This document shows, piece after piece, positions 1-64,000 of a stretch of 64,000 nucleotides of DNA. Both the position numbers and the translations under genes were made by a program. Source of the stretch: a virus (lineage: Duplodnaviria; Caudoviricetes); the IMG/VR virus record IMGVR_UViG_3300033518_000398, positions 14,764-78,763 of that record. One strand, 5' to 3'. A model generated the notes under the pieces. That model ran no database searches. It worked only from the letters and a program-made list of their open reading frames with translations, and was not told where the DNA came from. Positions within the stretch are counted from its first letter, which is position 1. The number at the start of each line of letters is the position of its first letter.

Positions 1-356
1 AGTCTTCCGATTTTATCACTTAAATCCAATAGTGTTGAAACACCAGTTAAAACACGTAGAGTTTCTTTTTCGCTCTCCATCCATTGACGACCACGTTCTT
101 CTTCTCTGCTTAACATTTCAATTCTAATTTTTTCCAGTGTATCAGCATGTTCTTTTCTTATTGTGTCGATTCTTGCCACATTTTGTTGTTGTTGTAATAT
201 TGCTTCAGCACCTCTTCTTTTCATTGCATTCATTGTAATACCAATAACAAATGAAAATATGAGAAACACTATAATAAACAGATAAAAGAAAACATTATCC
301 CATATGGGGTGCACATGTGAAGGTATTTGTAAAAATATTGACAATAGTTGCATCAT
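1..356 (-). CDS. Partial membrane-anchored coiled-coil protein (runs off window start)
   Basis: Hand-translated MMQLLSIFLQIPSHVHPIWDNVFFYLFIIVFLIFSFVIGITMNAMKRR...; one TM segment then a charged helix; CTATTTAT motif upstream. Confidence 0.6.
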   Translation of the reverse strand, partial: MMQLLSIFLQIPSHVHPIWDNVFFYLFIIVFLIFSFVIGITMNAMKRRGAEAILQQQQNVARIDTIRKEHADTLEKIRIEMLSREEERGRQWMESEKETLRVLTGVSTLLDLSDKIGR

Positions 357-426
357 AATTTGCTTTTAAATAAATAGTCAAAAAAACATCAATTGATTGC
401 ATATTAATTAAGTTTTTTATAACTTT

Positions 427-434
427 GTATTTAT
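427..434 (+). promoter_or_regulatory. Recurrent phage late-promoter-like motif GTATTTAT (first instance)
   Basis: Found about 10-35 nt upstream of more than 20 starts on both strands, e.g. + 19483, 23072, 23975; - 11128, 15901, 18070, 19451. Confidence 0.75.
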
Positions 435-450
435 AATAAAATTTATTCAC

Positions 451-3400
451 ATGCATCCTAAAATTAAATATATTGAAGACCCCAATGCGGTTAACCTTAG
501 AAATCAGCATGGAGAAAATACTATTACAAATGCCGTTGCTAATTATCAGGATATGAATATATTTGCAGAATTGACTGCAAGTAGAAGAGGAAGAAGTGTG
601 ATTGTGACTGGAGAAGGAATGCAAAAAACTGGCACTGAAAAAACACTGAAAGTTAATTTTATTGGAAATAATCAGAATAAAAACAATTATGGTGACGATA
701 ATGACATTAATAATCCCAATTATTTAAATTTTACAACTAACTATTATGATGGTAGTACCCCTGATAATCAAATACAATATGAATCTTTTGGTATAACAAG
801 TATTAAAGTGGTAATAAATTCATCATATGTACCACAAGTTAATATTCAATTCGTTGATATTAGAGGCTTGTCGTTTTTTAATCAAGAAAATTCACCATAT
901 AGAATATTGTTTGACTTTCCACCACCAATTTTTAATTTAAAAATTAAAGGATATTATGGAAAACCTTTGGAATATAACTTACATTTGGTTAAATATACTA
1001 CGGAATTTAAAGCAGAAAATGGTAATTTTGTGATTGATGCGCAATTTGTTGCACTCACCTTTGCACCGTTAAGTGATGTGTTGTTCAGATACGTCATTAA
1101 TTTTCCATTGATGATTGATGGTATTTCAAATCCAGAACCGAATCAACCACCAAAAAATACTAATGAATTAATATTGAAAATAAAATCACTATATTCATCT
1201 GGTAATACGCCAATTGATACAGATATTGAAAATCAGGAATTTAAAAATGTTTCAGCAACATTAACTACGATTCAAGATGCAATAATAACGCTTTCTGGAT
1301 TTAAAAATATTTTGGATGGTAATTCCTATGCTTTTGTTAATGACATAACCGAAAATGATTTACCTAAAATCACTCAATTAGCAAACAACAATATATATGG
1401 ATATAATGAATATATAAAATCAATGACAAATCTGGATAAACCTGAGACGATTAATCAGAGATTATGTATTGGATATATTGGTAATGGGAGTGATAAAAAC
1501 ACCATATATGAAAAATTATCTGATTATAGAACAACAAAATTGCTAATAACAACAATTAAAATCAATGGAGGAATTATTGATACTGATGTATCTGAGCCAC
1601 AAACGATTTATAATTATTATAATCTAAGTACGAAAAAAACAAATATTAGTGGTACAAATCCATTGGCTGAATTTAAAACCACTTATTATATTATAGACAT
1701 AACAAATTATTATGTTAAATTATATAAGAATAAAAAAATTGCCGAAGATACTAAACAAAGATTGGGTGAAAGCATGGCACTTAAAATCAACAATAATGTT
1801 GAAAGTATACTTGGCATGAAACCAACAATATATAATATTTTTAAATTAATTTTAGATGATGTTGATACATTTTTTAAAATATTAAGAGATACATCTAAAG
1901 CAGCATATGACCATCATAATAAACAGGGTATTAAGGAGGTTATTTTAAATAATAACTTAAAGGATTCTGGTGATGAAAATGTTGAAATATTCGAATTTCC
2001 ACTACTCATTAAAAATGTAACTGAGGGGTGTTCGGTTACAGAAGTAAAAGCATCACCAATGGAATTAAATAGTTTATTGCCATCAGACCCATTCCCTGAA
2101 CTAAAATTAATTGAAAATTTCATTACGACATTTTCTAACCAAAAAATACAAACAGAACAATATCTCGCAAAAGCTAATGAAAATGAGGATGGTGAGAAAA
2201 GATGGATTCCAATATCACCAATAGATTCTACATTGGCTGGAATTGATGGTATTGCAACACCATATTTAGGTCGCAGTAATTTAAGTGAAATGTTTAATGT
2301 TTTTTTAAAAAGATTTTATATACTAACACAAAGTTCACTTCCCATAAATTTTTATAAGAGTTATGATGACATTAAAGATACATATGTTGAATTATATTCT
2401 AAATCAGAAGCATTGAATTTAACAATGTCATTATTGGGCAACGAAAAATTAATTATGAGCGTTCAAGAAGCTGCTAAAAAATATAGTCAAAATATTGACG
2501 ATTTTTACACATTTCTTGATACTAATGTTACTGAACAATATGCATTCACATCTGGAAATCCAATTGTAATTGATAATTCATATATCGATAAGGAAAACCC
2601 AAACTATATTGGTTTAAATATATATCGTGAAGAAATTAGTACACAATCAACAGATGTTGAATCTGGTGATGGTCTTATTGATAAATTCACCAATGAAATT
2701 CAAAAAAACATATTTCAAACATTATTTGCTAAAGATATTCCAAATGAATCATATTTATTTACTGATGATAATATTTTATATATCAAAGATACTTTTGTTA
2801 GAAAAAATGAGGAAAAATCAAATAAATTGGCTGACTATCAAGGCATTCCACTTGAAACAAGATTTTTGTGTGATTTAAATCAAATTTATTCTGATAATAC
2901 ATTTCTGTTTAATAAGAGTAGAATTATATTTTATAGTCAAGCAGAATTATTTGGGGGGGTGGTTACTAATAAATTTCATCTACTTTCGGATGACACAATC
3001 AAAGACAAAGAATCGTTCTTAAAGGAAGAAATACCACTAAATGGAAATCATGCGATAAAAATTGATGTTGGTGGTGCAGTTAAATTAAGGAATTTTCAAA
3101 ATATTATTGATGTATGGGTTGATGTATTATCCAAAAATGATGTTGCTATTTATAATGATGTAATTTCACCTAATGCAAGTGACGTACTATTTATTTCAAC
3201 AATAATTTTATCCAATTTCGGATATACGTTAGGACCTTACAATAATTATCCAAATTATTTGCAAATGGGAGTTTTTTTAAATCCAGCTGCAATTCAAGTG
3301 CCATTATATCTTCCAGCGTATATTGGTGCACTTGTTGATGCAGATACTAATGGATTAAAAGAAAAATTGGAAAATTTTTATCTCACTGGTGGTGGTAAAG

Positions 3401-5673
3401 ATATAAATAGTTGTGGTGTTTTCACTCTTGCCGATATTAAAGATATTAATACTCATATGTCAGATAAAGATAAAGAAAAATTTTATGTGGATTATGACTC
3501 ATTTATGACAGATGGAACTTTTGCGAAAATTAAAAAGGGTATTCAAGATTTATATAATCGTGTTCAAAGTGAAAATCCAAAAGATGAAGATGAACGAAAA
3601 AAATTATATAAGAAATATCTTGAACCGGATGGTGATACATATTTCACATCAATATTAGCTGGATTAATGCGTAAATTAACTATTGTTTGTTTCAGTCAAA
3701 GCACATTCAGTAATGAAATAACTCCCACTCAATATAGTAGTTTAAAAAGTATTCGTGATAGTGATGAAGAATCAAACAAAAGAAAACAAGAAATAAATGA
3801 TACGTTTTTTAAGTCATTTTTTATTTCAGTAGATTTAAATATTGAAACAAAAAACGAAAAACAAAAAGAAATTGAAGAAGAAAATAAAAAATTATTGGGT
3901 GATGATGATATTATTACCCAATTATATTATTCTTTCAAAAATACTAATGATAAATGGTTGTGTAATCCAATAAGTGAACCATTAGAAGGTGGATATCCAT
4001 TTAATGGCGAAAAGGACTTAATTGATTCATTTGTGTTCGTGGATAGAGTAATGAGACCAATTGGTAATACCAATATAAATCCAGAAATATTGTTGGATTT
4101 GTTTGAAGATACAAACATTTCTGTTTTTAGTGTATTGTCACAATTATTGTCATTAAATGGATTTCTATTTTTTCCGCTTCAAAATTTTATTGTACATAGT
4201 GATGAGAGTTGGGAAGATTCATTTAAAATGAACCCTAATATGGACACCACCCAACAAGAAGCATTTGTGTGTTTATATGCAGGTGGTTCATCGAGCTATC
4301 CAAATAACCTAAAAAATGGTTTTCAGGATGATGGAATTGTTGATATTGCAACAACAGATGCAATTGATTTTAATACTGGTTGCGATGATTATGATAACTA
4401 TGATGATGAAAACGATAAACAAATTAAACGTAATTCGGAATATAATAAGAGTATTTTTAATAAGGTAAGAGCATTTAGAGTAATGTTTGGTCAACAAAAT
4501 CAATCAATGTTTACTGATATAAAAATTGATAGTAAGGAATATCCAGAAACAAGCGAATCACTTAAGATTCTTTCGAGATTGGCTGGTGATGGAGCACAAT
4601 CACCACCAACACCAAAAGGTCAAAACCTATATAATTTATATGAAAATCGTGCGTATGGTGCAACAATTACTGGACTTGGTAACGCTATGATTCAACCTAC
4701 GCAATATTTTCAATTAGATAATGTTCCGCTTTTTAATGGTGCATATCTTATAACAGGTGTTGAACATAACATGACTGCAAATAAAATGGAAACTAATTTC
4801 ACTGGTACTAAAATTTTAAAATATCCGATACCAAGAGTAACAACCCCTGCTGCATCAATGAAATTACTTGGTGATTTTGGTCAATATGTAAAACCAGATT
4901 CTAATCTAACAACACCTGCAACTGAAGCAACAATGATAACCGATGATAGATTGAATGAATTAAATACTGTTCTTGGTGTAGACGTATCTAATTATCAAAG
5001 AAATGTTGATTGGAACAAGGCAGTAAAATCTGGAGTTAAATTTGCATTCATTAAGGTTACTGAGGGTACTTGGTTCTATGATGAAAATTCTGCCAATTAT
5101 GAACTTCTTGGAAACATTAATAGAGCAATTGGTAATGGTGTTAAGATTGGTTATTACCACTTTGCAAGACCCGGGTCTTCAACCGACCCAGCAGCAGATG
5201 CAACTGAGGAAGCAAATTGGTTCTTATCTAAAGTAGAATTACTACCCAAACCAAGCTTTCCGCTTGTATTAGATGTTGAATCATTTATTGATAAAGCATA
5301 TGAAACTAAAAGAAAACCTGTTGCTTGGACAAATCGAAAAGCAAGTATGCCAATATATATAAGAACATTTATTGATGTTTTAAAAGATGGTGGGTATGAT
5401 ACGATAATATATTCGTATTCAGACTTTTTAAATAGTAATGGTGTTACTGATTTCAGTAAATATCCATTGTGGTTAGCTAACTACATGAATATTCGAAAAG
5501 GAATTAATCCAGAAACACATTTACCAAGTGTGCCAAAGGGATGGCAATCAAAATCAGATGAACATATTCCTTGGTCAACGTGGCAATTTACATCACAGGG
5601 ACAAGTGGCTGGTATTAGTGGTCGTGTTGATATGAATGTTATGAAAAAGGATTTTTTTGATAATTATGTTTAG
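451..5673 (+). CDS. Large virion protein (baseplate hub/tail-associated) with C-terminal GH25 muramidase
   Basis: 1740 aa; C-terminus GVDVSNYQ...FAFIKVTEG...GYYHFARP...LVLDVE...WQFTSQG matches GH25; hub-like TITGLGN...QPTQYFQL segment; GTATTTAT at 427-434. Confidence 0.8.
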   Translation: MHPKIKYIEDPNAVNLRNQHGENTITNAVANYQDMNIFAELTASRRGRSVIVTGEGMQKTGTEKTLKVNFIGNNQNKNNYGDDNDINNPNYLNFTTNYYDGSTPDNQIQYESFGITSIKVVINSSYVPQVNIQFVDIRGLSFFNQENSPYRILFDFPPPIFNLKIKGYYGKPLEYNLHLVKYTTEFKAENGNFVIDAQFVALTFAPLSDVLFRYVINFPLMIDGISNPEPNQPPKNTNELILKIKSLYSSGNTPIDTDIENQEFKNVSATLTTIQDAIITLSGFKNILDGNSYAFVNDITENDLPKITQLANNNIYGYNEYIKSMTNLDKPETINQRLCIGYIGNGSDKNTIYEKLSDYRTTKLLITTIKINGGIIDTDVSEPQTIYNYYNLSTKKTNISGTNPLAEFKTTYYIIDITNYYVKLYKNKKIAEDTKQRLGESMALKINNNVESILGMKPTIYNIFKLILDDVDTFFKILRDTSKAAYDHHNKQGIKEVILNNNLKDSGDENVEIFEFPLLIKNVTEGCSVTEVKASPMELNSLLPSDPFPELKLIENFITTFSNQKIQTEQYLAKANENEDGEKRWIPISPIDSTLAGIDGIATPYLGRSNLSEMFNVFLKRFYILTQSSLPINFYKSYDDIKDTYVELYSKSEALNLTMSLLGNEKLIMSVQEAAKKYSQNIDDFYTFLDTNVTEQYAFTSGNPIVIDNSYIDKENPNYIGLNIYREEISTQSTDVESGDGLIDKFTNEIQKNIFQTLFAKDIPNESYLFTDDNILYIKDTFVRKNEEKSNKLADYQGIPLETRFLCDLNQIYSDNTFLFNKSRIIFYSQAELFGGVVTNKFHLLSDDTIKDKESFLKEEIPLNGNHAIKIDVGGAVKLRNFQNIIDVWVDVLSKNDVAIYNDVISPNASDVLFISTIILSNFGYTLGPYNNYPNYLQMGVFLNPAAIQVPLYLPAYIGALVDADTNGLKEKLENFYLTGGGKDINSCGVFTLADIKDINTHMSDKDKEKFYVDYDSFMTDGTFAKIKKGIQDLYNRVQSENPKDEDERKKLYKKYLEPDGDTYFTSILAGLMRKLTIVCFSQSTFSNEITPTQYSSLKSIRDSDEESNKRKQEINDTFFKSFFISVDLNIETKNEKQKEIEEENKKLLGDDDIITQLYYSFKNTNDKWLCNPISEPLEGGYPFNGEKDLIDSFVFVDRVMRPIGNTNINPEILLDLFEDTNISVFSVLSQLLSLNGFLFFPLQNFIVHSDESWEDSFKMNPNMDTTQQEAFVCLYAGGSSSYPNNLKNGFQDDGIVDIATTDAIDFNTGCDDYDNYDDENDKQIKRNSEYNKSIFNKVRAFRVMFGQQNQSMFTDIKIDSKEYPETSESLKILSRLAGDGAQSPPTPKGQNLYNLYENRAYGATITGLGNAMIQPTQYFQLDNVPLFNGAYLITGVEHNMTANKMETNFTGTKILKYPIPRVTTPAASMKLLGDFGQYVKPDSNLTTPATEATMITDDRLNELNTVLGVDVSNYQRNVDWNKAVKSGVKFAFIKVTEGTWFYDENSANYELLGNINRAIGNGVKIGYYHFARPGSSTDPAADATEEANWFLSKVELLPKPSFPLVLDVESFIDKAYETKRKPVAWTNRKASMPIYIRTFIDVLKDGGYDTIIYSYSDFLNSNGVTDFSKYPLWLANYMNIRKGINPETHLPSVPKGWQSKSDEHIPWSTWQFTSQGQVAGISGRVDMNVMKKDFFDNYV

Positions 5674-5675
5674 AC

Positions 5676-5707
5676 AAAAAAGGACATCGAATTCGATGTC
5701 CTTTTTT
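5676..5707. terminator. Bidirectional intrinsic terminator
   Basis: Palindrome AAAAAAGGACATCGAATTCGATGTCCTTTTTT between convergent genes. Confidence 0.85.
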
Positions 5708-6501
5708 TATAATAAATCTCTTTTTAATTCGTGTAGTCTAATAATGTCATCAACGACACTGGTTTTACTATACTTCATTTCCTTTATTTTCTGAATAGCT
5801 TTTAAGATATTTTCTTTAACACTATCTTTATTAATTGCTTCTAACAATGTAAGACTTTCAGTTCTATAACTTTCTAAAAGTTCTTTTTTCTCTTTATCGT
5901 TGGTTTTTATTAATAATTGAAGTAAATTTTTCTCGTCTTCGTTTAAACCTGCATATTTTTCGTTAAATTTATCAACAGCGATTTCGAGTATTTCTTCACC
6001 AACGTCTTCACTTTCGACATTTTCAATAAGATTTTGTTTATATTCTTTCACATGATTTAACACAACAGTAAATGATTCGTAAATATTATCGACATCAACT
6101 TTATCATAATCATTAAGTGATTCAGTAATCAATGTATCAATTGCATTATAGAGTTTAATTCGTTCCAAATCATAATTAGCTTCTGTTATATTACCAATGT
6201 TTTCCTTGAGGAAGATATTCAATTTTTCACGTTCGGCATCAATTTCAGCAATGGTGTATACTTCAAATAACTTAATGTTATTATCAATATAACGAGTAGC
6301 AGCCAAATCATTGACAATATGTTTATTTTCGAGATTATTAACAACCTTGAATTCTAATTGTAATATTGGTGAATTCTTAATAATATTTAAAAAATCGAAA
6401 GTAACTTTCTTCGACTCATCGAGAGAATTGCCATTGAAATATGATTCTCTCAATTTATTCAAAATTACTAAATTAGCTACTCCAATGTTAGTGTTTTTCA
6501 T
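5707..6501 (-). CDS. Hypothetical helical protein next to portal (possible head assembly role)
   Basis: 264 aa ORF, late-promoter motif upstream, many (I/L)xE motifs. Confidence 0.7.
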   Translation of the reverse strand: MKNTNIGVANLVILNKLRESYFNGNSLDESKKVTFDFLNIIKNSPILQLEFKVVNNLENKHIVNDLAATRYIDNNIKLFEVYTIAEIDAEREKLNIFLKENIGNITEANYDLERIKLYNAIDTLITESLNDYDKVDVDNIYESFTVVLNHVKEYKQNLIENVESEDVGEEILEIAVDKFNEKYAGLNEDEKNLLQLLIKTNDKEKKELLESYRTESLTLLEAINKDSVKENILKAIQKIKEMKYSKTSVVDDIIRLHELKRDLL

Positions 6502-6570
6502 AATGATATTATTCGATTTAATATAAATACTATAATTAACTGTAAATGTTTCTAATCAACCTCATTTAAA

Positions 6571-8580
6571 TTATTCGGTTAACTCAATGCCTTCAATGTC
6601 CTCAAGATTAACATCTTCTGCTTCCATAATTTTTTGCGTTGTATTAAAACTTTGTGTTCCATTGAGTAATGAATCGATTTCATTAATCATGTCTTGGGCA
6701 TTTTTATTCAATTTATCATTAATCTCATTATTTTCACTAATGATTTTTTTATTCTTCTTTTCTTTCTTGTGCTCTGGTTCTGGACTATTTCCAAAGACCA
6801 TTTTCTCAACATGTTGACTAAATTCTTCTTCACTTAATTTAGAATGTCTTTCAGATAATGGTGGCATTCCACCCATGTCACCTCCTGCTGGTGCTCCACC
6901 TCCTGCTGGCGGTGCTCCACCCATATCACCACCTAATGGTGGCATTCCACCCATATCACCACCTAATGGTGGCATTCCACCCATGTCACCTCCTGCTGGT
7001 GCTCCACCAGCTTCAGTTCCACCACTTCCAACAACATCTTCTGGTGCACCAAATCGTTTATCGATATCTGCAAAAAGTCCAGTCTTTTTAATGCTAACTG
7101 GTGCATCTGCAAGTTCTTGCATAACTACTTTCTCCATTTTCTGTTGTTTCAAATCATCAACAATTTCTCTATCACTCATATTAAAGATTTGACGTTTTGC
7201 TCTTGTATGTGACATTGCAGCAATACCGCCTTCACCACGAGTTAATTCTGAATATGTTTGTGCTTTGTCACGCATTAATTCAGATTTTAATAGTTCTTGT
7301 TGTGTAGAGGGATTCGTTAGCGTTAATTCAAAGCTACTTAGGTCATCTCCAGTATAACCCAATAAATATAAATGAATCATTGCCATTTTATTGAGTTCTT
7401 GAACCATCGCTTGTTGAATACGGCTAATTTTTTTTGCAAATCTGATGTCGTATTGTGCCATGTTCTTACCTGCACCTGCTGCATCCTGAAAGCTTAAGAA
7501 TGGTTTTGGAACACCTAAACCAATAAATAAATTATCTCTGAGATATTCAATATCCTGAATTGCATCGAGATTCGATGCCCCGGGAAGCGTTTCTACTCCA
7601 GTTTGAGTATTTGCGTTTCTTACGGGTAAAAAATAATCTTCATCATTTCCCATTATATTAAAACGATAATCTATTTGACCGTCATTTGGTTGAACCTGTG
7701 CAACTTTTTTAAACTTAGTAGCTACTTTATAGATGTAGTCCTCGATATCATCTTCATCAATGTTACCTACATCAATTTTAAATACCTTTTTTTCACCTGC
7801 TCTGATAATACGATAGGTAAGCATAGCATCTTCAGCCATAACTAATTGACGAAATACTCTACGAACTTTATTTAAAATTGATGAACCGTATGGTAAATAT
7901 TTATCATCACCCAATAACCTGAAGTGTGCGATTTCAAAGACATTAAATTCATCACCAGTCATTCTTTCTTTGAATTTCACAATTGGTTTACTGTTTTGAA
8001 TCCTTTCGAAACGTTCAATTTCATAATTTACCAATTGTTTAACATGTGTGATACCCTTTTTAGGTTCTCCATAAAGTAATACGAAATTATCGCCATACTT
8101 TACAGTATTCCTCACCCAGAAAGGTAGGTTAACATTTACATTAACAATATCGAAGAAAAATTCTTCTAATAATGTTTTTATTCTTTCCTTATTTGAATAT
8201 ATATTTAACATTTTTCCATTAATTCCAATGGTTGTGGCTTCTTCCATGAAAAGGTCTAATGCCGAAGAAATAATTGGGTAATATTCCATACCTTCATAAT
8301 CCATATATGCTGGAAGTCTGGCTGCTTCATATTGTAATGCCTTTTGAAACCCTCTATCGGTTGTTCTAAAAAATTTATTCTGGAGTTCACGTTTTTGTTC
8401 TAACTCTAATCCTTTTCTATGAATTTCTTCTGGAGTATTACCCTTAATAACCACTTTAGCTTCTTTCGATGGTGTGCTTTGTGATATAGATGGTTGTGCA
8501 TCTTGAAATCCCATTCCATCAAGATTCATCAACTTATTAAGTTGTTGATATATAGTACCCTTTTTTTCTTGTTCAGCCAT
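6571..8580 (-). CDS. Portal protein (T4 gp20-like)
   Basis: Motifs EDAMLTYRIIRAGEKKVFKIDVGN, EDYFLPVR, DIEYLRDNLFIGLGVPK; adjacent to terminase. Confidence 0.9.
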   Translation of the reverse strand: MAEQEKKGTIYQQLNKLMNLDGMGFQDAQPSISQSTPSKEAKVVIKGNTPEEIHRKGLELEQKRELQNKFFRTTDRGFQKALQYEAARLPAYMDYEGMEYYPIISSALDLFMEEATTIGINGKMLNIYSNKERIKTLLEEFFFDIVNVNVNLPFWVRNTVKYGDNFVLLYGEPKKGITHVKQLVNYEIERFERIQNSKPIVKFKERMTGDEFNVFEIAHFRLLGDDKYLPYGSSILNKVRRVFRQLVMAEDAMLTYRIIRAGEKKVFKIDVGNIDEDDIEDYIYKVATKFKKVAQVQPNDGQIDYRFNIMGNDEDYFLPVRNANTQTGVETLPGASNLDAIQDIEYLRDNLFIGLGVPKPFLSFQDAAGAGKNMAQYDIRFAKKISRIQQAMVQELNKMAMIHLYLLGYTGDDLSSFELTLTNPSTQQELLKSELMRDKAQTYSELTRGEGGIAAMSHTRAKRQIFNMSDREIVDDLKQQKMEKVVMQELADAPVSIKKTGLFADIDKRFGAPEDVVGSGGTEAGGAPAGGDMGGMPPLGGDMGGMPPLGGDMGGAPPAGGGAPAGGDMGGMPPLSERHSKLSEEEFSQHVEKMVFGNSPEPEHKKEKKNKKIISENNEINDKLNKNAQDMINEIDSLLNGTQSFNTTQKIMEAEDVNLEDIEGIELTE
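6858..7010 (-). repeat. Gly/Pro/Met-rich coding repeat in portal C-terminus (GGDMGGMPPL x3)
   Basis: Approximately 30-nt tandem units ggtggcattccacccat(a/g)tcacc. Confidence 0.85.
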
Positions 8581-8651
8581 TTTATAATTTTTTATATTTT
8601 TTTATAAATACTTTAATTTTTCGCAAAAGTTGATTTAACTATAAATACATT

Positions 8652-9953
8652 CTATCTTTTGTTTTTATCTTTCAAGCCATTAAATAGCCAAGAGTTTGCA
8701 ATATAGGAATTCAGATGTGATGCACTGTTTGGTGAAATCATTGGTTTGTTTTTTATACCTCTTGTTTTTTCTATATTATCGATATCGTTAAGAGTAATTA
8801 TAGAATTTAATAATTTTTCGGTAACACCTTTACTTTGCTTATATCTTGCCATGTCGAAATTAACAACATATAAACCAATTGAAAGTCCCATAATACTATC
8901 ATCATGGAAGCTACGTTTATGGTCTGCAACTCGATTTCCTGCAACAGTAACAAATGTCTTTAACTCATTCAATAATCTAATTGACCTAATAATAACGTCT
9001 TCCATATGAATAGCTCTTTGCATTTCAAGTACCACTGATGCACGATTATTACCAATGAAGAATCCGGGGATTAAATCCACATTAATTGTCACCCCATCTG
9101 GCATTACTTTTTGCCCTCTTTTCACATAACCACTTAATCTATCTCTGGTTGGCTTATGTGTCACCTCTGCATAATGCACATTTTGGTATCCAAACTCTAA
9201 AAGTTTTTCGATACTTTGAACACCATAACCACCAGTGACATCTACAATAGTATATGCATTATTATATCGTCTACCGTATTGATATGCGATTTCGGCAAGT
9301 ACTTGTGGAACAACTTTTCCATAATATTCTGCAACTTGTAATAGTTTATGTTTTTTTATTTTAACTTTTTTTACTTTATCACCTTTGGTAATAACCTTTT
9401 CTTCAATAATTTCGGTGTTTTTCAGGATATTAATTGTTGAATTATCCTCACCATGACCCGGTGACGCATCTATTGCCATAATATAATCTTCACCAACAAT
9501 TGGGTCTTCCCATATCCACATATTTAAGTCCATGTATTCCTGACGAATAGGTGTGGTTACTTCATGTTCTTGTATACGTAAAAGATATTCTTCAGCAATG
9601 AAGTTATCACCTGAACCCAAAAACGAACAATTGTGATTTACAAAGCCATCTGCGTAATAGTCACAATCTTTAGAATCCACAATATCATAAAACTCAGATT
9701 CATCTACAATTTCTACGGATTTCACATAAAAATCGCCATCGCTAGTTGTTAAATATGAGACGTTAGGTATTAATGTTTTTGCATACATATCACAACCATT
9801 GGCTAAAAATATATGGTCTCCACTAACCACAATCGAAAAATCGTTTTCTAACGTTATTTTATAACCAATTTCTTTAAATGATTTTTCAATTCCAAGGAAG
9901 TCAACAAATTCATTTGAGCTATTTAAAATCTCATACTCGGTATTAATTAACAT
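8652..9953 (-). CDS. terL: Large terminase C-terminal (nuclease) half with N-terminal C-intein
   Basis: 108-aa IntC ending VNHN then C+1 SFLGSG; nuclease motifs MAIDAS and HDDSIM. Confidence 0.9.
   Translation of the reverse strand: MLINTEYEILNSSNEFVDFLGIEKSFKEIGYKITLENDFSIVVSGDHIFLANGCDMYAKTLIPNVSYLTTSDGDFYVKSVEIVDESEFYDIVDSKDCDYYADGFVNHNCSFLGSGDNFIAEEYLLRIQEHEVTTPIRQEYMDLNMWIWEDPIVGEDYIMAIDASPGHGEDNSTINILKNTEIIEEKVITKGDKVKKVKIKKHKLLQVAEYYGKVVPQVLAEIAYQYGRRYNNAYTIVDVTGGYGVQSIEKLLEFGYQNVHYAEVTHKPTRDRLSGYVKRGQKVMPDGVTINVDLIPGFFIGNNRASVVLEMQRAIHMEDVIIRSIRLLNELKTFVTVAGNRVADHKRSFHDDSIMGLSIGLYVVNFDMARYKQSKGVTEKLLNSIITLNDIDNIEKTRGIKNKPMISPNSASHLNSYIANSWLFNGLKDKNKR
9630..9953 (-). mobile_element. 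C-fragment of atypically split intein (108 aa)
   Basis: Block-B-like SGDHIF, block F YDIVD and block G GFVNHN; Cys+1 codon at 9627-9629. Confidence 0.85.
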
Positions 9954-11110
9954 GTTAAAAATTTAATACAATCATTAATTATTTTTAAATCCTTTTTATT
10001 TCTATTATATTCTGTAGATGTTACGATTTTTAAGTTATAACCCATTTCCCTCAATATTTTATATCTTTTTTCATCATTTTCAAATGAATGCCAATAATTA
10101 CCGTTATATTCAATAATGTTATTCCCCTGTTTAAAATCAAACATCATTACCGTATTATCATAATTATATTCAGGTGGAATTCTTAAAACAAATTCTTGAT
10201 TTAAATCGTGAAAATATATATCTTCTTTTCTCTCCAATAATTCATATATACTCCAAAACAAATCTTGAGATATGACACTGAATTTATTTGCCTTTAATTT
10301 CGATAATATATTCATTTTCCTTTCAACACTATTTTCATAATTTTTAACGCCTACTGAAATACCATATTTTTCAATATACCATTTTCTACTATTCGTTTTT
10401 ATTTCACTCAATTTTTCTTTTCTTTTATCTACATGCGTTTCCCACTCACTTCCATATTCTTTTTGAAACCATTCTTTTGAAGGGTATCTTGGATTACATT
10501 TTGAACATAATACAATAATTTCATTATTTCTCATCTTCCAAAATTTCAAATTTTTATGTGTTTCACAATAAATGTTAATTTTATTAACGAAGAAAAATAA
10601 TCTATAAGAAAATTTATTTAAATTTTTATTAAGACTATTAAATTCTTGAGTATGTGAATATAAACTCAAATATAATTTTTTATCATCCTTTAATAATCTC
10701 CTATTTCCAGATTTACCGTAGTATTTTTTATAATCGTTTTTAAGTATCTCTCTAGTTAATTCTTCATCATAAAGATTTTTAATTTCATTTAATTCTTTAT
10801 TACATGCATTCCACTGCTTTTGTGCTGAATTTATATTAGCAATCTTGAAAATTTTACTTTTTTTATCAAATATTAATATTTGATTATTCTCCGTTATTAA
10901 ATTTATATCCCCATTATATTTTATTAAAAATTTAATCTTCGCCTCTAAAATTTTATTTGAGCTATATTTTTGTATATCATACGTATATGCATTAATTAAA
11001 TTCAATAAATTGGGATAGTCTTTATTAAATTTCGATGTCCCACCTTTTATAAAATATTGATTTAGATTTTCAATCGATTTTAAAAGTTTTATTAGTATGG
11101 TCTTATCCAT
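9947..11110 (-). mobile_element. Vsr/EDxHD-like homing endonuclease in frame with TerL-N, with its own start
   Basis: ATG at 11110 (MDKTIL) preceded by GAGTATTTAT at 11128-11137; C-terminal FDFKQGNNIIEYNGNYWH. Confidence 0.75.
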
Positions 11111-12325
11111 AAGTATTATATTTTTAGATAAATACTCGCAAGAATTATTTTGTTCTTCGAACCTCGCATATAAATCAGAAATTTTAATGGTTTCGATAAT
11201 TCCACTATTTTTATTTCTAACGGTAATCATCGAATTTTTTCCAACACAAAGTAATTCCTGTGCAATTTTACGCATGTCACCGTTTGCATCCTTAACTTGG
11301 TCTTCAAACCAAGGACTACTGGCTTCCCAACCATCATCCATCATTTGAATTCTGGTTTCATTGCTCCAATTTTGGTCAACTAACCTTTTTTCATTTTCCT
11401 TACCCTTATTTTTTAACCAAGATAATTCTTTGTTATATCTTGGGTCGTTATACCACCAAAGCTCAACCGCTTTGAAATTATTTTCTTCTCTACGTGCACC
11501 ATCAAATGTTTTATAGAATACTGCATCGAGACCAGAAGGTGTTGATACCATGATTGCTGCACCACCTGTTTGAAGTGTTGGTTTAGCTGATGTCCAAAAT
11601 TTATCACCCTTTTCTGTCCATGCGGTTTCATCCCAGAAAAGTAATGTGGGTGTATAACCACGAAGACCTCTTGAAGAAAACGCACCTAATGATGAACCAT
11701 TATCATAGCGTTTTAGTTTTTGAGTGTCCTTGAATTTATCATCAGATTCTTTACCAGTTTTTGGTCTAAGCCATTCAGGACAACCTTCAATGAACATAAC
11801 CACATCATTCATTAATTCATCACGTGCGGTTTCGAGTTTATCTGCAACAATAGCAACGCTTCTGTTTTGATTAAACATTACATACCACGCAATATATGCA
11901 CAAGTTGTTGTCGAAACACCCGCCTGACGATATTTATTAGCTACAACAAATCTGTTGTTTACATAAGTATCAACTAATGTTTTTTGAAAATCAAATAATT
12001 TAAAATTAACAATTTGACCAGCTTTACCCCGTGTCTGGTCAAATATTGTTAAATAAGTTTCTATAAAATAAATTGGATTTGTGGCACAACGAACAAATTC
12101 GTATTCTTGTTCTAAAATCGTTAATTCACTGGCTTTCTTTGCGATTCCGTCTCTTGTAACGATAACTAGTTCAATTTTTCCAGATTTTTTTCGAAGTTCT
12201 TCAGCTAATTTTTTAACTGCTTTTTTTTCCTTTTCTCTTTGAATATCGTATGGTAGTACGGGTATGTGGTCGGGAAATTGCGATTCGTCATCTGGAATAA
12301 TATCTTGATTTTTCTTCACACTCAT
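9947..12325 (-). CDS. terL: Large terminase N-terminal (ATPase) half fused to N-intein and homing endonuclease
   Basis: Walker A KYRQAGVST, Walker B LFWDE; ...QELL/CVGKNSMIT intein start at aa 360. Confidence 0.9.
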   Translation of the reverse strand: MSVKKNQDIIPDDESQFPDHIPVLPYDIQREKEKKAVKKLAEELRKKSGKIELVIVTRDGIAKKASELTILEQEYEFVRCATNPIYFIETYLTIFDQTRGKAGQIVNFKLFDFQKTLVDTYVNNRFVVANKYRQAGVSTTTCAYIAWYVMFNQNRSVAIVADKLETARDELMNDVVMFIEGCPEWLRPKTGKESDDKFKDTQKLKRYDNGSSLGAFSSRGLRGYTPTLLFWDETAWTEKGDKFWTSAKPTLQTGGAAIMVSTPSGLDAVFYKTFDGARREENNFKAVELWWYNDPRYNKELSWLKNKGKENEKRLVDQNWSNETRIQMMDDGWEASSPWFEDQVKDANGDMRKIAQELLCVGKNSMITVRNKNSGIIETIKISDLYARFEEQNNSCEYLSKNIILMDKTILIKLLKSIENLNQYFIKGGTSKFNKDYPNLLNLINAYTYDIQKYSSNKILEAKIKFLIKYNGDINLITENNQILIFDKKSKIFKIANINSAQKQWNACNKELNEIKNLYDEELTREILKNDYKKYYGKSGNRRLLKDDKKLYLSLYSHTQEFNSLNKNLNKFSYRLFFFVNKINIYCETHKNLKFWKMRNNEIIVLCSKCNPRYPSKEWFQKEYGSEWETHVDKRKEKLSEIKTNSRKWYIEKYGISVGVKNYENSVERKMNILSKLKANKFSVISQDLFWSIYELLERKEDIYFHDLNQEFVLRIPPEYNYDNTVMMFDFKQGNNIIEYNGNYWHSFENDEKRYKILREMGYNLKIVTSTEYNRNKKDLKIINDCIKFLTC
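11111..11248 (-). mobile_element. Short N-fragment of split intein
   Basis: CVGKNSMITVRNKNSGIIETIKISDLYARF; Cys1 codon 11246-11248; block A only. Confidence 0.8.
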
Positions 12326-12431
12326 TTATAAATATTTATAATAAATACTTATGTGATATAAAACAGCAAAGTACACTACATATCTAGACGTAGTGTACTT
12401 CGATTTCCTTCTCCCAAGTGGTGAGATGAAC

Positions 12432-12914
12432 TTAAAATTTTATTGAAGATGTTTCAACAAACTCATTGTTTTTTAATATGATTTTTCTACCATCAAATAA
12501 ATTTTTTATTTGTGCGAGTGTCATGCCGTAATGAAAAACCAATAATGGAACATCTTCATTATTTTTTTCAAACATCTTTTCATAATCACCGAAACCCTCA
12601 CCATTAACTTCTCTTTCTATTTCATATGCCAATGCGTGAATAGTATGATAGCCATGCATATATTCTCTATCAACTGCTTCGTGTAGACAAAACAAATCGA
12701 AAGAACTTGTTTTAAGACTAACTATCTTATTGATATATTCTTCTGTTGGTGGTACTGCATTATCACAAGCAGGTGAAATATCCCAAAGCCAACTCTCAAT
12801 ATCAATATTTTCAGGGTCTAATGAAAATATGAACTCATATAATCCCTCATCTTTGGAATTGTATCCAATTTTTAAAACAAAAATCAGCTTTAGTTTGTTA
12901 TCATCGTATTCCAT
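12432..12914 (-). CDS. Hypothetical protein
   Basis: 160 aa ORF; AGTATTTAT motif upstream. Confidence 0.75.
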   Translation of the reverse strand: MEYDDNKLKLIFVLKIGYNSKDEGLYEFIFSLDPENIDIESWLWDISPACDNAVPPTEEYINKIVSLKTSSFDLFCLHEAVDREYMHGYHTIHALAYEIEREVNGEGFGDYEKMFEKNNEDVPLLVFHYGMTLAQIKNLFDGRKIILKNNEFVETSSIKF

Positions 12915-12966
12915 AATGTAATTTTCTTATAAATACTGATGCATATGAAAAGCCATGTGACTTGAT

Positions 12967-13383
12967 TTAGTTTTTACTTAATTGAAATCCAGTTTGTTTT
13001 TGAATTTCACTTAACGTAATACTCAAACCAATATCATAATTTATTGAATGACGATTTATTATGAAACTCAAAATACGACCCATGATTTGTAGTATAATGC
13101 CAATACCAATTAATATGAAAAATAGAAACATATTTTTATGTGACAATATGCTGAGAATCAAAAAGAAATAACTTAATTCCAACATCAATGTTTTCCATGA
13201 AAGTAGTACATGAAGTTTATCGTTAAAATATTCTGTAAATATTCTTCTATATTCTAACCAGTCGCATTCTGAATTATCTTCTTTTGTGCCTTGCACATTT
13301 AAAAAGATTTCAAATTCCTTTTCTTTCGTACCACCAATATAGGTTCTACGATATTTCTTTCCTTCAAAATTTCTAATTATCAT
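12967..13383 (-). CDS. Hypothetical membrane protein
   Basis: Two hydrophobic segments. Confidence 0.65.
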   Translation of the reverse strand: MIIRNFEGKKYRRTYIGGTKEKEFEIFLNVQGTKEDNSECDWLEYRRIFTEYFNDKLHVLLSWKTLMLELSYFFLILSILSHKNMFLFFILIGIGIILQIMGRILSFIINRHSINYDIGLSITLSEIQKQTGFQLSKN

Positions 13384-13433
13384 AACATATATTTTTGCAA
13401 TTATACGAAAAATTTAGAATATATGTTACAAAA

Positions 13434-13458
13434 AAACCCGAATTTCTTCGGGTTTTAA
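13434..13458. terminator. Intrinsic terminator
   Basis: AAAAAACCCGAA-TTTC-TTCGGGTTTT. Confidence 0.75.
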
Positions 13459-13462
13459 TTTT

Positions 13463-15859
13463 TTATTTACCAACAGTTCCACCAAATTGTGTTTTACCTT
13501 GAGTTCCACCACCAGCAAAAGGACTTTTTATTGCATTATTTTTTATTGATTTAGGTGCGAATTGAATTCCATTTTTACCCACTCTCAATGTACCACCACC
13601 TTCTTCAACAAATTGTTTCAGCATTTCATATCTTTGTTGAATATTTGTTTCTTTTGCTGCATTAGCGATTGCACCCATTTGTGGGTTAATTAATATGTCT
13701 CGAAATGCTTTATAAAATAAACGATTTACTTCTTTTGGATTATTTGGGTCAAGTTTTGCAAACTTTTCCTTCATACTCCAGCCAAAAATTTCGTTTACTT
13801 TTTCTTCATTAATTATTTTTTTTACTGCAACTGACTCATATAATTTTAATTGTTTGTCAATTGCTGAGTCAAGTTTTTTAATCGCTTCTGATTTTTTACC
13901 TTCAGCTAATATTGGTTTTCCTATACCAACCTTTTCTTCAAGACGTGCACGAATATATTTTCTAAGTTTCTGTTCGCTTTCACTCATTGTGACATTAACA
14001 CTACCTTTAGTTACTTCAACAGTTGTGGTTGCAGCACCATCAGGTTTAGTTACTCCACCACCCAATGATTGAGCAGCAGGTGCAAAACTAATTTCTTCTG
14101 CGCCACTTTCTGTATCGTCACCAACTTCAACTTCTTCATCTTCTTCGGTTAATGGTGCTTCTACTTCAGTTTCATCACTTTCTGGTTCAATTGGAGGTTG
14201 TGTTTCAAGACTTGCTGGGTCGATTGGTGCATTTGTTGCATTTACTCCACCGAAAAGTTCATTAAGTTTAGCAATATTGTCTTCATCACTACTTTCATTC
14301 ATACCAGTAACAATCGGACTAAGCTTTTCAGCATATTCTTCATGTCCATAATCACCTTTTAATTGATTTAGAATTTCTGGATTAACTACTTTAATAACTA
14401 AAGCAACGTTTTCCATATCACCATCGTTCATACCATCATTATGTGCATTTGCATATCCACTAACTAAACTACTAACTTCTTCTTCACCACATTCCATAAG
14501 TGCTTCTGCACTATTATAACCACGTGATTCAGCAAATTGTGCAAAACCGCCACATTCAGCACACTGACTTTCACCAATTGCCGTTTCTTCACCACCTTTT
14601 GGTTTACCTGTGAAAAAATATACATCATCAATAGAGAAATGGTCTGGAAATGCTTTAGCAAGTTTCATTTTATTACTAGCATCTGCTTTCAAAAACAATT
14701 GAACTAAGCCAGTAGTAAACGAACCTTCACCTTGACGTTCACCATCATACCACTGCATAAACAATGACTTTCTACCACCTTCAACACCTTCGGCAGCCAT
14801 CTGCATATCAGATTTATTGGTATCCATTTTAATTGTTTTGGGTTCAATACCTGCAGCAGTTTCACTATCTTCAACGCTTTGTCCCAAATCTGCAATATCT
14901 TCGGGTGAAACAATTTTCGTGATTTTTTCTGCAATTTCTTTTCTATCTTCAATATCAAGTTCAGGAAGTTTATCCTTAAACGCTTGAATGAATGATTTAA
15001 GATATGATTCAGTTTGTGATGGTTCTAATTCAGTTTTTCTAATAGTATTTGTTATTTTACCAATTTGTTTTTCAAGTTCTCTTGTTGTTTCTGTTGCAGG
15101 GTCTTCAACCGCAACTTCTTCACCATCTTCTTCGGGCATTTCTTCTTCACCCTCTGGTGCTTCTTCACCATCTTCTTCATCACCTAATGATGCTTCTAAA
15201 TCAGCAGCAGCGTCATCTCCACCTTCTGGTGATTCTTCACCATCTTCTTCACCGCCTAATGATGCTTCTAAATCAGCAGCAGCGTCATCTCCACCTTCTG
15301 GTGCTGGTTCTTCTGCTGGCATTTCTTCACCACCTTCTGGTGCAGCATCTACTGGTTCTGATTCAAGACCAGCTTTCATTTCTTCACCACTTGGTTCTTG
15401 TGATGGCATTTCTTTAGCTGCAGTAGCAGCATCTAAATCACCTAACATGCTTTCAGCACTACCAATTTCTTGAGCAGCCTTATCTTCATTTAAGTTTATT
15501 TTTTTCTTACTACCATTTGGATTTACTTTTGTTACAACCGCTTCATTAATGGTTTTTAACAACATATTTCTGTTTTTATCTGCTTCAGCCAATTTACTGA
15601 ATTGATAATCAGTTATATTACCCAATCCACCAATATATGCGAAATCAGATGAATCTGGGTCAGATTTAAGACCACCTTTTTTAATGTAATAGTGGTGGTT
15701 TTCTTTAATGATACCATAAGCAACACCATCTGCTGCTCTCTTATAGTCAATTAAAGTACCCAATGTACGATTTTTTGATTCCTTAATAGAAACTTTATCA
15801 ACTTGTGCTAAGTTTTTTAGTCTTTGGAAATAAGCTTCTTGTGATGTATGTTTTGCCAT
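13463..15859 (-). CDS. Very acidic putative prohead core/scaffold or internal head protein
   Basis: 798 aa, Glu/Asp-rich, many (L/I)xE motifs typical of gp21-type protease substrates; late motif at about 15901. Confidence 0.7.
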   Translation of the reverse strand: MAKHTSQEAYFQRLKNLAQVDKVSIKESKNRTLGTLIDYKRAADGVAYGIIKENHHYYIKKGGLKSDPDSSDFAYIGGLGNITDYQFSKLAEADKNRNMLLKTINEAVVTKVNPNGSKKKINLNEDKAAQEIGSAESMLGDLDAATAAKEMPSQEPSGEEMKAGLESEPVDAAPEGGEEMPAEEPAPEGGDDAAADLEASLGGEEDGEESPEGGDDAAADLEASLGDEEDGEEAPEGEEEMPEEDGEEVAVEDPATETTRELEKQIGKITNTIRKTELEPSQTESYLKSFIQAFKDKLPELDIEDRKEIAEKITKIVSPEDIADLGQSVEDSETAAGIEPKTIKMDTNKSDMQMAAEGVEGGRKSLFMQWYDGERQGEGSFTTGLVQLFLKADASNKMKLAKAFPDHFSIDDVYFFTGKPKGGEETAIGESQCAECGGFAQFAESRGYNSAEALMECGEEEVSSLVSGYANAHNDGMNDGDMENVALVIKVVNPEILNQLKGDYGHEEYAEKLSPIVTGMNESSDEDNIAKLNELFGGVNATNAPIDPASLETQPPIEPESDETEVEAPLTEEDEEVEVGDDTESGAEEISFAPAAQSLGGGVTKPDGAATTTVEVTKGSVNVTMSESEQKLRKYIRARLEEKVGIGKPILAEGKKSEAIKKLDSAIDKQLKLYESVAVKKIINEEKVNEIFGWSMKEKFAKLDPNNPKEVNRLFYKAFRDILINPQMGAIANAAKETNIQQRYEMLKQFVEEGGGTLRVGKNGIQFAPKSIKNNAIKSPFAGGGTQGKTQFGGTVGK
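15183..15303 (-). repeat. 72-nt-period direct repeat (PEGGDDAAADLEASLG x2)
   Basis: cctaatgatgcttctaaatcagcagcagcgtcatctccaccttctggtg at 15183 and 15255. Confidence 0.85.
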
Positions 15860-15935
15860 TTGAATGTATTTTAGTTCTTTATTATTTTATTATGCTTGTT
15901 TATAAATACTTTATTATGAACAAAAAGTAATGTCA

Positions 15936-16184
15936 CTACAATATTTCATAATTTTCATTAATTATTTTATTGCTGACAAGCATTTCATAAACCCTTGGTG
16001 TTATTAAATTTTTTCTTTTTAGGTCATCGATAACCGATTGATTTGCTTTTTTATTTGAAACATTTTCAGTTAAAAACTTTGTATTAGCGTGCAAACGTTC
16101 AACAATGTCATAGAAAGCCTTATCGGATTTTTTTCTCTCGACATATTCATTTAATTGTTCTTTTTTAACTATAAATGTTTTCAT
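15936..16184 (-). CDS. Hypothetical protein
   Basis: 82 aa, in the late operon. Confidence 0.7.
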   Translation of the reverse strand: MKTFIVKKEQLNEYVERKKSDKAFYDIVERLHANTKFLTENVSNKKANQSVIDDLKRKNLITPRVYEMLVSNKIINENYEIL

Positions 16185-16185
16185 A

Positions 16186-16998
16186 TTACATTAAAAATTC
16201 GTTTAGACTTAATTCTTGAGTAAGATAATCGTTTTTCATACTAACCATTTTTTCGAGATACCCAGTGTTTCTTAAAACTTTAAATACAAGATTTTCCACA
16301 GAATATTCACCACTTTTATCAAGACCACTTTGTCTATATTTTTTTATTTTATTTTTCAATACATCGTGTTTCTTTAAAAAATCTTCCTTACTTCTATTTG
16401 TTTCTAAGTCATCAATTGCATTCATGATGTCAGAAGATTTTAATTGTACATCTGCTGTATCAATATTTATAATTTTTTTTGTTGGTTTTCTTATCCAATC
16501 ATTTTTAATTAAAGAATATGTTCCAGAGGAATGATGTGGTTCGGCACTATCTTGAAAATACATTTCAACATCATGACCTTTAATCTGAATTGGAAGTTTT
16601 TCTGCCCATAATTGTTTTTTCATTTTAAAGAAATCGCCAACAAATTCCTTATTTTCTGAAATCTGATTGAAATCAAGAACAACATGAATATCTAAGTCAG
16701 AATTTTCGTTGTAATTATAGTTTGCCATGCTACCAGTAAGTATTATATCATTAAACTTAAGGTTTTCTGCATCACAAAATTCAATGAACCTCTTAGCATT
16801 CATTAATAAAGATTTTCTGACTTCGTTTTTTAATTTTTCGTCAGATTCCCAAATAAGTGGACTTAACGTATCGTGAGTTTGAATACTTGATACATCAACA
16901 TTATCAGGTTCAACAACTTCTTTCAGTGTATCTGAAATATTATGTCTTCTCCAATATCTGTTCGACCATGAACGTGGGTTTTTCTTATTTTCTTCCAT
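16186..16998 (-). CDS. Pol-beta-like nucleotidyltransferase
   Basis: LTGSMANY...SDLDIHV (GS...DxD) motif. Confidence 0.8.
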   Translation of the reverse strand: MEENKKNPRSWSNRYWRRHNISDTLKEVVEPDNVDVSSIQTHDTLSPLIWESDEKLKNEVRKSLLMNAKRFIEFCDAENLKFNDIILTGSMANYNYNENSDLDIHVVLDFNQISENKEFVGDFFKMKKQLWAEKLPIQIKGHDVEMYFQDSAEPHHSSGTYSLIKNDWIRKPTKKIINIDTADVQLKSSDIMNAIDDLETNRSKEDFLKKHDVLKNKIKKYRQSGLDKSGEYSVENLVFKVLRNTGYLEKMVSMKNDYLTQELSLNEFLM

Positions 16999-17000
16999 GT

Positions 17001-17543
17001 TTATCTTCTAAAATTCTGATATATGTTGTCATTTTCCATGTCAACGGGTTGTCCTTTTGGTGTGGAAACTGGAACAACTCGACCCATATCATATCCAAAC
17101 CAACGATTAGCTAAACCGTTCAACCAGTCTTTAGCTTCTTGTTCTGTATTATATTCCATTGCATTAGTTGACCACACATTTTCACCCTTACCAGTTACTT
17201 CTGCACGATATTTTTCACCCAATTCTTCTTCAATCCCTTGCTTTAGTCTTGGCGCAAATGTTTTATGTGCTGGTGGAAGACTCATTGGTTCAGTATCAAT
17301 CATGCTTTCATTAATTACTTTGCCACCATGTTCAATCCATGCAGTAAAACCTTCACCATATGATAGTTGTGCTTCGTTTTTTAAGACCTTTGCTTGATAT
17401 GGGTCTTGGGCAGTTTCTATAAGACGTGCAGACATTCCTTCATAAGAACCCATGATTTTATATTCTTCATTTAAGACTGGTTTTACATGATTGATTTTTT
17501 CAACCATTTCAAATAGTCTGGCTTTTGATGATTTAAATTTCAT
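17001..17543 (-). CDS. LFE-leader family protein (putative internal head protein)
   Basis: N-terminus MKFKSSKARLFEMVEKINHVKPVLNE. Confidence 0.7.
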   Translation of the reverse strand: MKFKSSKARLFEMVEKINHVKPVLNEEYKIMGSYEGMSARLIETAQDPYQAKVLKNEAQLSYGEGFTAWIEHGGKVINESMIDTEPMSLPPAHKTFAPRLKQGIEEELGEKYRAEVTGKGENVWSTNAMEYNTEQEAKDWLNGLANRWFGYDMGRVVPVSTPKGQPVDMENDNIYQNFRR

Positions 17544-17566
17544 TTTTGGTACAGTATTATATGTAA

Positions 17567-18055
17567 TTATTTACCAACCTTCGCAATTGCAGCTACAGGG
17601 ATTTTTTTACCAGCATTACCAGCTTCGTCAAGTTCATCTTTATCTTCTTTAGATGTTTCAGAGTCTTCGTCTTTCTTGTCATCTTTTTTATCAAAATTGA
17701 ACTGAGTTTTGCTTTTAGGTTTTTCATCCTTTTTCTCACCTTTTTTCTTATCGAAATTCCATTCAGTAAGTTCTGCTGGTTCTTGTGCAGGTTCTCCTTC
17801 CAATTCTTCTTCTTCTGCTTCAGCACTTTCTTCTCCTTCTTCATCACCGTGAACCATAGCATATAGACTATCGATTTTTGCTGTTAATGCAGCAAGTTTT
17901 TCTTCTGGTGATTTTTCTTCTGGAATTTCTTCCATACCGCCCATAGCAGGTTCTTCTGTTGCTTCTACGTCAAAATCTTCATTTAATTTGGGTTTGAATG
18001 TTTTATCGAGTCTACCCATAACTTCGAACAACCTTTGTTTACTATTTTTTTTCAT
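17567..18055 (-). CDS. LFE-leader family acidic protein
   Basis: N-terminus MKKNSKQRLFEVMGRLDKTFKPKLNE. Confidence 0.7.
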   Translation of the reverse strand: MKKNSKQRLFEVMGRLDKTFKPKLNEDFDVEATEEPAMGGMEEIPEEKSPEEKLAALTAKIDSLYAMVHGDEEGEESAEAEEEELEGEPAQEPAELTEWNFDKKKGEKKDEKPKSKTQFNFDKKDDKKDEDSETSKEDKDELDEAGNAGKKIPVAAIAKVGK

Positions 18056-18082
18056 TTTCTTGATTTTTTATATAAATACTTA

Positions 18083-19420
18083 TTAATGTTGAGATAGGAA
18101 TATTTTTCTAACATCAGGTCTGCGTGCTTCAATATCACCATCGCCTGTTGGCATAACAACAACGTTCCAAAATACACCCTCTTTTTGTGGGGTTTTCATC
18201 ATTTCATCATACGTTAAAATTGATTCATGTTTCATTCTATATTCTGGATATGCATCTTCTGCAATTCTTCTTTTTAGTTCAGAGACACCCGCCCAACCAT
18301 CGATAAACATAACCTTTCCTTTCTCATCGAGTGCATATTCTTCACCAGTTTTACCACCCTTTTTGGATTTTTTAATTAATAGGTCATGAAAATATTTTTT
18401 CTGTAAAAAATTAGATGTTTTTGCAGTTTCCCACAACCCATTTTCTTTTAATATATTGACTTGAATAGGATGTGCATTGGATGAAAACACAACTGTGAAA
18501 TTTGGTGTTTGATTTATATATACATCTGCCATTTTTGTATACGCATAGGATTTTGCATTATATCCCCTTTCGATTAATCTATTCGTAACACGCATTGCAA
18601 TATCATAATATACTTTTGTAAAGAAATCACCAGAATCATTCCATCTCATATATAAAGTAATATCATTACCATGCATTTTACACAGCGTTTCAAGTTCATT
18701 GTATATTTTTTCTTCATATCGTTCTGGTTCATTTAATAACCAATTCAATATTTGTGTTGCACGCAAGTATGGATTAGGATATTTGATATAATTTCCATGT
18801 CTGGCATAACAAGGTTTGATGCAGCTACCTGCACCGGGACAGGTCGTAATATAAATAAACTTATTTTTTTCTTTATCGTAAACCAATCCTTTAAACGCAG
18901 GTATACCAGTATTGTATGTTACAGAATCTTTAGTTGAAGACTTTTCCATCTTACTATTTGCATCGACAATATTTTTAGGTTCTTGTGAAATTTCTTTTAT
19001 AAATCTTTCGACATCAAAATCACCAAGTGCCTGTACGATTTCCTCATATTCTTCCCCACTAAGATTTAATGAACCAAGGTCACGAAATTTCAAATCTTTC
19101 CATATACCCTCTTCCCCCTTTTTACTTCTTCGTTTTACTAATCTTGGGTCACCAGCTTTATGTATTGTAGATGCATGAATCCAAGGTTTAGAAATTGGAA
19201 CTTCTGGTCTCTTCCCTGCAGACATTTTTTGTCTTTTTGCAAGAAAATTAAGATATTCAGCGAATTCCGTTGGGTCAATACATGTATGCTTATTTTCTAA
19301 ATCATTATATAATGTTTGAAAATTTATTTCGTATAACATCTCGGAATCATCTTCAATCAATGATGTACCATTAATTTTGTTCATCATTTCGAATAATCGT
19401 TGTCTACTATCTTTAATCAT
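18083..19420 (-). CDS. LFE-leader protein with Gp88-like/radical-SAM-like domain
   Basis: TCPGAGSCIKPCYA (CxxxxxCxxxC), RWNDSGDF and YAYTK motifs. Confidence 0.7.
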   Translation of the reverse strand: MIKDSRQRLFEMMNKINGTSLIEDDSEMLYEINFQTLYNDLENKHTCIDPTEFAEYLNFLAKRQKMSAGKRPEVPISKPWIHASTIHKAGDPRLVKRRSKKGEEGIWKDLKFRDLGSLNLSGEEYEEIVQALGDFDVERFIKEISQEPKNIVDANSKMEKSSTKDSVTYNTGIPAFKGLVYDKEKNKFIYITTCPGAGSCIKPCYARHGNYIKYPNPYLRATQILNWLLNEPERYEEKIYNELETLCKMHGNDITLYMRWNDSGDFFTKVYYDIAMRVTNRLIERGYNAKSYAYTKMADVYINQTPNFTVVFSSNAHPIQVNILKENGLWETAKTSNFLQKKYFHDLLIKKSKKGGKTGEEYALDEKGKVMFIDGWAGVSELKRRIAEDAYPEYRMKHESILTYDEMMKTPQKEGVFWNVVVMPTGDGDIEARRPDVRKIFLSQH

Positions 19421-19508
19421 GATACTTATTCTTAAATTTTGTTATTTTACATAAATACAGAACTATTAATTAAAGTCTTTGAGTATTTATTATAAATTCC
19501 ACTATAAA

Positions 19509-21563
19509 ATGAATTTAGAATGTTTAAATGATATAATTACCGATAATTTAGCAATACACATCGATTTAACAGATATTAAATCGTGGGTAAACTGGAATAC
19601 TGGTCTCACTGCGTTTAGTTTAACTAAATGGAATGGAGCAATTTCTGATAATATTAACTTAATTGATTTTGGACTAACTGGTTTCGATAACGGTAGAACC
19701 AATATTATGTGGAGTGGTATCACAGTCACACCGAAAGATACGTTCTTCACGATGTATAGAGTGGGGTTTAATGAAGTGCATAACCCAACAACAGATGAAA
19801 CGAGTGGTGTTACTGCTACAACATTTTATTATCCAATAAGTGCAATTACATCGGGTGATACCGAAAATTATTATTTTGACCTTACTGGTGGTTATTTACA
19901 AGGATTTTTTAAACTTCAAAATTATAACTACGAATTATTTCCATCAAGATATAATAAAGGTATAACAATTGAAACTATTGTATATTTACATCCTGATTCG
20001 CATGGAATATTTTTCATGATGGGCGCACGTGCTGAAGATAAATACAATCCGTATTTTAGTGGTGAGACAATTACTGGTACGACAACTATTGGTGTAGTAA
20101 CAAGTGAAGATAATTATTTGGATGCTATTACTGAATCCGAGGAATTGAAAACCGCTTTTATTCAACCCGAAGAAATGATGAAAACAGTTTATTCTGAAAT
20201 TCCACAGGTTAATAATGTGCGAAACAACGTAATTGCCTTTGAACTAACTCAAGATAAGAGAATTGCATATAAATATATTAATAATGAGGGACTTATCATA
20301 ACAAATAGCTCGCCAGCAATTGTTACTGCAACAGGTTTTACGATGATTGATATCGCATTTACCCCAGACATTATATTTAATAGTCCAACACAATTAGAAT
20401 GTGCACCACAAAGAACAGGTAAGTTAATTTTTTATATTAACGGGCGTGCCATGTGGATTGTTAAAGACTTTCCTGAGTTTTATTTTCATGCATTTAATAA
20501 TGATAGAGAAAAAGAAATTGGTGTACCGTATTCAATTAGCTGGGGTGGTGGTAGTTTTGGATTAAAACATTCATGGCATTACGATTATCAAACATATGTA
20601 ATGTATGATGGTCAAGATACTGATTATATTACTTCGAAATTCTTCGTAGAACCAGACCCAATTCCTACTGAATGTTATATTGCACCAACTGGTGACACAT
20701 ATTTGGCTGGGTTGTCATTAAGTGCAGATAGTGTGACGTTTAAATATGTTGATGAATGTGACCCAGATGTTGAATATCCACTTACAGTAATGAGAATTCA
20801 ATATACTGGTGGAACTGGTAATACATATTTTATAAAATTCAATCAACCGATTTCAGTACTTTCAAACCGTGATTATAATGTTAACCTATTATTATATAAT
20901 GATGATTTCTTTTCTGGTGATAGTATAAATAAGGTATCTATATTAATGTATAGTGACGTTGTTGATATCAATGTCATCAAAGATATTGAATACATGCATC
21001 CAATAACCAGCGAATATATTGCAAGTCTACAAGATGATACATTACATCCTTGGGGTGATGGTCAAGAATATCAATATAGTCTTGATGGTAAATTATATTA
21101 TGGTGATAGTGGTTTGCCTGTTACATTGATAAATTCAATGATTGTTGGATATGGTATGACTAATTATGGTTACTATGATGGTGGAGAAAATCATAGTGAT
21201 TTAATGACTGGTGATAAAAATTGGTTACCTATGTATAGTACATTTAGAATACCTGATAATACTGGACAAAAGGAAATATTTATGGGACTTTTAATTCAAA
21301 CTGATGGTGAATTTAATATAAACGGTAACCTATATATTAATGGATTCACTTATACTGCAGCAGATATTTTGGTACAAGATGAAAGAAAAGATGATTTAAC
21401 TATTCAACAAAACTTTGATTCTGGTTTTATTGGTGGTATTCAGAAACTTAGAATATATGATAGAGCATTCACTTCTCCAGAAATATTACATAATGCATTA
21501 ATTGAAAGAGAAAAGAATCCAAATATTATTGTAAGTAAAGGTGGTAGAATAATTTATAGGTAA
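19509..21563 (+). CDS. Virion structural protein with LamG/ConA-like elements
   Basis: FIGGIQKLRIYDRAFTSPEILHN; beta-rich; GTATTTAT at 19483-19490 places the start at 19509. Confidence 0.7.
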   Translation: MNLECLNDIITDNLAIHIDLTDIKSWVNWNTGLTAFSLTKWNGAISDNINLIDFGLTGFDNGRTNIMWSGITVTPKDTFFTMYRVGFNEVHNPTTDETSGVTATTFYYPISAITSGDTENYYFDLTGGYLQGFFKLQNYNYELFPSRYNKGITIETIVYLHPDSHGIFFMMGARAEDKYNPYFSGETITGTTTIGVVTSEDNYLDAITESEELKTAFIQPEEMMKTVYSEIPQVNNVRNNVIAFELTQDKRIAYKYINNEGLIITNSSPAIVTATGFTMIDIAFTPDIIFNSPTQLECAPQRTGKLIFYINGRAMWIVKDFPEFYFHAFNNDREKEIGVPYSISWGGGSFGLKHSWHYDYQTYVMYDGQDTDYITSKFFVEPDPIPTECYIAPTGDTYLAGLSLSADSVTFKYVDECDPDVEYPLTVMRIQYTGGTGNTYFIKFNQPISVLSNRDYNVNLLLYNDDFFSGDSINKVSILMYSDVVDINVIKDIEYMHPITSEYIASLQDDTLHPWGDGQEYQYSLDGKLYYGDSGLPVTLINSMIVGYGMTNYGYYDGGENHSDLMTGDKNWLPMYSTFRIPDNTGQKEIFMGLLIQTDGEFNINGNLYINGFTYTAADILVQDERKDDLTIQQNFDSGFIGGIQKLRIYDRAFTSPEILHNALIEREKNPNIIVSKGGRIIYR

Positions 21564-21763
21564 TGAGTCAATTGTCAGAAATTTTTGAGGGTTGGAAAAA
21601 CTATGCATTTCCAAATAAGGAGGTGGAAAATGAAGCAAAACGTAGAATGACAATATGTGTGGGGTGCGATAAACTAAAAAAGAATAAATGTGTGTTGTGC
21701 GGATGTTATATGCCAGCAAAAGTCAGAAGTCCTAAATCAAGATGTAGAATAAAGAAATGGTAG
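21563..21763 (+). CDS. Small Cys-rich putative Zn-binding protein
   Basis: CxxC...CxxCGCYMPAK...C. Confidence 0.7.
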   Translation: MSQLSEIFEGWKNYAFPNKEVENEAKRRMTICVGCDKLKKNKCVLCGCYMPAKVRSPKSRCRIKKW

Positions 21764-21766
21764 GAA

Positions 21767-22225
21767 TTAACCAACCATTTGATGTTCTTTTGTTTTTTCC
21801 AACCAATTTAATTTATTGCTTGTAACAAGAAGATAAGTATTTTCAAATGCTCTACCTTGGACATTATCGGAATCAACACATATTTTTGAATAGCCTTCAA
21901 GTAACCTATTTTTATTTTCAGTAACAATTTCTATAATTCCATTTAAACAAGTTACCCATCCAATATAGAAACGTTGTTTTAAGTCAAAATATGCATTTTT
22001 GGGAATGTAAAAAAACACAACACTTTCATTTGGATTATCAAGATTAGGTATTTTCTTATATTTAATAGTGCTATCGTCTTCGCAATTATCCCATTCAGTA
22101 AAAAAACGAATAATGATACCGTCATCAACATTATGAATCGATGGCAATTCTTTGAGTAATTCTGCTTTTCTTTTATTTAGCAGTACATCAATTTTGTCCA
22201 ATATCATTTTCTTTTCCTCTGTCAT
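21767..22225 (-). CDS. Hypothetical protein
   Basis: 152 aa ORF. Confidence 0.7.
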   Translation of the reverse strand: MTEEKKMILDKIDVLLNKRKAELLKELPSIHNVDDGIIIRFFTEWDNCEDDSTIKYKKIPNLDNPNESVVFFYIPKNAYFDLKQRFYIGWVTCLNGIIEIVTENKNRLLEGYSKICVDSDNVQGRAFENTYLLVTSNKLNWLEKTKEHQMVG

Positions 22226-22226
22226 T

Positions 22227-22844
22227 CTAACAATATGGTATGTTTTGAATCTTGTCTCGCATTTCTGGTGTACGAATTTCTAATCTTGTTGCGCTTTCGA
22301 TATATGTTTCACAAAAATGTCTGGTAAATAATGTCTGAATTTTTGGTGGTGCGTGTTTAAATGCAAGAAATTCGATTTCATCACCATCTTCGGTATTCAA
22401 TGTAACATCAATATCACCCCACTCAAAACCATCAAACCATGCATCTCCAGATGGTTCAATTGCATCTCCCATAGTACCACCCCAGTTCCCTTGGTCATAC
22501 CATCCACCTTCGGATATTGAAATATCGTCACCATTAAAATTTAAATTGAAGCTAATCGGTTGTTTTTGTTGGTCATATTTATATTCAACAACTAAATAAT
22601 ATTCAAGACTGAGACTTGATGCGTTTTCATAATCACCTTCCCAATCTCCACCAATTCTCGAATCATAAATCTTGGTTTTTACATTACTTTTACTCAATAA
22701 TGCATCACAAATAAATTGTTTTTGGAAATCTTCGTTTTTTAGTAAATTAATGGTTTCCATTTCCTTACTGTGCTCATCATTACCAAGAAAATCAAATTCT
22801 TGAATTTCTTCATTAATGATTTTTATAAATTCTTTTTTATTCAC
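22227..22844 (-). CDS. Acidic protein with IINEE-type N-terminus
   Basis: MNKKEFIKIINEEIQE; late motif upstream. Confidence 0.7.
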   Translation of the reverse strand: MNKKEFIKIINEEIQEFDFLGNDEHSKEMETINLLKNEDFQKQFICDALLSKSNVKTKIYDSRIGGDWEGDYENASSLSLEYYLVVEYKYDQQKQPISFNLNFNGDDISISEGGWYDQGNWGGTMGDAIEPSGDAWFDGFEWGDIDVTLNTEDGDEIEFLAFKHAPPKIQTLFTRHFCETYIESATRLEIRTPEMRDKIQNIPYC

Positions 22845-23093
22845 AGATAAAACTTTTTAATAAATACTAATAAATTTATATAAAATTGTTAGTTGTGAGT
22901 ATTTATATTTGAAAATCATTGCTTAATTCGTATTAAGTTATGTCTGAAAAAAATCAGAGTGATTTTTGAAATTTTATCGCCTGATAGGGGTTATGTAAAA
23001 TTTTAAGACTAACAAAGTGATTTATAACTGCACCGTTTTTATAGCGGTGCATTTTTTTATATGGGTTTTAAGTATTTATTGAAAATTGTTGAA

Positions 23094-23378
23094 ATGAAGA
23101 AAAAAACTAAAGAAATGCTTTTTGAAATGATGGAAAAATTAAATCCAGATTTCAATGTTCAAGAAGCTGGGGTTGCACCAGATGTTGTTAGTGCACAAAA
23201 AGCTACGACAACTAATGTGCAACGTGCTAATCAACGTATTGGTACACCACAAGAATTTCAAGATGGTTTTATGGCATGGCTTGGAACAACAGGCTTTGAC
23301 CCAGTAAAGAAACCATTAGGTATTTCTGATGCACAATCTCGTGTGAAAAACGCAATGATTGCACTGGGTTATAAATAA
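23094..23378 (+). CDS. LFE-leader family protein
   Basis: MKKKTKEMLFEMMEKLNPDFNVQE; GTATTTAT at 23072-23079. Confidence 0.7.
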   Translation: MKKKTKEMLFEMMEKLNPDFNVQEAGVAPDVVSAQKATTTNVQRANQRIGTPQEFQDGFMAWLGTTGFDPVKKPLGISDAQSRVKNAMIALGYK

Positions 23379-23435
23379 AAAATAATTATTTTTGAAAATA
23401 ATTTGAAATTTGTTTGTATTTATGATTTTAATGCA

Positions 23436-23443
23436 TATATTTG
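23436..23443 (+). promoter_or_regulatory. Bacteroidota sigma70 -7 element (TAnnTTTG) for attenuated tRNA cluster 1
   Basis: TATATTTG with TTTG about 20 nt upstream; same element at 24391, 26500, 42864, 47043, 52882. Confidence 0.75.
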
Positions 23444-23480
23444 CACTCAGAAGTTTTAATAAATGTTATTTGTAGTTGAA

Positions 23481-23555
23481 ATGAAAAATTTAGTGAACAT
23501 AGTGCCCCAACCGCAACAACATCCACAGGATGGTGAATGGGGAAAGTACGCTTAA
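23481..23555 (+). CDS. Attenuator leader peptide 1: MKNLVNIVPQPQQHPQDGEWGKYA
   Basis: Hand-translated 24-aa ORF; PQPQQHPQ run; GAATGGGG 23535-23542 complementary to the terminator 5' arm. Confidence 0.8.
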   Translation: MKNLVNIVPQPQQHPQDGEWGKYA

Positions 23556-23585
23556 TTTTTCAATTGAAGTTTTAAGTTAAACATG

Positions 23586-23614
23586 ACCCCATTCTGAAAA
23601 GAGTGGGGTTTTTT
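23586..23614 (+). terminator. Attenuator terminator 1
   Basis: ACCCCATTC-TGAAAA-GAGTGGGGT followed by a U tract. Confidence 0.85.
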
Positions 23615-23624
23615 ATTTTCATAT

Positions 23625-23702
23625 CTGGGTGTACTGCAGATGGCTATACTACGATGCCTTGGAAGCATCGGTCCGCAGGTTCGAATCCTGCCACTCAGAC
23701 CA
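23625..23702 (+). tRNA. tRNA-Pro(UGG)
   Basis: Cloverleaf; loop CTTGGAA; CCA encoded. Confidence 0.9.
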
Positions 23703-23706
23703 ATAT

Positions 23707-23784
23707 GGTGATTGTAGAGGAATTGGTAGACTCACCTGACTGTGAATCAGGAATCTTGCGGGTTCGAGTCCCGTCTTTCACCCA
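23707..23784 (+). tRNA. tRNA-His(GUG)
   Basis: Loop CTGTGAA; G-1:C73; two acceptor mismatches. Confidence 0.8.
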
Positions 23785-23808
23785 AATATCGTTCTTTTAT
23801 ATGGTTAT

Positions 23809-23882
23809 AGAGTAGTAGCGCAGTTGGTTAGCGTACCGCATTTGGGATGCGGGGGTCGAGAGTTCGAGTCTCTCCTACTCTA
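23809..23882 (+). tRNA. tRNA-Pro(UGG), second copy
   Basis: CCGCA-TTTGGGA-TGCGG anticodon arm. Confidence 0.9.
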
Positions 23883-23887
23883 CTGTG

Positions 23888-23958
23888 TTAGTTGTAGATG
23901 CTGGCATTCTACACGTGACTGTGAATCACGGATACGGGGGTTCGATTCCCCTCTAAAA
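23888..23958 (+). pseudogene. Degenerate tRNA-His(GUG)
   Basis: Intact anticodon arm CGTGA-CTGTGAA-TCACG and T arm; acceptor stem does not pair. Confidence 0.6.
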
Positions 23959-23997
23959 AATTTTTGTACTTAAAGTATTTATCTGAAAATTGTGTAT

Positions 23998-24360
23998 ATG
24001 AAAAAAGGTAATAAACAAATGTTATTTGAGATGATGCATAAGGTTGCAGGAATGCCTTTAAATGAAATGGCAAAACCAATAAAAGAATTTCGTAATACAA
24101 TTGGTGATAAAAAAATGGTTTATTATTTAATGCCAAATACTCCCAAAGCAGAAGAAAAGGGTTATGATACTTCAATATTTAAGGTTGATAATTATCATGG
24201 TAACGTGACATTATCATATTATTGGTTAAATAGAGAATCAGATGAAAATTGGTATAAACCCAAATATGGTACTCATGTAGATGAATATAAATCACAATAT
24301 ATTTCACAAAGTAGAGAACCAGAAAAAGCAAATATGTTAATTCAAAAGCATAATTTATAA
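23998..24360 (+). CDS. LFE-leader family protein inserted in tRNA cluster
   Basis: MKKGNKQMLFEMMHKVAGMPLNE; GTATTTAT at 23975-23982. Confidence 0.7.
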   Translation: MKKGNKQMLFEMMHKVAGMPLNEMAKPIKEFRNTIGDKKMVYYLMPNTPKAEEKGYDTSIFKVDNYHGNVTLSYYWLNRESDENWYKPKYGTHVDEYKSQYISQSREPEKANMLIQKHNL

Positions 24361-24406
24361 TATTATTGCATTAAATTATATTTATTTATATATATTTGCA
24401 TAATAT

Positions 24407-24479
24407 TGACCTGTGGTGTAATTGGCAACACGTCTCACTTTGACTGAGAAGAGTCCAAGTTCGAGCCTTGGCAGGTCAA
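24407..24479 (+). tRNA. tRNA-Gln(UUG)
   Basis: TCTCA-CTTTGAC-TGAGA; acceptor TGACCTG/CAGGTCA. Confidence 0.9.
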
Positions 24480-24495
24480 CTAATTTTCTTGGAAT

Positions 24496-24723
24496 ATGGA
24501 TGAATTGGAAAAATTACGAAAAGAAAATGAAGATTTGAAAGACAAATTAACTGATTTGACTTTTGAATTGAATTATAATAAACAAACCGAGTTAATTGAA
24601 TTCGTTCGTGAATTATATCAATCATTAGGTAATGTTGGTAAAAATCTTACAAAGAAAGAAATGATTGAAAATCTGAGAAACCATATTCGAGAGTTTACAA
24701 AAAATAATAAAATACAATTATGA
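24496..24723 (+). CDS. Small coiled-coil hypothetical protein
   Basis: 75 aa ORF. Confidence 0.65.
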   Translation: MDELEKLRKENEDLKDKLTDLTFELNYNKQTELIEFVRELYQSLGNVGKNLTKKEMIENLRNHIREFTKNNKIQL

Positions 24724-25124
24724 GTAATTATAATCTTTACCTCGATGACTTTCGTCAACCAATTGATAGTAGTTACTATCTTAATAATCCCATATATGGA
24801 AACTTAAAATGGGAAGTTGTTCGAAGTTATGATGAATTTGTGAAAATAATAACTGAAAAAGGTATTCCTGATATCGTGAGTTTCGACCATGATTTGGCTG
24901 ATGAACATTACGACCCAGAATTACATGGTAGTGAAACCTATAACGAAAAATACGATAATTTTGTATTTAAAACTGGATATGATTGCGCCAAATGGTTTAT
25001 TAATTATTGTATTGATAACCAAAAAGATGTACCAGAAAAAATTTTCATTCATTCTATGAATCCAGCAGGAAGTGCTAATATTAAATCGTTATTTGATACA
25101 TATAATAAGTATCGTAGAATTTAA
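24720..25124 (+). CDS. Cyclic-phosphate-processing receiver domain protein
   Basis: LYLDDFRQP...SFDHDL...TGYDCAKW...IHSMNPAG motifs. Confidence 0.8.
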   Translation: MSNYNLYLDDFRQPIDSSYYLNNPIYGNLKWEVVRSYDEFVKIITEKGIPDIVSFDHDLADEHYDPELHGSETYNEKYDNFVFKTGYDCAKWFINYCIDNQKDVPEKIFIHSMNPAGSANIKSLFDTYNKYRRI

Positions 25125-25853
25125 TTACCTTCCTCCAGCACTCCTTGAACCAGAAGTACCTGTTGAACTTCCAGCACTTCTTGTTGGTTGTGAATAACTA
25201 CGTGACGTTGTATTTGACGGTGCTCTTGTCGGTGCAGTACGAGAATATGAGGGAGCAGTTGAGGGTGCGGTTCTTGTTGGTGTATTATATGTACGTGATT
25301 GAGTATTTGATGTAGGTCTGGTTGTAGTATTTCTACTTCGAGTCACATCATTATTATATGTCGGACGTGTAGATGTTCGAGGTACAGTATAGGTTGGTTT
25401 ATATTCTCTTGTATATGTTGGTTTTGATTTGATGTTAACATGGTTTGAAACCACGTATCTATGTCCATAATAATGGTTAATATAATAGCTGTTACGACCC
25501 CAATATCCATAATAGTAGCTATTATAATATCTATTATAGTAATATGGTGTATACCAATAATTATAATAAAAGGGGTCATAATGGAGACAATAGGGACGAT
25601 ATACATATCCAAATGTTAATAAAACCCGATAATTTGGTTGGTCATTGTCTTCATAATAGTTGTTAATTATAACGGGTTCAGATTTTTCTTTAACAATTAT
25701 ATAAACAGTATCTGTTTTTGTCGTGTCAGGAGTTCCATATAATTCTTTATCTTTCTCAATACGATATTTTTCGTAATTTGAAAGTTCAGCTTCTTGTCCA
25801 ATTAAAACAAATGCAAAGAGAATTGCGAGTAGTGTTAATAGTATCTTTTTCAT
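25125..25853 (-). CDS. Secreted protein with Tyr-rich and Ser/Thr/Arg-rich low-complexity regions
   Basis: N-terminal signal peptide; composition. Confidence 0.7.
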   Translation of the reverse strand: MKKILLTLLAILFAFVLIGQEAELSNYEKYRIEKDKELYGTPDTTKTDTVYIIVKEKSEPVIINNYYEDNDQPNYRVLLTFGYVYRPYCLHYDPFYYNYWYTPYYYNRYYNSYYYGYWGRNSYYINHYYGHRYVVSNHVNIKSKPTYTREYKPTYTVPRTSTRPTYNNDVTRSRNTTTRPTSNTQSRTYNTPTRTAPSTAPSYSRTAPTRAPSNTTSRSYSQPTRSAGSSTGTSGSRSAGGR

Positions 25854-25935
25854 GACTTGTGTGTTTTTAATTAAAAGACAATTAACGTGCCAAAATTTTA
25901 CATGAAAATCAACTATTTATAGTAAATTTCATTAC

Positions 25936-26421
25936 ATGAAAAAACAAGATAGCAAACAAAGACTTTTTGAAGTTATGGGAAGACTTGACAAAACATTCAA
26001 GTCTAAATTAAATGAAAATATGGGTGTAGCACTTAATGAAGAAAGTAGACCATTATATGATATAGCTCAAGAAATATATCAAGACTGGAAACCAGTACAT
26101 CCTTATGCAAAAGAATATCTTGATGCAATGTCAAGTCTATCGTCAATAAATGATAAATATATGTTTGATTCTGGAAGTGAGATTGTAGCACGTTTTCTTT
26201 CAAATGCAAGTCAATGGAAAGGCGAAACAGCTAAAAGAATAAAGACCGAACTAAAACAAATGTTGGGATTGAAAGAGGGTTATTATGATGATGAGGGTGA
26301 TGACTCTGATGCTGGACATACAGTAAATGGTAAATTATTATCTCCAGATGAATATAGGAAATGGAAAGAAGAAGAAGGAGAATATGATGACATGGATAAA
26401 CTTAACAGACCAAGATATTGA
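25936..26421 (+). CDS. LFE-leader family protein
   Basis: MKKQDSKQRLFEVMGRLDKTFKSKLNE, nearly identical to the leader of 17567..18055. Confidence 0.75.
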   Translation: MKKQDSKQRLFEVMGRLDKTFKSKLNENMGVALNEESRPLYDIAQEIYQDWKPVHPYAKEYLDAMSSLSSINDKYMFDSGSEIVARFLSNASQWKGETAKRIKTELKQMLGLKEGYYDDEGDDSDAGHTVNGKLLSPDEYRKWKEEEGEYDDMDKLNRPRY

Positions 26422-26532
26422 AATATCATTAAGAATTAATTTTAATAAGCATATTTATTGATTTTTTTTGGAAAATGTTTGTATTTATGAAAAATTGATT
26501 ATCTTTGCAGAAGAAATTTAAAATTTAAAACA

Positions 26533-26622
26533 ATGAGAAATTTACTCGACATATTAATGGTAGCTTTGGAAGCAGTCCTATTATGGGCAGCAGATGAGGA
26601 TAAAATACGTTCAGTCGGGTAA
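26533..26622 (+). CDS. Attenuator leader peptide 2: MRNLLDILMVALEAVLLWAADEDKIRSVG
   Basis: 29-aa ORF after TATCTTTG promoter (26500); AGTCGGGT 26613-26620 complementary to the terminator 5' arm. Confidence 0.75.
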   Translation: MRNLLDILMVALEAVLLWAADEDKIRSVG

Positions 26623-26653
26623 TACAATATTACACACTCCTTTCTTTAATAAG

Positions 26654-26688
26654 AAAAACCCGACTCTCCACAATAAGTCGGGTTTTTT
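26654..26688 (+). terminator. Attenuator terminator 2
   Basis: AAAAACCCGACT...AGTCGGGTTTTTT. Confidence 0.85.
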
Positions 26689-26702
26689 GTTTTAGTGTGT
26701 AG

Positions 26703-26713
26703 GTTCTTTGACA
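26703..26713 (+). promoter_or_regulatory. boxA-like element
   Basis: GTTCTTTGACA; similar sites at 31619, 39194, 47286 and 48108, all in tRNA-bearing transcripts. Confidence 0.55.
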
Positions 26714-26725
26714 TGTTGGAAATTT

Positions 26726-26796
26726 GGTCTATTGGGGTATGGGTATCCTTGGTGGTTGTCGCCCACCAGAAGCGAGTTCGAGTCTCGCATAGACCG
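26726..26796 (+). tRNA. tRNA-Asp(GUC)
   Basis: Loop TTGTCGC; acceptor GGTCTAT/ATAGACC; G73. Confidence 0.85.
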
Positions 26797-26825
26797 CCTG
26801 ACTTATTTTCTTTTTCTGTGTATTT

Positions 26826-27545
26826 ATGTATATGGAAAAAGAAAATAAGTATTATTTGGTTTATAAAACAACCAATTTGAAAAATGGTAAGTTTTATATT
26901 GGTGTTCACGAAACATATAATCTCAATGACGGTTATTTGGGTTCTGGGAAAGTTCTTAGGAACAGCGTTTATTATCATGGGAAAGAAAATTTTAAAAGGG
27001 AAATTCTTGAATTCTGTGAAGATAAAAAAAGCATGTATCAAAAAGAAAAGGAATTTGTTACTGAAGAACTGATAATGAATTCTAAATGTATGAATTTAGT
27101 TGTTGGTGGAATGGGATTCATTAATGATGAAAAACATCGTGAGGTTTCACAATTAGGTGGTAATGCGACTTCATTGAAACTAAAAAATGACCCAGAATTT
27201 AGAAAGAGACATCAAAAAATTGTCTCGGAGAATATGAAAAAAGCGCATCAATTAGGAAAAATTATACCACCTGATTGGACTGGTAAAAAACATAAAGAAG
27301 AAACAAAAAGAAAAATCGGAATAAAAAATTCAATCAAACAAAGTGGCATTAATAATTCACAATTTGGTACTTGTTGGATAACAAAAAACGGTAATGATAA
27401 AAAAATAAAAAAAGAATACCTTCAAGAATATCTTTCTGAAGGTTGGATTAAAGGTAGATATGCTCGGTTCGAATCCGATATGGGGTACAAAGTATATTCA
27501 ATTTCACAGTGCTTTGGTGTGGTCATTACCTATTTTTTCAAGTAA
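26826..27545 (+). CDS. GIY-YIG homing endonuclease with NUMOD3 (Seg-like)
   Basis: YLVYKTTNLKNGKFYIGVH...YLGSG; WTGKKHKEETKRKIG. Confidence 0.9.
   Translation: MYMEKENKYYLVYKTTNLKNGKFYIGVHETYNLNDGYLGSGKVLRNSVYYHGKENFKREILEFCEDKKSMYQKEKEFVTEELIMNSKCMNLVVGGMGFINDEKHREVSQLGGNATSLKLKNDPEFRKRHQKIVSENMKKAHQLGKIIPPDWTGKKHKEETKRKIGIKNSIKQSGINNSQFGTCWITKNGNDKKIKKEYLQEYLSEGWIKGRYARFESDMGYKVYSISQCFGVVITYFFK
27462..27487 (+). pseudogene. 3' remnant of a tRNA (T arm plus acceptor strand), possibly tRNA-Glu
   Basis: TCGG-TTCGAAT-CCGA then ATGGGGT-A; no 5' half found. Confidence 0.5.
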
Positions 27546-27608
27546 TAATTCATGTCTTTTAAATGATTATTTGAATATTTTTTGTATTTATGATAAACAT
27601 AACAACCA

Positions 27609-27959
27609 ATGAAAATATTAATTGTTGATGATAATACATTAGTACACTATTTGATAAAAGCCATGATTGAAGCAATGATTGAAGAAAATGGTTTTGAATT
27701 GTTTGATGTATATAACGGTGAAGAAGCGGTTGATTTTGCATTAAATAATGAATTGGACTTGATTTTCATGGACATAATGATGCCAATATTAGATGGTATT
27801 GAAGCAACTAAAATAATAAAAAAATTCTCACCCAACATACCAATAATATGTATTAGTGCATATCAACAGAATCAAGAGATATCTCGTTTATTTGATGACA
27901 TAGTTCAAAAACCATTTGTAACTAAGCAAATAATAGGTAAAATTAAAAAATACGAATAA
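27609..27959 (+). CDS. Single-domain response regulator (CheY-like receiver)
   Basis: LIVDD, DLIFMDIMMP, LDGIEA, ISA and KPF motifs. Confidence 0.9.
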   Translation: MKILIVDDNTLVHYLIKAMIEAMIEENGFELFDVYNGEEAVDFALNNELDLIFMDIMMPILDGIEATKIIKKFSPNIPIICISAYQQNQEISRLFDDIVQKPFVTKQIIGKIKKYE

Positions 27960-27988
27960 CATCCAGTATTTATGATAAACCTAAAGTT

Positions 27989-28507
27989 ATGGATTATCAT
28001 ATAATGTTATTTCTGACAATGATTGCAGTATTTGTTTCATATATTGCTGCAGTATGGATTAAATTTGGCGTACAGCCATCAATAAGTGCAAGTTATGATT
28101 GTTGGAAAGGTAATTGGCAATCATTATTCACTCTTTTCTGTTGGGGATTTGCATTTCCTGCAATGATTATTGGTGTAGAGGTAACACCATTGATGTTTTT
28201 CGCAACTGCTGGAATAATGTTCGTTGGTGCTGCATATCAAATAAAAAATCCTTGGGTATATAAATATCACATGATATTTGCAGTATCAGGAATAATTTTC
28301 AGTCAATTAGCAATATATTTTGGTTATGATTTATTATGGTTAAACATTGTGTCTGTTGCGTTAACCGCATTAATATTATTAGCTAAACAATTTCTGGGTT
28401 TAAAGAATCACTTCTGGTGGATGGAGTTAGTGTACTTTGCTGCAATAGTTTATGCTATGGGAACTAAGATTATTCCTCTACTGTATCTAACAACATTTTT
28501 ATTTTAA
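27989..28507 (+). CDS. Multi-pass membrane protein
   Basis: About six hydrophobic segments. Confidence 0.75.
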   Translation: MDYHIMLFLTMIAVFVSYIAAVWIKFGVQPSISASYDCWKGNWQSLFTLFCWGFAFPAMIIGVEVTPLMFFATAGIMFVGAAYQIKNPWVYKYHMIFAVSGIIFSQLAIYFGYDLLWLNIVSVALTALILLAKQFLGLKNHFWWMELVYFAAIVYAMGTKIIPLLYLTTFLF

Positions 28508-28510
28508 TAT

Positions 28511-28581
28511 ACGTCTTTGGTGTAACGGTAGCACGATTCTCTCCAAAAGAATTAGTACTTGTTCGAATCGAGTAAGACGTG
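28511..28581 (+). tRNA. tRNA-Trp(CCA)
   Basis: ATTCT-CTCCAAA-AGAAT; acceptor ACGTCTT/AAGACGT. Confidence 0.85.
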
Positions 28582-28625
28582 CAATATTAAAAACATGCAT
28601 TTAAAATTAATCATTTATTTATTAA

Positions 28626-28934
28626 TTATAAAGTAAAACCCTTGGTAGATTGCCTTTTACCATTCAATACATGATATGTTGTTGTTTCATCTAATTTATG
28701 TTTTTTACAAAAATTTTTAACTGACTTAAATTGATATTTAATACCATTTCTATATAGAATATGTTCTTTATTGTTATATTTTATTCTATTTCTTAATTCG
28801 GTTAGTGTAAAATCATGTTTTTTAAAAACAGTCCAATTTTTAAAAAATGTCATTTTAAGTTTTCTTAACATTAATGACATTAACATCTTATCATTTAAAT
28901 TATTGTCTTTACAAAATTTGGAAAAATTATCCAC
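28626..28934 (-). pseudogene. Homing endonuclease DNA-binding (NUMOD-like) remnant
   Basis: FKSVKNFCKKHKLD...VLNGKRQSTKGF C-terminus; no catalytic domain. Confidence 0.5.
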
Positions 28935-29057
28935 CCCATAAAATTTATTCTTAGTTATAAATACGTAAATATTAACAAAAATTAAATAATATATAAAAAC
29001 TTTGTTTGTTTTTATATATTATTTACATATCTTTGTAATTATTAATAAATTCTTTAT

Positions 29058-29795
29058 ATGCTTATAATAAATCATAAGAAAAAGGATTATTATGATGGTG
29101 TTGCTGGTACTACTGGCATTGATAAGACCATTGTATATCATCGTGAAGTAATTGAACTTGAAGAAGATAAACTACCCAAACAATTTAGAAGAAAAAGTAA
29201 TTGGAGAAAAGAAGATATTAATCCATTACGTGAGTTGAGTACATTTAAGTTAAAAAAAGAATTTCATGATGTTTGTGAAGACTATTCATATTTTATAATT
29301 GGCTTTTGTGGTAAACTATATATAGGTTGGAAACTTTATCGTGAGGAAATATTCCCATACATGGTCGATACTGAAATCACATTTGATTCCGAGTACATGA
29401 AATCTATTTTAGAACCAAAATCTTGGTATAATAATCTCGAAGATAATATTAATTATATTCAGAAGTTTGATGCGATTCAGATTTTCAGAGATTTAAAAAC
29501 ACCAGTTTTTGTATTTGATAATGATTATAGTAGAACACAACTTGATACCAAACATTATTCGATTAGAAATTATAATCCGAAATTTTTCGTAAACCCAGTT
29601 CTAAAAGAGTATCAATTTTATAAAGTGTTTGAATCATTTCAAGCTTTTCAAGAAATTCAGATGTTTCTTGGTGGTGTACTTGGTAGTGGTGAAAAAAACA
29701 TTGTAGAAGTGGCTGATAAATATAAAATTACCCAGCATGGGTTTGATAAATGGAGTTTTAGAAAAATGTCTGAAAATGGAAAAAGAACTACATAA
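29058..29795 (+). CDS. Hypothetical protein
   Basis: 245 aa; TATCTTTG promoter at about 29028. Confidence 0.75.
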   Translation: MLIINHKKKDYYDGVAGTTGIDKTIVYHREVIELEEDKLPKQFRRKSNWRKEDINPLRELSTFKLKKEFHDVCEDYSYFIIGFCGKLYIGWKLYREEIFPYMVDTEITFDSEYMKSILEPKSWYNNLEDNINYIQKFDAIQIFRDLKTPVFVFDNDYSRTQLDTKHYSIRNYNPKFFVNPVLKEYQFYKVFESFQAFQEIQMFLGGVLGSGEKNIVEVADKYKITQHGFDKWSFRKMSENGKRTT

Positions 29796-30060
29796 TATTT
29801 ATATAATACCAGCAGTATTTGTTAGATACAGAGAAGATGGCAACGTGATTTTAAGATGTTTACAGGGTAAAGAAACTGTTGACAGGGCATTTGAACCCAA
29901 TTTAATAAAAGGTATTGAAAACCCAAAGTATTTATTGCTGGGAATCATGGCTGGTGTTGGATACATGCAGTTAAATGTTTGCGATGGTGAAGAGTTTGTG
30001 AATTTATTCATAAAAAAATGGAATGTGTTGTATCAGGATGTTAATTATAAATTAAAATAG
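29776..30060 (+). CDS. Hypothetical protein
   Basis: ORF track; start moved to the second ATG. Confidence 0.6.
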   Translation: MEKELHNIYIIPAVFVRYREDGNVILRCLQGKETVDRAFEPNLIKGIENPKYLLLGIMAGVGYMQLNVCDGEEFVNLFIKKWNVLYQDVNYKLK

Positions 30061-30175
30061 TGTTGCTAACCACTCTATAGGAGAACGTGACTTACGGACA
30101 TTGAGTGATTAATGGTTTCAGTATGTAAGAAGCGCACACGATTTCCGCAACATTATTTTTGTTCATTGATATTAT

Positions 30176-30540
30176 GGGGGCGACTTGGATTTGATTAGAT
30201 GTCAGATTGGTAAAGTAAGCAAGTCTTAGTTGAATCAGACTAAGTAAAAAAGGTTCAAAGCAGAAATGCAAACAATTTTTCAGAGGACATGATGTCCTTC
30301 TCAACTTCTGTAACAAGAGGTATCACCGTTTTCGAGAGTGCTGAACTCGAAATGGCTGCTTGAGAACAATAAACGGCAAAAACTTCTGGTGAAGTAAGTT
30401 ATGAATAAGTTAGTAACGAATCCCGAAGCGAAACTAATATTAAACTGTTATATTTTGCTGATTTAGAAAAATCGGATAAACTTGTAGAAAACCTATTAAT
30501 CACATTTAAGACGAGGGTTCGAATCCCTCCGCTTCCACCA
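30176..30540 (+). ncRNA. ssrA: tmRNA
   Basis: Acceptor GGGGGCG/CGCTTCC-A-CCA with G3:U; T arm GAGGG-TTCGAAT-CCCTC; tag ORF 30268-30363 ending MAA-stop. Confidence 0.9.
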
Positions 30541-30562
30541 ATTTATTTAAAATCAATTAGTT

Positions 30563-30991
30563 ATGAATTCGAAGTTTGAAGAAATGAGTAAGAAATTGCA
30601 AGAATTTCTTGACTCAGCAGAAGGTGATGAATATTTTGAAAAACTGGATAGAAAGAATAAAATTCAGGAAGGTCGTTATAGACGTTTCGAAAAATATCTT
30701 GAAACCCATGACTTTGATAAACTAATTTATCGTTTAATTCTGGAACACGGTGAACAATGGCGTGAAAAATGTTATCATAATGGCTGTGAGGTTTATCCAA
30801 ACAATAAACTACAATTTATCATTGACTACGTTTTTGAAACCTTTGAACCAATTAGTGTATCTCAAATCGAAACTATGTTTAATACCGACATCAGGTTCTT
30901 TAGAGGATATTTTTTCAGAATAATGCATGGACAGGGTTCTGTTTTTGATTTGTATAATGGTGACGATTTTAGGCATTTATTAAGTGCTTGA
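30563..30991 (+). CDS. Hypothetical protein
   Basis: 142 aa ORF. Confidence 0.7.
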   Translation: MNSKFEEMSKKLQEFLDSAEGDEYFEKLDRKNKIQEGRYRRFEKYLETHDFDKLIYRLILEHGEQWREKCYHNGCEVYPNNKLQFIIDYVFETFEPISVSQIETMFNTDIRFFRGYFFRIMHGQGSVFDLYNGDDFRHLLSA

Positions 30992-30994
30992 TTT

Positions 30995-31024
30995 GGCGGG
31001 ATGGTGAAACTGGTAGACACGCTG
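30995..31024 (+). pseudogene. 5' fragment of a Leu-type tRNA
   Basis: GGCGGGA-TG-GTGAAACTGGTAGACAC-GCTG, truncated before the anticodon loop. Confidence 0.6.
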
Positions 31025-31068
31025 TAATCTTTTTCCTGAGTGTGTAGTATTTATGAAAAATAAATATT

Positions 31069-31535
31069 ATGCCGAAACAGATTAAAAGTAGAATTAATGA
31101 TGAATATTTTATCTCAGTATGTAAATCATCAAAGACTATGGCGCAAGCAGCAGCCACATTAAAGATACATTTCAATAGTTTTAGAAGACGTGCAATTATT
31201 TTAGAATGTTATAAAACAAATCAAAGTGGAAAGGGAACGAGGAAAAGACCTTCGAAACTAATACCAATAGAAGATATAATATTTGAAAATAAACACCCTG
31301 AATATCAGACATTTAAATTAAAAAAAAATTAATTAAGGAAGGATATAAAAAAAATGAATGTGAAGAATGTGGACAAAAAGAAGTGTGGAACAATAATAAA
31401 CTTGAAATGGAATTAGACCATATTGATGGCAATAGAACAAATCATTTGTTGACGAATTTAAAAATGTTATGTCCTAATTGTCATAGTCAAACAAAAACAT
31501 TTTGTGGTAAAAATAAAAATGGGGATGTGTTGTAA
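31069..31535 (+). CDS. HNH homing endonuclease split by a -1 frameshift in an A9 tract
   Basis: Frame 1 ends FKLKKN* at 31332; -1 frame gives KLIKEG...CEECG...ELDHIDGNRTN...LCPNCHSQT and ends at TAA 31533-31535. Confidence 0.8.
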
Positions 31536-31606
31536 CTGGTAGCCAAGACGGACTTAAAATTCGTTGTTCAGAAATGAACGTGTGGGTTCGACTCCCACCA
31601 TCCCTA
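31521..31606 (+). tRNA. tRNA-Leu(UAA)
   Basis: ACGGA-CTTAAAA-TTCGT; long variable arm; A73. Confidence 0.9.
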
Positions 31607-31645
31607 CAAACACTATCGCTCTTTGACATATAGGAGAATTTTATA

Positions 31646-31957
31646 ATGGATATACAATCATTTATTTTAGGAATGTGTGCTGTATTGGTAATTGCGTTAG
31701 TGATTGGCAGTGTAGTTGCACTTATTAGGGTGATAAAATTGAAAAAACTTGTCGAATTATCAACAAGTACTGCCTTAAGACTCATAGAAGATGCTGGAAA
31801 TGAAACCATAACTATGATTAATCAATTACGCACTGAAATTGATGGTGTACATAGAGAAATCAATGAAGTGCGTAGAGAAATGGATTCGAGATACGATAAA
31901 TTAAAATCAACGTTTTCTAAGGAAATTGAAAACGCAGTGAAACATAAAAATAATTAA
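31646..31957 (+). CDS. Membrane-anchored coiled-coil protein
   Basis: N-terminal TM plus heptad region. Confidence 0.7.
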   Translation: MDIQSFILGMCAVLVIALVIGSVVALIRVIKLKKLVELSTSTALRLIEDAGNETITMINQLRTEIDGVHREINEVRREMDSRYDKLKSTFSKEIENAVKHKNN

Positions 31958-32001
31958 TATTAAAAGTTGTCAAGGTCGGTAGTGTTTTTTAAATAAAATG
32001 T

Positions 32002-32268
32002 ATGAAAGAAATTAAAGCAGCAATACGCAAAGAACTTCGTAAAGAATGTCGAGAAGAAGCACTAAAAATTCTTATACTCGGTGATGATAAAGACCGTGAG
32101 GATTTTCTTAAATATCATAATGAGGATAAGGGTAATATTTGTTGTTTGGTTCTGGATTATGCTAAGAAAAAATTAATTGAAGCCAATAAGTGGGAATTTA
32201 ATGCTGAAGACTGTTTTAATGACCCATTCAAACATTTTGAAGACGATGATACCATACGGGAAGAATAA
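32002..32268 (+). CDS. Hypothetical protein
   Basis: 88 aa ORF. Confidence 0.6.
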   Translation: MKEIKAAIRKELRKECREEALKILILGDDKDREDFLKYHNEDKGNICCLVLDYAKKKLIEANKWEFNAEDCFNDPFKHFEDDDTIREE

Positions 32269-32425
32269 AAAATTACATAAAAATTACACCGATTGTCATC
32301 CTAAAAAATTAGGAAAAGGTTGGGTGAATTGGTGGGAAGCAGAACTTGGTGGAATTGATAAGGGTAGTGAACGTCAAGAAGCTAAGAAAGAAATTAGAAA
32401 AGAACTCGATGAAAAAGTTAACTAA
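32246..32425 (+). CDS. Small basic hypothetical protein
   Basis: MIPYGKNKK...NWWEAE...ERQEAKKEI. Confidence 0.55.
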   Translation: MIPYGKNKKLHKNYTDCHPKKLGKGWVNWWEAELGGIDKGSERQEAKKEIRKELDEKVN

Positions 32426-32518
32426 AAACGATGATTGTGGGTGCGGTAGACCACTTAAAATAACTGACCCAAGAAGAAAAAAGGCTGGTATAAAAAAAAC
32501 CACACCTAAAAGAAATAC

Positions 32519-32592
32519 CCCCAGATGATGTAACTGGCAAACGTGTTCGGCTCAAACCCGAAATTTTGTGGGTTCGAATCCCACTCTGGGGA
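32519..32592 (+). tRNA. tRNA with CAA anticodon (Leu) lacking a long variable arm
   Basis: TTCGG-CTCAAAC-CCGAA; variable loop ATTTT; acceptor CCCCAGA/TCTGGGG; A73. Confidence 0.8.
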
Positions 32593-32670
32593 CATATGGC
32601 TCAACTAATATAGGTTTATGGCTCAATTTTGAGCTATTTTGAGCTACAAAGAGTATTTATATTTGTGAAC

Positions 32671-32838
32671 ATGAAAGAAAAACTATTAAAAAAAAGAAAC
32701 GAATTATTACAACGACTTGCAGATTTTATATACGAAAGACTGAATGCATCTAAAACTGAACAAGAGTTTAGTTTTTGGATGTGGCAGGGTTTAAGTCTGA
32801 ATTATTGGTGTGTTGAACGTAAAATTTGGCTTAACTAA
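32671..32838 (+). CDS. Small hypothetical protein
   Basis: GAGTATTTAT motif upstream. Confidence 0.55.
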   Translation: MKEKLLKKRNELLQRLADFIYERLNASKTEQEFSFWMWQGLSLNYWCVERKIWLN

Positions 32839-32840
32839 TT

Positions 32841-33020
32841 ATGGTTAATAGAGAACGTGTAAAACAAATGTTAAGTCACTATAAAAAAAGACTAAAGAAA
32901 TATGGTCTTAAAGAAAGTGACGGAAAAATGTATGCTTTCAGAACAACTGGAAGTCCTTGTAGTTGTCCAGCATGTAGTGGTAATAAATATAGTAGAAAAC
33001 AAAAACATAAAAAGCTATGA
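32841..33020 (+). CDS. Small basic protein with PCSCxxC motif
   Basis: Hand-translated 59 aa. Confidence 0.55.
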   Translation: MVNRERVKQMLSHYKKRLKKYGLKESDGKMYAFRTTGSPCSCPACSGNKYSRKQKHKKL

Positions 33021-33069
33021 AAGAAAAATTTAAAGTCTTGTAAATTGCTCTAATGCAATTTCAAGACAG

Positions 33070-33363
33070 ATGACAAATAAAAAAATTGTAGACAAAACCA
33101 CCAATCGTGGGGAATTCAATCGTGCGTATAAAAGGCATCTTGAAAGCAAAGGTAAAATCCGTTGTACTTATTGTCGTTATCATCGTAATGAAAATGGTAA
33201 AGGCAGAGGATATTATGGTGGATATGATGATGACAACATCAAATACCCAAACTGGAAATTGGTTTCAAAACAACCAAAACAATGGATGAAAAAACCAATG
33301 AAAATCGTTGAACAACCTACACGTTGGTATGGTAGTCAAATTTATATCGACATCAAATGGTGA
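33070..33363 (+). CDS. Basic hypothetical protein with CxxC
   Basis: 97 aa ORF. Confidence 0.65.
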   Translation: MTNKKIVDKTTNRGEFNRAYKRHLESKGKIRCTYCRYHRNENGKGRGYYGGYDDDNIKYPNWKLVSKQPKQWMKKPMKIVEQPTRWYGSQIYIDIKW

Positions 33364-33374
33364 TGTCGATAAAT

Positions 33375-33447
33375 GGCGGGGTAGCTTAGTTGGTAAAGCA
33401 CTTGAGTCATAACCAAGAGACCGAGGGTTCGAGTCCCTCTCCCGCTA
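33375..33447 (+). tRNA. tRNA with CAU anticodon (elongator Met, or Ile2)
   Basis: Anticodon CAT; acceptor GGCGGGG/TCCCGCT; A73. Confidence 0.8.
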
Positions 33448-33454
33448 CAAACAA

Positions 33455-33480
33455 AAAACCTATCGAATTCGATAGGTTTT
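33455..33480. terminator. Bidirectional terminator
   Basis: AAAACCTATCGAATTCGATAGGTTTT palindrome. Confidence 0.8.
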
Positions 33481-33494
33481 GATTTCCAATATGT

Positions 33495-33713
33495 TTATTT
33501 TTTCATGAATAATTTCCATCCAGCATATCCAATGGATGTAAATATCCACAGTCCAAGTAATACTTCAGCTAATACAACACCGTCTTTTTCATAGACGTTA
33601 TTATATGCTAATATTATTACAAGATAATTTACAATAATCATCCAATTTTTCTTTAACCAAGGCAATGCTTTTTGCATAAACCATGTTTTAATCTTTTCCC
33701 AAAGTTTTTTCAT
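33495..33713 (-). CDS. Small membrane protein
   Basis: Two hydrophobic segments. Confidence 0.65.
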   Translation of the reverse strand: MKKLWEKIKTWFMQKALPWLKKNWMIIVNYLVIILAYNNVYEKDGVVLAEVLLGLWIFTSIGYAGWKLFMKK

Positions 33714-33725
33714 TTTATTTCTATT

Positions 33726-34565
33726 TTAAATTATAATTATTTCTTCCCAATTTCCAGCATCATTTTCTGTTTCTGAAATTCCCTTTTCACCACCCAATTG
33801 AAATTCTCTTTTATCGATTACCGTGTCTTGAAGAAGTTGATTAAGTAGTTCATCAGAAAGCGGTGCATATGCTATACCATTGGCATATGACTTGCCCATT
33901 CTATATTTAAGTAATTCTCCATTTTTAGATTCGACAGCAGTTATTTTAACACTACGATATTTTCCACGACTCACAAGATTGTTAAATATTCTATATATAT
34001 TATGACTATCTCTTTGAAATACAGTTGGTGTAGTCACAGATAAAAATTTTTTGTTGTCAATTTCTAAAATAATTGCAATCAATATTTTATTATTTCTTAC
34101 TGTGTCTGATACACCGAGTTGTTCTTCACTACTCTTCGTAATTTTATAACCTAAACCCATACCGTTAATTCTATTGGCTTCCCTAAAAAAATTAGAATCA
34201 TGTGGGTCATAGACGTTATGTTCTCCAGTACTTAATAATTTTATATGAATCATTTCGTGTGCCAAAGTGTTTTTAAAAACCATATATGGCATAGCGTAAA
34301 AACCTGAAATTGCAAGATATTGTATTTTACTCTCATGGGTTAATCTATTAATATGTGCACTAACATGACCTAAATTACTTTTTCGATTGCTCCAACGCAT
34401 TGAAACTCTGGGTAATTGGTTGTTAAATAGTTCACTATTTAATTTAGAATATTCATTATATAAATCGATTTTTGACTTATTGATAACATCATTGTCCTGA
34501 TATTCAATTTCATTTAGAAACCTATCAAGTTCTTCTTTGACTATGGATTTTAAACTTTGACTCAT
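33726..34565 (-). CDS. SprT-like zinc metalloprotease
   Basis: NTLAHEMIH (HExxH)...PHDSNF; N-terminus IVKEELDRFLNE. Confidence 0.8.
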   Translation of the reverse strand: MSQSLKSIVKEELDRFLNEIEYQDNDVINKSKIDLYNEYSKLNSELFNNQLPRVSMRWSNRKSNLGHVSAHINRLTHESKIQYLAISGFYAMPYMVFKNTLAHEMIHIKLLSTGEHNVYDPHDSNFFREANRINGMGLGYKITKSSEEQLGVSDTVRNNKILIAIILEIDNKKFLSVTTPTVFQRDSHNIYRIFNNLVSRGKYRSVKITAVESKNGELLKYRMGKSYANGIAYAPLSDELLNQLLQDTVIDKREFQLGGEKGISETENDAGNWEEIIII

Positions 34566-35056
34566 TGTTCTACACTATTAAATTTGACAGTACAAAGGTT
34601 AGCACTAAAATCGAATAATATTTCTTCTACAAATAAACTTCCACCAACTTTCATCATAGTGTCCTCATCTACTTCAAATTTCCATTGATTGTCACCAATG
34701 TTTTTATCTGTAGTCTGAACTACTTCATCTGATTGTTTATCATGCATTTCAATTCTATATTGTCCCTCAACCTTTTCAATATTAATGAAAAAGTTTTTAA
34801 TACCATAGCTATTTGCTTCAAAACCAATTTTCCATGTTACATATAGATAAGCGTCAATTATATCAACATCATAATCACTGGAAAATGTACTATAGTTTTG
34901 AAATATGATTTGCATTTCAGTTGTACCGTTAACATTATTATACATTTTGAGTTCATTGGTAAACCTGAAATTGTCTTCATTCCCAACAACATCTTCGTTT
35001 AAAAATTTTTGATATTCTTCGTTAATGATTTTTGAAATAATATTCTGAGTATTCAT
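34562..35056 (-). CDS. Protein with IINEE-type N-terminus
   Basis: MNTQNIISKIINEEYQKFLNE. Confidence 0.7.
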   Translation of the reverse strand: MNTQNIISKIINEEYQKFLNEDVVGNEDNFRFTNELKMYNNVNGTTEMQIIFQNYSTFSSDYDVDIIDAYLYVTWKIGFEANSYGIKNFFINIEKVEGQYRIEMHDKQSDEVVQTTDKNIGDNQWKFEVDEDTMMKVGGSLFVEEILFDFSANLCTVKFNSVEQ

Positions 35057-35130
35057 TAATTAATATTTTTTATAAATACTATTAAAAATTTTAAAATTGT
35101 ACATGTAAATCGTGTGCATCTAAAATTAGA

Positions 35131-35841
35131 ATGAGTAATCCCGAAGCAAGAAAAAACATTTCAAATAAATTGTTAGGTGAGAAGAATCATTTTTATAATA
35201 AAAAACATTCCGAAAATTCTAAAAATAAGATTAGAAACAAATGTGTTATTTTGTTTTCAGGCAATAAAAACCCCATGTATGGGAAAACTGTCTACAGCAT
35301 ATGGGTTAAAAAATATGGAATTGATGTTGCCAACGAAAAATTACTTTCATATAAGAATAAATTATCAAAAAGATTTAGTGGAACAAACAATCCAATGTAT
35401 GGTAAATTATCTCCACAAGGTTCTGGCAATGGATGGTCGGGTTGGTATAATGGATGGTTTTTTAGAAGTCTAATGGAATTAACTTATATGATAAAATTTA
35501 TTGAAAAAAATAATTGGATTTGGGAATCTGGTGAGACAGAGAGATATAATATAAAATATTTGGATTATCGAGGTAATGAAAGAACATATCACCCAGATTT
35601 TATCATTAATAATAAAATTATGGTTGAAATAAAACCAATAAAATTATGGAATTCAGATGGTGTTCAAAGAAAAAAAAATGCTGCAGAGTTATATTGTGTA
35701 AAGCACGGAATGATATATGAATTAATTAATATTGATGAAATTATTGATATTAATGAATTAATTAATAAAAAATTACTTACATTTACAAAAAAATATTCAG
35801 AAAAATTTAAATTACTGATTGAAAAACAAAATCAATATTAA
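35131..35841 (+). CDS. Homing endonuclease, NUMOD3 plus TnsA-like PD-(D/E)xK domain (possibly 5' truncated)
   Basis: NHFYNKKHSE, NPMYGK repeats; YHPDFII...MVEIKP. Confidence 0.8.
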   Translation: MSNPEARKNISNKLLGEKNHFYNKKHSENSKNKIRNKCVILFSGNKNPMYGKTVYSIWVKKYGIDVANEKLLSYKNKLSKRFSGTNNPMYGKLSPQGSGNGWSGWYNGWFFRSLMELTYMIKFIEKNNWIWESGETERYNIKYLDYRGNERTYHPDFIINNKIMVEIKPIKLWNSDGVQRKKNAAELYCVKHGMIYELINIDEIIDINELINKKLLTFTKKYSEKFKLLIEKQNQY

Positions 35842-35851
35842 CTGTAACATT

Positions 35852-36151
35852 ATGCCTGATTATTCTTACAAATTATTCAGACAATTAAAGTCTGGTGAAA
35901 TTACATCCTTATTTATTAATAAAAAGGAACGATTACAAAAAGGTGTTTGGATGGAAGCACAAGAATTTCCAACAAAAGGATTTAAATTTAGACCATTTTG
36001 GCATTGCACTGAAAAACCCGAAGCACCACACTTAAGCGAGAAAAACCGAGTGTGGTTAAAGGTAGAGATGGAAGATTTTGAAATCTTTGAAAGACCAGAG
36101 CATCAGGGTGGTAAATGGTTTTTGGCAAAACGAATTAAAATCGTAGAATGA
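35852..36151 (+). CDS. Hypothetical protein
   Basis: ORF with FRPFWHC motif. Confidence 0.65.
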   Translation: MPDYSYKLFRQLKSGEITSLFINKKERLQKGVWMEAQEFPTKGFKFRPFWHCTEKPEAPHLSEKNRVWLKVEMEDFEIFERPEHQGGKWFLAKRIKIVE

Positions 36152-36331
36152 TAAAATATTGTAAATTTATTGATTTTAAAAAAATAAATACTCAAATAGA
36201 AAGCATCAAATATACACTAAATTAAATGCTGAAATTATTAAAATGGTTGATGATGGATTTTCTCCAAAAGAAATTAGTGAATCATTAAAGATTAAGAGAA
36301 TGACTATATATAATTTAAAACGCAATAAAAA

Positions 36332-37420
36332 ATGGAAGAAATACTTATTAAAGTTGACTGGAAAGTATTACAAAATTATATTGATAATAATTTAATTATT
36401 GCTAATAAACATCCAGAATATAATCTTTGGATACTTAATTATAGCTCTAAAACACAATCAAAAAATTTTTGGGATTTATATACAATATCATGTAGAGGAT
36501 TGATTGTTGATGAAAATGGCGTTGTTGTTGGTAGATGTATGAGAAAATTTAAGAACTATGAACAGCATGACCCATCAGAAATTGATATGTCGAAGAAATT
36601 CGAAATTTTTGAAAAGATGGACGGCTCATTAATTATCTTATTTTATTATGAACCACGTATGAGGTGGATTGTAGCTTCAAGAGGTTCATTTATCTCAGAA
36701 CAGTCACTCCATGCTGAGAAGATGATTGATGCAAACGTGTATAAGTATTTAAACACAAAGTCAACATATTTGTTTGAAGTAATTTATCCTGAAAATCGTA
36801 TAGTTGTTGATTATGGTGATAGAAATGAACTTGTATTGCTTGGAAATATAATCACAGCAACTGGTGAAGAATTACCATACGATAAGTTGGTTAGTATATA
36901 TTCTAAGTTTTTTACTGTTGTCGAAAGGTTTGAAATTGAAAACATAAACTTTTTAAAGAAATTGAAGGAACTTGAAGAAGATAATAAAGAGGGTTTTGTT
37001 GTACGTTTCGAAAATGGTTTCAGAGTAAAAGTTAAGTTCGAAGAATATATCAGATTACACGGTATTTTAACAAATGTATCAAACTTAACTGTTTGGGAAC
37101 ACTTGAAGAATAACTATAATTTTGATGAACTTCTCGACAGAGTTCCAGACGAATTTTATGACTGGTTAATGAGAACAGTAAAAACATTACAGTCAGAATA
37201 TAATGAAATCGAAAGAGTGGCATTATTAGAATTCGTGAAAATATATCACATTAATGGAATTACTGACCGTAAAGATTTTGCAACAGAAGTAATAAAAACT
37301 GAACATAGTTCAATATTGTTTAAATTGTATGATAAAAGGTCATATGGTGAAATTATCTGGAAGCAAATCAGACCTGTATACAGCAAGCCATTTAAGGATG
37401 GCTTCGAGTATATTGCATAA
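36332..37420 (+). CDS. RNA ligase (T4 Rnl1-like)
   Basis: CRGLI, KFKNY, EKMDGS (adenylation motif I), LFEVI, EGFVV, KVK. Confidence 0.9.
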   Translation: MEEILIKVDWKVLQNYIDNNLIIANKHPEYNLWILNYSSKTQSKNFWDLYTISCRGLIVDENGVVVGRCMRKFKNYEQHDPSEIDMSKKFEIFEKMDGSLIILFYYEPRMRWIVASRGSFISEQSLHAEKMIDANVYKYLNTKSTYLFEVIYPENRIVVDYGDRNELVLLGNIITATGEELPYDKLVSIYSKFFTVVERFEIENINFLKKLKELEEDNKEGFVVRFENGFRVKVKFEEYIRLHGILTNVSNLTVWEHLKNNYNFDELLDRVPDEFYDWLMRTVKTLQSEYNEIERVALLEFVKIYHINGITDRKDFATEVIKTEHSSILFKLYDKRSYGEIIWKQIRPVYSKPFKDGFEYIA

Positions 37421-37421
37421 T

Positions 37422-37453
37422 AAAAAATGGCTATGAATTTCATAGCCATTTTT
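37422..37453. terminator. Bidirectional terminator
   Basis: AAAAAATGGCTATG-AATTT-CATAGCCATTTTT. Confidence 0.8.
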
Positions 37454-37461
37454 ATTTTAAA

Positions 37462-38043
37462 TTATCTGCTAAATCGACTCGCTTGTTCGCCTTCTCCCAA
37501 ATATTGAAATTTAAAGTTTGGGTTAACTAAGAACGCTCCACCTGCTGCAATACCTGCAATACGTTCTTCTAACATAGGAATAACTGGTGGTGCAAATCCA
37601 GATGCTGGGGAAAGATGCTGTGCAACTTCTTCATAAGGTACTATTTTCCAATCCAATGTATATATGGTATGAAATGTTTTATCTTCAACAGGAACTATGG
37701 GAAAATAAAGTCCGTTCGGTCCTTCCTGCATGATTTTCACACCTTCAACTGGTTTATATTCAGTAGTACCACCAACAAATTGATAATCTGGGTCTTTACG
37801 CCTCATTGATTCTGCATATGTTTCTGCCCATCTAAATTTATATGGTTTGTGTTTAAAAACTCTACCAAAATATGGATTTGGATTTTTTCTGTCGCCAGCA
37901 ACTGTTTTTGGTGCTTTAGCTGGATATGTGTAATACACCCATCCCCAAGTATATTTTTGTGGGTCTCTACCCATAAATTCAAGAAAGTCTTCAATTGTTG
38001 TAATATCACGACCTTCACTAAGTTCAAACATAAAATTTCCCAT
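37462..38043 (-). CDS. Hypothetical protein
   Basis: 193 aa; late motif upstream. Confidence 0.7.
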   Translation of the reverse strand: MGNFMFELSEGRDITTIEDFLEFMGRDPQKYTWGWVYYTYPAKAPKTVAGDRKNPNPYFGRVFKHKPYKFRWAETYAESMRRKDPDYQFVGGTTEYKPVEGVKIMQEGPNGLYFPIVPVEDKTFHTIYTLDWKIVPYEEVAQHLSPASGFAPPVIPMLEERIAGIAAGGAFLVNPNFKFQYLGEGEQASRFSR

Positions 38044-38141
38044 GTTCTATATTTTCTAATTAATCGCTATTTTTTCATAAATACTTGAAACATTTCAAAA
38101 ATAATCCTGCTGTTTTTTGTATTTATAATAAACAGAAAATT

Positions 38142-38954
38142 ATGAAAAAATGGAAATTATTTAATTGGTTCATAAAACCAAAAAAAGGAGAGGCACGAAT
38201 CAAGTTTGGTTGGAAAAGAGATTTACCTGACCATAGAGATTTTAAATTTAAAATAACAATACCAGTTGAATTACCAACTAAAGTAGATATGAGGGATTTA
38301 TGTCCACAAGTTTATAATCAGGGTCAACTTGGAAGCTGTACCGCAAATGCATTAGGTGCTGCGTTTCAGTTTGAACAAATGAAACAAAATAAACCAAATT
38401 GGATTCCTTCAAGACTTTTCATTTATTATAATGAAAGAGCAATGGAGGGTAACATTAATGAAGACTCTGGTGCAATGATTCGTACTGGTATTAAGACAAT
38501 GGTAAAAGATGGTGTTTGTCCTGAAACCATGTGGAAATATATTGAACATAAGTTTAAAGTGAAACCAAATTCATTATGTTATGATGAGGCATTAAATAGT
38601 CAGATATTGGAATATCAGAGAATCACACCACATACATTATACGAAGTGAAATATGCGTTGACTCAAGGTCATCCAGTTGTATTTGGTTTCATGATTTATG
38701 AATCCATGATGACTGATGATGTTACCAGAACAGGACATGTACCAGTTCCAAGGTCAAATGAAAAACCAATTGGTGGACATGCAGTAATGGCAGTTGGTTA
38801 TGATGACAGCAAAGAATGTCTTATCGTTCGTAATAGTTGGGGTACTAATTGGGGTATTAATGGTTATTTTTATTTACCATATTGGTATGTTTCAACACCC
38901 AATGCATCAGCCGATTACTGGACAATTAAATTGGTTGAATCAGAGAATAAATAA
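38142..38954 (+). CDS. Papain-like (C1A) cysteine protease
   Basis: QGQLGSC, GHAVMAVGY and IVRNSWG catalytic motifs. Confidence 0.9.
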   Translation: MKKWKLFNWFIKPKKGEARIKFGWKRDLPDHRDFKFKITIPVELPTKVDMRDLCPQVYNQGQLGSCTANALGAAFQFEQMKQNKPNWIPSRLFIYYNERAMEGNINEDSGAMIRTGIKTMVKDGVCPETMWKYIEHKFKVKPNSLCYDEALNSQILEYQRITPHTLYEVKYALTQGHPVVFGFMIYESMMTDDVTRTGHVPVPRSNEKPIGGHAVMAVGYDDSKECLIVRNSWGTNWGINGYFYLPYWYVSTPNASADYWTIKLVESENK

Positions 38955-39040
38955 AATAGTTTAAAAATAATTACACTTTTATTTGGAAATCTCGTATTTA
39001 TATCTTTACTTTGTATTCAGAATTTAAATATAAAAACGCA

Positions 39041-39130
39041 ATGAGAACATTTGGAACATATTATCTTTATAAATCTTATAAGAAAACTCTTATGAGAATC
39101 GGGATTTTTATGTCCAAAACGCAAAGATAA
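39041..39130 (+). CDS. Attenuator leader peptide 3: MRTFGTYYLYKSYKKTLMRIGIFMSKTQR
   Basis: 29 aa with YYLYKSYKK run; GAATCGGG 39096-39103 complementary to the terminator 5' arm. Confidence 0.8.
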   Translation: MRTFGTYYLYKSYKKTLMRIGIFMSKTQR

Positions 39131-39156
39131 GCAATGATATTTGTGTATTGAAACAG

Positions 39157-39185
39157 AAACCCGATTCGTAAGATTCGGGTTTTTT
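39157..39185 (+). terminator. Attenuator terminator 3
   Basis: AAACCCGATTC-GTAA-GATTCGGGTTTTTT. Confidence 0.85.
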
Positions 39186-39225
39186 GTTATATTATTCTTT
39201 GAAGATTTGAAAGCGAAATGAAATT

Positions 39226-39314
39226 GGGAGTACGGCAACGATGGTGGTGTTGCGCTAAACTGTAAATTTAGTCCCTTCGGGTAAACATTGGAGGTTCGAA
39301 TCCTTCTGCTCTCA
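39226..39314 (+). tRNA. tRNA-Tyr(GUA)
   Basis: CTAAA-CTGTAAA-TTTAG; long variable arm. Confidence 0.9.
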
Positions 39315-39319
39315 CAAAT

Positions 39320-39393
39320 TCCCTCGTAGTTTAATTGGTAAAACCCCATACTTTTAATATGCGAAAGTCCCAGTTCGAGTCTGGGCGAGGGAA
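39320..39393 (+). tRNA. tRNA-Lys(UUU)
   Basis: Loop CTTTTAA; acceptor TCCCTCG/CGAGGGA. Confidence 0.85.
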
Positions 39394-39517
39394 CTCTGTG
39401 ATTTTCGAGTCTTAATCATGTGTTAAATTTATTTAGTTTATAAAAAAATCCTTGCATTTTTAAATAAAATGTATTATATTTGTTGAAAATAACTTTAAGC
39501 TAAAGTAATTTGAAAAA

Positions 39518-40282
39518 ATGGCTAATAAAAAGAAAAAGGTAACAACTACTATTACAACAACAGTTACGGAGGAAATTGTAAATATTCCTTCAAACGAAAA
39601 AACTCACATCATCTGTATTTTAGACCAAAGTGGTTCGATGGCAAGTATTATGTCGGACAGTATTGGTGGTTTTAATGCATTCTTAAAAAAACAAAAAGAA
39701 TTACCTGATGACGCAACAATTACTGTTGCATTATTTGATGATAAATATAAACTGCTTTATGATAATGTTGATATTAAAAAAGCGGAAGAACTTACAAGTA
39801 CTGTTTGGTATCCACAGGGAATGACAGCACTTTATGATGCAATTGGTAAAACAATTAATGTCGAAAAACGAAATTTTGAAAAACTTGGCAATGAAGCACC
39901 TGCAAAGGTATTGTGTGTTATTGTAACAGATGGAGAAGAAAATAGTAGTAAAGAATATAAACTTGAAGATATCAAGAAACTTATTAAGAAATGTGAAAAG
40001 GATGACTGGAACTTCATGTATTTAGCTGCTAATCAAGATGCTTTTGCTGTTGGAACAAGTTTTGGTGTAAGTGCTGGAAATACATATTCATATACAGCAA
40101 CTGCTGATGGTGTATTTAATATGTCCAACACACTAAATAATGCGAGTGTAAGCTATAGGTCAATGAACACTACATCTGCAGATTTCAAGGAAAAGTCGAA
40201 ATCATTGGTTGATGATGTTGATGATAAACTTGATGAAAATGGTATTATAACCACAAGTAATTCATTTACTGTTTCTAACTAA
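39518..40282 (+). CDS. vWA domain protein
   Basis: ILDQSGSM (DxSxS), TALYDAIG, VTDGEEN MIDAS motifs. Confidence 0.9.
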   Translation: MANKKKKVTTTITTTVTEEIVNIPSNEKTHIICILDQSGSMASIMSDSIGGFNAFLKKQKELPDDATITVALFDDKYKLLYDNVDIKKAEELTSTVWYPQGMTALYDAIGKTINVEKRNFEKLGNEAPAKVLCVIVTDGEENSSKEYKLEDIKKLIKKCEKDDWNFMYLAANQDAFAVGTSFGVSAGNTYSYTATADGVFNMSNTLNNASVSYRSMNTTSADFKEKSKSLVDDVDDKLDENGIITTSNSFTVSN

Positions 40283-40343
40283 AAATTTTCTGTTTTGTAT
40301 TAATTTCCGTTTTTTTGGAGGGGTGTTTTACGACACCCCTTTT

Positions 40344-42674
40344 TTATAATCTGAATTTAGCTAATTGCCTCATTCTCTCAAGTTGTTCGTTTAATACTTT
40401 CATTCTTTCAACATCTTCTTTAATTGGTTTTTTTCCAGTCTCTGGTGCGCTTGTATTTTTCTTTTTATCTAAATATTGGAATATGTTTACGAGTTCAGAA
40501 ATAAATGAAATTATTTGTTTTTTAAATAATAAAATATTTCCAGCATCTTTTTTAAATGATTTATTTGGTTCATCCATATTATATCCTTTAGCTTCTTCAA
40601 GCTTATTAATATTTCCTTTACTACCAAGTGTACCAATTTTATCAATAATATTCATAAATTTATATTGACCAGAATATAATGTTTGTAATATATCATGCAT
40701 CGAAAGACCAAGTTGTTTAACCTTTTCTGCATCTTTTGATGAAACATCAAACATTGTTTTAAAATCAACATTCATAATTGGGTTACTTCTTAATTTAGCA
40801 ATTTGACCGTCAAGTACCCTATCACCAGTATTTTTCATTTTCTTTACAATATTTCTAATTATTTCTAATCTGGTTAGAAATTCTTCGAATTTCTGAACAT
40901 TGTCATAACCCAATCCTCTTTGTTTCTTCAAGTATTCAATAGTACGTGGGTCTGTAAAATATTTACCTTCTTCCAGTTGTACTTCTTCTTTAATTGGGTT
41001 TGGAATTGGCATGGTATTTCCTTTTCTACGAACATTACCATCTTTGTCTTTAACTTCATAAGGACTACTATATTCTGGCTTCGTATAATTTCCTCTTGCA
41101 GGTCCTTTACGTGCATCAACAGTACTTAATTGTTTTTCATTATTTTTAACAAACTGAAAGAATTTCTTCAATTGATTATATAAATCATCTGTTGACATTG
41201 GTTTTGTTCCACCAGAAGTTGCTCCAGAGGTAGAAGCAGTATCACCATTGGTTGTAGTGGTTAAATCAACAACTGGTTGATTTTCTGCACTTGCTTCGAC
41301 AGGTTGTATTGATTGAAATAAATCGTTAAGCGTTTTTGCTCTCGATTGTTTTTGACCTTTCATTCTCATTAATTTAACTAATGCACCAGTACCAATTAAA
41401 CCAATTCCAAGTGGTAATAATACTGACCCAATACCAGCAACACTTGCAGCAATACCTGCTCCAGCACCAACGCCAGCTTTAACTGCCTGTTTCACCACAA
41501 CGGTTGCCACAAAACTACCTGCTTTAGAAATTCCAAATAAGTTTCTACCACCTTTCATATCACCAAAAGTATCTGCTCTGAATAGTTCTCCAACAGATTT
41601 ATTTGCACCATCACCACTAACTAATTGCTGTAATAATTGACCTTGCTGTTCAACAGTTCCACCGCCATTATTCATGAACATTTGTTGAACATTTTCGATT
41701 CCGAATTTATCGATAAATCCTTGAACATCCGCACCAGTTTGAATTGGACTACCTTGTATCTGACTTGCCCAATGTACAAACCCTTGTGCATCTGGTGCAC
41801 CACCATTGATGGTTTGTGTGATGGCATCAACACCCGGGGTGTTTCCTCCAAATATGCTTTGAATCAAATTAGCCAACCATTCTGTTTTTGCTAACCAACC
41901 AAGTGCACCAAGTGCAGTACCAACACCAAGTAAAACTGCTGGTAATTTGTTTGATTTAAGTGTTTGCATTCTTTGTGAATCTCTTGCAGTTGCACCTGCA
42001 CCAGTTTTTGCTTGAAGTTGTTGTCTAACAGCACCTGCAGCATCTGGTTTTTTACCGCCAGCAGGAGGTGTTGCTCCAGCAGGGGGTGTTGCTCCAGCAG
42101 GGGGTGTTGCTCCAGCAGGGGGTGTAGCTGAATTTCTTGATGGGTCGGCATATACAACAGCTTCATCCATTGTAGAATAAACTGCAGCAAGGTCAACATC
42201 GAGATATTTTTTAACATAGGTTGCGAGGTCTTCAATAATACCATTTGCAACATCAATAGGTAAAAATCCTTTATCTTCTGATTTTAATTTGGTTGATGCA
42301 GCAATAGAATCATAAACGGCACTAATTTCTAATATAGTTGCTAAAAATTGTTCTTGTTTTTCGTTGTTTGGAAACTTTGGGTTAGTTTCTTTAATTTTTG
42401 CATCTAATGCTTTAATTAATTCATTACCCTTTTTATCTACAATTGCTTTGATTTGTTCTGCAGCAGCTTTATCAACACCACCCTTACCTTTTATTTTACC
42501 ACCAGCTTTATATCTACCAAGCTTAGATAATCCATATTTAATTTTTTCCCATAAATCTTCGTTGAGTTGTTGCATACCTTCTTCGTTAAGACGGTTTTGG
42601 TTTTCTGAATAAGTATTACAGTCTTTAATGAAACCTTCTACGAATTCTTGTATTTTTTGTTCTTCATTAATCAT
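40344..42674 (-). CDS. Large putative virion/ejection protein with hydrophobic segments
   Basis: 776 aa; two Gly/Ala-rich hydrophobic stretches; LNE motifs; late motif at about 42707. Confidence 0.65.
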   Translation of the reverse strand: MINEEQKIQEFVEGFIKDCNTYSENQNRLNEEGMQQLNEDLWEKIKYGLSKLGRYKAGGKIKGKGGVDKAAAEQIKAIVDKKGNELIKALDAKIKETNPKFPNNEKQEQFLATILEISAVYDSIAASTKLKSEDKGFLPIDVANGIIEDLATYVKKYLDVDLAAVYSTMDEAVVYADPSRNSATPPAGATPPAGATPPAGATPPAGGKKPDAAGAVRQQLQAKTGAGATARDSQRMQTLKSNKLPAVLLGVGTALGALGWLAKTEWLANLIQSIFGGNTPGVDAITQTINGGAPDAQGFVHWASQIQGSPIQTGADVQGFIDKFGIENVQQMFMNNGGGTVEQQGQLLQQLVSGDGANKSVGELFRADTFGDMKGGRNLFGISKAGSFVATVVVKQAVKAGVGAGAGIAASVAGIGSVLLPLGIGLIGTGALVKLMRMKGQKQSRAKTLNDLFQSIQPVEASAENQPVVDLTTTTNGDTASTSGATSGGTKPMSTDDLYNQLKKFFQFVKNNEKQLSTVDARKGPARGNYTKPEYSSPYEVKDKDGNVRRKGNTMPIPNPIKEEVQLEEGKYFTDPRTIEYLKKQRGLGYDNVQKFEEFLTRLEIIRNIVKKMKNTGDRVLDGQIAKLRSNPIMNVDFKTMFDVSSKDAEKVKQLGLSMHDILQTLYSGQYKFMNIIDKIGTLGSKGNINKLEEAKGYNMDEPNKSFKKDAGNILLFKKQIISFISELVNIFQYLDKKKNTSAPETGKKPIKEDVERMKVLNEQLERMRQLAKFRL
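42058..42129 (-). repeat. 18-nt tandem repeat encoding (ATPPAG) x4
   Basis: ccagcag(a/g)gggtgttgct-type units. Confidence 0.85.
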
Positions 42675-42903
42675 GTGGAAATATTTTATAGTTATAATGA
42701 TTTACCTATAAATACAAGAAAATTTCGAATTAGAATTAAAATTAAATAACAAATTATTTTCAATCAATTTTTCGTAAAATTCTATGACACATCAACTTAA
42801 AAAATATTAAATAATTCTTCCTAAAATAATTTAAATCACTTGTATTTATTCGGACGATTCAATATATTTGCAAACATAAATTTATAAAAAATTACTATTC
42901 ACT

Positions 42904-45900
42904 ATGGCACAAAAAACCCTAAAAACCTACACAAAACAAGAAGTTGAAAAAGCAACATTAAACTATTTTAAAGGAGATGGATTAGCTACCGATGTATGGA
43001 TGAAAAAATATTGTTTAAAGGATGAAAACAATTATTACGAACTCACTCCTGATGATATGCATAAAAGAATTGCAAGTGAACTTGCAAGAATAGAAGCTAA
43101 ATATCCAAACCCACTTACCGAAGAACAAATTTTTGAAACATTGAAAAATTTTAAGAGAATTGTACCACAAGGAAGTCCGATGTCAGGAATTGGAAATAAT
43201 TTTCAGGTAGTATCTATTGGTAATTGTTTTGTTATTGGAAATTATGGTGATGGTGATTCTTATGGTGGAATATTGAATATCGACCAAGAACAGGTTCAAT
43301 TAATGAAACGCAGGGGTGGCGTTGGACATGATTTATCACATATTCGTCCAGCAGGTAGTCCAGTAAAAAATAGTGCAATTAGTAGTACAGGTATCGTACC
43401 CTTTATGGAAAGATATTCAAACAGTACCAGAGAGGTTGCACAAGACGGTAGACGTGGAGCACTTATGCTCAGTGTGTCGATTAAACATCCAGATTCTGAA
43501 GCATTTATTGATGCCAAACTTGAATCTGGTAAGGTAACAGGTGCTAATGTTTCAGTTAAAATCACCGATGAATTCATGAAAGCAGTAATGAATAATAATA
43601 TGTTTCAACAGCAATATCCAATAGATAGTGATAACCCTAAATATGTTAAAAGCATTGACGCTCAAAAACTTTGGAAGAAAATTGTATATAATGCATGGAA
43701 ATCAGCCGAACCCGGTATCTTGTTTTGGGATAAAATAATTGGTGAATCAATACCTTCTTGTTATGGTAAGGAATGGATTGAAAGAAGTACTAATCCATGT
43801 GTTAGTGAAGATACATTAGTATTAACACATCATGGTTATTATGAAATTAGTGAGTTAGTAGATAAGCCAACATTTGTTTGGAATGGTATGAATTTCTCCG
43901 AAGTTACGCCAACAATTACTGGTTATAATCAGAAAATGTTAAAAGTTATCTTTAGTGATGGTTCTGAATTGAAATGTACACCATATCATGGATTTTATAC
44001 TTGGGAAGGTTTTGAACGTGATGGAAAATCAATAAAAAAGGAAGCTAAAGATTTAATCGTTGGAGATAAACTCGAAAAACATGAATTTCCAACACTTTTT
44101 GACCATCAAGTTTTTCATGTCGATAAAACTTTTTATACGTTAGGATTTTTTGCTGGTGATGGTTTTGTGAAAAGAGATAGCACAGCACATGTATCGTTAT
44201 ATGGTGCAAAGAAAAATCTTCTTGATAAATTAGATGTAATTGGTAATGTTTCTGAAGATATTGAAAATGATAAATTAACAATACGTGTTGACTTACCTGT
44301 AGATTATTTTGGAATTGATTTACATGAACTAAAAAAATATGTTCCTAAACGTCATGATAATAATTCATCGGCAATGATGTCATGGTTGGCAGGTATTATA
44401 GATTCTGATGGATGTCGTAATTCAGAAGAAGGTTCAATTTCAATATCATCAATAGATAAACAATTCTTAATGGATATTAAGTTACATCTTTTGAACGTAA
44501 TGGGTGTCAGTGGTAGTGTAATTGATGAAAAAGAAGGTGGGTTACATGAAATTAAAGGCGTTAAATATGATTGTAATAAATCATATCGTTTAATAATTAG
44601 TGCATATAATGTTAAAAAACTTTATGATTTAGGTTTACGTACCTATCGTGTTAAAATCGATGATGTTAATCCGAACCGTGATGCAAGTAGATTCATTACT
44701 GTGAAATCGATTGAGGAAATAGAAGATGCTGAAAAGGTTTATTGTTTTACTGAACCAGAAAGAGGTCGTGGATGTTTCAACGGTATTGTTACTGCGAATT
44801 GTGGCGAGTTACCACTCCCGCCATATGATAGCTGTAGATTACTTGCAATTAATTTATTTGGTTATGTGAGAAATCCGTTTACCAAAGAAGCATATTTTGA
44901 TATGGAAAGTTTTAAGGGCGATGTGATTATATCTATGCGATATATGGATGATATTATCGATTTAGAACTCGAAAAAATCGATAAAATATTAGAAAAAATC
45001 GAATCTGACCCAGAACCTGAAAATTTAAAAAGTGTAGAAAAAGAATTGTGGAATAATATTAGAAGAAAAGCTGAGTTAGGTCGTAGAACTGGACTTGGTG
45101 TTACAGGTGAAGGTGATATGATTGCTGCAATGGGACTACGTTACGGTACTGATGATGCCACCGAATTTAGTGAAGAAGTTCATAAAACATTGAAATTAGA
45201 AGCATATCGCTCAAGTGTTATTATGGCTAAAGAACGTGGTGCATTTCCGATATACGATTGGGATAGAGAAAAATTCAATCCATTTATTCGTAGAATAATG
45301 GATGAGGATACTGAATTATATAATGAAATGGTAACTTTTGGTCGTAGAAACATTGCATTACTTACAATCGCACCGACTGGAACAGTTAGTATTATGACAC
45401 AAACTACATCTGGAATTGAACCAGCATTCTTACCAGTATATATGCGTAGGCGTAAGATTAATCCGCAGGAAAAGGACGTTCGAATTGATTTTATTGATGA
45501 AGAAGGTGTTGCTTGGATGGAATATCCAGTATTTCACCATAAATTTGAAATGTGGTTAGGAATCAATGGCTACGATGTTGAAGTGGTGAAAACCATGAAT
45601 AAGGAACAACTGGATGAAATTGTTAAAAAATCCCCATTTTATAAAGCAACTTCCAATGACGTTGATTGGGTAAAAAAGGTTGAAATGCAAGGCAGGGTTC
45701 AAAGGCATGTTGACCATTCCATAAGCACAACTGTGAACGTCCCTAATGATACAACAGAGGAACTTGTTGGTAAAGTATATGAAACGGGTTGGCGTAGTGG
45801 TTGTAAGGGTATTACTATTTATCGTGATGGTAGTCGTAGTGGTGTGTTGGTTAGTCAAAAAGAAGAAAAGAAAGTAGAAGAACTCCAAGACGTGCATGCA

Positions 45901-46473
45901 CCAAAACGTCCCAAAAGATTAAAAGGTGAAATACATAGGTTTCAGAACAATCTGGAAAAATGGATAGCTGTTGTTGGTATGAAAGATGGTAGACCATATG
46001 AAATCTTTACTGGTGTTAATGCTAATGGTCTTAGTAATTTACCAACAAACGTTAAAGACTGTGAAGTCGTTAAAAATATTATCGAAGTCGAAGTTCTTGA
46101 TGATAACGATAAACCAATTAAAATAAAGAAAAAAAGATATGATATTGAATATGTTGATGTTGATGGCATTAAACAAGTACACACTGGTTTAAATCATGCA
46201 TTCAATCCAGAGTTCTGGAACTATGCCAAGTTAATCTCTGGTATAATGAGACATGGTATGCCAGTTCTTAAACAATACGAATTAATTGAGTCATTGAATT
46301 TTAAAGAAGACTATATTAATACGTGGAAAAATGGTGTGGCACGTGTAATTAAAAAATATATTAAGGATGGTGTTAAAAGCAAAGGAACGTGTCCTGAATG
46401 CGGTGGTACTGATTTTATTTTTCAAGAAGGATGTGTTAAATGTAGTAGTTGTTCTTGGACGAAATGTGGATAA
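42904..46473 (+). CDS. nrdJ: Class II (B12-dependent) ribonucleotide reductase with intein
   Basis: PQGSPM, NPC..E active site, TIAPTGT, C-terminal TSCPD-like region and Zn ribbon; Bacteroidota-like N-terminus. Confidence 0.9.
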   Translation: MAQKTLKTYTKQEVEKATLNYFKGDGLATDVWMKKYCLKDENNYYELTPDDMHKRIASELARIEAKYPNPLTEEQIFETLKNFKRIVPQGSPMSGIGNNFQVVSIGNCFVIGNYGDGDSYGGILNIDQEQVQLMKRRGGVGHDLSHIRPAGSPVKNSAISSTGIVPFMERYSNSTREVAQDGRRGALMLSVSIKHPDSEAFIDAKLESGKVTGANVSVKITDEFMKAVMNNNMFQQQYPIDSDNPKYVKSIDAQKLWKKIVYNAWKSAEPGILFWDKIIGESIPSCYGKEWIERSTNPCVSEDTLVLTHHGYYEISELVDKPTFVWNGMNFSEVTPTITGYNQKMLKVIFSDGSELKCTPYHGFYTWEGFERDGKSIKKEAKDLIVGDKLEKHEFPTLFDHQVFHVDKTFYTLGFFAGDGFVKRDSTAHVSLYGAKKNLLDKLDVIGNVSEDIENDKLTIRVDLPVDYFGIDLHELKKYVPKRHDNNSSAMMSWLAGIIDSDGCRNSEEGSISISSIDKQFLMDIKLHLLNVMGVSGSVIDEKEGGLHEIKGVKYDCNKSYRLIISAYNVKKLYDLGLRTYRVKIDDVNPNRDASRFITVKSIEEIEDAEKVYCFTEPERGRGCFNGIVTANCGELPLPPYDSCRLLAINLFGYVRNPFTKEAYFDMESFKGDVIISMRYMDDIIDLELEKIDKILEKIESDPEPENLKSVEKELWNNIRRKAELGRRTGLGVTGEGDMIAAMGLRYGTDDATEFSEEVHKTLKLEAYRSSVIMAKERGAFPIYDWDREKFNPFIRRIMDEDTELYNEMVTFGRRNIALLTIAPTGTVSIMTQTTSGIEPAFLPVYMRRRKINPQEKDVRIDFIDEEGVAWMEYPVFHHKFEMWLGINGYDVEVVKTMNKEQLDEIVKKSPFYKATSNDVDWVKKVEMQGRVQRHVDHSISTTVNVPNDTTEELVGKVYETGWRSGCKGITIYRDGSRSGVLVSQKEEKKVEELQDVHAPKRPKRLKGEIHRFQNNLEKWIAVVGMKDGRPYEIFTGVNANGLSNLPTNVKDCEVVKNIIEVEVLDDNDKPIKIKKKRYDIEYVDVDGIKQVHTGLNHAFNPEFWNYAKLISGIMRHGMPVLKQYELIESLNFKEDYINTWKNGVARVIKKYIKDGVKSKGTCPECGGTDFIFQEGCVKCSSCSWTKCG
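43798..44799 (+). mobile_element. 334-aa intein with LAGLIDADG endonuclease at the NrdJ active site
   Basis: NP/CVSEDT...GIVTAN/CGE; TLGFFAGDG and WLAGIIDSDG motifs. Confidence 0.9.
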
Positions 46474-46619
46474 TTGGGAAATTTTTAAAGTTTTGATGAA
46501 AATCAACTCACTGTGAATTTCGATGGTCAGGATTTGAATATCACCTTCGCATTAGAAGAAAAAGAAGAAAAAATCTAAACTTCCGATAAAGGTTAGTAGT
46601 CAAATGATTTTTCATTTGG

Positions 46620-46651
46620 AAACCCATCATTTAATATTTGATGGGTTTTTT
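46620..46651 (+). terminator. Intrinsic terminator after nrdJ
   Basis: AAACCCATCA-TTTAATATT-TGATGGGTTTTTT. Confidence 0.75.
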
Positions 46652-46793
46652 TATAACAATAAATTAACGTTTGTTTATTTCCATTTACTTTTTTTCAAGT
46701 AATTATATTTGTCAGGTCGGAAAGTGCCTTAAATGTTCCAATAGAGGAAGAGCCTGATTCCTATTTTTTTCGTATTTATAATAAAAGATTATC

Positions 46794-47009
46794 ATGAAAA
46801 AGAAATTATTTATATTTTTACTATTATTAACATCTGTAATATTTACTAGTTGTGCTACTCAAGAATATGCTACAACATATAAAAAACAAAAAAGTCTTAT
46901 GTTATTGGATAATACTAATTTAAGTGGAAATAATAAGTATTATCAACAAAAACATACTCGTTATAATAAGAGTAGTTATAACAAACATATAAAAAAATTT
47001 AAAAAATAA
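46794..47009 (+). CDS. Small putative lipoprotein
   Basis: Signal peptide with FTSC lipobox-like sequence. Confidence 0.7.
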   Translation: MKKKLFIFLLLLTSVIFTSCATQEYATTYKKQKSLMLLDNTNLSGNNKYYQQKHTRYNKSSYNKHIKKFKK

Positions 47010-47102
47010 TTGAAAATAATTTGGAATTATCAAAACTTTATTTACCTTTGCAAAGTATTTAGATGAAAGAGATTTCAAATTTAATCAAAACATATTAAAA
47101 TA

Positions 47103-47231
47103 ATGAAAGCACAGGTATCCAATATTAATATTTCGTCAACGATTAATAGTCGTAATGGAAATGGTATATTCTGTTCAAGTTTTACAGGCAGAAATATAGC
47201 AGATACGGGTTCTGGTTTTCATGAGTCATAA
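47103..47231 (+). CDS. Attenuator leader peptide 4: MKAQVSNINISSTINSRNGNGIFCSSFTGRNIADTGSGFHES
   Basis: 42 aa after TACCTTTG (47043); 8 Ser, 6 Asn, 5 Ile, 5 Gly, 1 Cys; CGGGTTCT 47206-47213 complementary to the terminator 5' arm. Confidence 0.8.
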   Translation: MKAQVSNINISSTINSRNGNGIFCSSFTGRNIADTGSGFHES

Positions 47232-47255
47232 ATAACTCATAAAAATATTAAAAAG

Positions 47256-47285
47256 AACCCGAATTCACAAGATTCGGGTTTTTTT
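47256..47285 (+). terminator. Attenuator terminator 4
   Basis: AACCCGAATT-CACAA-GATTCGGGTT followed by a U tract. Confidence 0.85.
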
Positions 47286-47299
47286 GTTCTTTGAAATAT

Positions 47300-47983
47300 T
47301 TATAATAAAATTTTGGTGCGGATGATTTCATCGATAATTGTGAAATATGTGTATGCCCTATCTATTTTAAAATTAATGAATTTTGATGTGTCTATAATAC
47401 ATAACTCAATTCCCTGTTCTAAACAGGCTTGAAATTTACGGTTATCGTTATTTTGAATCTGGTTTAGTTTATCTTCACCATAAATTGGTTCATAATGAAA
47501 AACACCATTAAGTTCGAATGCAAGTTTAAGTTCTGGAATATAAATATCAAGTTCAGAATTTATAGTAGTTTTATCATTGAAGAAAAAGTCAATGTTTGGA
47601 TATTTTTTTATTAATTCAATGGCAATCCATTTTTCAAGTTTTGAAATTCGAGTACCTTTAGTCTTGTGTGTGTTATTATATGTAATAGAACAAGACCTTG
47701 AGCAGAAATTTTTTGTGGATTTAGAATTTTTTATTTCATAATTCGTTTTAATAATTTCTTTTCCGCAATTACCACACATCACTATGTGTCTTTTAGTTAA
47801 AATTTGATATTGATGTGAACAATTTTGTGAACAAAATTTTGCCGAATTTCTTTTACAATTAATTGCATACATAATTTGTCTTTTTGTTGTATGAAAAGGG
47901 TTACCACAAAATTCGCATTTACATTCAAATAAATCTGTTACTTTTCCAGATATTAATTTTTCATTTTCAAATAATGGTATCAT
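47300..47983 (-). CDS. Homing endonuclease with Zn fingers and PD-(D/E)xK domain, antisense to the tRNA cluster
   Basis: CxxC repeats; ELDIYIPELKLAFELNGVFHY. Confidence 0.85.
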   Translation of the reverse strand: MIPLFENEKLISGKVTDLFECKCEFCGNPFHTTKRQIMYAINCKRNSAKFCSQNCSHQYQILTKRHIVMCGNCGKEIIKTNYEIKNSKSTKNFCSRSCSITYNNTHKTKGTRISKLEKWIAIELIKKYPNIDFFFNDKTTINSELDIYIPELKLAFELNGVFHYEPIYGEDKLNQIQNNDNRKFQACLEQGIELCIIDTSKFINFKIDRAYTYFTIIDEIIRTKILL

Positions 47984-48130
47984 ACGTAAATTTTATTATA
48001 AATACTTTAAAAATTGAATTTCTATTCAGTTTTTAAACTCAAAATAAAATATAACTCTTACTGGTTATAAACATCAAATATAGCCTCTACAGGTTATACC
48101 GTAAGACGTTCATTGACATGCTGGTTTTAT

Positions 48131-48211
48131 GAAGGGTTGCCTGAGTGGTCGAAAGGGACTGTCTGCAAAACAGTTAGGAAACTCACGTGGGTTCAAATCC
48201 CACACCCTTCT
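48131..48211 (+). tRNA. tRNA-Cys(GCA) with extended variable region
   Basis: ACTGT-CTGCAAA-ACAGT; U73; variable TAGGAAACTCAC. Confidence 0.85.
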
Positions 48212-48339
48212 CAAACATTATTTAGTAGTCGTATGCTATAGGACACTCTGGGCGATTGGACACCAGAGTCAACAGAGATAGACAGACAAAAACGTAATGG
48301 GCATGCGTATCGTACAATCCGCAATGGCATGCTAAATAT

Positions 48340-48420
48340 TGTGACGTGGATGAATGGTTTAGTCACCACGCTGATACCGTGGGTCGCAAGACAACGTGGG
48401 TTCGAGTCCCACCGTCACAA
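48340..48420 (+). tRNA. tRNA-Ile(GAU) with long variable arm
   Basis: CCACG-CTGATAC-CGTGG; variable GTC-GCAA-GAC-AAC; A73. Confidence 0.85.
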
Positions 48421-48437
48421 CAAAGTGTTGCAACACT

Positions 48438-48526
48438 GAATGATTAGAATTTCGTAGCATAGTGGTAATGCTGCCCGCAAGAAAGGGTGAAGATTGGTTC
48501 GAGTCCAATCAAAATTTTAATCATTC
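48438..48526 (+). ncRNA. tRNA-like element with about 17-bp extended acceptor stem and atypical anticodon loop
   Basis: D and T arms intact; loop GCAAGAAA; GAATGATTAGAATTTCG pairs with CAAAATTTTAATCATTC (one mismatch). Confidence 0.5.
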
Positions 48527-48532
48527 GTTAAT

Positions 48533-48623
48533 GGATAGGTACTCAAACTGGTTAAGAGGATAGTCTTGAAAACTATTAGGTCGGTTAATCCCCGATGTGT
48601 GAGTTCGAACCTCACTCTATCCG
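48533..48623 (+). tRNA. tRNA-Ser(UGA)
   Basis: ATAGT-CTTGAAA-ACTAT; long variable arm; G73. Confidence 0.9.
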
Positions 48624-48679
48624 CATTATATTATTCGATTATTTAAAATATTTAGAACTATATTTAAATATTTTTTACT

Positions 48680-48751
48680 GCGAGTGTAGCACAACGGCTA
48701 GTGCGTCTGGCTTCCACCCAGAGGATGAGGTTTCGACTACCTCTACTCGCT
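48680..48751 (+). tRNA. tRNA-Gly(UCC)
   Basis: TCTGG-CTTCCAC-CCAGA; U73. Confidence 0.9.
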
Positions 48752-48837
48752 CAACAATGTCTTCCACGCCTCTAAATTATGCGCATCTGGAAGGCTACTT
48801 GTAGAATCCAATCATAGTACTGTGATTGGATTCATAT

Positions 48838-48910
48838 AGTGATGTGGCGCAACGGTCAGCGCAGGACGCTTATATCGTCAAGGTTGTGGGTTCGAATCCC
48901 ACCTTCGCTA
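48838..48910 (+). tRNA. tRNA-Ile(UAU)
   Basis: GACG-CTTATAT-CGTC; A73. Confidence 0.8.
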
Positions 48911-48917
48911 CAAATAT

Positions 48918-49004
48918 GACTTCGTTGCTTTAGTTGGTCGAAAAGTCCAGACTGTTAATCTGGTGAACAATGTTCCATCGCAGGTTCGAATCCTGCCGAA
49001 GTCG
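48918..49004 (+). tRNA. tRNA-Asn(GUU) with long variable arm
   Basis: CCAGA-CTGTTAA-TCTGG; variable T-GAAC-AAT-GTTC-CATC; G73. Confidence 0.85.
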
Positions 49005-49008
49005 CAAT

Positions 49009-49083
49009 GCACCAGTAGCTCAGGGGTAGAGCGTTTGTCCGTTAAACAAAGGGTCGGGATTTCGAAATTCTCTTGGTGCGCCA
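49009..49083 (+). tRNA. tRNA-Asn(GUU), second copy with C33
   Basis: TTTGT-CCGTTAA-ACAAA; CCA encoded. Confidence 0.75.
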
Positions 49084-49141
49084 AAAACGTTTGCAATTAT
49101 AAAATAAATAATTATCTTTGTTTAAAATTAATTTTATTATT

Positions 49142-49354
49142 ATGAGTGAAAATTGGAAATACGTTTTATTGGAATATACCTACACAACATATTGTCAAGG
49201 AAGTGCTGATAGGAATTTAGGACAGGCTTTAATTCATTGTCCCGAAGATTGTAGCTTCAATAATATTAGGTCAACACTGTTTAATAAAAAACATCGTGAA
49301 GGTGTTTATGAAATTGATATTAATAGTGTGAAAGATGTAACAATAGAATGGTAA
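49142..49354 (+). CDS. Hypothetical protein
   Basis: ORF; TATCTTTG promoter upstream. Confidence 0.6.
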   Translation: MSENWKYVLLEYTYTTYCQGSADRNLGQALIHCPEDCSFNNIRSTLFNKKHREGVYEIDINSVKDVTIEW

Positions 49355-49393
49355 GATAATTAAAAATTATACTATTTATATGAAAAATATTAT

Positions 49394-49612
49394 ATGAAAA
49401 AAATATTAAATCTTATTAAGTTAAATTTCATAACGTTCATTAAGTCAGCTTGGTATGCAATTATTGCAGTATTAATTGGGGTTGTTATTGGAATTATATG
49501 TGGATTTCAAATTGGATTTCTAACATTTTTTACGATTTGTAGCACAATCGTTTTGTTTGTTTGGTTAAGACAATTATATTGGTGGATTACTAAAACAGGT
49601 GATTATAAATGA
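49394..49612 (+). CDS. Small membrane protein
   Basis: Two TM segments. Confidence 0.65.
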   Translation: MKKILNLIKLNFITFIKSAWYAIIAVLIGVVIGIICGFQIGFLTFFTICSTIVLFVWLRQLYWWITKTGDYK

Positions 49613-50124
49613 AATTAGTTATACATAAAAACAAAAGAAGACCATTTCCTTATTTTGGAATATTCTTGCCAGTTTTAATTAGAAAAGATAAATCATTCAT
49701 AATTACGAAAAGTTTTAAGTTCACCGAGTCCACGATTTATCTGTTTAATGACGAAGACCAATATGATGTGAATAAATTATTTGGATTTAGTGTTGGTATG
49801 CATCACAACAATTCATTTAGATTTGGTTGGAGACCAAATACTGATTTGAGTAAAATCGAAATCGTTGGTTATGAATATCATAATAAACTAAGAATACCGA
49901 CAATACCAATTTGTGAAATTGATTTGAATAAATGGTATGAATTCACGTTAAAATATAATCATAAAACCAATTATATCGAATATCGTGTGACTGATGGTGA
50001 ATATACCAACAGTACACAACACCCGATTAAGCTAAAGGATAATATAAATTTTGGATACAAACTTGATTTATATTTTGGCGGTAATAAAACCGCACCACAT
50101 AAAATGATTTTTTATAAGGAATAA
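49609..50124 (+). CDS. Hypothetical beta-rich protein
   Basis: 171 aa; LYFGGNKTAPH C-terminus. Confidence 0.7.
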   Translation: MKLVIHKNKRRPFPYFGIFLPVLIRKDKSFIITKSFKFTESTIYLFNDEDQYDVNKLFGFSVGMHHNNSFRFGWRPNTDLSKIEIVGYEYHNKLRIPTIPICEIDLNKWYEFTLKYNHKTNYIEYRVTDGEYTNSTQHPIKLKDNINFGYKLDLYFGGNKTAPHKMIFYKE

Positions 50125-50125
50125 T

Positions 50126-51037
50126 ATGGGATTAGATATCAATAAAAAAACTGGTCAACATGTTGACGAATATGGAATGATGATGGGTGAAAACCCTTCG
50201 TGGAATCCTAATGGTGATGCTGGAATGGGTGATAGTATTGGAACAACACTTGATGCTTATTTAGCATATGATTATGAACCATTTGTTGATGCCGTTAAGT
50301 GTTGTTATGACGTTAAGCACGATGAGAATGGACTATTATATATTCAAGGCTATAGACATCCATCGTTAAAATATGATGAGTATAATACGCTTAGTCGAGA
50401 CCATATTCTTAATACATTAATATTAATGAAGGTTAGTAATAATAAGAAATTTCTAATGACATTATCCAATAATTTAAGGTGGAAAATTAGTGACAAATAT
50501 TGTTTTACTATTGACTTGTGGCTTTGGATGAAAGGTATTACTGGAAATCGATTCTATATGTTCCTCTATTATTTAATTGATTTACCAATAATGTTTTTTT
50601 CGATAATTTGGAATAAAATTATTAATTGTTTAGGTGGTTTTGGTAAAGAAAGTCCACAAGATGAATTTATTATTGTTAGCAACGATAAAATATCGAAAAA
50701 AAAACAATATCTTAGGGGTTTAAGATACCCTTTATATACTATTGCACAAAAATCCTTCATGATGTACGTTTCATCAAATTCTTTGGGAAAGTGGTTAATG
50801 AAGAAAATCTGTCTTTGGGGTGTTGATGAGCAGAATTTTTTGTTGAGGGTAATGTTTGGTGGCAAAATAACTTCCGTAGAAGTATATGGTTATAAAGCAA
50901 TGAATGGCTGGCGTTGGACTACACATCTTAATGAATTAAATGATAGGGAATTATATGTTATAACCGATTCGAAAAGACTTGAATCTAATGTGCTTGATGT
51001 CGATTTATTGAGAAAAATGTATGAAAAATTAAAATAA
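50126..51037 (+). CDS. Hypothetical protein
   Basis: 303 aa ORF. Confidence 0.7.
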   Translation: MGLDINKKTGQHVDEYGMMMGENPSWNPNGDAGMGDSIGTTLDAYLAYDYEPFVDAVKCCYDVKHDENGLLYIQGYRHPSLKYDEYNTLSRDHILNTLILMKVSNNKKFLMTLSNNLRWKISDKYCFTIDLWLWMKGITGNRFYMFLYYLIDLPIMFFSIIWNKIINCLGGFGKESPQDEFIIVSNDKISKKKQYLRGLRYPLYTIAQKSFMMYVSSNSLGKWLMKKICLWGVDEQNFLLRVMFGGKITSVEVYGYKAMNGWRWTTHLNELNDRELYVITDSKRLESNVLDVDLLRKMYEKLK

Positions 51038-51046
51038 TTAAATAAA

Positions 51047-51238
51047 ATGAAAACAATAAAAATTCTATTTTTCGCTATTTTACTAATTGGATTTTCAACA
51101 AATTCATATGCAGTAGTTTCTAAGGTTAGGGGTAATAATAAAGCAGTTGGTGCACCCTTGGATGGTGGATTGCTTTCAATACTTGGAGTAGCTGGTGTTA
51201 GTTATTATCTCGTTAGAAAAAAACAAAATCTTAAATAA
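51047..51238 (+). CDS. Small secreted protein with PID-CTERM-like sorting signal
   Basis: Signal peptide then APLDGGLLSILGVAGVSYYLVRKK. Confidence 0.7.
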   Translation: MKTIKILFFAILLIGFSTNSYAVVSKVRGNNKAVGAPLDGGLLSILGVAGVSYYLVRKKQNLK

Positions 51239-51247
51239 AACAATAAT

Positions 51248-51321
51248 GCCTGATTAACTTTAATTGGTAGAGTGCCACACTTGTAATGTGGAAGTTGGGG
51301 GTTCGAGTCCCTCATCAGGCT
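51248..51321 (+). tRNA. tRNA-Thr(UGU)
   Basis: CCACA-CTTGTAA-TGTGG. Confidence 0.9.
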
Positions 51322-51374
51322 CAAACGGCTCATAGTGAAAAATAACTTTATTAATTTTAATAACATGGAAGACA

Positions 51375-51599
51375 GTGATGCGAATAACCAAAGAAAAAAC
51401 AGCAACTTGGTTTCTATTCTTAGGAACTTTTTTCAATCCTTTGGGATACGATGCTCTTCTGAAGTGGCTAATGGATACAACAGGCAGTTATTGGTTTTCA
51501 ATTTCAATTTTCTACCTATTATCAGTATCATGCTTTATCTCATACTTCTTATTGGCTAAAGTAAATCCACTCAAAATCTTTACAAGAAAAAGGAATTAA
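51375..51599 (+). CDS. Small membrane protein
   Basis: Two hydrophobic segments. Confidence 0.65.
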   Translation: MMRITKEKTATWFLFLGTFFNPLGYDALLKWLMDTTGSYWFSISIFYLLSVSCFISYFLLAKVNPLKIFTRKRN

Positions 51600-51631
51600 T
51601 GTTGGATATTAATTCCTTTTTTCTTACATTT

Positions 51632-51703
51632 GCCCTCATGATGTAATGGATAGCATACAATTCTTCTAAAATTGTCGTTCAGGTTCGAATCCTGATAAGG
51701 GTA
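51632..51703 (+). tRNA. tRNA-Arg(UCU)
   Basis: CAATT-CTTCTAA-AATTG. Confidence 0.85.
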
Positions 51704-51809
51704 CTAATTAATTGATATGACAACAGTTATTTGTCCAAAGTGTAAACAAGTAGTAATTGCAATAGATAAAGATTATGTTATTTGTTGTGATGAAGTAATA
51801 TATGTAAAC

Positions 51810-51883
51810 GCACCTGTAGTTCAATTGGATAGAGCGTCAGTTTCCTAAACTGAAAGTTATGAGTTCGAGTCTCATCAGGTGTA
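51810..51883 (+). tRNA. tRNA-Arg(CCU)
   Basis: TCAGT-TTCCTAA-ACTGA. Confidence 0.9.
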
Positions 51884-51896
51884 CAAAAATATTAGT

Positions 51897-52277
51897 ATGA
51901 TAAGGATTTTAAATAAAAAAGACAACAAGCAATTAAGTGAATTAATAAAAATCGCACTTATTGAAAACGTTTTTATTGTAAAAAAGAAAAATCATCATTT
52001 TTTTGGCTATTTTATCGATGATAAATTAGTTGGTATTGTTGGCTATTTTACAATGAAAAAATATAAAACCATTGGTTTTATTAACGCATTTGTTTTACCT
52101 GAATACAGAAAATCAGGTATTTATAAAAAACTTACAGAAGAAAGATTCAATTATTGTGTTGAAAATTATAAAGGATTTAAAATTTTTATATCTGTGAACA
52201 GTAAAAGTAGACCACAAATAGAAAAATTAGGTTTTAAATTAATCGAAGAACAATATAGAATGTGTTTAAGTATTTAA
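51897..52277 (+). CDS. GNAT-family acetyltransferase
   Basis: FVLPEYRKSGI acetyl-CoA-binding motif. Confidence 0.8.
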   Translation: MIRILNKKDNKQLSELIKIALIENVFIVKKKNHHFFGYFIDDKLVGIVGYFTMKKYKTIGFINAFVLPEYRKSGIYKKLTEERFNYCVENYKGFKIFISVNSKSRPQIEKLGFKLIEEQYRMCLSI

Positions 52278-52281
52278 TAAT

Positions 52282-52354
52282 GCCCTTGTAATTCAATGGA
52301 TAGAATGCTTGGTTTCGACCCAAGTCGTTGCGGGTTCGAGTCCTGCCGAGGGTA
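52282..52354 (+). tRNA. tRNA-Arg(UCG)
   Basis: CTTGG-TTTCGAC-CCAAG. Confidence 0.85.
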
Positions 52355-52365
52355 CAAAATAATAT

Positions 52366-52442
52366 GCACCTGTAGCATAATTGGATTAATGCACTTCGCT
52401 ACGAACGAAGAGATTTTGGGGGTTCGAATCCCTTCTGGCGTA
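52366..52442 (+). tRNA. tRNA-Arg(ACG), weak acceptor stem
   Basis: CTTCG-CTACGAA-CGAAG; two acceptor mismatches. Confidence 0.75.
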
Positions 52443-52455
52443 CTAAATTAAAAGT

Positions 52456-52692
52456 ATGAAAACAAAAATTTTGAAGAAAATTAACGAGAGAATCAGAATC
52501 ATGCCAAAAAATGATTCGTTTGTCGTTGAACACCGACCATTAGGTAGTAATGAATGGCGTGAACTTAATATCTTCTCTACACTTTCTGCAGCAATTAACA
52601 AAAAAAATAGTTATATTGTTATGGTAATTATGAGAGATTTGGGTTTTCGAAACGAATTTGTTAAAAGAAGAGTTAAAAGAAACGACAAATGA
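52456..52692 (+). CDS. Hypothetical protein
   Basis: 78 aa ORF. Confidence 0.6.
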   Translation: MKTKILKKINERIRIMPKNDSFVVEHRPLGSNEWRELNIFSTLSAAINKKNSYIVMVIMRDLGFRNEFVKRRVKRNDK

Positions 52693-52880
52693 TTCAAGCT
52701 TTATATGCAAATACTTGGGATGACTTAACTGTTAAGATGATTGGTTATTATCATGACCATTGTCATCATCATTATATTGGTAGTGCCGATGGTGTTCCAG
52801 AAAAATATAAAAAATTTAGAAAAAATGATGTAAAATACATTTTTATTTATGAAGAAGATACTCCAATGAAAAAGGTGTGA
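52689..52880 (+). CDS. Hypothetical protein
   Basis: 63 aa ORF with ATGA overlap. Confidence 0.55.
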   Translation: MIQALYANTWDDLTVKMIGYYHDHCHHHYIGSADGVPEKYKKFRKNDVKYIFIYEEDTPMKKV

Positions 52881-52908
52881 TTATATTTGTAGACCGTGTC
52901 ACACTATA

Positions 52909-53022
52909 AAAATAACACAGAGGATTCATCGCTGCAGCAATGCAGAGGAAGTTCAAGACTCAAGTGCTGAAAACGGGAGACTTTGGTCGAAAAATGGAAA
53001 AGAACGAATTTATGGTTATTTT
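52909..53022 (+). ncRNA. Candidate miniature RNase P-like RNA
   Basis: ATCGCTGCA-GCAA-TGCAG-AGGAAGTTC (P3 and CR-I-like), GAAAAATG (CR-IV-like), AAAGAAC-GAATTT-AT (CR-V-like), 8-bp closing stem; TATATTTG promoter at 52882. Confidence 0.5.
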
Positions 53023-53129
53023 ATAAAAAATGTTGCAGATTGAATTTAATTTAATAAATTTGTGTCATGGAAAACGCAATAAATTAACGTTATAGCCATA
53101 TTTTTCTGTATTTATAAAAAACGGAAATT

Positions 53130-53300
53130 ATGTGGGAATATAAAAGAACTGATATTAAATTCAAGTCATATTTAGAATTAATTGAGGTATTGAACGCTGA
53201 AGGTAAGGAAGGTTGGGAAGTTATTCACTATGACGAATCCGTACCTGAAAAGTTTGATAATAATTTCACTGCCAAAGCATTATATAAACGAAATAAATAG
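53130..53300 (+). CDS. Small DUF4177-like protein
   Basis: MWEYK...LNAEGKEGWEVI; GTATTTAT upstream. Confidence 0.6.
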   Translation: MWEYKRTDIKFKSYLELIEVLNAEGKEGWEVIHYDESVPEKFDNNFTAKALYKRNK

Positions 53301-53307
53301 AACCAGC

Positions 53308-53520
53308 ATGAGTACAATAAGAAAAGCCATTACAATCAGTGAAGATGATTGGGCAATAACACTACTTAAACCATTTTCTGGTCAATACCAAAACCATTTG
53401 TTTGTTCTTAATGAAGATGCTTATGGTGAAGTAATCATAACTGTTGAACAAATAGATGACCTTCGATTTAAATTAAGTCTAAGTGACGAAGAATTTCAAG
53501 AAATATTAAATAGCTTATAA
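53308..53520 (+). CDS. Hypothetical protein
   Basis: ORF track; start moved to MSTIRK. Confidence 0.55.
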   Translation: MSTIRKAITISEDDWAITLLKPFSGQYQNHLFVLNEDAYGEVIITVEQIDDLRFKLSLSDEEFQEILNSL

Positions 53521-53567
53521 AATTAAGTTATTGATTTTTGTAACATTTTCAAATTAATATCCGTATA

Positions 53568-53870
53568 ATGACAAAACGATATGATATGAAGAAGAATTTG
53601 AAAATAGAGTTAACAGAATTGTTTATGGCACAAGCCAGTATGGACAGATGTTTTTACGGTATAATCAAAAAGACTGTAAGTGAAAATAATTTAGTTTCCC
53701 ATTTCAGTAAAATCAAAGTAAATGACGGATATATTGTTTCATGTGCAGCAGACCGAGATACACTTGGTAAGCAACTCGATGAAATGTGTGTTATGGTATT
53801 AGATAAAAAATTACATGAGCACGGTGGTGTTTATACTAAGTATCTTGGTATGAAAATGTATCTGAATTAG
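53568..53870 (+). CDS. Hypothetical protein
   Basis: 100 aa ORF. Confidence 0.6.
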   Translation: MTKRYDMKKNLKIELTELFMAQASMDRCFYGIIKKTVSENNLVSHFSKIKVNDGYIVSCAADRDTLGKQLDEMCVMVLDKKLHEHGGVYTKYLGMKMYLN

Positions 53871-54140
53871 ATGAAAGATTTTGAGCTATTAAAACGAACT
53901 TATCCTGTTTCAGAATTCGACAGAAATTGTGATGGCTACGATTATATTGTGAAAAATAGTACTGAAGATGAAAGACTGGAATGTGGAATAAATCTTAATG
54001 ATTTACAGAGAGTTATTAAAGCTGGTGAGAAATACATATATCAGGTGGCAAAAGAAGGAAAGGAATTTAAAATAATGTGTTTGTGCTTCAATAATTATGC
54101 GATAATAAGAAAACATATATTTAAACTTGATGATGATTAA
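53871..54140 (+). CDS. Hypothetical protein with Cys motifs
   Basis: 89 aa ORF. Confidence 0.6.
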   Translation: MKDFELLKRTYPVSEFDRNCDGYDYIVKNSTEDERLECGINLNDLQRVIKAGEKYIYQVAKEGKEFKIMCLCFNNYAIIRKHIFKLDDD

Positions 54141-54289
54141 ATAAATTAAAGGTATGGAAAACAAATGGTTAATGTTTAAGAATTACATGCATAACGAACT
54201 TGGCATTTTAAATTTGAATAAAACTACTTGTATTTGAAATTTATTATATGTAGATTTACAAAAAATAATTTTATGTTGATTGTTAACGA

Positions 54290-54880
54290 ATGACAGGGAC
54301 AACGAAATATAATGAATTTACTGTTGAAGAATTTGAGAAAATTTTTAATGAAACGGTGGGTCATGAAGATTTTGTTGTATATCCAGATATTCAACTAACG
54401 GTTGACGACATTAAAAACTATATGAATATGTCAGAAGAATTAGAACGTGGTGTAACTTTCACAACTGAAAGCATTATTTTACCCGAAGTAACTAATGTTG
54501 CAGAAACTACCATCGCAGAAGAATTAGAAGAATCACTTGTTGATGAAATTTTTGTGGATGACCTTAATAAAAGAAATTATGTAAAAATCACACCAACATT
54601 TTATATTAAATCTGTTGAAAGTGAAAAGCTTAATGCTGATGGTGAAAAGATTGAATTGTTTCAAATCTTAAATCCAGAAACACAGTTTGTTGAAACAAGA
54701 GAACTTAGTGATGACGAAAAACGTGAAATTCTTGCACACCAATTAAAGGAATCTCACATTATGTTTAAACCAATTAAACATAAGGGTAAGGTTACCACCA
54801 ACCAGTTTGGTGCTGATTATAGAAAAAAACGTCAGCGTAAAAATAAGATGGCAAAAGCCAGTCGTAAAGCTAATAGGTAA
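54290..54880 (+). CDS. Hypothetical protein, acidic N-terminus and basic tail
   Basis: 196 aa ORF. Confidence 0.65.
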   Translation: MTGTTKYNEFTVEEFEKIFNETVGHEDFVVYPDIQLTVDDIKNYMNMSEELERGVTFTTESIILPEVTNVAETTIAEELEESLVDEIFVDDLNKRNYVKITPTFYIKSVESEKLNADGEKIELFQILNPETQFVETRELSDDEKREILAHQLKESHIMFKPIKHKGKVTTNQFGADYRKKRQRKNKMAKASRKANR

Positions 54881-54882
54881 TC

Positions 54883-55206
54883 ATGGAAAGACAAGAAATT
54901 TACAAACGTATTGATAGTGAGAGAGACTATCAGGATGCAAATTGGGGTATGCGCAGACAAGCCGATGGAACTCCTGATGAAGAAAAACCTGTTGCTGAAT
55001 GGATAAACTATATGGAATATCATATAAGTAGAGCCAAGGATAGAGTTTATCATCTTGACACCGAAGGTGCAACAGCAGAACTTCGTAAAGTTGCTGCACT
55101 TGCAGTACGTGCGATGGAGATTCATGGTTGTCCAGAAAGAGTAGTGGTGTTAGACCATAATCCTAATGAGAGTTGTTGCGGTAGTTGTGATTGTAAATCA
55201 GAATAA
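54883..55206 (+). CDS. All-alpha MazG-like (NTP pyrophosphohydrolase-like) protein
   Basis: IDSERDYQD...ELRKVAALAVRAME. Confidence 0.5.
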   Translation: MERQEIYKRIDSERDYQDANWGMRRQADGTPDEEKPVAEWINYMEYHISRAKDRVYHLDTEGATAELRKVAALAVRAMEIHGCPERVVVLDHNPNESCCGSCDCKSE

Positions 55207-55363
55207 TTATGTGGCGACACATTAATAAATTAATTAAAAATTTCTTCATTAAAGAAGAATTTCCAAGTCACATGGTATTTGGTGAACGTTTTAGTGTTAC
55301 ACGAAGAATTAAAACAGATAATATTGCACTAATTATTTCTATTATAGCATTAGCAATCATATT

Positions 55364-55726
55364 ATGGAAAATATAAATTTAGATGACACGTATTGGGATA
55401 GACTCAGGGGATATGTGACTGAACTACGTGTAGATGCTCGTTGGATACTTCGTAAAGACGAGGATGATAAGCCATATGGTTCATTGAGAATTGTGAGTCA
55501 TCCTGACTTGAAACCGGGGTACTTGCGTGCAATTTTCACTTACGTAACCACAATTAGACCAAAATCCAGAGAAGAAAAGCTTCAGACTATTGAAGACTAT
55601 CAGATGGAAATTACTGAACTCGAAGTATATTCGATTAGTGAAGACATTAAAACTGAAAATAAAACATATGAAGCACCATACAAGGAACTTGAAGAACTTT
55701 TTGGTGTAAAAGTATTTGAAAAATGA
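55364..55726 (+). CDS. Hypothetical protein
   Basis: 120 aa ORF. Confidence 0.65.
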   Translation: MENINLDDTYWDRLRGYVTELRVDARWILRKDEDDKPYGSLRIVSHPDLKPGYLRAIFTYVTTIRPKSREEKLQTIEDYQMEITELEVYSISEDIKTENKTYEAPYKELEELFGVKVFEK

Positions 55727-56838
55727 ACAATATATTTGAAAAGTATGTAGTAGAAAATGAAATACTTGTAAATGGGGATGATTGGACAAATATTGTTAAC
55801 ACCCATTCACAAGAATTTATAATTAAACAGATTTCAGATGCCGTTGTTTTATTCAACATTGAACTTCCATATCGTAAGATTACTTTAGATGAAGTTCAAG
55901 CCGAATATAATGCATTATTAAATAAAACCGATTTACTTCAAGAAGGTAAATGGGTAAATAAATTTGATTATAAATATCCTTATCTTGATAATTACATTGG
56001 TATATCGAATGTTGGAAATATTAGTTCTGATTATTTCCAACAAACTGAACGCTGGAAATGTGATGCTACTGGCTATCCATCGCCACATAAAACTTGGGAA
56101 ACTGAACGATTCAGACTCACCTTATTTAAGGCATTATTTAGCCTCAAAGTAAAGGAAATCAATCCACAGGTTTTGCGTAACATAATCTCACTTAGAAAAT
56201 ATATTGCTTCGCAATTCAGACCAAGTGCTGCAAAAACGATATATGATTATTTTCAAGCCGAAACCGTACTGGATTTTAGTATGGGTTGGGGTGATAGAAT
56301 ACTTGGTGCACATGCCAGTAAATATGTGAAAAAATATGTTGGAATTGACCCAAACACCAACTTAATTCCAGCACATGCAAACCAGATAAAATATTATAAT
56401 TCAATTGGAACTCCAATGGAATTTTCTTTATATCCACATTGTGCTGAAAATGAGAAGATTTATTTAACCGACAAATTTGATTTAGTCTTTACATCGCCAC
56501 CGTATTTTGACAAAGAGAAGTATGACCAAGGTAAAAATCAGTCGTATAAAAAATACAAGTCATTTGATAGCTGGATGAAAGATTTTTTATTTAAAACCAT
56601 TGAACTTAGAACCGAGAATCTTAAATCTGGTGGGCATCTGGTGATTAATATTAGTGATATCTATACAAGAAAGAAATTATATAAAATTTGTGACGGCATG
56701 AATGATTATATTGCCAGCACAAATAAGTTTGAGTATGTCGGTGCAATGGGATTAAGAATGCCAAAACGACCGATGAGCATTTCATCAGATACTGTTGGCG
56801 TTTTTGGAGAGCCGATATGGATACATCGTAAAAAATAA
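55723..56838 (+). CDS. SAM-dependent DNA amino-methyltransferase
   Basis: LDFSMGWGDR (motif I), FTSPPY (motif IV). Confidence 0.85.
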   Translation: MNNIFEKYVVENEILVNGDDWTNIVNTHSQEFIIKQISDAVVLFNIELPYRKITLDEVQAEYNALLNKTDLLQEGKWVNKFDYKYPYLDNYIGISNVGNISSDYFQQTERWKCDATGYPSPHKTWETERFRLTLFKALFSLKVKEINPQVLRNIISLRKYIASQFRPSAAKTIYDYFQAETVLDFSMGWGDRILGAHASKYVKKYVGIDPNTNLIPAHANQIKYYNSIGTPMEFSLYPHCAENEKIYLTDKFDLVFTSPPYFDKEKYDQGKNQSYKKYKSFDSWMKDFLFKTIELRTENLKSGGHLVINISDIYTRKKLYKICDGMNDYIASTNKFEYVGAMGLRMPKRPMSISSDTVGVFGEPIWIHRKK

Positions 56839-57025
56839 TCTTTTAGTAGGTATTAGTGAAAAAAGTAAAATAGTTCAACAATATGACAGAGAAGGTAATT
56901 TTATTCAAGAATATGATAATTGTAGAATTGCTTCGGAAAAATATAAGTGTAATCGTGAAAATATAAGAAATTGTTGTAATGGTCATTCAAAAAGTGCTAA
57001 AAATTATATTTGGAAATATAAATAA
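56795..57025 (+). pseudogene. NUMOD1-type homing endonuclease remnant
   Basis: VQQYDREGNFIQEY...IRNCCNG..KSAKNYIWKY. Confidence 0.65.
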
Positions 57026-57056
57026 TTAGATAGATTAATAATTAAATAAATTAAAA

Positions 57057-57663
57057 ATGAAAAAAGTTAAAAATAAACGACCCCCTCTTATCGGAGTTTC
57101 TGGTAAGGTGGGGTCGGGTTGAAGGCAAAGACACATTTGCTGACCTTTTTATCGAACATGTTCGTACTGAATACGGAATTGAGTTCGAAAATAAAAAATT
57201 TGCATATAATTTAAAGAAAATTGTTAGTGTATTAACTGGTGCAAGTATGGAAGACGTGCTATCACGAGAAGGTAAATTAAAATATTTACCTGAATGGGGC
57301 ATGACTATTGGCGAAATGCAGCAAAAAGTAGGCACAGAAGCAATACGAAATAATATTCATAATAATGCATGGGTGCTTTCATTATTTGGAACGTATAAAG
57401 AAGATGAAGATTTTTGGGTTGTTACTGATGTCAGGTTTAAAAATGAAGCTAAAATCATAAAAGAAAAGGGTGGAATAATAATAAGATTAAACGGTGACCC
57501 GTTGAATTCTAAAAAGAATGACAATCGAAATATGGAACATCAGTCAGAAATCGATTTAGATGATTATACTGATTTTGATTACGTATATGATAACGTACCA
57601 CCAATATCAAGTCTAACTGAATTTGTTAAAACAATTGCAAAAACACTTTTAAATGAAAAATAA
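57057..57663 (+). pseudogene. dNMP kinase with a frame disruption in the P-loop
   Basis: IGVSGKVGSG* then +1 frame GKDTF...MQQKVGTEAIR...VVTDVRFKNE; 7 extra nt. Confidence 0.7.
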
Positions 57664-58168
57664 ATCACTGAAAATTGGATTAGATATTGATGGTGTTCTT
57701 GCTGACTTTACTGGTGCTTGGCATGAATTATATCCCGAAATTAGTCCAACCCCCTCAACATGGTATCTTGACCCAAAAATTGGTGAGAGATTTAAGGCAA
57801 TGCGTGAGGCAAATGCACTGGATGAATTTTATTTAAACATTAAACCATTAATAAATCCAACAGATATTTCTTTTGAACCACATTGTTATATTACATCAAG
57901 ACCAGTTTCAAAAGAAATTAGTGAACAATGGTTAAGTAAAAACGGATTTCCGAAAAAACCTGTGTTTAGTCTTAATATCAGAGAAAGTAAAGTAGATGCA
58001 GCAAAAAATGCTGGAATCGGGGTATTTATTGATGATTTTTATGAAAACTTTATTGAGCTTAATACCAACAACATATTTACATTTTTATATACCGCATCTT
58101 GGAATGTACAATATGAAGTTGGACACATGCGACTCAACTCATTGAAAGACATTCCATTACTTAAATAA
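57653..58168 (+). CDS. HAD-family 5'(3')-nucleotidase-like protein
   Basis: LDIDGVLADF (DxD), YITSR, FIDD. Confidence 0.8.
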   Translation: MKNKSLKIGLDIDGVLADFTGAWHELYPEISPTPSTWYLDPKIGERFKAMREANALDEFYLNIKPLINPTDISFEPHCYITSRPVSKEISEQWLSKNGFPKKPVFSLNIRESKVDAAKNAGIGVFIDDFYENFIELNTNNIFTFLYTASWNVQYEVGHMRLNSLKDIPLLK

Positions 58169-58227
58169 TAAATTTGCATTATTTTTGTTGTGTTATTCAA
58201 CTAACTACTGTTTTTGAGTATTTATAG

Positions 58228-58866
58228 TTGTATAATATAAAAGATATGGGAAATATTTTAAACGATATTGTTGAAGAGGTTAACATTAAGCCAAATAAAA
58301 ACAAGCTTGTACTTAAGTGGGTTATTAGTATTGCTGGTGGTTTAATTACAATTGCTTTTGTATTTGGGCAATTTAAAGCATCATTCTTTAATAGAATGGA
58401 TAAGTTTGAGACTACTGTAAATAGAAATACTGTGGCAATTAATGAGTTAAAATATGAAATGAGTGCGAGATTTGTTAAAATATACGAAGATGGATACAGT
58501 ATATTTGATGATTTTCAAGAATATAATAATAAACAACTCACATTAATTGTTGACTATGGTAGTACTAATAAAGATTTGTTGAAAAGAGTTTTAGAAGTTA
58601 ATTCCATAGAAAAAAATAAAAACATTGAAAATCAGATACAATCAGCAATGAACGAAAATGTGTCAGGAACTGCTGAACCCCAAACAATGGAATATGTTAA
58701 TTTAATTAAAATTATGCCTAATAATAGTAAGGATACTACCTTTATTGTGAAAGGTGCTACAGAAAATTTTGTGAATAAAATTGATATTAATAGATATGAA
58801 ATTGTTAAAAGAATTACCAATGTTGACAACCCGATGTTAATTGATATATCCTATAAGAATAGATAA
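58228..58866 (+). CDS. Membrane-anchored coiled-coil protein
   Basis: One TM; late motif upstream suggests the start may be about 58255. Confidence 0.65.
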   Translation: MYNIKDMGNILNDIVEEVNIKPNKNKLVLKWVISIAGGLITIAFVFGQFKASFFNRMDKFETTVNRNTVAINELKYEMSARFVKIYEDGYSIFDDFQEYNNKQLTLIVDYGSTNKDLLKRVLEVNSIEKNKNIENQIQSAMNENVSGTAEPQTMEYVNLIKIMPNNSKDTTFIVKGATENFVNKIDINRYEIVKRITNVDNPMLIDISYKNR

Positions 58867-59183
58867 TGAATACACACACCGAAAATTATACTAAAGAAAG
58901 ATTTTTAAAATTTCTTGAAAAAAATAGTGTTAATGATATAATAATTAGTAGATTTGTAAAATTACCTAAAACTGTTCAACGAAGTGGAAGTATTTTCAAA
59001 TTAGATATTAACACAACGTGGTATCCTGACGGTGATACTCACTATAATTTTGAATTAAATTATTATTCAGAAGAACTTGTTGAATATCGTTTTAGTTCAA
59101 AAGTTTTTGGAGATGTTGAAGAAAGTATCAATTATCTACTTTGTGAGTTAATGATTAATAAACTAATTGAAGGAAGTTGTTGA
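58866..59183 (+). CDS. Hypothetical protein
   Basis: 105 aa ORF. Confidence 0.6.
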   Translation: MNTHTENYTKERFLKFLEKNSVNDIIISRFVKLPKTVQRSGSIFKLDINTTWYPDGDTHYNFELNYYSEELVEYRFSSKVFGDVEESINYLLCELMINKLIEGSC

Positions 59184-59845
59184 TGAAATTGATAATTATC
59201 TCGGACACCCACAATAAGCATAAGCATTTGGGTAAGTTACCTGAAGCTGATGTTATTATTCATTGTGGTGATATGACCTCAATGGGTAGAGAACATGAAA
59301 TCCGTGATTTCATGAAATGGTACTCCAATTTAGAACAATTTAAGTATAAAATTTGTTGCGCTGGAAATCATGACTGGCTCTTTGAAAGAGCGGGAATTCA
59401 TGCAAGAAGTTTAGTTCCTAAAAACGTGATTTATCTTCAAGACCAAGAAGTTGTCATTGAAGGCATTAAGTTCTATGGAACACCAGTTAATTTACCATTT
59501 TTTGATTGGGCGTTTAATCGTCCAGAAGAAAAACTTGTACAACACTGGCAAGCAATTCCTGATGACACAGATGTACTCATCACACATCAGCCACCATTCG
59601 GAATTATGGACTGGAGCGTGTATGATAAGAAAGCCACTGGTTCACCAAGTCTATATAAAGAAGTGTTAGAACGAATCAAGCCATCACTACACGTGTTTGG
59701 TCATATCCACTCTGGACATGGGGTTAAAGTCATTGAAGACACCACATTTATTAATGCCAGTAATCTTGATGAAGATTATATGTGCGTCTATGACCCAATA
59801 CTTGTCGAGTTGGTTGATGGAAATGTTACAATTCTTAATCAATAA
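59177..59845 (+). CDS. Calcineurin-like metallophosphoesterase
   Basis: SDTH, HCGD, AGNHD, LITH, VFGHIH. Confidence 0.9.
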   Translation: MLMKLIIISDTHNKHKHLGKLPEADVIIHCGDMTSMGREHEIRDFMKWYSNLEQFKYKICCAGNHDWLFERAGIHARSLVPKNVIYLQDQEVVIEGIKFYGTPVNLPFFDWAFNRPEEKLVQHWQAIPDDTDVLITHQPPFGIMDWSVYDKKATGSPSLYKEVLERIKPSLHVFGHIHSGHGVKVIEDTTFINASNLDEDYMCVYDPILVELVDGNVTILNQ

Positions 59846-59920
59846 ATAATTATTTTTTACTTTTCGAATAATATCTTCTATTTATGGGTAAAATTATATA
59901 AATATAATAAATTTACTTAC

Positions 59921-60268
59921 ATGAATATGAATATCAACGAATTATTTGAATACATACAAGAAAGATTTATCCCAGAAGACTTAAGTGGCGAATTTCAACT
60001 ACATGGCAATTGCATTATTTGGACATTTAATCTCGATAATAATGTCGAAGAATTACCAAATTATCCCCGTCACGATGACGAGGACAATGACGAGGAAGTA
60101 TTGCAGTTTGATTTCGAATCATTAAGCTCAGAAGAAATACTACAAGAAGCATACGACCACGATAAAGAAAAGATTGAAGAAATGCTCGACCTTCTTGATG
60201 AATCAGACAATTGGTCATTCAGCGAATCAGACATCAATGAAAACGTAATTTCTTTCAAGATATTCTAA
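59921..60268 (+). CDS. Acidic hypothetical protein
   Basis: 115 aa ORF. Confidence 0.65.
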   Translation: MNMNINELFEYIQERFIPEDLSGEFQLHGNCIIWTFNLDNNVEELPNYPRHDDEDNDEEVLQFDFESLSSEEILQEAYDHDKEKIEEMLDLLDESDNWSFSESDINENVISFKIF

Positions 60269-60320
60269 ATTTTTTGTAACATATTGGATTAGTTTTCGTA
60301 TTATTGCAAAAACAAATCCT

Positions 60321-61355
60321 ATGGGCGGTAAAGCATTAAATAGATTCGGTGTATTCACCGAAAGAAAAAACACTGAAGAATTTCTGAGAATCGGAGAAGA
60401 AATTCAAGAATCACTATACGTTTATTTGTCAAAACAATACGGTGTTCATATTGAAACTCACGTTGTCACTTGTTATCGAAACAAAGCTGACCACGGTGAT
60501 TTGGATTTGCTTATAAAGATAACTCCAGAAATGAATATTGATTATAGGAAAGAAATTGAATTATTTTTTCTTCCCAATGCAATCAATTCTAATGGTGGTG
60601 TATATTCTTTCGACTTTCAAGGATTTCAAATTGATTTTATTCCAGTTCCTGAATCTAAGTGGGAAACCGCAAAGACTTATTATTCATATGACCCACTTGG
60701 TAATATTATGGGTAAAACCTTTCACAAGTTCGGGTTATCATATGGATGGGAAGGTTTGTTCTATAAGTTCAGAAACTTTCATGGTAGTAATTCTAAAGAT
60801 ATTCTGCTTACTAATGATGCAAGAAAAATCTTTGCATTTGGTGGATATGATTATGACAGATACCTAAAGGGTTTTGACACTCTGGAAGAAATCTTTAACT
60901 TCTGTATTGATAGTAAATATTTCGATGCAGAAATGTTTCAAATGGAAAACCTTAAGAGTATTGATAAAAAAAGAAATCGTAAAAGGGGTTCATATCATTT
61001 GTTTTTGAACTATTTGAAGGATAATAATATCAATACTAAATATCCTTTTGAGAAAGAGAAACATACCTATCTTCCAATGATTGCTGAATATTTTATTGAA
61101 TCTGGACTCAGAATACAATTAGCTAAATTGCAAGAAGAAGATAGACAAAACAAAATCATATCACAAAAGTTTAATGGCGATATGGTAATGCAATGGTTGC
61201 CAAATCTTCAAGGTAGGGAATTGGGTGCTGCAATGTCAAAATTTAAAAATACATTCAATGACGAAAATTTCAATTATTACATTCTCCATAGTAGCTATGG
61301 TGATATTAAAAACTTTTTTATGTTAGTATATAATGATAGACTTGAGCAAAAATAG
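60321..61355 (+). CDS. Nucleotidyltransferase-fold protein
   Basis: KADHGDLDLLI (DxD), FQIDFI. Confidence 0.7.
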   Translation: MGGKALNRFGVFTERKNTEEFLRIGEEIQESLYVYLSKQYGVHIETHVVTCYRNKADHGDLDLLIKITPEMNIDYRKEIELFFLPNAINSNGGVYSFDFQGFQIDFIPVPESKWETAKTYYSYDPLGNIMGKTFHKFGLSYGWEGLFYKFRNFHGSNSKDILLTNDARKIFAFGGYDYDRYLKGFDTLEEIFNFCIDSKYFDAEMFQMENLKSIDKKRNRKRGSYHLFLNYLKDNNINTKYPFEKEKHTYLPMIAEYFIESGLRIQLAKLQEEDRQNKIISQKFNGDMVMQWLPNLQGRELGAAMSKFKNTFNDENFNYYILHSSYGDIKNFFMLVYNDRLEQK

Positions 61356-62220
61356 AATCAGAAATAATATATTAAAAGTCGGTAGTAAAAATCTCAATGC
61401 AGAAAATTGGGAGGTTTATCATCCCAATGGAACTCATATGTTTACTTGTGGTGAGAAAAAAGCTACTTGGTATCTGGAAAGAAATCTTGCTACAAGAACT
61501 GATGATGGTAAAATTATGTTGACCTTTGAACCCAAAGGAAATGGTTTCGAATCCAATGAAATATTTGGTAAGAGTATTCGTGAGGCAATATGTGTTGTTA
61601 CTGGTCTTGAAGAAGGTCTGCAACGACATCATATTGTTCCTTATTGTTATAGAACCCACTTACCAGAAGCATTTAAATCGAAGAATCATCATGATGTTGT
61701 TTTGATTAATCATGGAAAACATTCTGAATATGAACAACTGGCAACCCAATATAAAGATGAAGTCGCTGTGATGTTTGGTGTTAAAACAATTCAAGAACTC
61801 AATATTGAATATACTCGAAAATTGCGTGAAATTGGTAGAGATAATGCAATATTAATTAACAATATATTATCAATATTTAAAACCTATGGTAGAATATCAG
61901 AAGAAATTAAATTGAAGAAACTTCAACAAATTTCAATAGAATCTGGAATTCCATTTGAAACAATTTGTAGTTATAATTATATTCAATTATACAAATTGTA
62001 TGATTTATTAAGAGAAGTACATGTAAAAAATCAGTACGAATTTAAGGTAAAATATCGAAAAGAATTTGACCACGGGTATCATGTAGTTAAGCAATTGGAT
62101 AGTGAAGAAAAAATTAAAAACTTCGTTAAGTTATGGAGAAATCATTTTATTGACACCATGCAACCCCAATTTATGCCAATTGGATGGTCAATTGATTTTA
62201 GAATAAAAACAAAAATATAA
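61333..62220 (+). CDS. HNH-like protein resembling the EXD2 C-terminal domain
   Basis: FTCGEKKATWYL...TFEP...ICVVTG...RHHIVPYCYR...KSKNHHDVVL. Confidence 0.6.
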   Translation: MIDLSKNRIRNNILKVGSKNLNAENWEVYHPNGTHMFTCGEKKATWYLERNLATRTDDGKIMLTFEPKGNGFESNEIFGKSIREAICVVTGLEEGLQRHHIVPYCYRTHLPEAFKSKNHHDVVLINHGKHSEYEQLATQYKDEVAVMFGVKTIQELNIEYTRKLREIGRDNAILINNILSIFKTYGRISEEIKLKKLQQISIESGIPFETICSYNYIQLYKLYDLLREVHVKNQYEFKVKYRKEFDHGYHVVKQLDSEEKIKNFVKLWRNHFIDTMQPQFMPIGWSIDFRIKTKI

Positions 62221-62275
62221 AATACTTGCATCTGTCATAAATTATACATAATATTGCATTATTAAATTCAATCAT

Positions 62276-62770
62276 ATGAAACTATACAAAGCATTAAAAT
62301 TAAGAAAAAATTTGGTTGGTGAAATCACTAAATTAAAACAACAAATCAAGGAAAAAAATTCCTATCTTGAGGGTTCAAAAAATGGTGAAAAGTTCGATGT
62401 GAATCAAGCATATGAAAAACTTCTAACTAAAATTGAAGAACTCACTGCATTAAAATTCGTCATAAATGAAGCTAATCGTGAAATTCAATCCAAAATATAT
62501 GTGCTTGGTGAATGCAAAGCACTTATTGCTTTCTGGAATGAAGTTAGTGTTGTAGAAGGAACACAAGTCGCTGGATATTCAGATAAGGTTCAGAATTACG
62601 TAGTTCAATTTGATGAAGCGAAGCGTAATGAAATCGTTACTGGATTCCAAAAAAGAGTCAATGCACTTCAAGATGAACTTGATGGGTATAATTTTACCAC
62701 TGAAATTCCTTGGGGTGATATGACAGAAGAAGAAATTCAATCCACAGAAAAACCTGATTTCGAAGTATAA
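62276..62770 (+). CDS. DIP1984-like coiled-coil protein
   Basis: MKLYKALKLRK...INEAN...LQDELDGYN. Confidence 0.6.
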   Translation: MKLYKALKLRKNLVGEITKLKQQIKEKNSYLEGSKNGEKFDVNQAYEKLLTKIEELTALKFVINEANREIQSKIYVLGECKALIAFWNEVSVVEGTQVAGYSDKVQNYVVQFDEAKRNEIVTGFQKRVNALQDELDGYNFTTEIPWGDMTEEEIQSTEKPDFEV

Positions 62771-62953
62771 TAATATTGGGGTGTGTTCGAGTATTTAAGA
62801 AATGTGATTCTACAGACAAATTGTATTGATAGAGATTGGAATGTTCAAAATTTCTGCTATTCATGCTATAAAAACTTAAGAATAAAGAGTTAAGACTCAT
62901 TTACTTTCACAATTTCTTTAAGAAAGAGACACACCCCTTTTAAATAAAAATAA

Positions 62954-64000
62954 ATGAAAAACATACAATTTAAATTCGACTTTGATGATATTCTAATTAT
63001 TCCAAGCACTAAAACACATGTTTCCAGTAGATATAAAGACATAACATTACCTAAAAATCTTCCATTGTTTACAGCACCTATGGATACTGTTGTTAATCTT
63101 GATAATATGGATTATTTTATATCACAAGGAATTAATGTCACGTTACCAAGAACTATTAGTTATAAGCAATTTATTGATTCTGCATGTTTTGATTTAGATT
63201 GTGAAAAAACATATAAAAATGTTTTTGTTAGTTTTGGCTTTGAAGACCTTGATGCTTTCTATAAGAATAATTTCAAAGACCTACATGCCGATGCACATAT
63301 TCTTATTGATGTAGCTAATGGTCATATGCAAAAAATTGTTGACTATTGTCGTGAAATAAAAAGACTAAGACCTGATATAATTATCATGGTGGGTAATATT
63401 GCTAATCCAGAAACTTACTGGTGGTATGCTGAAAACGATTGTGTTGATTACATCAGAATAGGTATTGGCAATGGTAATGGTTGTCTGACCACTAAACAAA
63501 GTGGTATTGGTCATCCAATGGCTTCACTTATACATGAAGTATATGAGCAAAAACAAAAATTCATAAAATACAATACCCCTGATAGTAAAGACCCTTCACA
63601 AGCACGTGTTATGCCTGAAGAAAAACGACAACCAGTTAAACACATACCAGCAATTGTTGCCGATGGTGGTATGAAAGATTATTCAGATATTATTAAGTCT
63701 TTAGCTTTGGGTGCAGATTATGTAATGGTTGGTTCAATATTTAATAAAGCATTCGAAAGTTCAGCAGACATGTATTTATGGGGGATGAAAATTGAAAACA
63801 GAAAATCTGCAAAATATTTTTTTGATAGGGGAATGCCAGTTATGAAACATTTCAGAGGTATGAGTACTAAGGAAGCACAAAAAGCGATGGGAAAGACCGT
63901 TTTTAAGACATCTGAAGGTGTTGTGAGGTTTAGACGGGTAGAATATCATCTTAGTGGTTGGGTTGAAAATTTCGAGCATTATCTTAGAAACGCAATGAGT
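62954..64000 (+). CDS. guaC: GMP reductase/IMPDH-family protein (partial, runs off window)
   Basis: Hand-translated FDFDDILIIP, APMDTV, IDVANGH, RIGIGNGNGCLT (catalytic Cys), IVADGG, FRGMST; no CBS insert. Confidence 0.75.
   Translation, partial: MKNIQFKFDFDDILIIPSTKTHVSSRYKDITLPKNLPLFTAPMDTVVNLDNMDYFISQGINVTLPRTISYKQFIDSACFDLDCEKTYKNVFVSFGFEDLDAFYKNNFKDLHADAHILIDVANGHMQKIVDYCREIKRLRPDIIIMVGNIANPETYWWYAENDCVDYIRIGIGNGNGCLTTKQSGIGHPMASLIHEVYEQKQKFIKYNTPDSKDPSQARVMPEEKRQPVKHIPAIVADGGMKDYSDIIKSLALGADYVMVGSIFNKAFESSADMYLWGMKIENRKSAKYFFDRGMPVMKHFRGMSTKEAQKAMGKTVFKTSEGVVRFRRVEYHLSGWVENFEHYLRNAMS

Follow-up and report, generated by a model that had tools for sequence, protein, structure and literature searches.

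We analysed a 64,000-nucleotide stretch of an uncultured giant phage (the window; positions 14,764 to 78,763 of the IMG/VR record IMGVR_UViG_3300033518_000398). It contains four units, here called R1 to R4, in which a short ORF of 24-42 codons is followed by a strong intrinsic terminator and then by tRNA genes. The R1 to R4 ORFs encode 24, 29, 29 and 42 amino acids, and the terminators were located at 23585-23610, 26653-26688, 39155-39184 and 47251-47285 (wider spans are given in the table). Each ORF carries an 8-nt stretch (segment 2, the antiterminator) that is perfectly complementary to the 5' arm of the terminator (segment 3).

Features of the four leader-terminator-tRNA units, in window coordinates
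Start	End	Strand	Feature	Details
23413	23443	+	R1 promoter-like site	TTTG-N19-TAtaTTTG (Bacteroidota-type -33/-7)
23481	23555	+	R1 leader ORF	MKNLVNIVPQPQQHPQDGEWGKYA; Pro/Gln/His codon run 23505-23528; segment 1 CCCCA 23505-23509; segment 2 GAATGGGG 23535-23542
23585	23617	+	R1 intrinsic terminator	11-bp stem, GAAA loop, T tract; segment 3 CCCCATTC 23587-23594
23625	24480	+	tRNA block 1	Pro(tgg), His(gtg), Pro(tgg), His(gtg, weak), ORF 23992-24360, Gln(ttg)
26478	26507	+	R2 promoter-like site	TTTG-N18-TAtcTTTG
26533	26622	+	R2 leader ORF	MRNLLDILMVALEAVLLWAADEDKIRSVG; segment 1 TTACTCGAC 26542-26550; segment 2 AGTCGGGT 26613-26620, overlapping the stop codon
26653	26693	+	R2 intrinsic terminator	segment 3 ACCCGACT 26658-26665
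26726	28582	+	Decayed tRNA block 2	tRNA-Asp(gtc) 26726-26798, GIY-YIG homing endonuclease 26826-27545, tRNA 3' remnant 27466-27488, two ORFs, tRNA-Trp(cca) 28511-28582
39041	39130	+	R3 leader ORF	MRTFGTYYLYKSYKKTLMRIGIFMSKTQR; Tyr/Lys run 39059-39085; 1:2 hairpin TCTTATAAG 39074-39082 with CTTATGAGA 39089-39097; segment 2 GAATCGGG 39096-39103
39155	39190	+	R3 intrinsic terminator	segment 3 CCCGATTC 39160-39167
39226	39394	+	tRNA block 3	Tyr(gta), Lys(ttt)
47020	47050	+	R4 promoter-like site	TTTG-N19-TAccTTTG
47103	47231	+	R4 leader ORF	rich in Ser/Asn/Ile/Gly; segment 2 CGGGTTCT 47206-47213
47251	47292	+	R4 intrinsic terminator	hairpin also usable on the minus strand; segment 3 AGAACCCG 47254-47261
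47300	47983	-	HNH homing endonuclease gene	phrog_559, E 5e-11; inserted between the R4 attenuator and its tRNA block
48131	49083	+	tRNA block 4	Cys, Ile(gat), odd tRNA-like gene with a 4-nt anticodon, Ser(tga), Gly(tcc), Ile(tat), Asn, Asn

The arrangement given in the preliminary description was confirmed at all four loci, including the tRNA identities and the gap of 7-12 nt between the codon run and the antiterminator. The complements of R1 to R4 are rare when compared with random genomic windows (p = 0.0014, 0.015, 0.007 and 0.023, respectively), and the control terminators at 13433, 23029 and 40317 have none. Over the sensor codons, the leaders are enriched in the cognate amino acids against the phage proteome for R1 (p = 3.7e-4), R3 (p = 1.4e-3) and R4 (p = 1.3e-5). 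For R2, Asp and Trp alone gave p = 0.077, and the enrichment is significant only with the extended or ancestral amino acid set.

Some details of that description had to be corrected. A host-type promoter had been assigned to each unit, however, the R3 promoter is a degenerate match and the promoter motif is not more frequent in the window than expected by chance (7 found, 5.15 expected). The argument for the R1 site is its position upstream of the leader and its + strand. The sequence described as a Glu remnant in block 2 is a generic tRNA T-arm/3' end and its identity is not shown. The R2 leader had been matched to its tRNAs as 'W..DED', but it is better read against the ancestral Asp/Glu/Val/Leu/Ala/Trp array; the array in the window has decayed and lost most of the matching tRNAs. 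R4 no longer abuts its tRNAs and lies 846 nt from them, across the HNH gene on the other strand, while in relatives the first tRNA starts 22-30 nt after the terminator. The Rfam tRNA model does not recognise the tRNA-Asp at 26726, and the second tRNA-His scores only 31.9 bits.

To see whether the units are conserved, we examined related IMG/VR giant-phage contigs (labelled below with G and L numbers). Conservation of the short ORF and terminator in homologous loci, agreement of leader composition with tRNA identity and covariation of antiterminator and terminator bases had been set out in advance as the test of the proposed mechanism, and all three came out positive. All four leaders have homologues with the same codon runs and matching tRNA sets, and G001, G005, L006 and L007 keep leader, terminator and matching tRNAs for all four families. 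R1 homologues were found in G001, G005, L108, L123 and L125, and R4 homologues in L001-L006, L039, L049, L053, L074, L096 and G005. More than 25 leaders homologous to R2 lie upstream of Asp/Glu/Val/Leu/Ala/Trp arrays, and the R3 family was represented by an alignment of 28 sequences. In the latter the ATG is invariant and indels in the coding part are in threes.

Next, we scanned for the structure alone, leaving the leader and the downstream genes unconstrained. In viral contigs, 36 of 37 hits in one scan and 93 of 103 in another have a tRNA gene within 400 nt. In prokaryote genomes only 1 of 116 hits does, and that one is a phage-like contig. The architecture is widespread, and well over 100 IMG/VR loci, which is a minimum count, were found in the two scans. 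The scans also returned new leader classes that mirror their own arrays, such as MKLVNKQIVKHVIQFCQNWYLRVF..., which is followed by Phe, Ile, Gln, Lys, Val, Tyr, Cys, His, Arg, Trp, Leu and Asn. Across 37 leader families the cognate fraction is 0.487 against 0.289 after permutation (z = 10.4), and 19 of 20 amino acids are enriched when their own tRNA is downstream. The signal is present only in the ORF frame (0.457 against 0.19 and 0.21, p about 1e-15), which has zero in-frame stops against 2.5-2.8 per leader in the other frames. Matching at the level of codon boxes to anticodons is weak (Leu p = 0.04, Ser 0.07, Arg 0.14).

Segments 2 and 3 covary across instances, with the pairs CCCCATTC/GAATGGGG, CCCCGTTC/GAACGGGG, CCCGAAT/ATTCGGG, CCCGACAC/GTGTCGGG, CCACAACC/GGTTGTGG and GAAGACCC/GGGTCTTCA. 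Among terminators not picked by the scan patterns, those before tRNAs carry a complement of 7 nt or longer in 16 of 38 cases, against 15 of 198 for the rest (p = 5.5e-7). Segment 2 is kept at the nucleotide level in two different reading frames (L040 and L051 in the R3 alignment). The 1:2 hairpin of R3 is 97% paired and shows a GC-to-AU compensatory change.

We then folded transcripts cut before the 3' arm of the terminator, with the ribosome represented as a mask. In R1 the probability of 2:3 pairing was 0.03 with no ribosome, rose to about 1.0 with a stall at codons 1-14 and fell to 0 from codon 16 to the stop. R2-R4 lost the 2:3 pairing only when the ribosome covered segment 2, and in these units the antiterminator formed even without a ribosome, with no clear anti-antiterminator, which differs from trp or his. 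As to an anti-antiterminator or pause hairpin, R1 has one, the conserved R3 hairpin is compatible with 2:3 pairing, and in R2 and R4 a long-range 1:2 pairing appears in the minimum-energy fold but not in the ensemble, so that the four units together do not settle whether this element is present. In R3 and R4 the stop codon lies so far downstream that a terminating ribosome no longer masks segment 2. When the whole terminator was present, equilibrium folding kept the terminator in R1, R2 and R4 whatever the position of the ribosome, which means that the switch must be kinetic.

These results support the interpretation in the preliminary description, and we consider it likely that the units are ribosome-mediated (leader-peptide) transcription attenuators that control phage tRNA operons. 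In this view, a Bacteroidota-type promoter starts a transcript whose first feature is the short ORF. A ribosome that translates the ORF smoothly would cover segment 2 while RNA polymerase makes segments 3 and 4, the terminator hairpin would form and transcription would stop 11-43 nt before the first tRNA, the distance seen in R1-R3. A ribosome stalled earlier would leave segment 2 free to pair with the 5' arm of the terminator, and polymerase would read into the tRNA genes. Since the ORF is written mostly in codons whose tRNAs lie downstream, a stall would mainly report a shortage of usable cognate aminoacyl-tRNA, and the new tRNAs would relieve it and close a negative feedback loop. The phage would thus probably make each tRNA set only when ribosomes decode those codons slowly. 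The anatomy, the conservation, the frame-specific match of codons to tRNAs, the covariation and the specific association with phage tRNA genes are what our analysis demonstrates, whereas translation of the leaders, stalling and read-through are inferred from it; no RNA or ribosome data exist for this phage, the dependence of read-through on stalling was only modelled, and we have no information on whether the unknown host couples transcription and translation. Read-through in R4 would have to cross 850 nt antisense to the HNH gene. Such a sensor also cannot tell tRNA loss from amino-acid starvation.

Other explanations seem unlikely to us. The units might be sensors of general translation capacity or timing, in which any slowing of ribosomes (shut-off, stress, late infection) releases tRNA transcription and the codon composition adds little specificity. 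In R2-R4 a stall at any codon upstream of segment 2 gives the antiterminator, the leaders also hold non-cognate codons, and the tRNA array of Anabaena responds to general translational stress (PMC8421152). However, this does not explain why composition tracks each array's own tRNA set across the families, or why four different leaders coexist in one genome. Slightly less likely still, the units could be independent small genes for peptides or sRNAs that merely lie upstream of tRNAs transcribed from other promoters. Each unit is a complete promoter-ORF-terminator cassette, the peptides are conserved within families and R4 is not contiguous with its tRNAs. On the other hand, the complements and their covariation have no role in a plain small gene, segment 2 is conserved as nucleotides in two frames, composition changes with tRNA content, the short distance from the T tract to the tRNAs leaves no room for a promoter, and the pattern is almost never followed by tRNAs in bacteria.

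The least likely alternative is a translation-independent RNA switch that binds tRNA directly, with the triplets acting as specifier codons. T-box leaders also choose between terminator and antiterminator according to tRNA status, but they bind uncharged tRNA directly and need no translation. We found no match in Rfam to the T-box (RF00230), with its stem I specifier loop and conserved T-box antiterminator sequence, or to another riboswitch at E<=1 over 22-53 kb or at E<=10 over 23.6-26.85 kb. The signal lies in one frame bounded by an invariant ATG and a stop, and many codons for up to 12 amino acids in one leader cannot be single specifiers.

We found no published account of this control for tRNA genes in the literature searched. 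The closest systems are the multivalent leader-peptide attenuators of enterobacterial amino-acid operons (thrL, ilvL of ilvGMEDA; also trpL, hisL, pheL and leuL). They too have a short ORF rich in regulatory codons and a mutually exclusive antiterminator and intrinsic terminator, ribosome position decides between the two, and one leader can sense several amino acids. The pheL model is described in PMC3082878. Here the regulated genes are tRNAs and not biosynthetic or synthetase genes, so the output would replenish the sensed molecule itself. In addition, the leaders encode up to about 12 amino-acid types, a clear 1:2 structure is seen only in R1 and, with the reservation given above, R3, and the element is phage-borne in a probable Bacteroidota setting. 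No Rfam leader family reaches its gathering threshold; the best is Thr_leader, with 29.4 bits at 47219-47288 and 17.2 bits at 26624-26692 against a cut-off of 55. The pheM leader of the E. coli pheST operon applies attenuation to a gene of the translation apparatus, but it is cellular, controls a synthetase protein and senses a single amino acid, and the E. coli tRNA-Phe gene pheV itself has no leader ORF upstream. The inducible long tRNA array of Anabaena sp. PCC 7120 (PMC8421152) is supernumerary, horizontally mobile and silent until translation is impaired, and it is associated with an RNA ligase (rtcB there, Rnl1-like here) and homing endonucleases. Its regulation works through direct repeats over the -10 box and transcription start (a putative repressor), as one array-wide switch and not as codon-matched sensors for each block, and attenuation, leader peptide and terminator are not mentioned in that paper.

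Phage tRNA genes are usually discussed as constitutive codon-usage or counter-defence cargo. The sequence evidence here points to a feedback circuit in which the ribosome measures decoding of a codon set and the phage answers by transcribing exactly those tRNAs. This would extend Yanofsky-type attenuation from metabolic operons to the tRNA pool itself, with leaders as a read-out of an array's content, and it makes the question of when and why phages need their own tRNAs directly testable. The parts are compact and portable (about 150 nt) and could serve as reporters of the availability of specific tRNAs. A further reading, which we regard as doubtful, is that the attenuators sense the usable tRNA pool block by block as a counter-defence. 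When a host anticodon nuclease or phage-induced tRNA decay removes particular tRNAs (Lys, Tyr, His, Asn, Asp and others), only the matching phage tRNA block would be switched on, and it would work together with the neighbouring Rnl1-like RNA ligase and the phage tmRNA. The link to host anticodon nucleases, which was made in the preliminary description, is speculation and was not tested here.

With regard to the host context, the Bacteroid-trp motif (RF01692) is a predicted Trp leader-peptide attenuator that lies upstream of tryptophan genes in Bacteroidota, the likely host phylum. Its model has no match in this phage record and matches B. thetaiotaomicron. The phage has no Shine-Dalgarno signal and its start regions are A-rich.

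The 64-kb window is part of a 78.8-kb linear virus record with 31% G+C. CheckV rates the record 23% complete, so the phage is probably a giant one of about 300 kb, and its relatives reach 326-363 kb. The window carries 25 tRNA genes and a tmRNA, together with a T4 Rnl1-like RNA ligase, an intein-bearing ribonucleotide reductase and several homing endonucleases. Across the whole record, gene starts lack a Shine-Dalgarno signal (2 of 50 long ORFs, 4%, the same as background) and are A-rich at positions -14 to -10 before the start codons. The units carry TTTG-N17-21-TAnnTTTG sites. Both features fit a Bacteroidota host, although the host is not shown and the promoter motif is no more frequent in the window than in shuffled sequence. 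A megablast search of 10 kb against phage records found nothing, tblastn of the RNA ligase gave only hits of about 36% identity or less in Arthrobacter and other phages, and blastn of the R3 unit (the Tyr/Lys unit) hit only tRNA-Tyr genes. Thus, no cultured relative was found. The features discussed below are collected in the table.

Features of the window (window positions)
Feature	Position	Strand	Remark
Terminator	13433-13456		control terminator; shares the core AACCCGA...TCGGGTTTT
Terminator	23029		control terminator
tRNA-Gln	24407		
Terminator	26653-26688		shares the core AACCCGA...TCGGGTTTT
tRNA-Asp(gtc)	26726-26798	+	called by ARAGORN
GIY-YIG homing endonuclease gene	26826-27545	+	phrog_314, 1e-36
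tRNA 3' remnant	27466-27488		
tRNA-Trp	28511		
tmRNA	30176-30540	+	Rfam 97 bits; ARAGORN tag peptide ending ...ELEMAA
HNH-like C-terminal fragment	31407-31535	+	
tRNA-Leu	31521		
tRNA-Leu	32519		
tRNA-Met	33375		
T4 Rnl1-like RNA ligase	36332-37420	+	PF09511, 1.3e-18
8-nt complement AGCCATTT	37386		inside the ligase ORF
Terminator of the RNA ligase	37423-37453		
Terminator	39155-39184		shares the core AACCCGA...TCGGGTTTT
Terminator	40317		control terminator
Ribonucleotide reductase large subunit	42904-46473	+	interrupted by an intein with a LAGLIDADG homing endonuclease domain
Terminator	47251-47285		shares the core AACCCGA...TCGGGTTTT
HNH homing endonuclease gene	47300-47983	-	phrog_559, 5e-11
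tRNA-like gene	48447-48518	+	4-nt anticodon (aaga) reported by ARAGORN
Thr/Arg tRNA block	51248-52443		

The preliminary description reported four units (R1-R4) in which a short leader ORF and a terminator precede tRNA genes, and this observation is confirmed, with all four units at the positions it assigned to them. Each has a short ATG ORF of 24, 29, 29 or 42 codons and a strong hairpin plus T-tract terminator. Inside or at the end of each ORF lies an 8-nt stretch (segment 2) perfectly complementary to the terminator's 5' arm (segment 3). Against random windows of the same genome these complements have p=0.0014, 0.015, 0.007 and 0.023, while the three control terminators have none. The terminator of the RNA ligase also has an 8-nt upstream complement (p=0.03), but this is probably chance. 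No attenuators were found directly upstream of tRNA-Gln, tRNA-Trp, the tmRNA, the two tRNA-Leu genes, tRNA-Met or the Thr/Arg block.

Next, we examined the codons at which a stalled ribosome would leave segment 2 free, and over these the cognate residues are enriched against the phage proteome. R1 showed 6 of 13 Pro/His/Gln residues (p=3.7e-4), and the run itself is 8 of 8. R3 showed 7 of 14 Tyr/Lys residues (p=1.4e-3) and R4 showed 20 of 30 Cys/Ile/Ser/Gly/Asn residues (p=1.3e-5), while R2 showed only 4 of 22 for Asp/Trp (p=0.077). Each leader scores at background for the other three tRNA sets.

It had been proposed from the outset that related phage loci be examined for the same short ORF and terminator upstream of tRNA arrays. 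A search with the RNA ligase found 12 viral loci. Nine of them have a Tyr/Lys tRNA block downstream of the ligase, and each block is preceded by a Tyr/Lys-rich leader and a terminator. With more DNA from two records, all four window leaders have homologues. R1 homologues (MENFVHIQPQPQQHPQ... and MKRLVNIVGQPQPQHQHQ...) lie before Pro/His/Gln blocks, R2 homologues (MKTLLNILLVSLVADLLWADAEDK... and others) before Asp, Glu, Val, Val, Leu, Leu, Leu, Ala, Ala, ... Trp, and the R4 homologue (MKRIAYILVSSLTTTSRIGEGTFCSDF...) 24-29 nt before Thr, Cys, Asn, Phe, Ser, ...

These relatives explain two oddities of the window. The R2 leader (7 Leu, 4 Ala, 3 Val, 3 Asp, 2 Glu, 1 Trp) matches the ancestral array, which in the window has been eroded by a GIY-YIG homing endonuclease and other ORFs, so that tRNA-Asp, the tRNA 3' remnant and tRNA-Trp are what remains. 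The preliminary description had taken the remnant as tRNA-Glu, but we could not establish a Glu identity. The tRNA-Asp is not found by the Rfam tRNA model even at E<=10, and it has a short D-loop and an unusual anticodon loop (UUGUCGC) compared with the Asp tRNAs of relatives. R4 is separated from its tRNAs by an HNH endonuclease gene on the opposite strand, which is absent at this spot in relatives. Homing endonuclease genes are scattered through the tRNA region, as with segB in T4, and they appear to have eroded block 2 and split R4 from block 4. The tRNA-like gene with the 4-nt anticodon is not reported by Rfam and may be a degenerate tRNA or a frameshift-type tRNA.

To see whether the association is general and specific, we scanned IMG/VR with two patterns that specify only segment 2, the terminator arms and the T tract, leaving the leader coding and the downstream genes unconstrained. 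Such structure-only scanning was possible since the terminator core shared by four terminators of the window recurs in hundreds of related viral loci. The first pattern gave 39 loci, and of the 37 with at least 400 nt downstream, 36 have a tRNA within 400 nt. Nearly all of these carry a Y/K leader before Tyr/Lys tRNAs. The second pattern gave at least 116 loci. Of the 103 with enough sequence, 93 have a tRNA within 400 nt, and three more have tRNAs 685-882 nt downstream. The same pattern in one genome per prokaryote species gave 124 matches, and only 1 of the 116 usable ones precedes a tRNA. That one is a 5.9-kb, 37% G+C contig with a typical phage leader before Asp, Asp, Asp, Glu, Glu. The viral hits reveal many further leader classes, each mirroring its own array, such as MKNLRTNTTTATATTTAPVTGGRP... 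before Pro, Pro, Pro, Ala, Gly; MNTINIHMISISNWRRNSH... before His, Trp, Asn, Asn, Ser, Arg; and MKLVNKQIVKHVIQFCQNWYLRVF... before Phe, Ile, Gln, Lys, Val, Tyr, Cys, His, Arg, Trp, Leu, Asn.

A lack of relation between leader composition and tRNA content would have counted against the proposal, so we tested this relation on 97 distinct leaders in 37 families. The mean fraction of residues whose tRNA lies within 2.5 kb downstream is 0.487, compared to 0.289 when tRNA sets are permuted among families (sd 0.019, none of 20,000 permutations reaches it, z=10.4). Each of 19 amino acids is more frequent in leaders that have its tRNA downstream, and Arg is the exception. A census of every tRNA block in IMG/VR with leaders called blind to tRNA content was not made, nor was the order of tRNA changes and leader codon changes examined on a phylogeny. 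The match is confined to the ORF frame, with 0.457 against 0.188 and 0.205 in the other frames (Wilcoxon p about 1e-15), which argues for decoding rather than base composition. Families share ancestry, therefore these p values overstate independence, but the effect is large. Matching of codon boxes to anticodons (Leu, Ser, Arg, Ile) gave only weak trends.

Covariation of the antiterminator with the terminator arm was another point on which the proposal was to be judged, and we observed it within and between families. In the R1 family the pairs are CCCCATTC/GAATGGGG in the window, CCCCGTTC/GAACGGGG in the relative L108 and CCCTGTTCA/TGAACGGGG, with one G-U, in the relative G005. In the R3 family they are CCCGATTC/GAATCGGG, CCCGAAT/ATTCGGG (relative L154) and CCTGATTC/GGATCAGG (G005), and others are CCCGACAC/GTGTCGGG, CCACAACC/GGTTGTGG and GAAGACCC/GGGTCTTCA. 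R-scape was not run on the family alignments for 1:2, 2:3 and 3:4. We then excluded every terminator that either scan pattern could have selected. Among the rest, 16 of 38 terminators followed by a tRNA have an upstream complement of 7 nt or more, while only 15 of 198 others do (odds ratio 8.9, p=5.5e-7). In the 28-sequence R3 alignment the 1:2 hairpin is 97% paired, and its closing pair switches G-C to A-U in six sequences, with a synonymous Lys change on one side and Leu to Phe on the other. In two sequences of this alignment (L040 and L051) a 1-nt deletion puts the conserved GGAATCGGGAAT into another reading frame. That part is therefore constrained as RNA, while the Tyr/Lys run stays in frame.

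Folding of each leader had also been suggested as a check. With the complete terminator present, equilibrium folding with ribosome masks favours the terminator except in R3, the only unit that switches, and this is expected for a kinetic switch. We then folded transcripts cut just before the terminator's 3' arm, with a 28-nt ribosome mask at each codon. In this model R1 behaves like a textbook attenuator. P(2:3) is 0.03 with no ribosome, since 1:2 sequesters segment 2, about 1.0 for stalls at codons 1-14, 0.45 at Pro15, and 0 from Gln16 to the stop. In R2-R4 the antiterminator forms by default and is lost only while the ribosome covers segment 2 (codons 25-30, 17-26 and 33-41, respectively). 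These three are therefore simpler two-state devices in which almost the whole ORF acts as sensor region, which fits the spread of cognate codons along it. In R3 and R4 the stop codon lies beyond segment 2, and we infer that termination would then need polymerase to pass the terminator while the ribosome is still on segment 2.

We considered whether the units could belong to a described class of RNA element. No T-box or other riboswitch family matches in Rfam at E<=1 over 22-53 kb or at E<=10 over 23.6-26.85 kb, and no leader family exceeds its threshold. The best Rfam leader hit is Thr_leader at 29.4 bits against a threshold of 55. The units are not a member of any curated family. Their logic is that of multivalent leader-peptide attenuators (thrL, ilvL), but the output is the sensed molecule itself. 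The nearest functional precedent we found is the Anabaena long tRNA array, which is induced under translational stress and linked to rtcB and a homing endonuclease. It is controlled by promoter repeats, and attenuation is not mentioned. An attenuator-like leader was also sought at the E. coli tRNA gene pheV and is not there, as the 105 nt between yqgA and pheV contain no Phe-rich ORF. Full-text literature searches, which covered few subscription journals, found no description of leader-peptide attenuation of tRNA genes.

Taken together, the core of the interpretation given in the preliminary description, ribosome-mediated attenuation of tRNA transcription, is supported by comparative evidence. 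It is almost certain that the codon-matched architecture is real and selected, and it is likely that it works as a ribosome-mediated attenuator of tRNA transcription. Nothing here is experimental, and for window positions 23000-32900 no RNA dataset is listed, the listed datasets being DNA runs, mostly microbial-mat metagenomes plus soil and wetland. That the purpose is rescue from host tRNA-targeting defences is possible but unlikely. The RNA ligase lies between tRNA blocks, and in T4 this enzyme repairs tRNA cut by an anticodon nuclease. The phage-encoded tmRNA also sits between tRNA blocks and is conserved in the relatives L002-L007. Although none is seen inside the window, relatives carry suppressor-type tRNAs (L024:11292, L027:6718 and, in L103, +2418 after its attenuator), with the anticodon cta, called 'Pyl', or tta, called 'Stop'. 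This hints at stop-codon reassignment in part of this phage group.

Follow-up and report, generated by a model that had tools for sequence, protein, structure and literature searches.

A candidate leader-peptide attenuator in front of a phage tRNA operon that would sense the tRNAs it controls

The analysis of positions 23481-23614 of a 64,000-nucleotide window of phage DNA (the window being the whole stretch analyzed here) points to a ribosome-mediated transcription attenuator of the trp/his type, in which translation of a short leader peptide would govern a tRNA operon and sense the very tRNAs under its control; we put the probability of this reading at roughly 80%. On this reading, the phage probably withholds synthesis of its Pro, His, and Gln tRNAs until these become scarce for the ribosomes. 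The anatomy of the element, its conservation among relatives, and the co-variation of its leader codons with the downstream tRNA set are observed directly. The attenuator interpretation offered in the original prediction gains support from the wider comparison, in which all of the sequence-level features were conserved across 83 distinct cassettes and the codons of the leaders tracked the identity of the tRNAs.

Two explanations have been offered for phage tRNA genes, namely codon compensation and, in more recent work, the replacement of host tRNAs cut by defence nucleases (PMC10264068, PMC11464382, PMC11555353). An attenuator that has the sensed tRNA as its output would represent a new regulatory logic for tRNA genes, providing direct negative feedback on tRNA supply with the ribosome as the reader.

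Promoter, leader ORF, and tRNA array

The window covers most of a 78.8-kb virus record that encodes a portal protein, an endolysin domain, a ribonucleotide reductase, and an Rnl1-like RNA ligase, and it carries 25 tRNAs and a tmRNA, every one of them on the + strand (ARAGORN). The portal protein has relatives with 75-87% identity on IMG/VR contigs as long as 365 kb, and 36 and 53 tRNAs were counted in two of five records that were searched, which argues that the window is a piece of a jumbo phage, by its sequence one with Bacteroidota-type promoters. A blastn search against GenBank phages returned tRNA-level matches alone and found no close relative.

Related cassettes were collected by three pattern scans of viral contigs and metagenomes, using a degenerate codon pattern for PQPQQHPQ and a pattern built from three RNA arms only. 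Combined, the scans gave 121 places, which were reduced to 83 distinct cassettes in related jumbo-phage contigs, and an arm-ascertained set of 78 cassettes was found via the RNA arms alone. Eleven matches to the codon pattern were non-cassettes, lying in long ORFs or lacking a start codon, and these had neither a terminator nor tRNAs. All of the cassettes that could be checked among the 83 lie upstream of Pro/His/Gln tRNAs. The matches in GTDB genomes comprised two phage contigs inside MAGs and two chance matches in GC-rich DNA; the two contigs (L259, JBAZIW010000001.1, and L258, CAYPJS010000146.1), from MAGs labelled Paceibacterota and Anaerolinea, carry the cassette together with a tRNA array and were probably binned into bacterial MAGs as phage DNA.

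A predicted promoter of the Bacteroidota type, read from the sequence, lies at 23413-23443 on the + strand and consists of a -33 TTTG (23413-16), a 19-nt spacer, and a -7 TATATTTG (23436-43). The TTTG/TAnnTTTG motif corresponds to the Bacteroidota sigma-A consensus. Of the 83 distinct cassettes, 82 have a TAnnTTTG box in the 100 nt that precede the leader ATG, mostly at a distance of 24-43 nt. Between this promoter and the tRNA genes lies the leader ORF MKNLVNIVPQPQQHPQDGEWGKYA (23481-23555, + strand), which starts with an ATG at 23481, runs for 24 codons, and ends with a TAA at 23553-55; an intact ORF of 22-25 codons is kept in the related loci (83 distinct). Codons 9-16 (23505-23528, + strand) are CCC, CAA, CCG, CAA, CAA, CAT, CCA, and CAG, all of them read by the downstream Pro, Gln, and His tRNAs, and both the coordinates and the codons of the eight-codon Pro/Gln/His run described in the original prediction match the sequence.

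Against a background of 8.4% P+Q+H codons in the long ORFs of the phage, this eight-codon run is the longest P/Q/H run across the six frames of the 78.8-kb contig, and P/Q/H residues make up 93% of the leader core in the arm-ascertained set of 78 cassettes. Among 48 canonical leaders, synonymous variation (CAA/CAG, CCN) affects the third position of six of the eight codons in the run. The first Pro codon is CCC in 45 of the 48, a codon that accounts for 9% of Pro codons phage-wide, and this preference is as a CCCCA:UGGGG helix (described below) requires. The conservation of an in-frame ORF, its synonymous changes, and the fixed 18-nt distance between the RNA segment termed region 2 and the stop codon together point to translation of the leader.

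The regulated genes follow closely. On the + strand, tRNA-Pro(UGG), tRNA-His(GUG), tRNA-Pro(UGG), and tRNA-His(GUG) occupy 23625-23961 (ARAGORN; 37, 51, 67, and 32 bits with the Rfam tRNA model), and the start of the first tRNA-Pro at 23625, given by both ARAGORN and Rfam, bears out the predicted 11-nt gap after the U tract, which leaves no space for a promoter. Within the duplicated Pro/His pairs, the copies at 23625-23702 (37 bits) and 23884-23961 (32 bits) score low compared with the others (67 and 51 bits), and these Pro and His copies may be divergent or decaying.

The eight P/Q/H codons thus precede Pro, His, and Gln tRNAs, the last of these being a tRNA-Gln(UUG) at 24407-24480 (+ strand) that is separated from the array by a 122-aa ORF (23992-24360, + strand) sitting between it and tRNA-His. 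The accompanying caveat that this tRNA-Gln has a promoter motif of its own was justified, as TATATTTG is present at 24391-98. Between 23611 and 26801, the + strand has no predicted terminator-like site. In relatives, the Gln tRNAs are mostly contiguous with Pro and His in the same array, and the isolated position of Gln here therefore looks like the result of an inserted ORF, with the ORF at 23992-24360 itself looking like an insertion into the array. Used as a probe for relatives over 23998-24360, this ORF returned a single weak locus, and array gaps of 200-800 nt occur in many relatives.

In 72 of 78 related cassettes the downstream tRNAs begin with Pro, and in 5 they begin with Arg; where at least 1.5 kb of downstream sequence is available (55 cassettes), Gln is found in all 55, Pro in 54, and His in 49. 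In half of the loci, no more than 30 nt separate the T run from the start of the first tRNA, a proximity implying that such tRNAs would be made only by read-through of the terminator. The distance from the terminator to the first tRNA exceeds 100 nt in 22 of 73 loci, which leaves room for another promoter and counts against the attenuator reading.

Alternative RNA structures in the leader

Directly upstream of the tRNAs, a predicted intrinsic terminator (23585-23619, + strand) pairs 23585-95 with 23600-10 (regions 3 and 4) in an 11-bp stem of -17.4 kcal/mol followed by TTTTTTATTTT, and its hairpin at 23585-23610 is the top-ranked terminator-like site between 22 and 34 kb. This hairpin is 99% paired over 59 sequences, with compensatory pairs at the loop-closing position (UA in 11, AU in 5) and in the G003 variant. 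A mutually exclusive antiterminator is formed by region 2 (GAATGGGG, 23535-23542, + strand) and CCCCATTC (23587-94) in region 3; the original prediction had claimed perfect pairing with the terminator 5' arm, and the match is indeed exact, with 8 of 8 Watson-Crick pairs. The antiterminator helix is also 99% paired over the 59 sequences. No within-family covariation was found in these 59 sequences, in which both strands are invariant, and since both strands were fixed by two of the three search patterns, part of the invariance stems from the search; it speaks neither for nor against the helix.

Covariation is seen between families. Across 13 attenuators from five paralogous families, each has a 7-10-nt perfect complement of its own terminator arm, and the antiterminator duplex energy averages -14.0 kcal/mol for cognate partners versus -9.2 kcal/mol for cross-family ones. 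When 31 terminator-like hairpins of the contig were scanned as a control, three of four tRNA attenuators were found to have a GC-containing complement of the 5' arm upstream, compared with 2 of the 27 remaining hairpins, one of these two being the terminator of the RNA-ligase gene; the attenuator that was missed, the third along the window, escaped merely because its arm was truncated, and the complement there is GAATCGGG.

Region 2 has an alternative partner in region 1 (CCCCAACCGC, 23505-23514, + strand), which lies inside the regulatory codons and pairs in the MFE fold with 23533-42 as the 5' strand of an anti-antiterminator. The core of this 1:2 helix joins CCCCA (23505-09, the first Pro-Gln codons) to UGGGG (23538-42), a classical anti-antiterminator arrangement, and the helix is 83% paired over the 59 sequences. 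The pairing, the CCC bias, and the masked folds presented below agree in predicting that a ribosome stalled on the regulatory codons would break it.

A second helix of the MFE fold, termed P0, pairs the start-codon region (23482-23498, + strand) with 23546-23562 (+ strand), a strand comprising the ORF end, the stop codon, and AAUUUUUC. Column-based pair counts for P0 were blurred by one-base shifts in the alignment register, and a duplex-energy test was used instead, in which cognate P0 duplexes averaged -10.3 kcal/mol versus -7.6 kcal/mol for non-cognate ones (permutation p about 2e-4). Compensatory changes in P0 occur in several lineages, for example, AAAGATT/AATCTTT and AAAGTTT/AAACTTT. In addition, masked folding of the ON state yields a spacer hairpin (23550-23577, + strand) in which GCUUAA pairs with UUAAGU of the conserved GTTTTAGGTTAAACA, and this hairpin appears in the RNAalifold consensus with mixed pair types (CG/UG/UA). 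The structural elements named in the original prediction hold up, and its picture is extended here by three that it omitted: the 1:2 anti-antiterminator, the helix between the start codon and the post-stop segment, and the ON-state spacer hairpin.

A boxA-type site was considered for the conserved spacer motif and rejected; real similarity was not seen, and the motif is better explained as a strand of the spacer hairpin.

The leader region folds 5 standard deviations better than shuffled sequence (z = -4.97), and structure of this strength also suits a translation-independent RNA switch, whether riboswitch-like or T-box-like, as does a weak, sub-threshold Rfam match to the trpB motif (25.5 bits, where the cut-off is 59; E = 0.58). 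However, over 23300-24600 only tRNAs pass the Rfam gathering score, with no leader family (His_leader, Trp_leader, Leu_leader, Thr_leader, and others) and no T-box among the hits, and the conserved in-frame ORF, with its synonymous changes and a constant 18 nt between region 2 and the stop codon, fits poorly with a switch that dispenses with translation. A plain terminator ending an upstream transcript fares no better, given that the upstream gene has its own terminator at 23029-51 and that a conserved promoter lies between it and the leader. We regard both variants, taken together, as highly improbable.

Constraints on the RNA and on translation are both seen in the leader, at different sites. 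Region 2 starts exactly 18 nt ahead of the stop codon in 71 of 73 cassettes, a spacing that would place it under a ribosome terminating there, and its nucleotides are retained despite changes of frame, being found in another frame in locus L115 and behind the stop codon in locus L089. Together, the retention in these copies and the constant spacing argue that region 2 is kept as RNA and not as peptide.

This bears on the idea that the ORF encodes a functional small peptide, such as a RiPP precursor, with its own terminator, and that the tRNAs arise through incidental read-through. The length of the leader and its N- and C-terminal motifs are conserved, and its tail, E-W-G-x-Y, shares the E-x3-Y spacing with PqqA. 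Yet GAATGGGG persists out of frame or past the stop codon in the two loci just named, the P0 and 1:2 pairings, with their compensatory changes, account for the conservation of the N- and C-terminal codons, three other, unrelated leaders share the same plan, and the gap from terminator to first tRNA is at most 30 nt in half of the loci. These observations led us to reject a PqqA-like peptide, and we give a functional peptide of any kind very little weight.

Leader codons and the downstream tRNA set

Within the Pro/Gln/His family, the codons of the leader and the downstream genes change together. A CGN Arg codon occurs within the run in six leaders of three architectures (QPRHLQ, NNGRPQQ, and IRPRPQQ), and tRNA-Arg(ACG), with or without tRNA-Arg(UCG), stands first downstream in five of these six versus 0 of 69 others (Fisher 3.5e-7, uncorrected for ancestry). 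The exception, L149, has a CGC leader followed by Pro, His, and Gln only, with no tRNA-Arg. AGA, the common Arg codon, occurs outside the run and has no tRNA-Arg partner. On a poorly resolved tree of flank sequences, the Arg link changes four times on the best tree, with one change forced by supported branches, and a phylogenetic sign test of this link had fewer than six independent pairs. Four leaders have TTA or CTA Leu codons in the middle of the run, and three of them are accompanied by tRNA-Leu(UAA) or tRNA-Leu(UAG), the fourth (L177) having none within 3.5 kb. A mini-ORF that spells the downstream tRNA set can predict tRNAs that have been lost or moved in a given genome, and the cassette offers a sequence signature for annotating the tRNA operons of giant phages.

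The same relationship extends across three sister cassettes in the window that share the build of promoter, leader ORF, region 2, and terminator and are conserved in relatives. One precedes tRNA-Asp (26533-26713) with a leader rich in D/E/V/L/A/W/M, another precedes tRNA-Tyr/Lys (39041-39190) with a leader rich in Y/K, and the last precedes a Cys-Ile-Ser-Gly-Asn block (47094-47290) with a leader rich in C/N/I/S/F/G/T/R. Each of the four leaders in the window is enriched solely for the amino acids of its own cluster, and the true pairing of leaders with clusters ranks 1 of 24 permutations. In relatives, the 20 amino acids are split among the four families as P H Q; D E V L A W M; Y K; and C N I S F G T R. 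Cognate residues make up 21-36 of 28-40 in the large families of the relatives (A2 and A4/A5), with the exception of one A2 copy (16/28), and 8-10 of 23-29 in families A1 and A3; in relatives with fuller arrays, the leaders of the two large families reach 24/30, 35/40, and 36/40.

A 227-aa ORF on the - strand (47300-47983) fills the 840 nt between the terminator of the fourth attenuator and tRNA-Cys. An odd tRNA with a four-base anticodon (aaga) is called by ARAGORN at 48447-48518 (+ strand), and the calls in relatives (L084 and L086) include similar odd tRNAs and a CUA-anticodon tRNA (labelled Pyl) that is a possible amber suppressor.

Switching model and relation to known systems

From these features we infer leader translation, termination, read-through, and the nature of the sensed signal, in the following order of events. 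Transcription would start at the host-type promoter (-7 box at 23436-43), and the 24-codon leader would be translated while RNA polymerase advances. When Pro-, Gln-, and His-tRNAs are plentiful, or when no ribosome has loaded, region 2 (23535-42) would be out of reach, either because a ribosome that has arrived at the stop codon, 18 nt further on, covers it or because the long leader hairpin (P0 plus 1:2) sequesters it; the terminator at 23585-23610 would then form, and transcription would end 11 nt before tRNA-Pro. A ribosome stalled on the Pro/Gln/His codons (23505-28) would cover region 1 and free region 2, which would pair with the 5' arm of the terminator while that arm emerges, and the polymerase would continue into tRNA-Pro, His, Pro, and His, probably as far as Gln. 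By stalling on cognate codons, the ribosome would switch the operon on in response to a shortage of the very tRNAs that the operon encodes.

These states were modelled by masked folding, in which a 31-nt stretch (an assumed size) was blocked to mimic the ribosome footprint, and the predicted folds reproduce an OFF, an ON, and a second OFF state. With no ribosome, region 2 is predicted to be held in the 1:2 helix, region 3 is left free, and the terminator forms; with the A site on codons 11-14, region 2 is predicted to pair with the whole of region 3 before region 4 exists; and a ribosome positioned at either the stop codon or codon 16 is predicted to mask region 2. That a stall on the last regulatory codon (16) would hide region 2, given the assumed 31-nt footprint, is a point against the model. 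At equilibrium the terminator is stronger than the antiterminator (-17.4 versus -14.6 kcal/mol), and the choice between them must therefore be kinetic, as in the trp model.

A default of termination without ribosomes, together with a P0 helix that hides the AUG once the spacer has been transcribed, would also suit a genuine attenuator that senses general translation capacity (ribosome loading or pace, for example, under host shut-off or ribosome-targeting stress) and for which codon content is secondary. The nearest published case, the tRNA array of Anabaena, likewise answers general translational stress (PMC8421152). A general sensor, however, would have no need for CGN, TTA, and CTA codons that co-occur with matching tRNAs, nor for four leader families in each of which the amino acids of the matching cluster are used and those of the other clusters avoided, and we consider this version unlikely. 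For an attenuator that senses specific tRNAs, a further point against is that amino acid starvation would also stall the ribosome and that extra tRNA would not relieve it. Candidates for the natural cause of tRNA depletion are late-gene demand, host tRNA decay, and tRNA-cutting defence systems.

The proposed tRNA-sensing attenuator resembles the leaders of amino acid operons (trpL, hisL, leuL, and pheL, as well as thrL and ilvL) in its short leader with a run of regulatory codons, its alternative 1:2, 2:3, and 3:4 hairpins, its intrinsic terminator, and a stop codon positioned to bring region 2 under the terminating ribosome; like the leaders of thrL and ilvL, a single leader would sense several amino acids. 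It differs in controlling tRNA genes instead of biosynthetic enzymes, such that the output is the sensed molecule, in being phage-borne with Bacteroidota-type promoters, and in having the extra helix between the AUG region and the post-stop segment, and it shows no sequence or Rfam relationship to these leaders. To our knowledge, the leader-peptide attenuators described so far all regulate genes for amino acid biosynthesis, transport, or aminoacyl-tRNA synthetases, whereas the downstream genes here are tRNAs.

Among known systems, the pheM leader of E. coli governs pheST, an aminoacyl-tRNA synthetase operon, by attenuation. It is alike in that a gene of the translation apparatus is attenuated and the cognate charged tRNA is sensed, and unlike the phage cassette in that it controls a synthetase, responds to a single amino acid, and is chromosomal. 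T-box elements share a terminator/antiterminator decision that hangs on tRNA status, but they bind uncharged tRNA directly and without translation, while the phage cassette has a conserved ORF and no T-box match. In Anabaena sp. PCC 7120, the trn operon contains a long tRNA array that is induced by translational stress (PMC8421152, PMC10272220), and it is similar in being a supernumerary tRNA array that stays silent until translation is impaired. Its control differs in acting on the promoter, where the repressor TrcR binds direct repeats, and attenuation, a leader peptide, or a terminator is mentioned in neither of these two papers. A full-text literature search, which covered few subscription journals, found no leader-peptide attenuation of tRNA genes, nor does an eLife paper on phage tRNAs describe it. 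The novel aspect of the candidate cassette is thus that tRNA genes would be the regulated product of a leader-peptide attenuator, a form of control that we found described only for amino acid and synthetase genes.

Taken together, the four attenuators may, as a tentative proposal that we hold to be somewhat less probable than its opposite, constitute a self-contained tRNA homeostat, in which the leaders sample all 20 amino acids, each would induce its own replacement tRNAs upon their loss, and damage to the tRNA pool would be detected and repaired species by species, alongside the phage's RNA ligase and tmRNA. Such loss could come about through host anticodon nucleases, other tRNA-targeting defences, or the decay of host tRNAs during infection. 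In T4, an enzyme of the Rnl1 family mends tRNA-Lys that has been cleaved by PrrC. The Rnl1-like RNA ligase of the window (36332-37420, + strand; PHROG 562, E = 5e-65) is encoded some 1.6 kb ahead of the Tyr/Lys attenuator, and the phage-encoded tmRNA (30176-30540, + strand), with the tag peptide ANNFSEDMMSFSTSVTRGITVFESAELEMAA, lies within the tRNA region; the two fit a theme of translation protection, yet prove nothing. The terminator of the RNA-ligase gene (37425-37451, + strand) has an 8-nt upstream complement of its own 5' arm (AGCCATTT).

Follow-up and report, generated by a model that had tools for sequence, protein, structure and literature searches.

A putative leader-peptide attenuator in front of a decayed tRNA array in a T4-like phage

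The window, i.e., the whole stretch of 64,000 nucleotides that was analysed, is part of a 78.8-kb viral contig with a G+C content of 31%. The phage is T4-like by its portal and terminase families, and ARAGORN predicted 25 tRNA genes and a tmRNA. No cultured relative was found when positions 23300-28700 were searched as DNA against 50,697 phage records, where a homing-endonuclease gene gave the sole match, and a search with the portal protein returned no match above 39% identity. An intein that contains a LAGLIDADG endonuclease domain splits the large subunit of ribonucleotide reductase (42904-46473), and in the large array ARAGORN reported a tRNA-like gene (48447-48518) whose anticodon has four bases (aaga). 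The subject of this study is unit 2 of the genome, in which a short open reading frame (ORF) and an intrinsic terminator precede tRNA genes. The features of the unit are as follows.

26478..26507, plus strand: Bacteroidota-type promoter with TTTG at -33 (26478-26481), a spacer of 18 nt and TATCTTTG at -7 (26500-26507)
26533..26622, plus strand: leader ORF of 29 codons plus TAA (stop codon at 26620-26622); the sensor is codons 4 to 23
26542..26550, plus strand: segment 1, the anti-antiterminator strand (codons 4 to 6), which pairs with 26614-26622 in single-sequence folds and in RNAalifold
26613..26622, plus strand: segment 2, the 5' arm of the antiterminator, with AGTCGGGT at 26613-26620, the last letter of which is the T of TAA
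26630..26638, plus strand: 5' strand of the outer helix, which pairs with 26694-26702
26653..26693, plus strand: intrinsic terminator, with segment 3 at 26653-26665 (core ACCCGACT, 26658-26665) and the loop at 26666-26675
26676..26688, plus strand: segment 4, the 3' arm of the terminator, with a second AGTCGGGT at 26676-26683, followed by the T-run to 26693
26694..26702, plus strand: 3' strand of the outer helix, transcribed only after read-through
26703..26721, plus strand: boxA-like element GTTCTTTGACATGTTGGAA, a 19-mer that ends 4 nt before the first tRNA gene
26726..26798, plus strand: tRNA-Asp(GTC), the first of the presumably gated genes (ARAGORN), with a cloverleaf that is intact by eye and a weak D-stem
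26826..27545, plus strand: GIY-YIG homing-endonuclease ORF (phrog_314, 1e-36), whose homologous part ends near 27459
27462..27487, plus strand: 3' fragment of a lost tRNA gene (T-arm, acceptor strand and discriminator A)
27609..27959, plus strand: gene of a stand-alone receiver domain (PF00072, 2e-20) inside the tRNA unit
27989..28507, plus strand: membrane-protein gene inside the tRNA unit
28511..28582, plus strand: tRNA-Trp(CCA), the gene that closed the ancestral array (ARAGORN and Rfam)

The ORF, the segment over its stop codon, the terminator, tRNA-Asp, the tRNA 3' fragment and tRNA-Trp all lie where a first-pass annotation of this DNA had placed them; segment 1 (26542-26550), the outer helix and the boxA had been overlooked. 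The Rfam tRNA model did not report tRNA-Asp (26726-26798) even at E<=5, and the first tRNA of the relative L150 is of the same type.

Relatives of the unit were reached via the protein of its upstream neighbour, which led to syntenic viral contigs, and then by two DNA-pattern scans of viral contigs, one of which was keyed solely on the conserved motif directly 5' of the first tRNA gene. The resulting leader family comprises 26 distinct related phage contigs besides the window, i.e., 27 sequences (alignment A1). The promoter box, the ORF, the segments and the T-run are common to all 27 and the pre-tRNA boxA motif lies within the aligned stretch in 25, but 16 of the sequences had been retrieved with a search pattern in which part of segment 1 and segment 2 were preset, followed by a filter that demanded the segment 3 core, and the 11 that came from the boxA scan are the only ones free of bias for segments 1, 2 and 3. 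A structure-neutral scan for the Leu-Leu-Trp codons plus GARGA yielded, among the matches listed, almost nothing apart from chance hits and one new member (L285).

A TAnnTTTG box was found 23 to 85 nt 5' of the leader ATG in 27 of 27 family members, and in 23 of these a TTTG was located 15 to 20 nt (mostly 18 to 19 nt) upstream of the box, an arrangement that we take to be the Bacteroides promoter consensus. Segment 2 lay at an in-frame distance from the ATG in 25 of the 27 sequences, and the lengths of the non-coding spacer were spread 11/8/8 over the three residue classes. Moreover, the entropy of the leader columns climbed from 0.46 over 0.61 to 0.79 across codon positions 1, 2 and 3. The conservation of the frame supports the presumed translation of the leader ORF.

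The nascent RNA (26606-26668) folded as the antiterminator, with segment 2 paired to segment 3, at -12.8 kcal/mol (z -3.6; 0 of 200 shuffles), and the full RNA folded as the terminator. The predicted antiterminator and terminator have one strand in common and are mutually exclusive. In the 78.8-kb genome, 20 terminator-like hairpins were found, and a script that looked for a G+C-rich complement of at least 7 nt to the 5' arm no more than 90 nt upstream flagged those of attenuators 1, 2 and 4 only; in attenuator 3, the upstream complement of the 5' arm is visible by eye. An upstream complement is restricted to terminators that precede tRNA arrays. The segments are predicted to pair 1:2, 2:3 and 3:4, which would be the design of trpL, and untranslated RNA should then terminate. 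The idea that untranslated RNA reads through by default was dropped after segment 1 had been found in the folds and by RNAalifold. The folds, the pairing and the conserved anatomy support what had been proposed from the window, namely a leader-peptide attenuator 5' of the tRNA genes in which a terminating ribosome would sit on the antiterminator arm.

In the alignment of the 27 sequences, the antiterminator helix (2:3) had 94.9% of its cells paired, compared to 20 to 50% with a slid partner, and three pairs were changed on both sides. The corresponding values for the terminator helix (3:4) were 97.1%, 37 to 64% and six pairs. The 1:2 helix was predicted in every sequence, with 96.8% of the cells paired and 19 to 44% slid; both of its strands are conserved, and only one-sided changes and no compensatory double changes were seen. 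Compensatory changes are few because there is hardly any variation in the helix cores. In L141, segments 2, 3 and 4 changed together: they read GGTCGAGA, TCTCGACC and GGTCGAGA, with G-to-A, C-to-T and G-to-A exchanges, respectively. Segment 2 overlaps the stop codon in 23 of the 27 sequences, including the window, and the stop codon lies further 3' in L106, L125, L141 and L150. When the window was searched with Rfam at the gathering score, no leader family (Thr, Leu, His, Trp or Phe), no T-box and no other cis-regulatory family was detected; at E<=5, the matches were at chance level only (Thr_leader with 17 of the 55 bits needed; Leu_leader with 15 bits and on the wrong strand).

In every relative, the array 3' of the leader starts with one to three tRNA-Asp genes, continues with Glu, Val, Leu (several anticodons) and Ala, and has Trp as the last member; a short tRNA with the anticodon UAA or CAA often precedes Trp. 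The only other isotype in these arrays is a single Met in L150. The leader of the window had been read as a match of its W-A-A-D-E-D codons to the tRNA-Asp and tRNA-Trp downstream, and these codons are part of the core run Val-Leu-Leu-Trp-Ala-Ala-Asp-Glu-Asp of the sensor (26575-26601). We scored the codon match against 21 long ORFs of the window as background, which is 0.33 for the set of six isotypes. The match to Asp and Trp alone was weak, with 4 of 28 residues and 2 of 2 isotypes (P=0.16, not significant), whereas the match to the relatives' set of Asp, Glu, Val, Leu, Ala and Trp covered 19 of 28 residues and 6 of 6 isotypes (P about 1e-4). Because 19 of the 28 residues belong to the array set of the relatives, the "hydrophobic" residues of the leader are sensor codons. 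The peptide was indeed suspected early on to be easily mistaken for a membrane peptide; this identity is rejected. Its Val, Leu and Ala codons belong to the six-isotype set.

A four-segment design responds to the presence and the position of a ribosome irrespective of the codons, and the array of the window no longer matches its leader. If the switch sensed general translation, i.e., whether a ribosome follows the polymerase, the codons of the ORF would be incidental. However, the leader matches the array not only in the family of the window but also in three unrelated leader families that are found at boxA sites of other phage lineages (the units of L108, L124 and L115): there, the leaders cover every isotype of the array (17/17, 13/13 and 17/17), and of 27 to 32 scored residues each, only 2 to 4 fall outside the array set (P<=1e-4 each). 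In the genome of the window itself, attenuators 1 and 4 match their own arrays (P=4e-4 and 1e-5), and attenuator 3 gives a weak match (P=0.03). In addition, the in-set codons are confined to the core. In the 22 canonical leaders, 87% of the codons from codon 4 to the Glu-Asp pair are in the set, but only 38%, which is about background, of the four spacer codons that would place a ribosome over segment 2, and 0% of codons 2 and 3. Finally, rare codons are over-used: GTC makes up 50% of the Val codons in leaders but 4% in phage genes, GAG 54% of the Glu codons but 8%, and CTA 22% of the Leu codons but 7%. Codon choice in the leaders is skewed to codons rarely used by the phage. On this evidence, we regard a sensor of general coupling as improbable.

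Leaders and arrays do not always change in step. In L111, the two agree, which speaks for the codon match: the leader body lacks a Val codon and the array lacks a tRNA-Val. In L104 and the window, the Val and Ala codons are kept and the matching tRNAs are absent. Because the arrays of the window and of L104 no longer match their leaders, the correlation between leader and array is historical rather than strict.

What happened to the array of the window can be read from the genes that now fill the unit. The GIY-YIG gene is homologous to copies that occupy several array positions in relatives (L058, L068, L025 and L150). These copies stop a few codons past a conserved Gly-Trp-x-Lys-Gly-Arg motif, whereas the frame in the window continues into the tRNA fragment; therefore, a deletion fused both, and with it the other genes for Asp, Glu, Val, Leu and Ala tRNAs disappeared. 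Compared to the relatives, about a dozen tRNA genes are lost in the window. The fusion of the GIY-YIG 3' end to a tRNA fragment suggests that endonuclease traffic erodes the arrays. In L150 (83% identity), L036 and L037, a homologue of the membrane-protein gene is located 3' of the last tRNA-Leu and 5' of tRNA-Trp, and a receiver-domain gene was not found at the same place in the fetched loci of the relatives. Directly 3' of tRNA-Asp, a 20-bp A+T-rich hairpin (26802-26849) reaches over the beginning of the endonuclease ORF, whose translation start it may mask.

A lost tRNA-Glu had been predicted from the Glu codon of the leader, and such a gene was evidently once present: tRNA-Glu genes directly follow the Asp genes in 23 of 23 relatives whose fetched DNA extends past Asp. 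The Asp-Glu-Trp array postulated as its ancestral context did not hold up, since none of the relatives compared has an array so simple. The assignment of the remnant at 27462-27487 to tRNA-Glu fared no better. The distance over the T-stem and the acceptor was 4 to 5 to the short intra-array tRNA(UAA) but at least 6 to all 44 Glu tRNAs, which is weak evidence given the 26 bases of the fragment. The membrane-protein gene lies 3' of the fragment, and in L150, L036 and L037 it lies between the short tRNA(UAA) and Trp. By its sequence, the fragment is somewhat more probably a tRNA(UAA) than anything else, and an origin from tRNA-Glu appears unlikely. The intra-array tRNAs with the UAA anticodon (L037, L132, L150 and L054) have 74 to 75 nt and lack a long variable arm; the tRNA-Leu(UAA) encoded further downstream has 87 to 89 nt.

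With only Asp and Trp left and with homing-endonuclease, receiver-domain and membrane-protein genes in the unit, the element of the window might be a relic, a switch that survives in sequence but gives no useful regulation since the tRNAs it was tuned to are gone. Its parts, however, are all intact: promoter, ORF, the four segments, outer helix and boxA are in place, and the leader region is up to 87% identical to those of relatives at the nucleotide level. Asp and Trp codons are still present in the leader, and a recent loss of the other tRNA genes would explain the situation equally well. We see only a slim chance that the element is such a relic.

The order of residues in the leader is conserved in the 27 phages (L-D-I-L ... 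L-L-W ... E-D), and this would also fit a functional peptide. The ORF would then encode a conserved small hydrophobic or acidic peptide with a terminator of its own, for which the strong terminator directly 3' of the ORF would be suitable, and the tRNAs would arise from leaky read-through or from another promoter. However, the peptide matched no Pfam and no PHROG family. Its Asp and Glu residues are found at shifting positions within the hydrophobic stretch, and in its variable middle Val, Ala, Leu, Met, Asp and Glu are reshuffled and nothing else. No promoter-like boxes were seen in the gap of about 35 nt between the T-run and the tRNA gene, which is mostly taken up by the outer-helix strand and boxA. 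Moreover, the nucleotides of segment 2 are kept despite a differing frame or stop codon (L125, L150 and L106); in L125, the frame over segment 2 differs and the nucleotides are kept, and therefore segment 2 is constrained as RNA. Segment 1 uses the rare codons CTC and GAC; these are frozen at synonymous sites, a conservation that the predicted 1:2 pairing would explain. A peptide gene with its own terminator is thus very improbable in our view.

The terminator is enclosed by the outer helix, whose strands vary widely among relatives yet match within each of them. In 24 sequences, the summed duplex energy was -240 kcal/mol with the own partners vs -187 ± 10 kcal/mol with permuted partners, and 0 of 20000 permutations reached the former value. 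Between the stop codon and the terminator, the window (26636-26646) and about 22 relatives (A1 columns 128-138) have a conserved CTCCTTTCT tract. It reads like the 3' end of 16S rRNA (anti-Shine-Dalgarno region), pairs with AAGAAA in a small hairpin and, in many relatives, provides the 5' strand of the outer helix.

The motif in front of the first tRNA gene was also considered as the -35 box of a sigma-70 promoter; this was rejected, and the motif is boxA. The 19-mer recurred in over 120 stretches of contigs from bacterial genomes, most of which bear Bacteroidota titles, and in the four rRNA operons checked it was located 36 to 110 nt upstream of the 23S rRNA gene, which is the classical position of boxA. 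Because of this distribution in rRNA operons of Bacteroidota, the host is taken to be a member of the Bacteroidota. Only 2 of 123 boxA sites on bacterial contigs carry this leader, and both contigs are probably mis-binned phage DNA; therefore, the leader is not a feature of host rRNA operons. The phage has placed a host rRNA-type antitermination signal, with a putative function, directly behind the presumably regulated terminator. Motifs of this type (GTTCTTTGACATG and variants) occur at 26703-26721, 47286-47298, about 48104-48122 and about 39198-39210; they are found after the terminators of units 2, 3 and 4, and one more directly precedes tRNA-Cys. The 19-mer at 26703-26721 fits the boxA consensus given in PMC13753749. 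A reading in which the hairpins serve boxA and the 5' maturation of the tRNA as a platform for processing or in the manner of boxB, with no regulated termination at all, is barely credible: the outer helix and hairpin directly before boxA do resemble the hairpin-boxA order of rrn leaders (PMC13753749), but such a reading would account neither for the presumed translation of the ORF nor for the T-run, the codon match and the ability of segment 2 to pair in two ways.

With a probability of roughly 0.7, we propose that a ribosome-mediated leader-peptide transcription attenuator gates this phage tRNA operon. From the anatomy, its conservation, the conserved frame and the match of leader and array, we infer every step of the response, which would run as follows. 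A host-type promoter would start an RNA whose first 90 nt would encode the 29-codon peptide and whose four segments could pair in three ways, as 1:2, 2:3 (the antiterminator) and 3:4 (the terminator). In the absence of a ribosome, 1:2 and 3:4 would form and transcription would stop at the T-run (26688-26693). A ribosome that is fast to reach the stop codon would cover segment 2, so that 3:4 would form and transcription would again be terminated. Nearly all of codons 4 to 23 are Asp, Glu, Val, Leu, Ala or Trp codons, many of them rarely used by the phage; a ribosome slowed on these codons would already have melted 1:2 and would leave segment 2 free, 2:3 would form and the polymerase would read through. 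The later half of the sensor falls in the stretch that separates segment 1 from segment 2, and a ribosome stalled there may block 1:2 by steric hindrance or by means of a queued second ribosome. After read-through, the RNA would refold, with the terminator hairpin within the outer helix and boxA at its foot, and boxA, by analogy with rRNA operons, probably loads NusB/S10 and thereby lets the polymerase run through the untranslated tRNA genes. The net effect would be a negative feedback in which a shortage of the matching charged tRNAs increases the synthesis of phage tRNA. The leader would have been built for an Asp-Glu-Val-Leu-Ala-Trp array, and the deletion beside the homing-endonuclease gene would have left Asp and Trp behind an intact switch.

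A wider reading of such leaders is possible but speculative. They might serve a codon-by-codon surveillance of the tRNA pool in the infected cell, in which depletion of host tRNAs, for which host shut-off or an anticodon-nuclease defence could be the source, stalls the ribosome on the matching leader codon and switches on a block of replacement tRNAs. Each block would have one "barcode" leader, boxA would carry the polymerase through the array, and the window would represent the next step, in which the array was eroded faster than its sensor by homing-endonuclease traffic.

Leader-peptide attenuation is a textbook mechanism. The unit of the window resembles the leaders trpL, hisL, pheL and leuL in its short and presumably translated ORF, in the predicted pairings 1:2, 2:3 and 3:4, in an intrinsic terminator that ends in a U-tract, in a stop codon placed so that a ribosome there would cover segment 2, and in rare regulatory codons; leuL of E. 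coli, for example, uses rare CUA codons. In contrast to these, the switch of the window would regulate phage tRNA genes and not biosynthetic enzymes, its sensor codons fill nearly the whole ORF and reach the loop between segments 1 and 2, whereas those of trpL are inside segment 1, its terminator is followed by boxA with an outer helix, and it matches no Rfam leader family. The ilvGMEDA leader (Leu/Val/Ile) and the thr leader (Thr/Ile) also sample several amino acids at once, but the window leader would sample six isotypes and those of the sister families 13 to 17, and the set is identical to that of the tRNA genes 3' of the leader. The pheST (pheM) leader and T-box riboswitches follow the same logic, in that a shortage of charged tRNA raises a component of the same decoding step. 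However, pheM controls a synthetase gene and not tRNA genes, and T-boxes bind uncharged tRNA directly and work ribosome-free; the window had no T-box match in Rfam at the gathering score or at E<=5. As to boxA and Nus-factor antitermination of rrn operons, the 19-mer of the window fits the consensus, has the same sequence as the element 5' of the 23S rRNA gene in many Bacteroidota and has a hairpin directly before it, but it is found in a phage tRNA operon just after what would be a regulated terminator, and the role of NusB/S10 is predicted by analogy.

In full-text searches of the literature, we found no publication on the control of tRNA genes by leader peptides, with leaders that list the isotypes of the array and a boxA behind the terminator. 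The present analysis of the unit adds the decay of the array and the interpretation of the leader by way of relatives, a fourth pairing segment, the helix around the terminator, the dependence of codon content on leader position and a probable identity for the tRNA fragment. The proposed attenuator bears on the open question of what large phages do with their dozens of tRNA genes and why they have them. If it is true, a tRNA block would be switched on by slow reading of its own codons and not otherwise, which gives a demand-driven logic for phage tRNA genes; classical attenuation would be extended from amino acid supply to tRNA supply, and the leaders would be compact natural sensors for up to 17 isoacceptor families.

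Compared to units 1, 3 and 4 of the same genome, unit 2 has a decayed array, and its leader is readable only through the relatives. It can be regarded as a fossil record of the lost array that "predicts" the Glu, Val, Leu and Ala tRNAs kept only by relatives. Units 1 and 2 have in common the promoter (23413-23443 and 26478-26507, respectively) and the first eight codons, with about 17 of 24 bases identical (23481-23504 vs 26533-26556). By sequence, the two units look like paralogues that diverged in their sensor codons.

Follow-up and report, generated by a model that had tools for sequence, protein, structure and literature searches.

A Putative Leader-Peptide Attenuator in Front of the tRNA-Tyr and tRNA-Lys Genes of a Phage

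In an uncultured giant phage, the DNA directly in front of a tRNA-Tyr and a tRNA-Lys gene most probably specifies a ribosome-mediated (leader-peptide) transcription attenuator, through which the phage would control these two tRNAs of its own and exert negative feedback on their supply. Both genes lie in a stretch of 64 kb (hereafter the window), which is part of a virus contig of 78.8 kb and carries 25 tRNA genes and a tmRNA gene, all on the + strand. A preliminary description of this DNA had proposed the leader-peptide attenuator, and those features of such an element that are testable in a sequence were all found to be present and conserved; the regulation itself we infer from them. Five of the seven attenuator features on our list were observed, namely an ORF following a promoter, cognate codons, a terminator, an antiterminator and an anti-antiterminator.

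Results

The leader ORF occupies positions 39041-39130 on the + strand and comprises 29 codons, with an ATG at 39041 and a TAA stop codon at 39128-39130. Its putative regulatory codons are the run YYLYKSYKK, codons 7-15 (39059-39085, + strand), in which four Tyr and three Lys codons occur among nine. Reading the sequence directly, we recovered what had been claimed for this run: the Tyr codons start at 39059, 39062, 39068, and 39077 and are TAT every time, and the Lys codons start at 39071 (AAA), 39080 (AAG) and 39083 (AAA). The fourth Lys of the leader is codon 26. The GC content of the window is 31%, and TAT and AAA are its commonest codons by composition. As this composition favours the two codons, the window itself was taken as the null. 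Among 299 ATG-initiated ORFs with a length of 20-45 codons, counted on either strand of the 64-kb window, the leader is the single one (1/299) with at least seven Tyr or Lys residues in any nine codons, and such a density is seen in six of 74,324 stop-free nine-codon windows (six frames, whole window). Over the whole peptide the enrichment in Tyr and Lys is merely 2.2-fold (P = 0.024), and the signal sits in the nine-codon run. On the minus strand, an ORF of 110 codons (39017-39349) overlaps both tRNA genes and was taken as spurious.

Upstream of the leader lies a host-type (Bacteroidota-like) promoter at 38982-39013 on the + strand, consisting of TTTG (38982-38985), a CGTATTTAT block (38993-39001) and the -7 box TTACTTTG (39006-39013), which fits the consensus TAnnTTTG. 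The combination of TTTG, about 19-20 nt and TAnnTTTG is the sigma-A promoter pattern of Bacteroidota/Bacteroides. Of the 48 distinct regions compared upstream of homologous leaders, 46 keep a -7-like box 22-40 nt 5' of the ATG, and the CGTATTTAT sequence between the promoter boxes is almost invariant among these leaders.

Downstream, folding places a small hairpin around the leader stop codon (39119-39146, + strand), which is also visible in the alignment of 19 homologues (A2) and may be a pause or spacer element. It is followed by an intrinsic terminator (helix 3:4; 39157-39185, + strand; -12.9 kcal/mol) with a 5' arm that contains CCCGATTC (39160-39167), a GTAA loop, a 3' arm, and six T residues. 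The spacer from the T-run to the first tRNA gene (39186-39225, + strand) measures 40 nt; a search of this spacer for a -7 promoter box found none, and it carries a TTCTTTGA-like motif that is common to the sister modules described below. The tRNA-Tyr gene (anticodon GUA, with a long variable arm; 39226-39315, + strand) and the tRNA-Lys gene (anticodon UUU; 39320-39394, + strand) were detected by ARAGORN and by Rfam, with 37.2 bits (RF00005) and 56.5 bits, respectively. Just these two tRNAs are detected downstream by either program, in line with the earlier statement that the cluster holds only tRNA-Tyr(GUA) and tRNA-Lys(UUU). The gene after the tRNAs (39518-40282) has a -7 box of its own, and the Tyr/Lys unit is therefore self-contained.

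The antiterminator segment (region 2) is the octamer GAATCGGG at 39096-39103 (+ strand), within codons 19-21 of the leader. As proposed, it is the exact reverse complement of CCCGATTC in the 5' arm of the terminator, and the pairing can be extended to approximately 39108 via a bulge; the antiterminator and terminator helices are mutually exclusive. Pairing between the leader and the terminator arm reaches -14.2 kcal/mol, compared to -6.4 ± 1.9 kcal/mol in 300 dinucleotide shuffles (p = 0.003), and it likewise beats the shuffles in most of 38 modules, in all four leader families. The same octamer takes part in a third structure, an anti-antiterminator hairpin (1:2; 39050-39118, + strand), where 39096-39103 pairs with the part of the Tyr/Lys run at 39065-39083. 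The predicted energies are -19.3 kcal/mol for helix 1:2, -14.4 kcal/mol for the extended duplex 2:3 and, as given above, -12.9 kcal/mol for helix 3:4.

The octamer ends 24 nt ahead of the stop codon, close to the distance of about 25 nt given before. The suggestion that its timing may differ from that of the other leaders also holds, in that the footprint of a terminating ribosome would not extend to an octamer at this distance. Termination by default would therefore have to rely on the local hairpin forming again rapidly once the ribosome has passed. When ribosome masks were applied in equilibrium folding, the two states were not separated, whatever the mask: the full RNA always folded into the terminator and the nascent RNA always into the antiterminator. 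Since equilibrium folding does not reproduce the decision, the putative switch must be kinetic, as in classical attenuators, and the choice between the helices would be decided by ribosome stalling.

Relatives of the module were gathered via the gene downstream of the tRNAs, which gave four IMG/VR contigs and 80 metagenome loci. A pipeline that combined ARAGORN, a hairpin and T-run at most 130 nt before a tRNA, and then an ORF ending just upstream yielded 19 distinct Tyr/Lys leaders, all of which precede Lys and/or Tyr tRNAs. This pipeline is restricted to terminators before tRNAs, and hence IMG/VR was scanned separately with the leader motif alone and with no tRNA requirement. The scan returned 37 contigs; 35 of these have sufficient downstream DNA, and in 34 of the 35 Lys/Tyr tRNAs come next, in a block that holds almost nothing else. 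The scan motif includes the octamer, and conservation of the octamer in this set is by construction. When the 3-kb region was compared by blastn with cultured phages, the only results were similarity in tRNA-Tyr and two huge-phage records, and no match to the leader was found.

The reading frame is open in 49 distinct homologous leaders, and their insertions and deletions are multiples of three. Columns 13-17 of the table of 49 leaders are fixed by the search motif and were excluded as evidence. One leader column contains Lys (32) or Tyr (17) and nothing else in 49 of 49 distinct coding sequences, and the two Tyr columns that precede it contain Tyr in 42 and in all 49 of them. Three divergent leaders found by synteny (L011, L078, and L072) differ in residue order, in sequence and in terminator, yet they are Tyr/Lys-rich, and each is still complementary to its own terminator arm. 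In six other loci (L026, L035, L042, and L059-L061) a different hairpin lies directly before the tRNAs, and the leader motif is found farther upstream.

In 22 related huge-phage contigs, a mere 8-29 nt separate the T-run from the first tRNA. This leaves no room for a promoter, so that the tRNAs in these relatives would need read-through of the terminator. The spacing between terminator and tRNA is 100-300 nt in some other relatives, and both there and in the window, with its 40 nt, an unrecognised internal promoter before the tRNAs is conceivable.

All three helices can be followed in the homologues. The terminator is the RNAalifold consensus of the 19 homologues in A2, and four of its pairs have changed on both sides. 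For the antiterminator, 96.7% of the cells in the alignment of 19 synteny-found homologues are standard pairs, compared to 3-60% in slid controls. Four of its eight pairs have changed on both sides in these 19 homologues, a covariation that amounts to few lineages: the double changes come from the divergent lineage L011 and L078, which has a different terminator stem, and L072 adds a third variant with a shifted antiterminator pairing. The anti-antiterminator is paired in 78% of the cells in A2 and in 40-51% when slid, and eight of its pairs have changed on both sides. Several of the changes in this hairpin involve the coding sequence. AAG/AAA swaps at a Lys codon accompany CTT/TTT on the opposite strand of the hairpin, with both the Lys identity and the helix retained. 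A Leu to Phe change in the leader stands opposite an AAG/AAA swap, and a Gly to Arg/Ser change stands opposite a synonymous TCC/TCT change; the helix is kept in both cases. Because several of these helix-keeping changes alter the peptide, the pattern argues for selection on the RNA fold and on Lys identity, rather than on the peptide as such.

The window contains three sister modules, all on the + strand. Module 1 (23481-23614) combines a leader in which eight Pro/Gln/His codons stand in a row with an antiterminator octamer and a terminator, and is followed by tRNAs in the order Pro-His-Pro-His (and Gln). Module 2 (26533-26688) has a leader rich in Leu, Val, Ala, Asp, Glu, and Trp, with an antiterminator that overlaps the leader stop codon, and a terminator, after which a tRNA-Asp follows. 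Module 4 (47103-47285) consists of a 42-codon leader rich in Ser, Asn, Ile, Gly, Thr, Phe, Cys, and Arg and a terminator; a minus-strand gene (47300-47983) now lies between this module and a Cys-Ile-Ser-Gly-Ile-Asn-Asn tRNA block. Each of the modules in the window is preceded by TTTG, about 19-20 nt and TAnnTTTG, and each has a segment of 7-8 nt that is complementary to its own, different terminator arm.

The match between leaders and tRNA blocks was scored on amino-acid sets taken as given from one relative, a complete genome of 362,763 bp with 55 tRNAs and exactly four terminator-led tRNA blocks (Pro/His/Gln; Asp/Glu/Val/Leu/Ala/Trp; Lys/Tyr; and Thr/Cys/Asn/Ile/Ser/Phe/Gly/Arg). In the four genomes whose leaders were scored against these sets, every leader is enriched 1.7- to 5.1-fold in the amino acids of its own block and mostly depleted in the other sets. 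Within the window, no other ORF among the 299 small ones reaches the score that each of the four leaders has for its own amino-acid set. The binomial tails for the window leaders are 4.5e-4, 1.2e-4, 2.4e-2 (Tyr/Lys), and 1.3e-6; that of the Tyr/Lys leader is the weakest of the four because its signal is concentrated in nine codons.

Discussion

In the mechanism that we propose for the Tyr/Lys module, transcription would start about 25 nt ahead of the leader ATG, at the host-type promoter. As long as charged tRNA-Tyr and tRNA-Lys are abundant, the ribosome would pass the codon run, and the hairpin at 39050-39118 would re-form behind it and hold the octamer. The terminator at 39157-39185 could then form, and transcription would end ahead of the tRNAs; an untranslated leader is expected to have the same outcome, termination. 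If either tRNA is scarce, the ribosome would stall on codons 7-15 and cover the 5' strand of the hairpin at 39050-39118. The freed octamer would pair with the 5' arm of the terminator as this arm emerges, and the polymerase would read into tRNA-Tyr and tRNA-Lys. The new tRNAs would relieve the stall, and the capacity to decode Tyr and Lys codons would thus be under negative feedback. Candidates for a natural cause of tRNA depletion are the demand of a phage whose genome has 31% GC, the degradation of host tRNAs and host anticodon nucleases.

Other explanations of the same features have to be considered. The switch may be real and read a different signal, such as general translation activity or the rate of leader initiation, or a protein or RNA of phage or host that binds the leader, with the Tyr and Lys codons being secondary. 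The covariation of the helices is independent of codon content, the antiterminator is not masked by a terminating ribosome, and the invariant CGTATTTAT promoter block and the conserved stop-codon hairpin have no assigned role, all of which would be compatible with such a signal. Nevertheless, we consider this unlikely, as it leaves unexplained that four leader families are each written in the amino acids of their own tRNA block, that the divergent leaders stay Tyr/Lys-rich despite their changed order and sequence, and that one column shows solely Lys or Tyr, in alternation, throughout the 49 leaders.

Alternatively, the ORF could be an independent small-protein gene beside the tRNAs, with its own promoter and terminator, in which case the tRNAs would be expressed constitutively by leaky read-through, or from an unrecognised promoter. 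Although the peptide is conserved and the spacers of 40 nt in the window and 100-300 nt in some relatives would accommodate this, four unrelated small proteins would then need to match their neighbouring tRNAs by accident. Moreover, a promoter would not fit into the 8-29 nt between T-run and tRNA in the 22 relatives, the octamer co-varies with the terminator arm, and amino acids change (Gly to Arg/Ser, Leu to Phe) where the RNA pairing is retained; we regard a separate small-protein gene as quite improbable. The least credible option is that the ORF arose by chance in AT-rich intergenic DNA, next to a terminator that merely ends the upstream peptidase gene. Although the composition at 31% GC makes TAT and AAA the most frequent codons, the empirical null (1/299 small ORFs and 6/74,324 codon windows), a frame that is open in 49 distinct homologues, a conserved promoter between the peptidase gene and the leader, and the covariation of the structures all speak against chance. 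We rejected this explanation on the grounds of conservation; the homologues are not assembly duplicates, as their identity varies and the 49 coding sequences are distinct.

Leader-peptide attenuators of enterobacterial amino-acid biosynthesis operons include trpL, hisL, pheL, leuL, thrL, and ilvL. Like attenuators of the trpL type, the proposed Tyr/Lys attenuator has a promoter-proximal short ORF with the regulatory codons in strand 1 and three overlapping helices (1:2, 2:3, and 3:4) of which 3:4 is the intrinsic terminator, and stalling would be expected to free strand 2. Similar to thrL and ilvL, it would be multivalent, with two amino acids being sensed. In contrast to the attenuators of amino-acid biosynthesis operons (reviewed, e.g., in PMC1183508), the module would regulate tRNA genes and not enzymes, so that the sensed quantity is also the product; it is located in a phage and appears to be used in parallel for four tRNA blocks. 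It also differs from E. coli trpL in the position of the antiterminator, 24 nt before the stop, where a terminating ribosome would leave it unmasked. None of the Rfam leader families (Thr_leader, Trp_leader, His_leader, Leu_leader, Bacteroid-trp, and others) was found by cmscan at gathering score; leader-type hits below the cut-off were Thr_leader (16.9 bits against a cut-off of 55, E = 1.4, on the wrong strand) and rimP (16.4 bits).

T-box riboswitches bind uncharged tRNA through a specifier codon and the T-box bulge, independent of translation, and regulate synthetase and amino-acid genes. They share with the proposed phage module a response to the state of one particular tRNA and a decision between terminator and antiterminator, but the phage module has a translatable ORF. 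In a cmscan of 38900-39450 with E up to 10, no T-box (RF00230) was detected, and the two tRNAs alone passed. A further comparison is offered by pheM, the leader attenuator of the pheST operon in E. coli, which encodes phenylalanyl-tRNA synthetase. As in the phage, a leader peptide with cognate codons precedes a component of translation for that amino acid, but pheM controls a synthetase gene, is cellular and stands single rather than in a matched set. The E. coli tRNA-Phe genes pheV and pheU (MG1655) were considered as a precedent and rejected: they have intergenic regions of about 105 nt with an ordinary promoter and no leader ORF. A full-text literature search found no published description of attenuator-controlled tRNA genes. 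In its working, the proposed module would resemble the multivalent leader-peptide attenuators of amino-acid operons.

One of the candidate causes of tRNA shortage is cleavage by defence systems of the host. PrrC cuts tRNA-Lys, and T4 Rnl1 and Pnkp repair the tRNA-Lys cut by PrrC. A gene for a T4 Rnl1-like RNA ligase (36332-37420, + strand; PF09511, 1.3e-18; phrog_562, 4.9e-65) is located 1.6 kb upstream of the Tyr/Lys module, as part of its context and outside the switch, and 18 of 24 related loci have a homologue of this gene at most 4.5 kb upstream. As a sign of a link to anticodon nucleases this synteny is suggestive only, because the gene order is conserved throughout the clade. Defence systems documented to target tRNA-Tyr or tRNA-Lys are Retron-Eco7, Septu, and PARIS, some of which are overcome by T5 tRNAs (PMC11555353; PMC11464382; PMC13096335). 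T5 tRNA-Tyr acts against Retron-Eco7 (PMC11555353), T5 tRNA-Lys acts against PARIS (PMC11464382), and Septu cuts tRNA-Tyr (PMC13096335). The Tyr/Lys unit is similar to the counter-defence of T5 and T4 in the identities of its tRNAs (Tyr and Lys), which are phage-encoded, often present in several copies and adjoined by an Rnl1-like ligase gene. The T5, Septu and T4 reports concern the tRNAs themselves, however, and a sensor that would turn on their production is described in none of them.

PrrC-type or other tRNA nucleases would be a plausible trigger of the Tyr/Lys switch. More tentatively, the phage may keep its whole tRNA repertoire in four blocks behind codon-matched shortage sensors, with that for Tyr/Lys acting as an inducible counter-defence to an anticodon nuclease of the PrrC, PARIS, Retron-Eco7/PtuAB or Septu type; we put this forward as a possibility that we would rather doubt than assume. 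A nuclease that destroys tRNA-Lys or tRNA-Tyr would then cause the ribosome to stall in the leader and replacement tRNAs to be made within seconds, and the syntenic Rnl1-like ligase could mend cleaved tRNAs at the same time.

As a rule, phage tRNA genes are regarded as constitutive cargo that compensates for a mismatch in codon usage or makes up for tRNAs lost through host decay or defence. If the attenuation reading is correct, the phage would gauge its decoding capacity per codon class and make each set of tRNAs on demand. The textbook mechanism of trp-type attenuation would thereby gain a new kind of target, in which the sensed molecule is the product, and would offer a direct readout of the tRNAs that become limiting in infection. 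Inducible and constitutive responses to tRNA-targeting defences could then be told apart by experiment. For annotation, the composition of a leader predicts the tRNA content of the block behind it, which may be of help despite inserted genes or lost tRNAs.

The host of the phage is probably a member of the Bacteroidota, as suggested by three weak lines of evidence: the promoter is of a Bacteroidota-like type, the ribonucleotide reductase has its best cultured relatives in Bacteroides phages, and a related contig of 110 kb was binned in a Chitinophagaceae MAG.

Organization of the tRNA blocks

In addition to the Tyr/Lys unit, the window holds three sister attenuator-like modules, at 23481-23614 (module 1), 26533-26688 (module 2) and 47103-47285 (module 4). 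In the complete 363-kb relative (L132-L134) the tRNA genes lie in four blocks, each headed by a terminator, and the leader of every block uses the amino acids of its own tRNA block. Whereas the tRNAs of module 4 directly abut the terminator in relatives, in the window a 227-codon gene on the minus strand (47300-47983) intervenes between the module 4 terminator and its tRNA block. The product is Cys-rich, with zf-FCS as its sole domain match, and the gene is possibly a homing-endonuclease-like insert.

A 73-codon membrane-like ORF runs into a terminator (51378-51631) that immediately precedes tRNA-Arg(UCU) and tRNA-Arg(CCU); the 3' end of the ORF reads AGA-AAA-AGG-AAT-stop and lies inside the 5' arm of this terminator, and this may represent a simpler codon-matched arrangement. 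A subset of the related phages (L026, L035, L042, L059-L061) carries a different G+C-rich hairpin with a T-run immediately 5' of the Lys/Tyr tRNAs, and there the leader motif is located farther upstream than this hairpin.

Conserved short motifs

The leader promoters share a near-invariant CGTATTTAT block between the -33 and -7 boxes (38993-39001 in the window; 48 homologous promoters), which may serve as a binding site or as a promoter element specific to the phage. Just 3' of the leader stop, GCAATGA is conserved in about 12 of the 19 aligned Tyr/Lys modules (alignment columns 105-135; window 39131-39151). As this sequence starts a mini-ORF of 3-5 codons and resembles the GCAATGA context at the leader start, re-initiation after the leader stop is possible in these modules. 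A motif close to GTTCTTTGACATGTTGG is conserved in the stretch that separates the terminators from the first tRNA (26700-26722, 39196-39215, 48108-48125 and 47286-47296 in the window; also in the related loci L008, L009 and L010), with a degenerate form in the Tyr/Lys unit; it may act as a processing or pause signal.

Neighboring genes and related contigs

The T4 Rnl1-like RNA ligase gene (36332-37420, plus strand) is assigned to phrog_562, the T4 gp63 family, and most relatives keep it in synteny with the Tyr/Lys tRNA block. The gene for the ribonucleotide reductase large subunit (42904-46473, plus strand) is split by an intein containing a LAGLIDADG endonuclease domain, and its matches to relatives in huge-phage records come as two or three pieces.

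The window further encodes a tmRNA, together with one tRNA-like gene whose anticodon loop is oversized (30176-30540 and 48447-48518). Relatives carry a tRNA with the anticodon CUA (L010, 16740; L134, 12314), which would read TAG.

The contig JBAZIW010000001.1 (L135), of 362,763 bp, is assigned to a Candidatus Paceibacterota MAG, has the same leader motif and is probably the complete phage genome of IMG/VR, the 362,763-bp relative. The related 110-kb contig JADLCD010000124.1 (L136) is binned in a Chitinophagaceae MAG.
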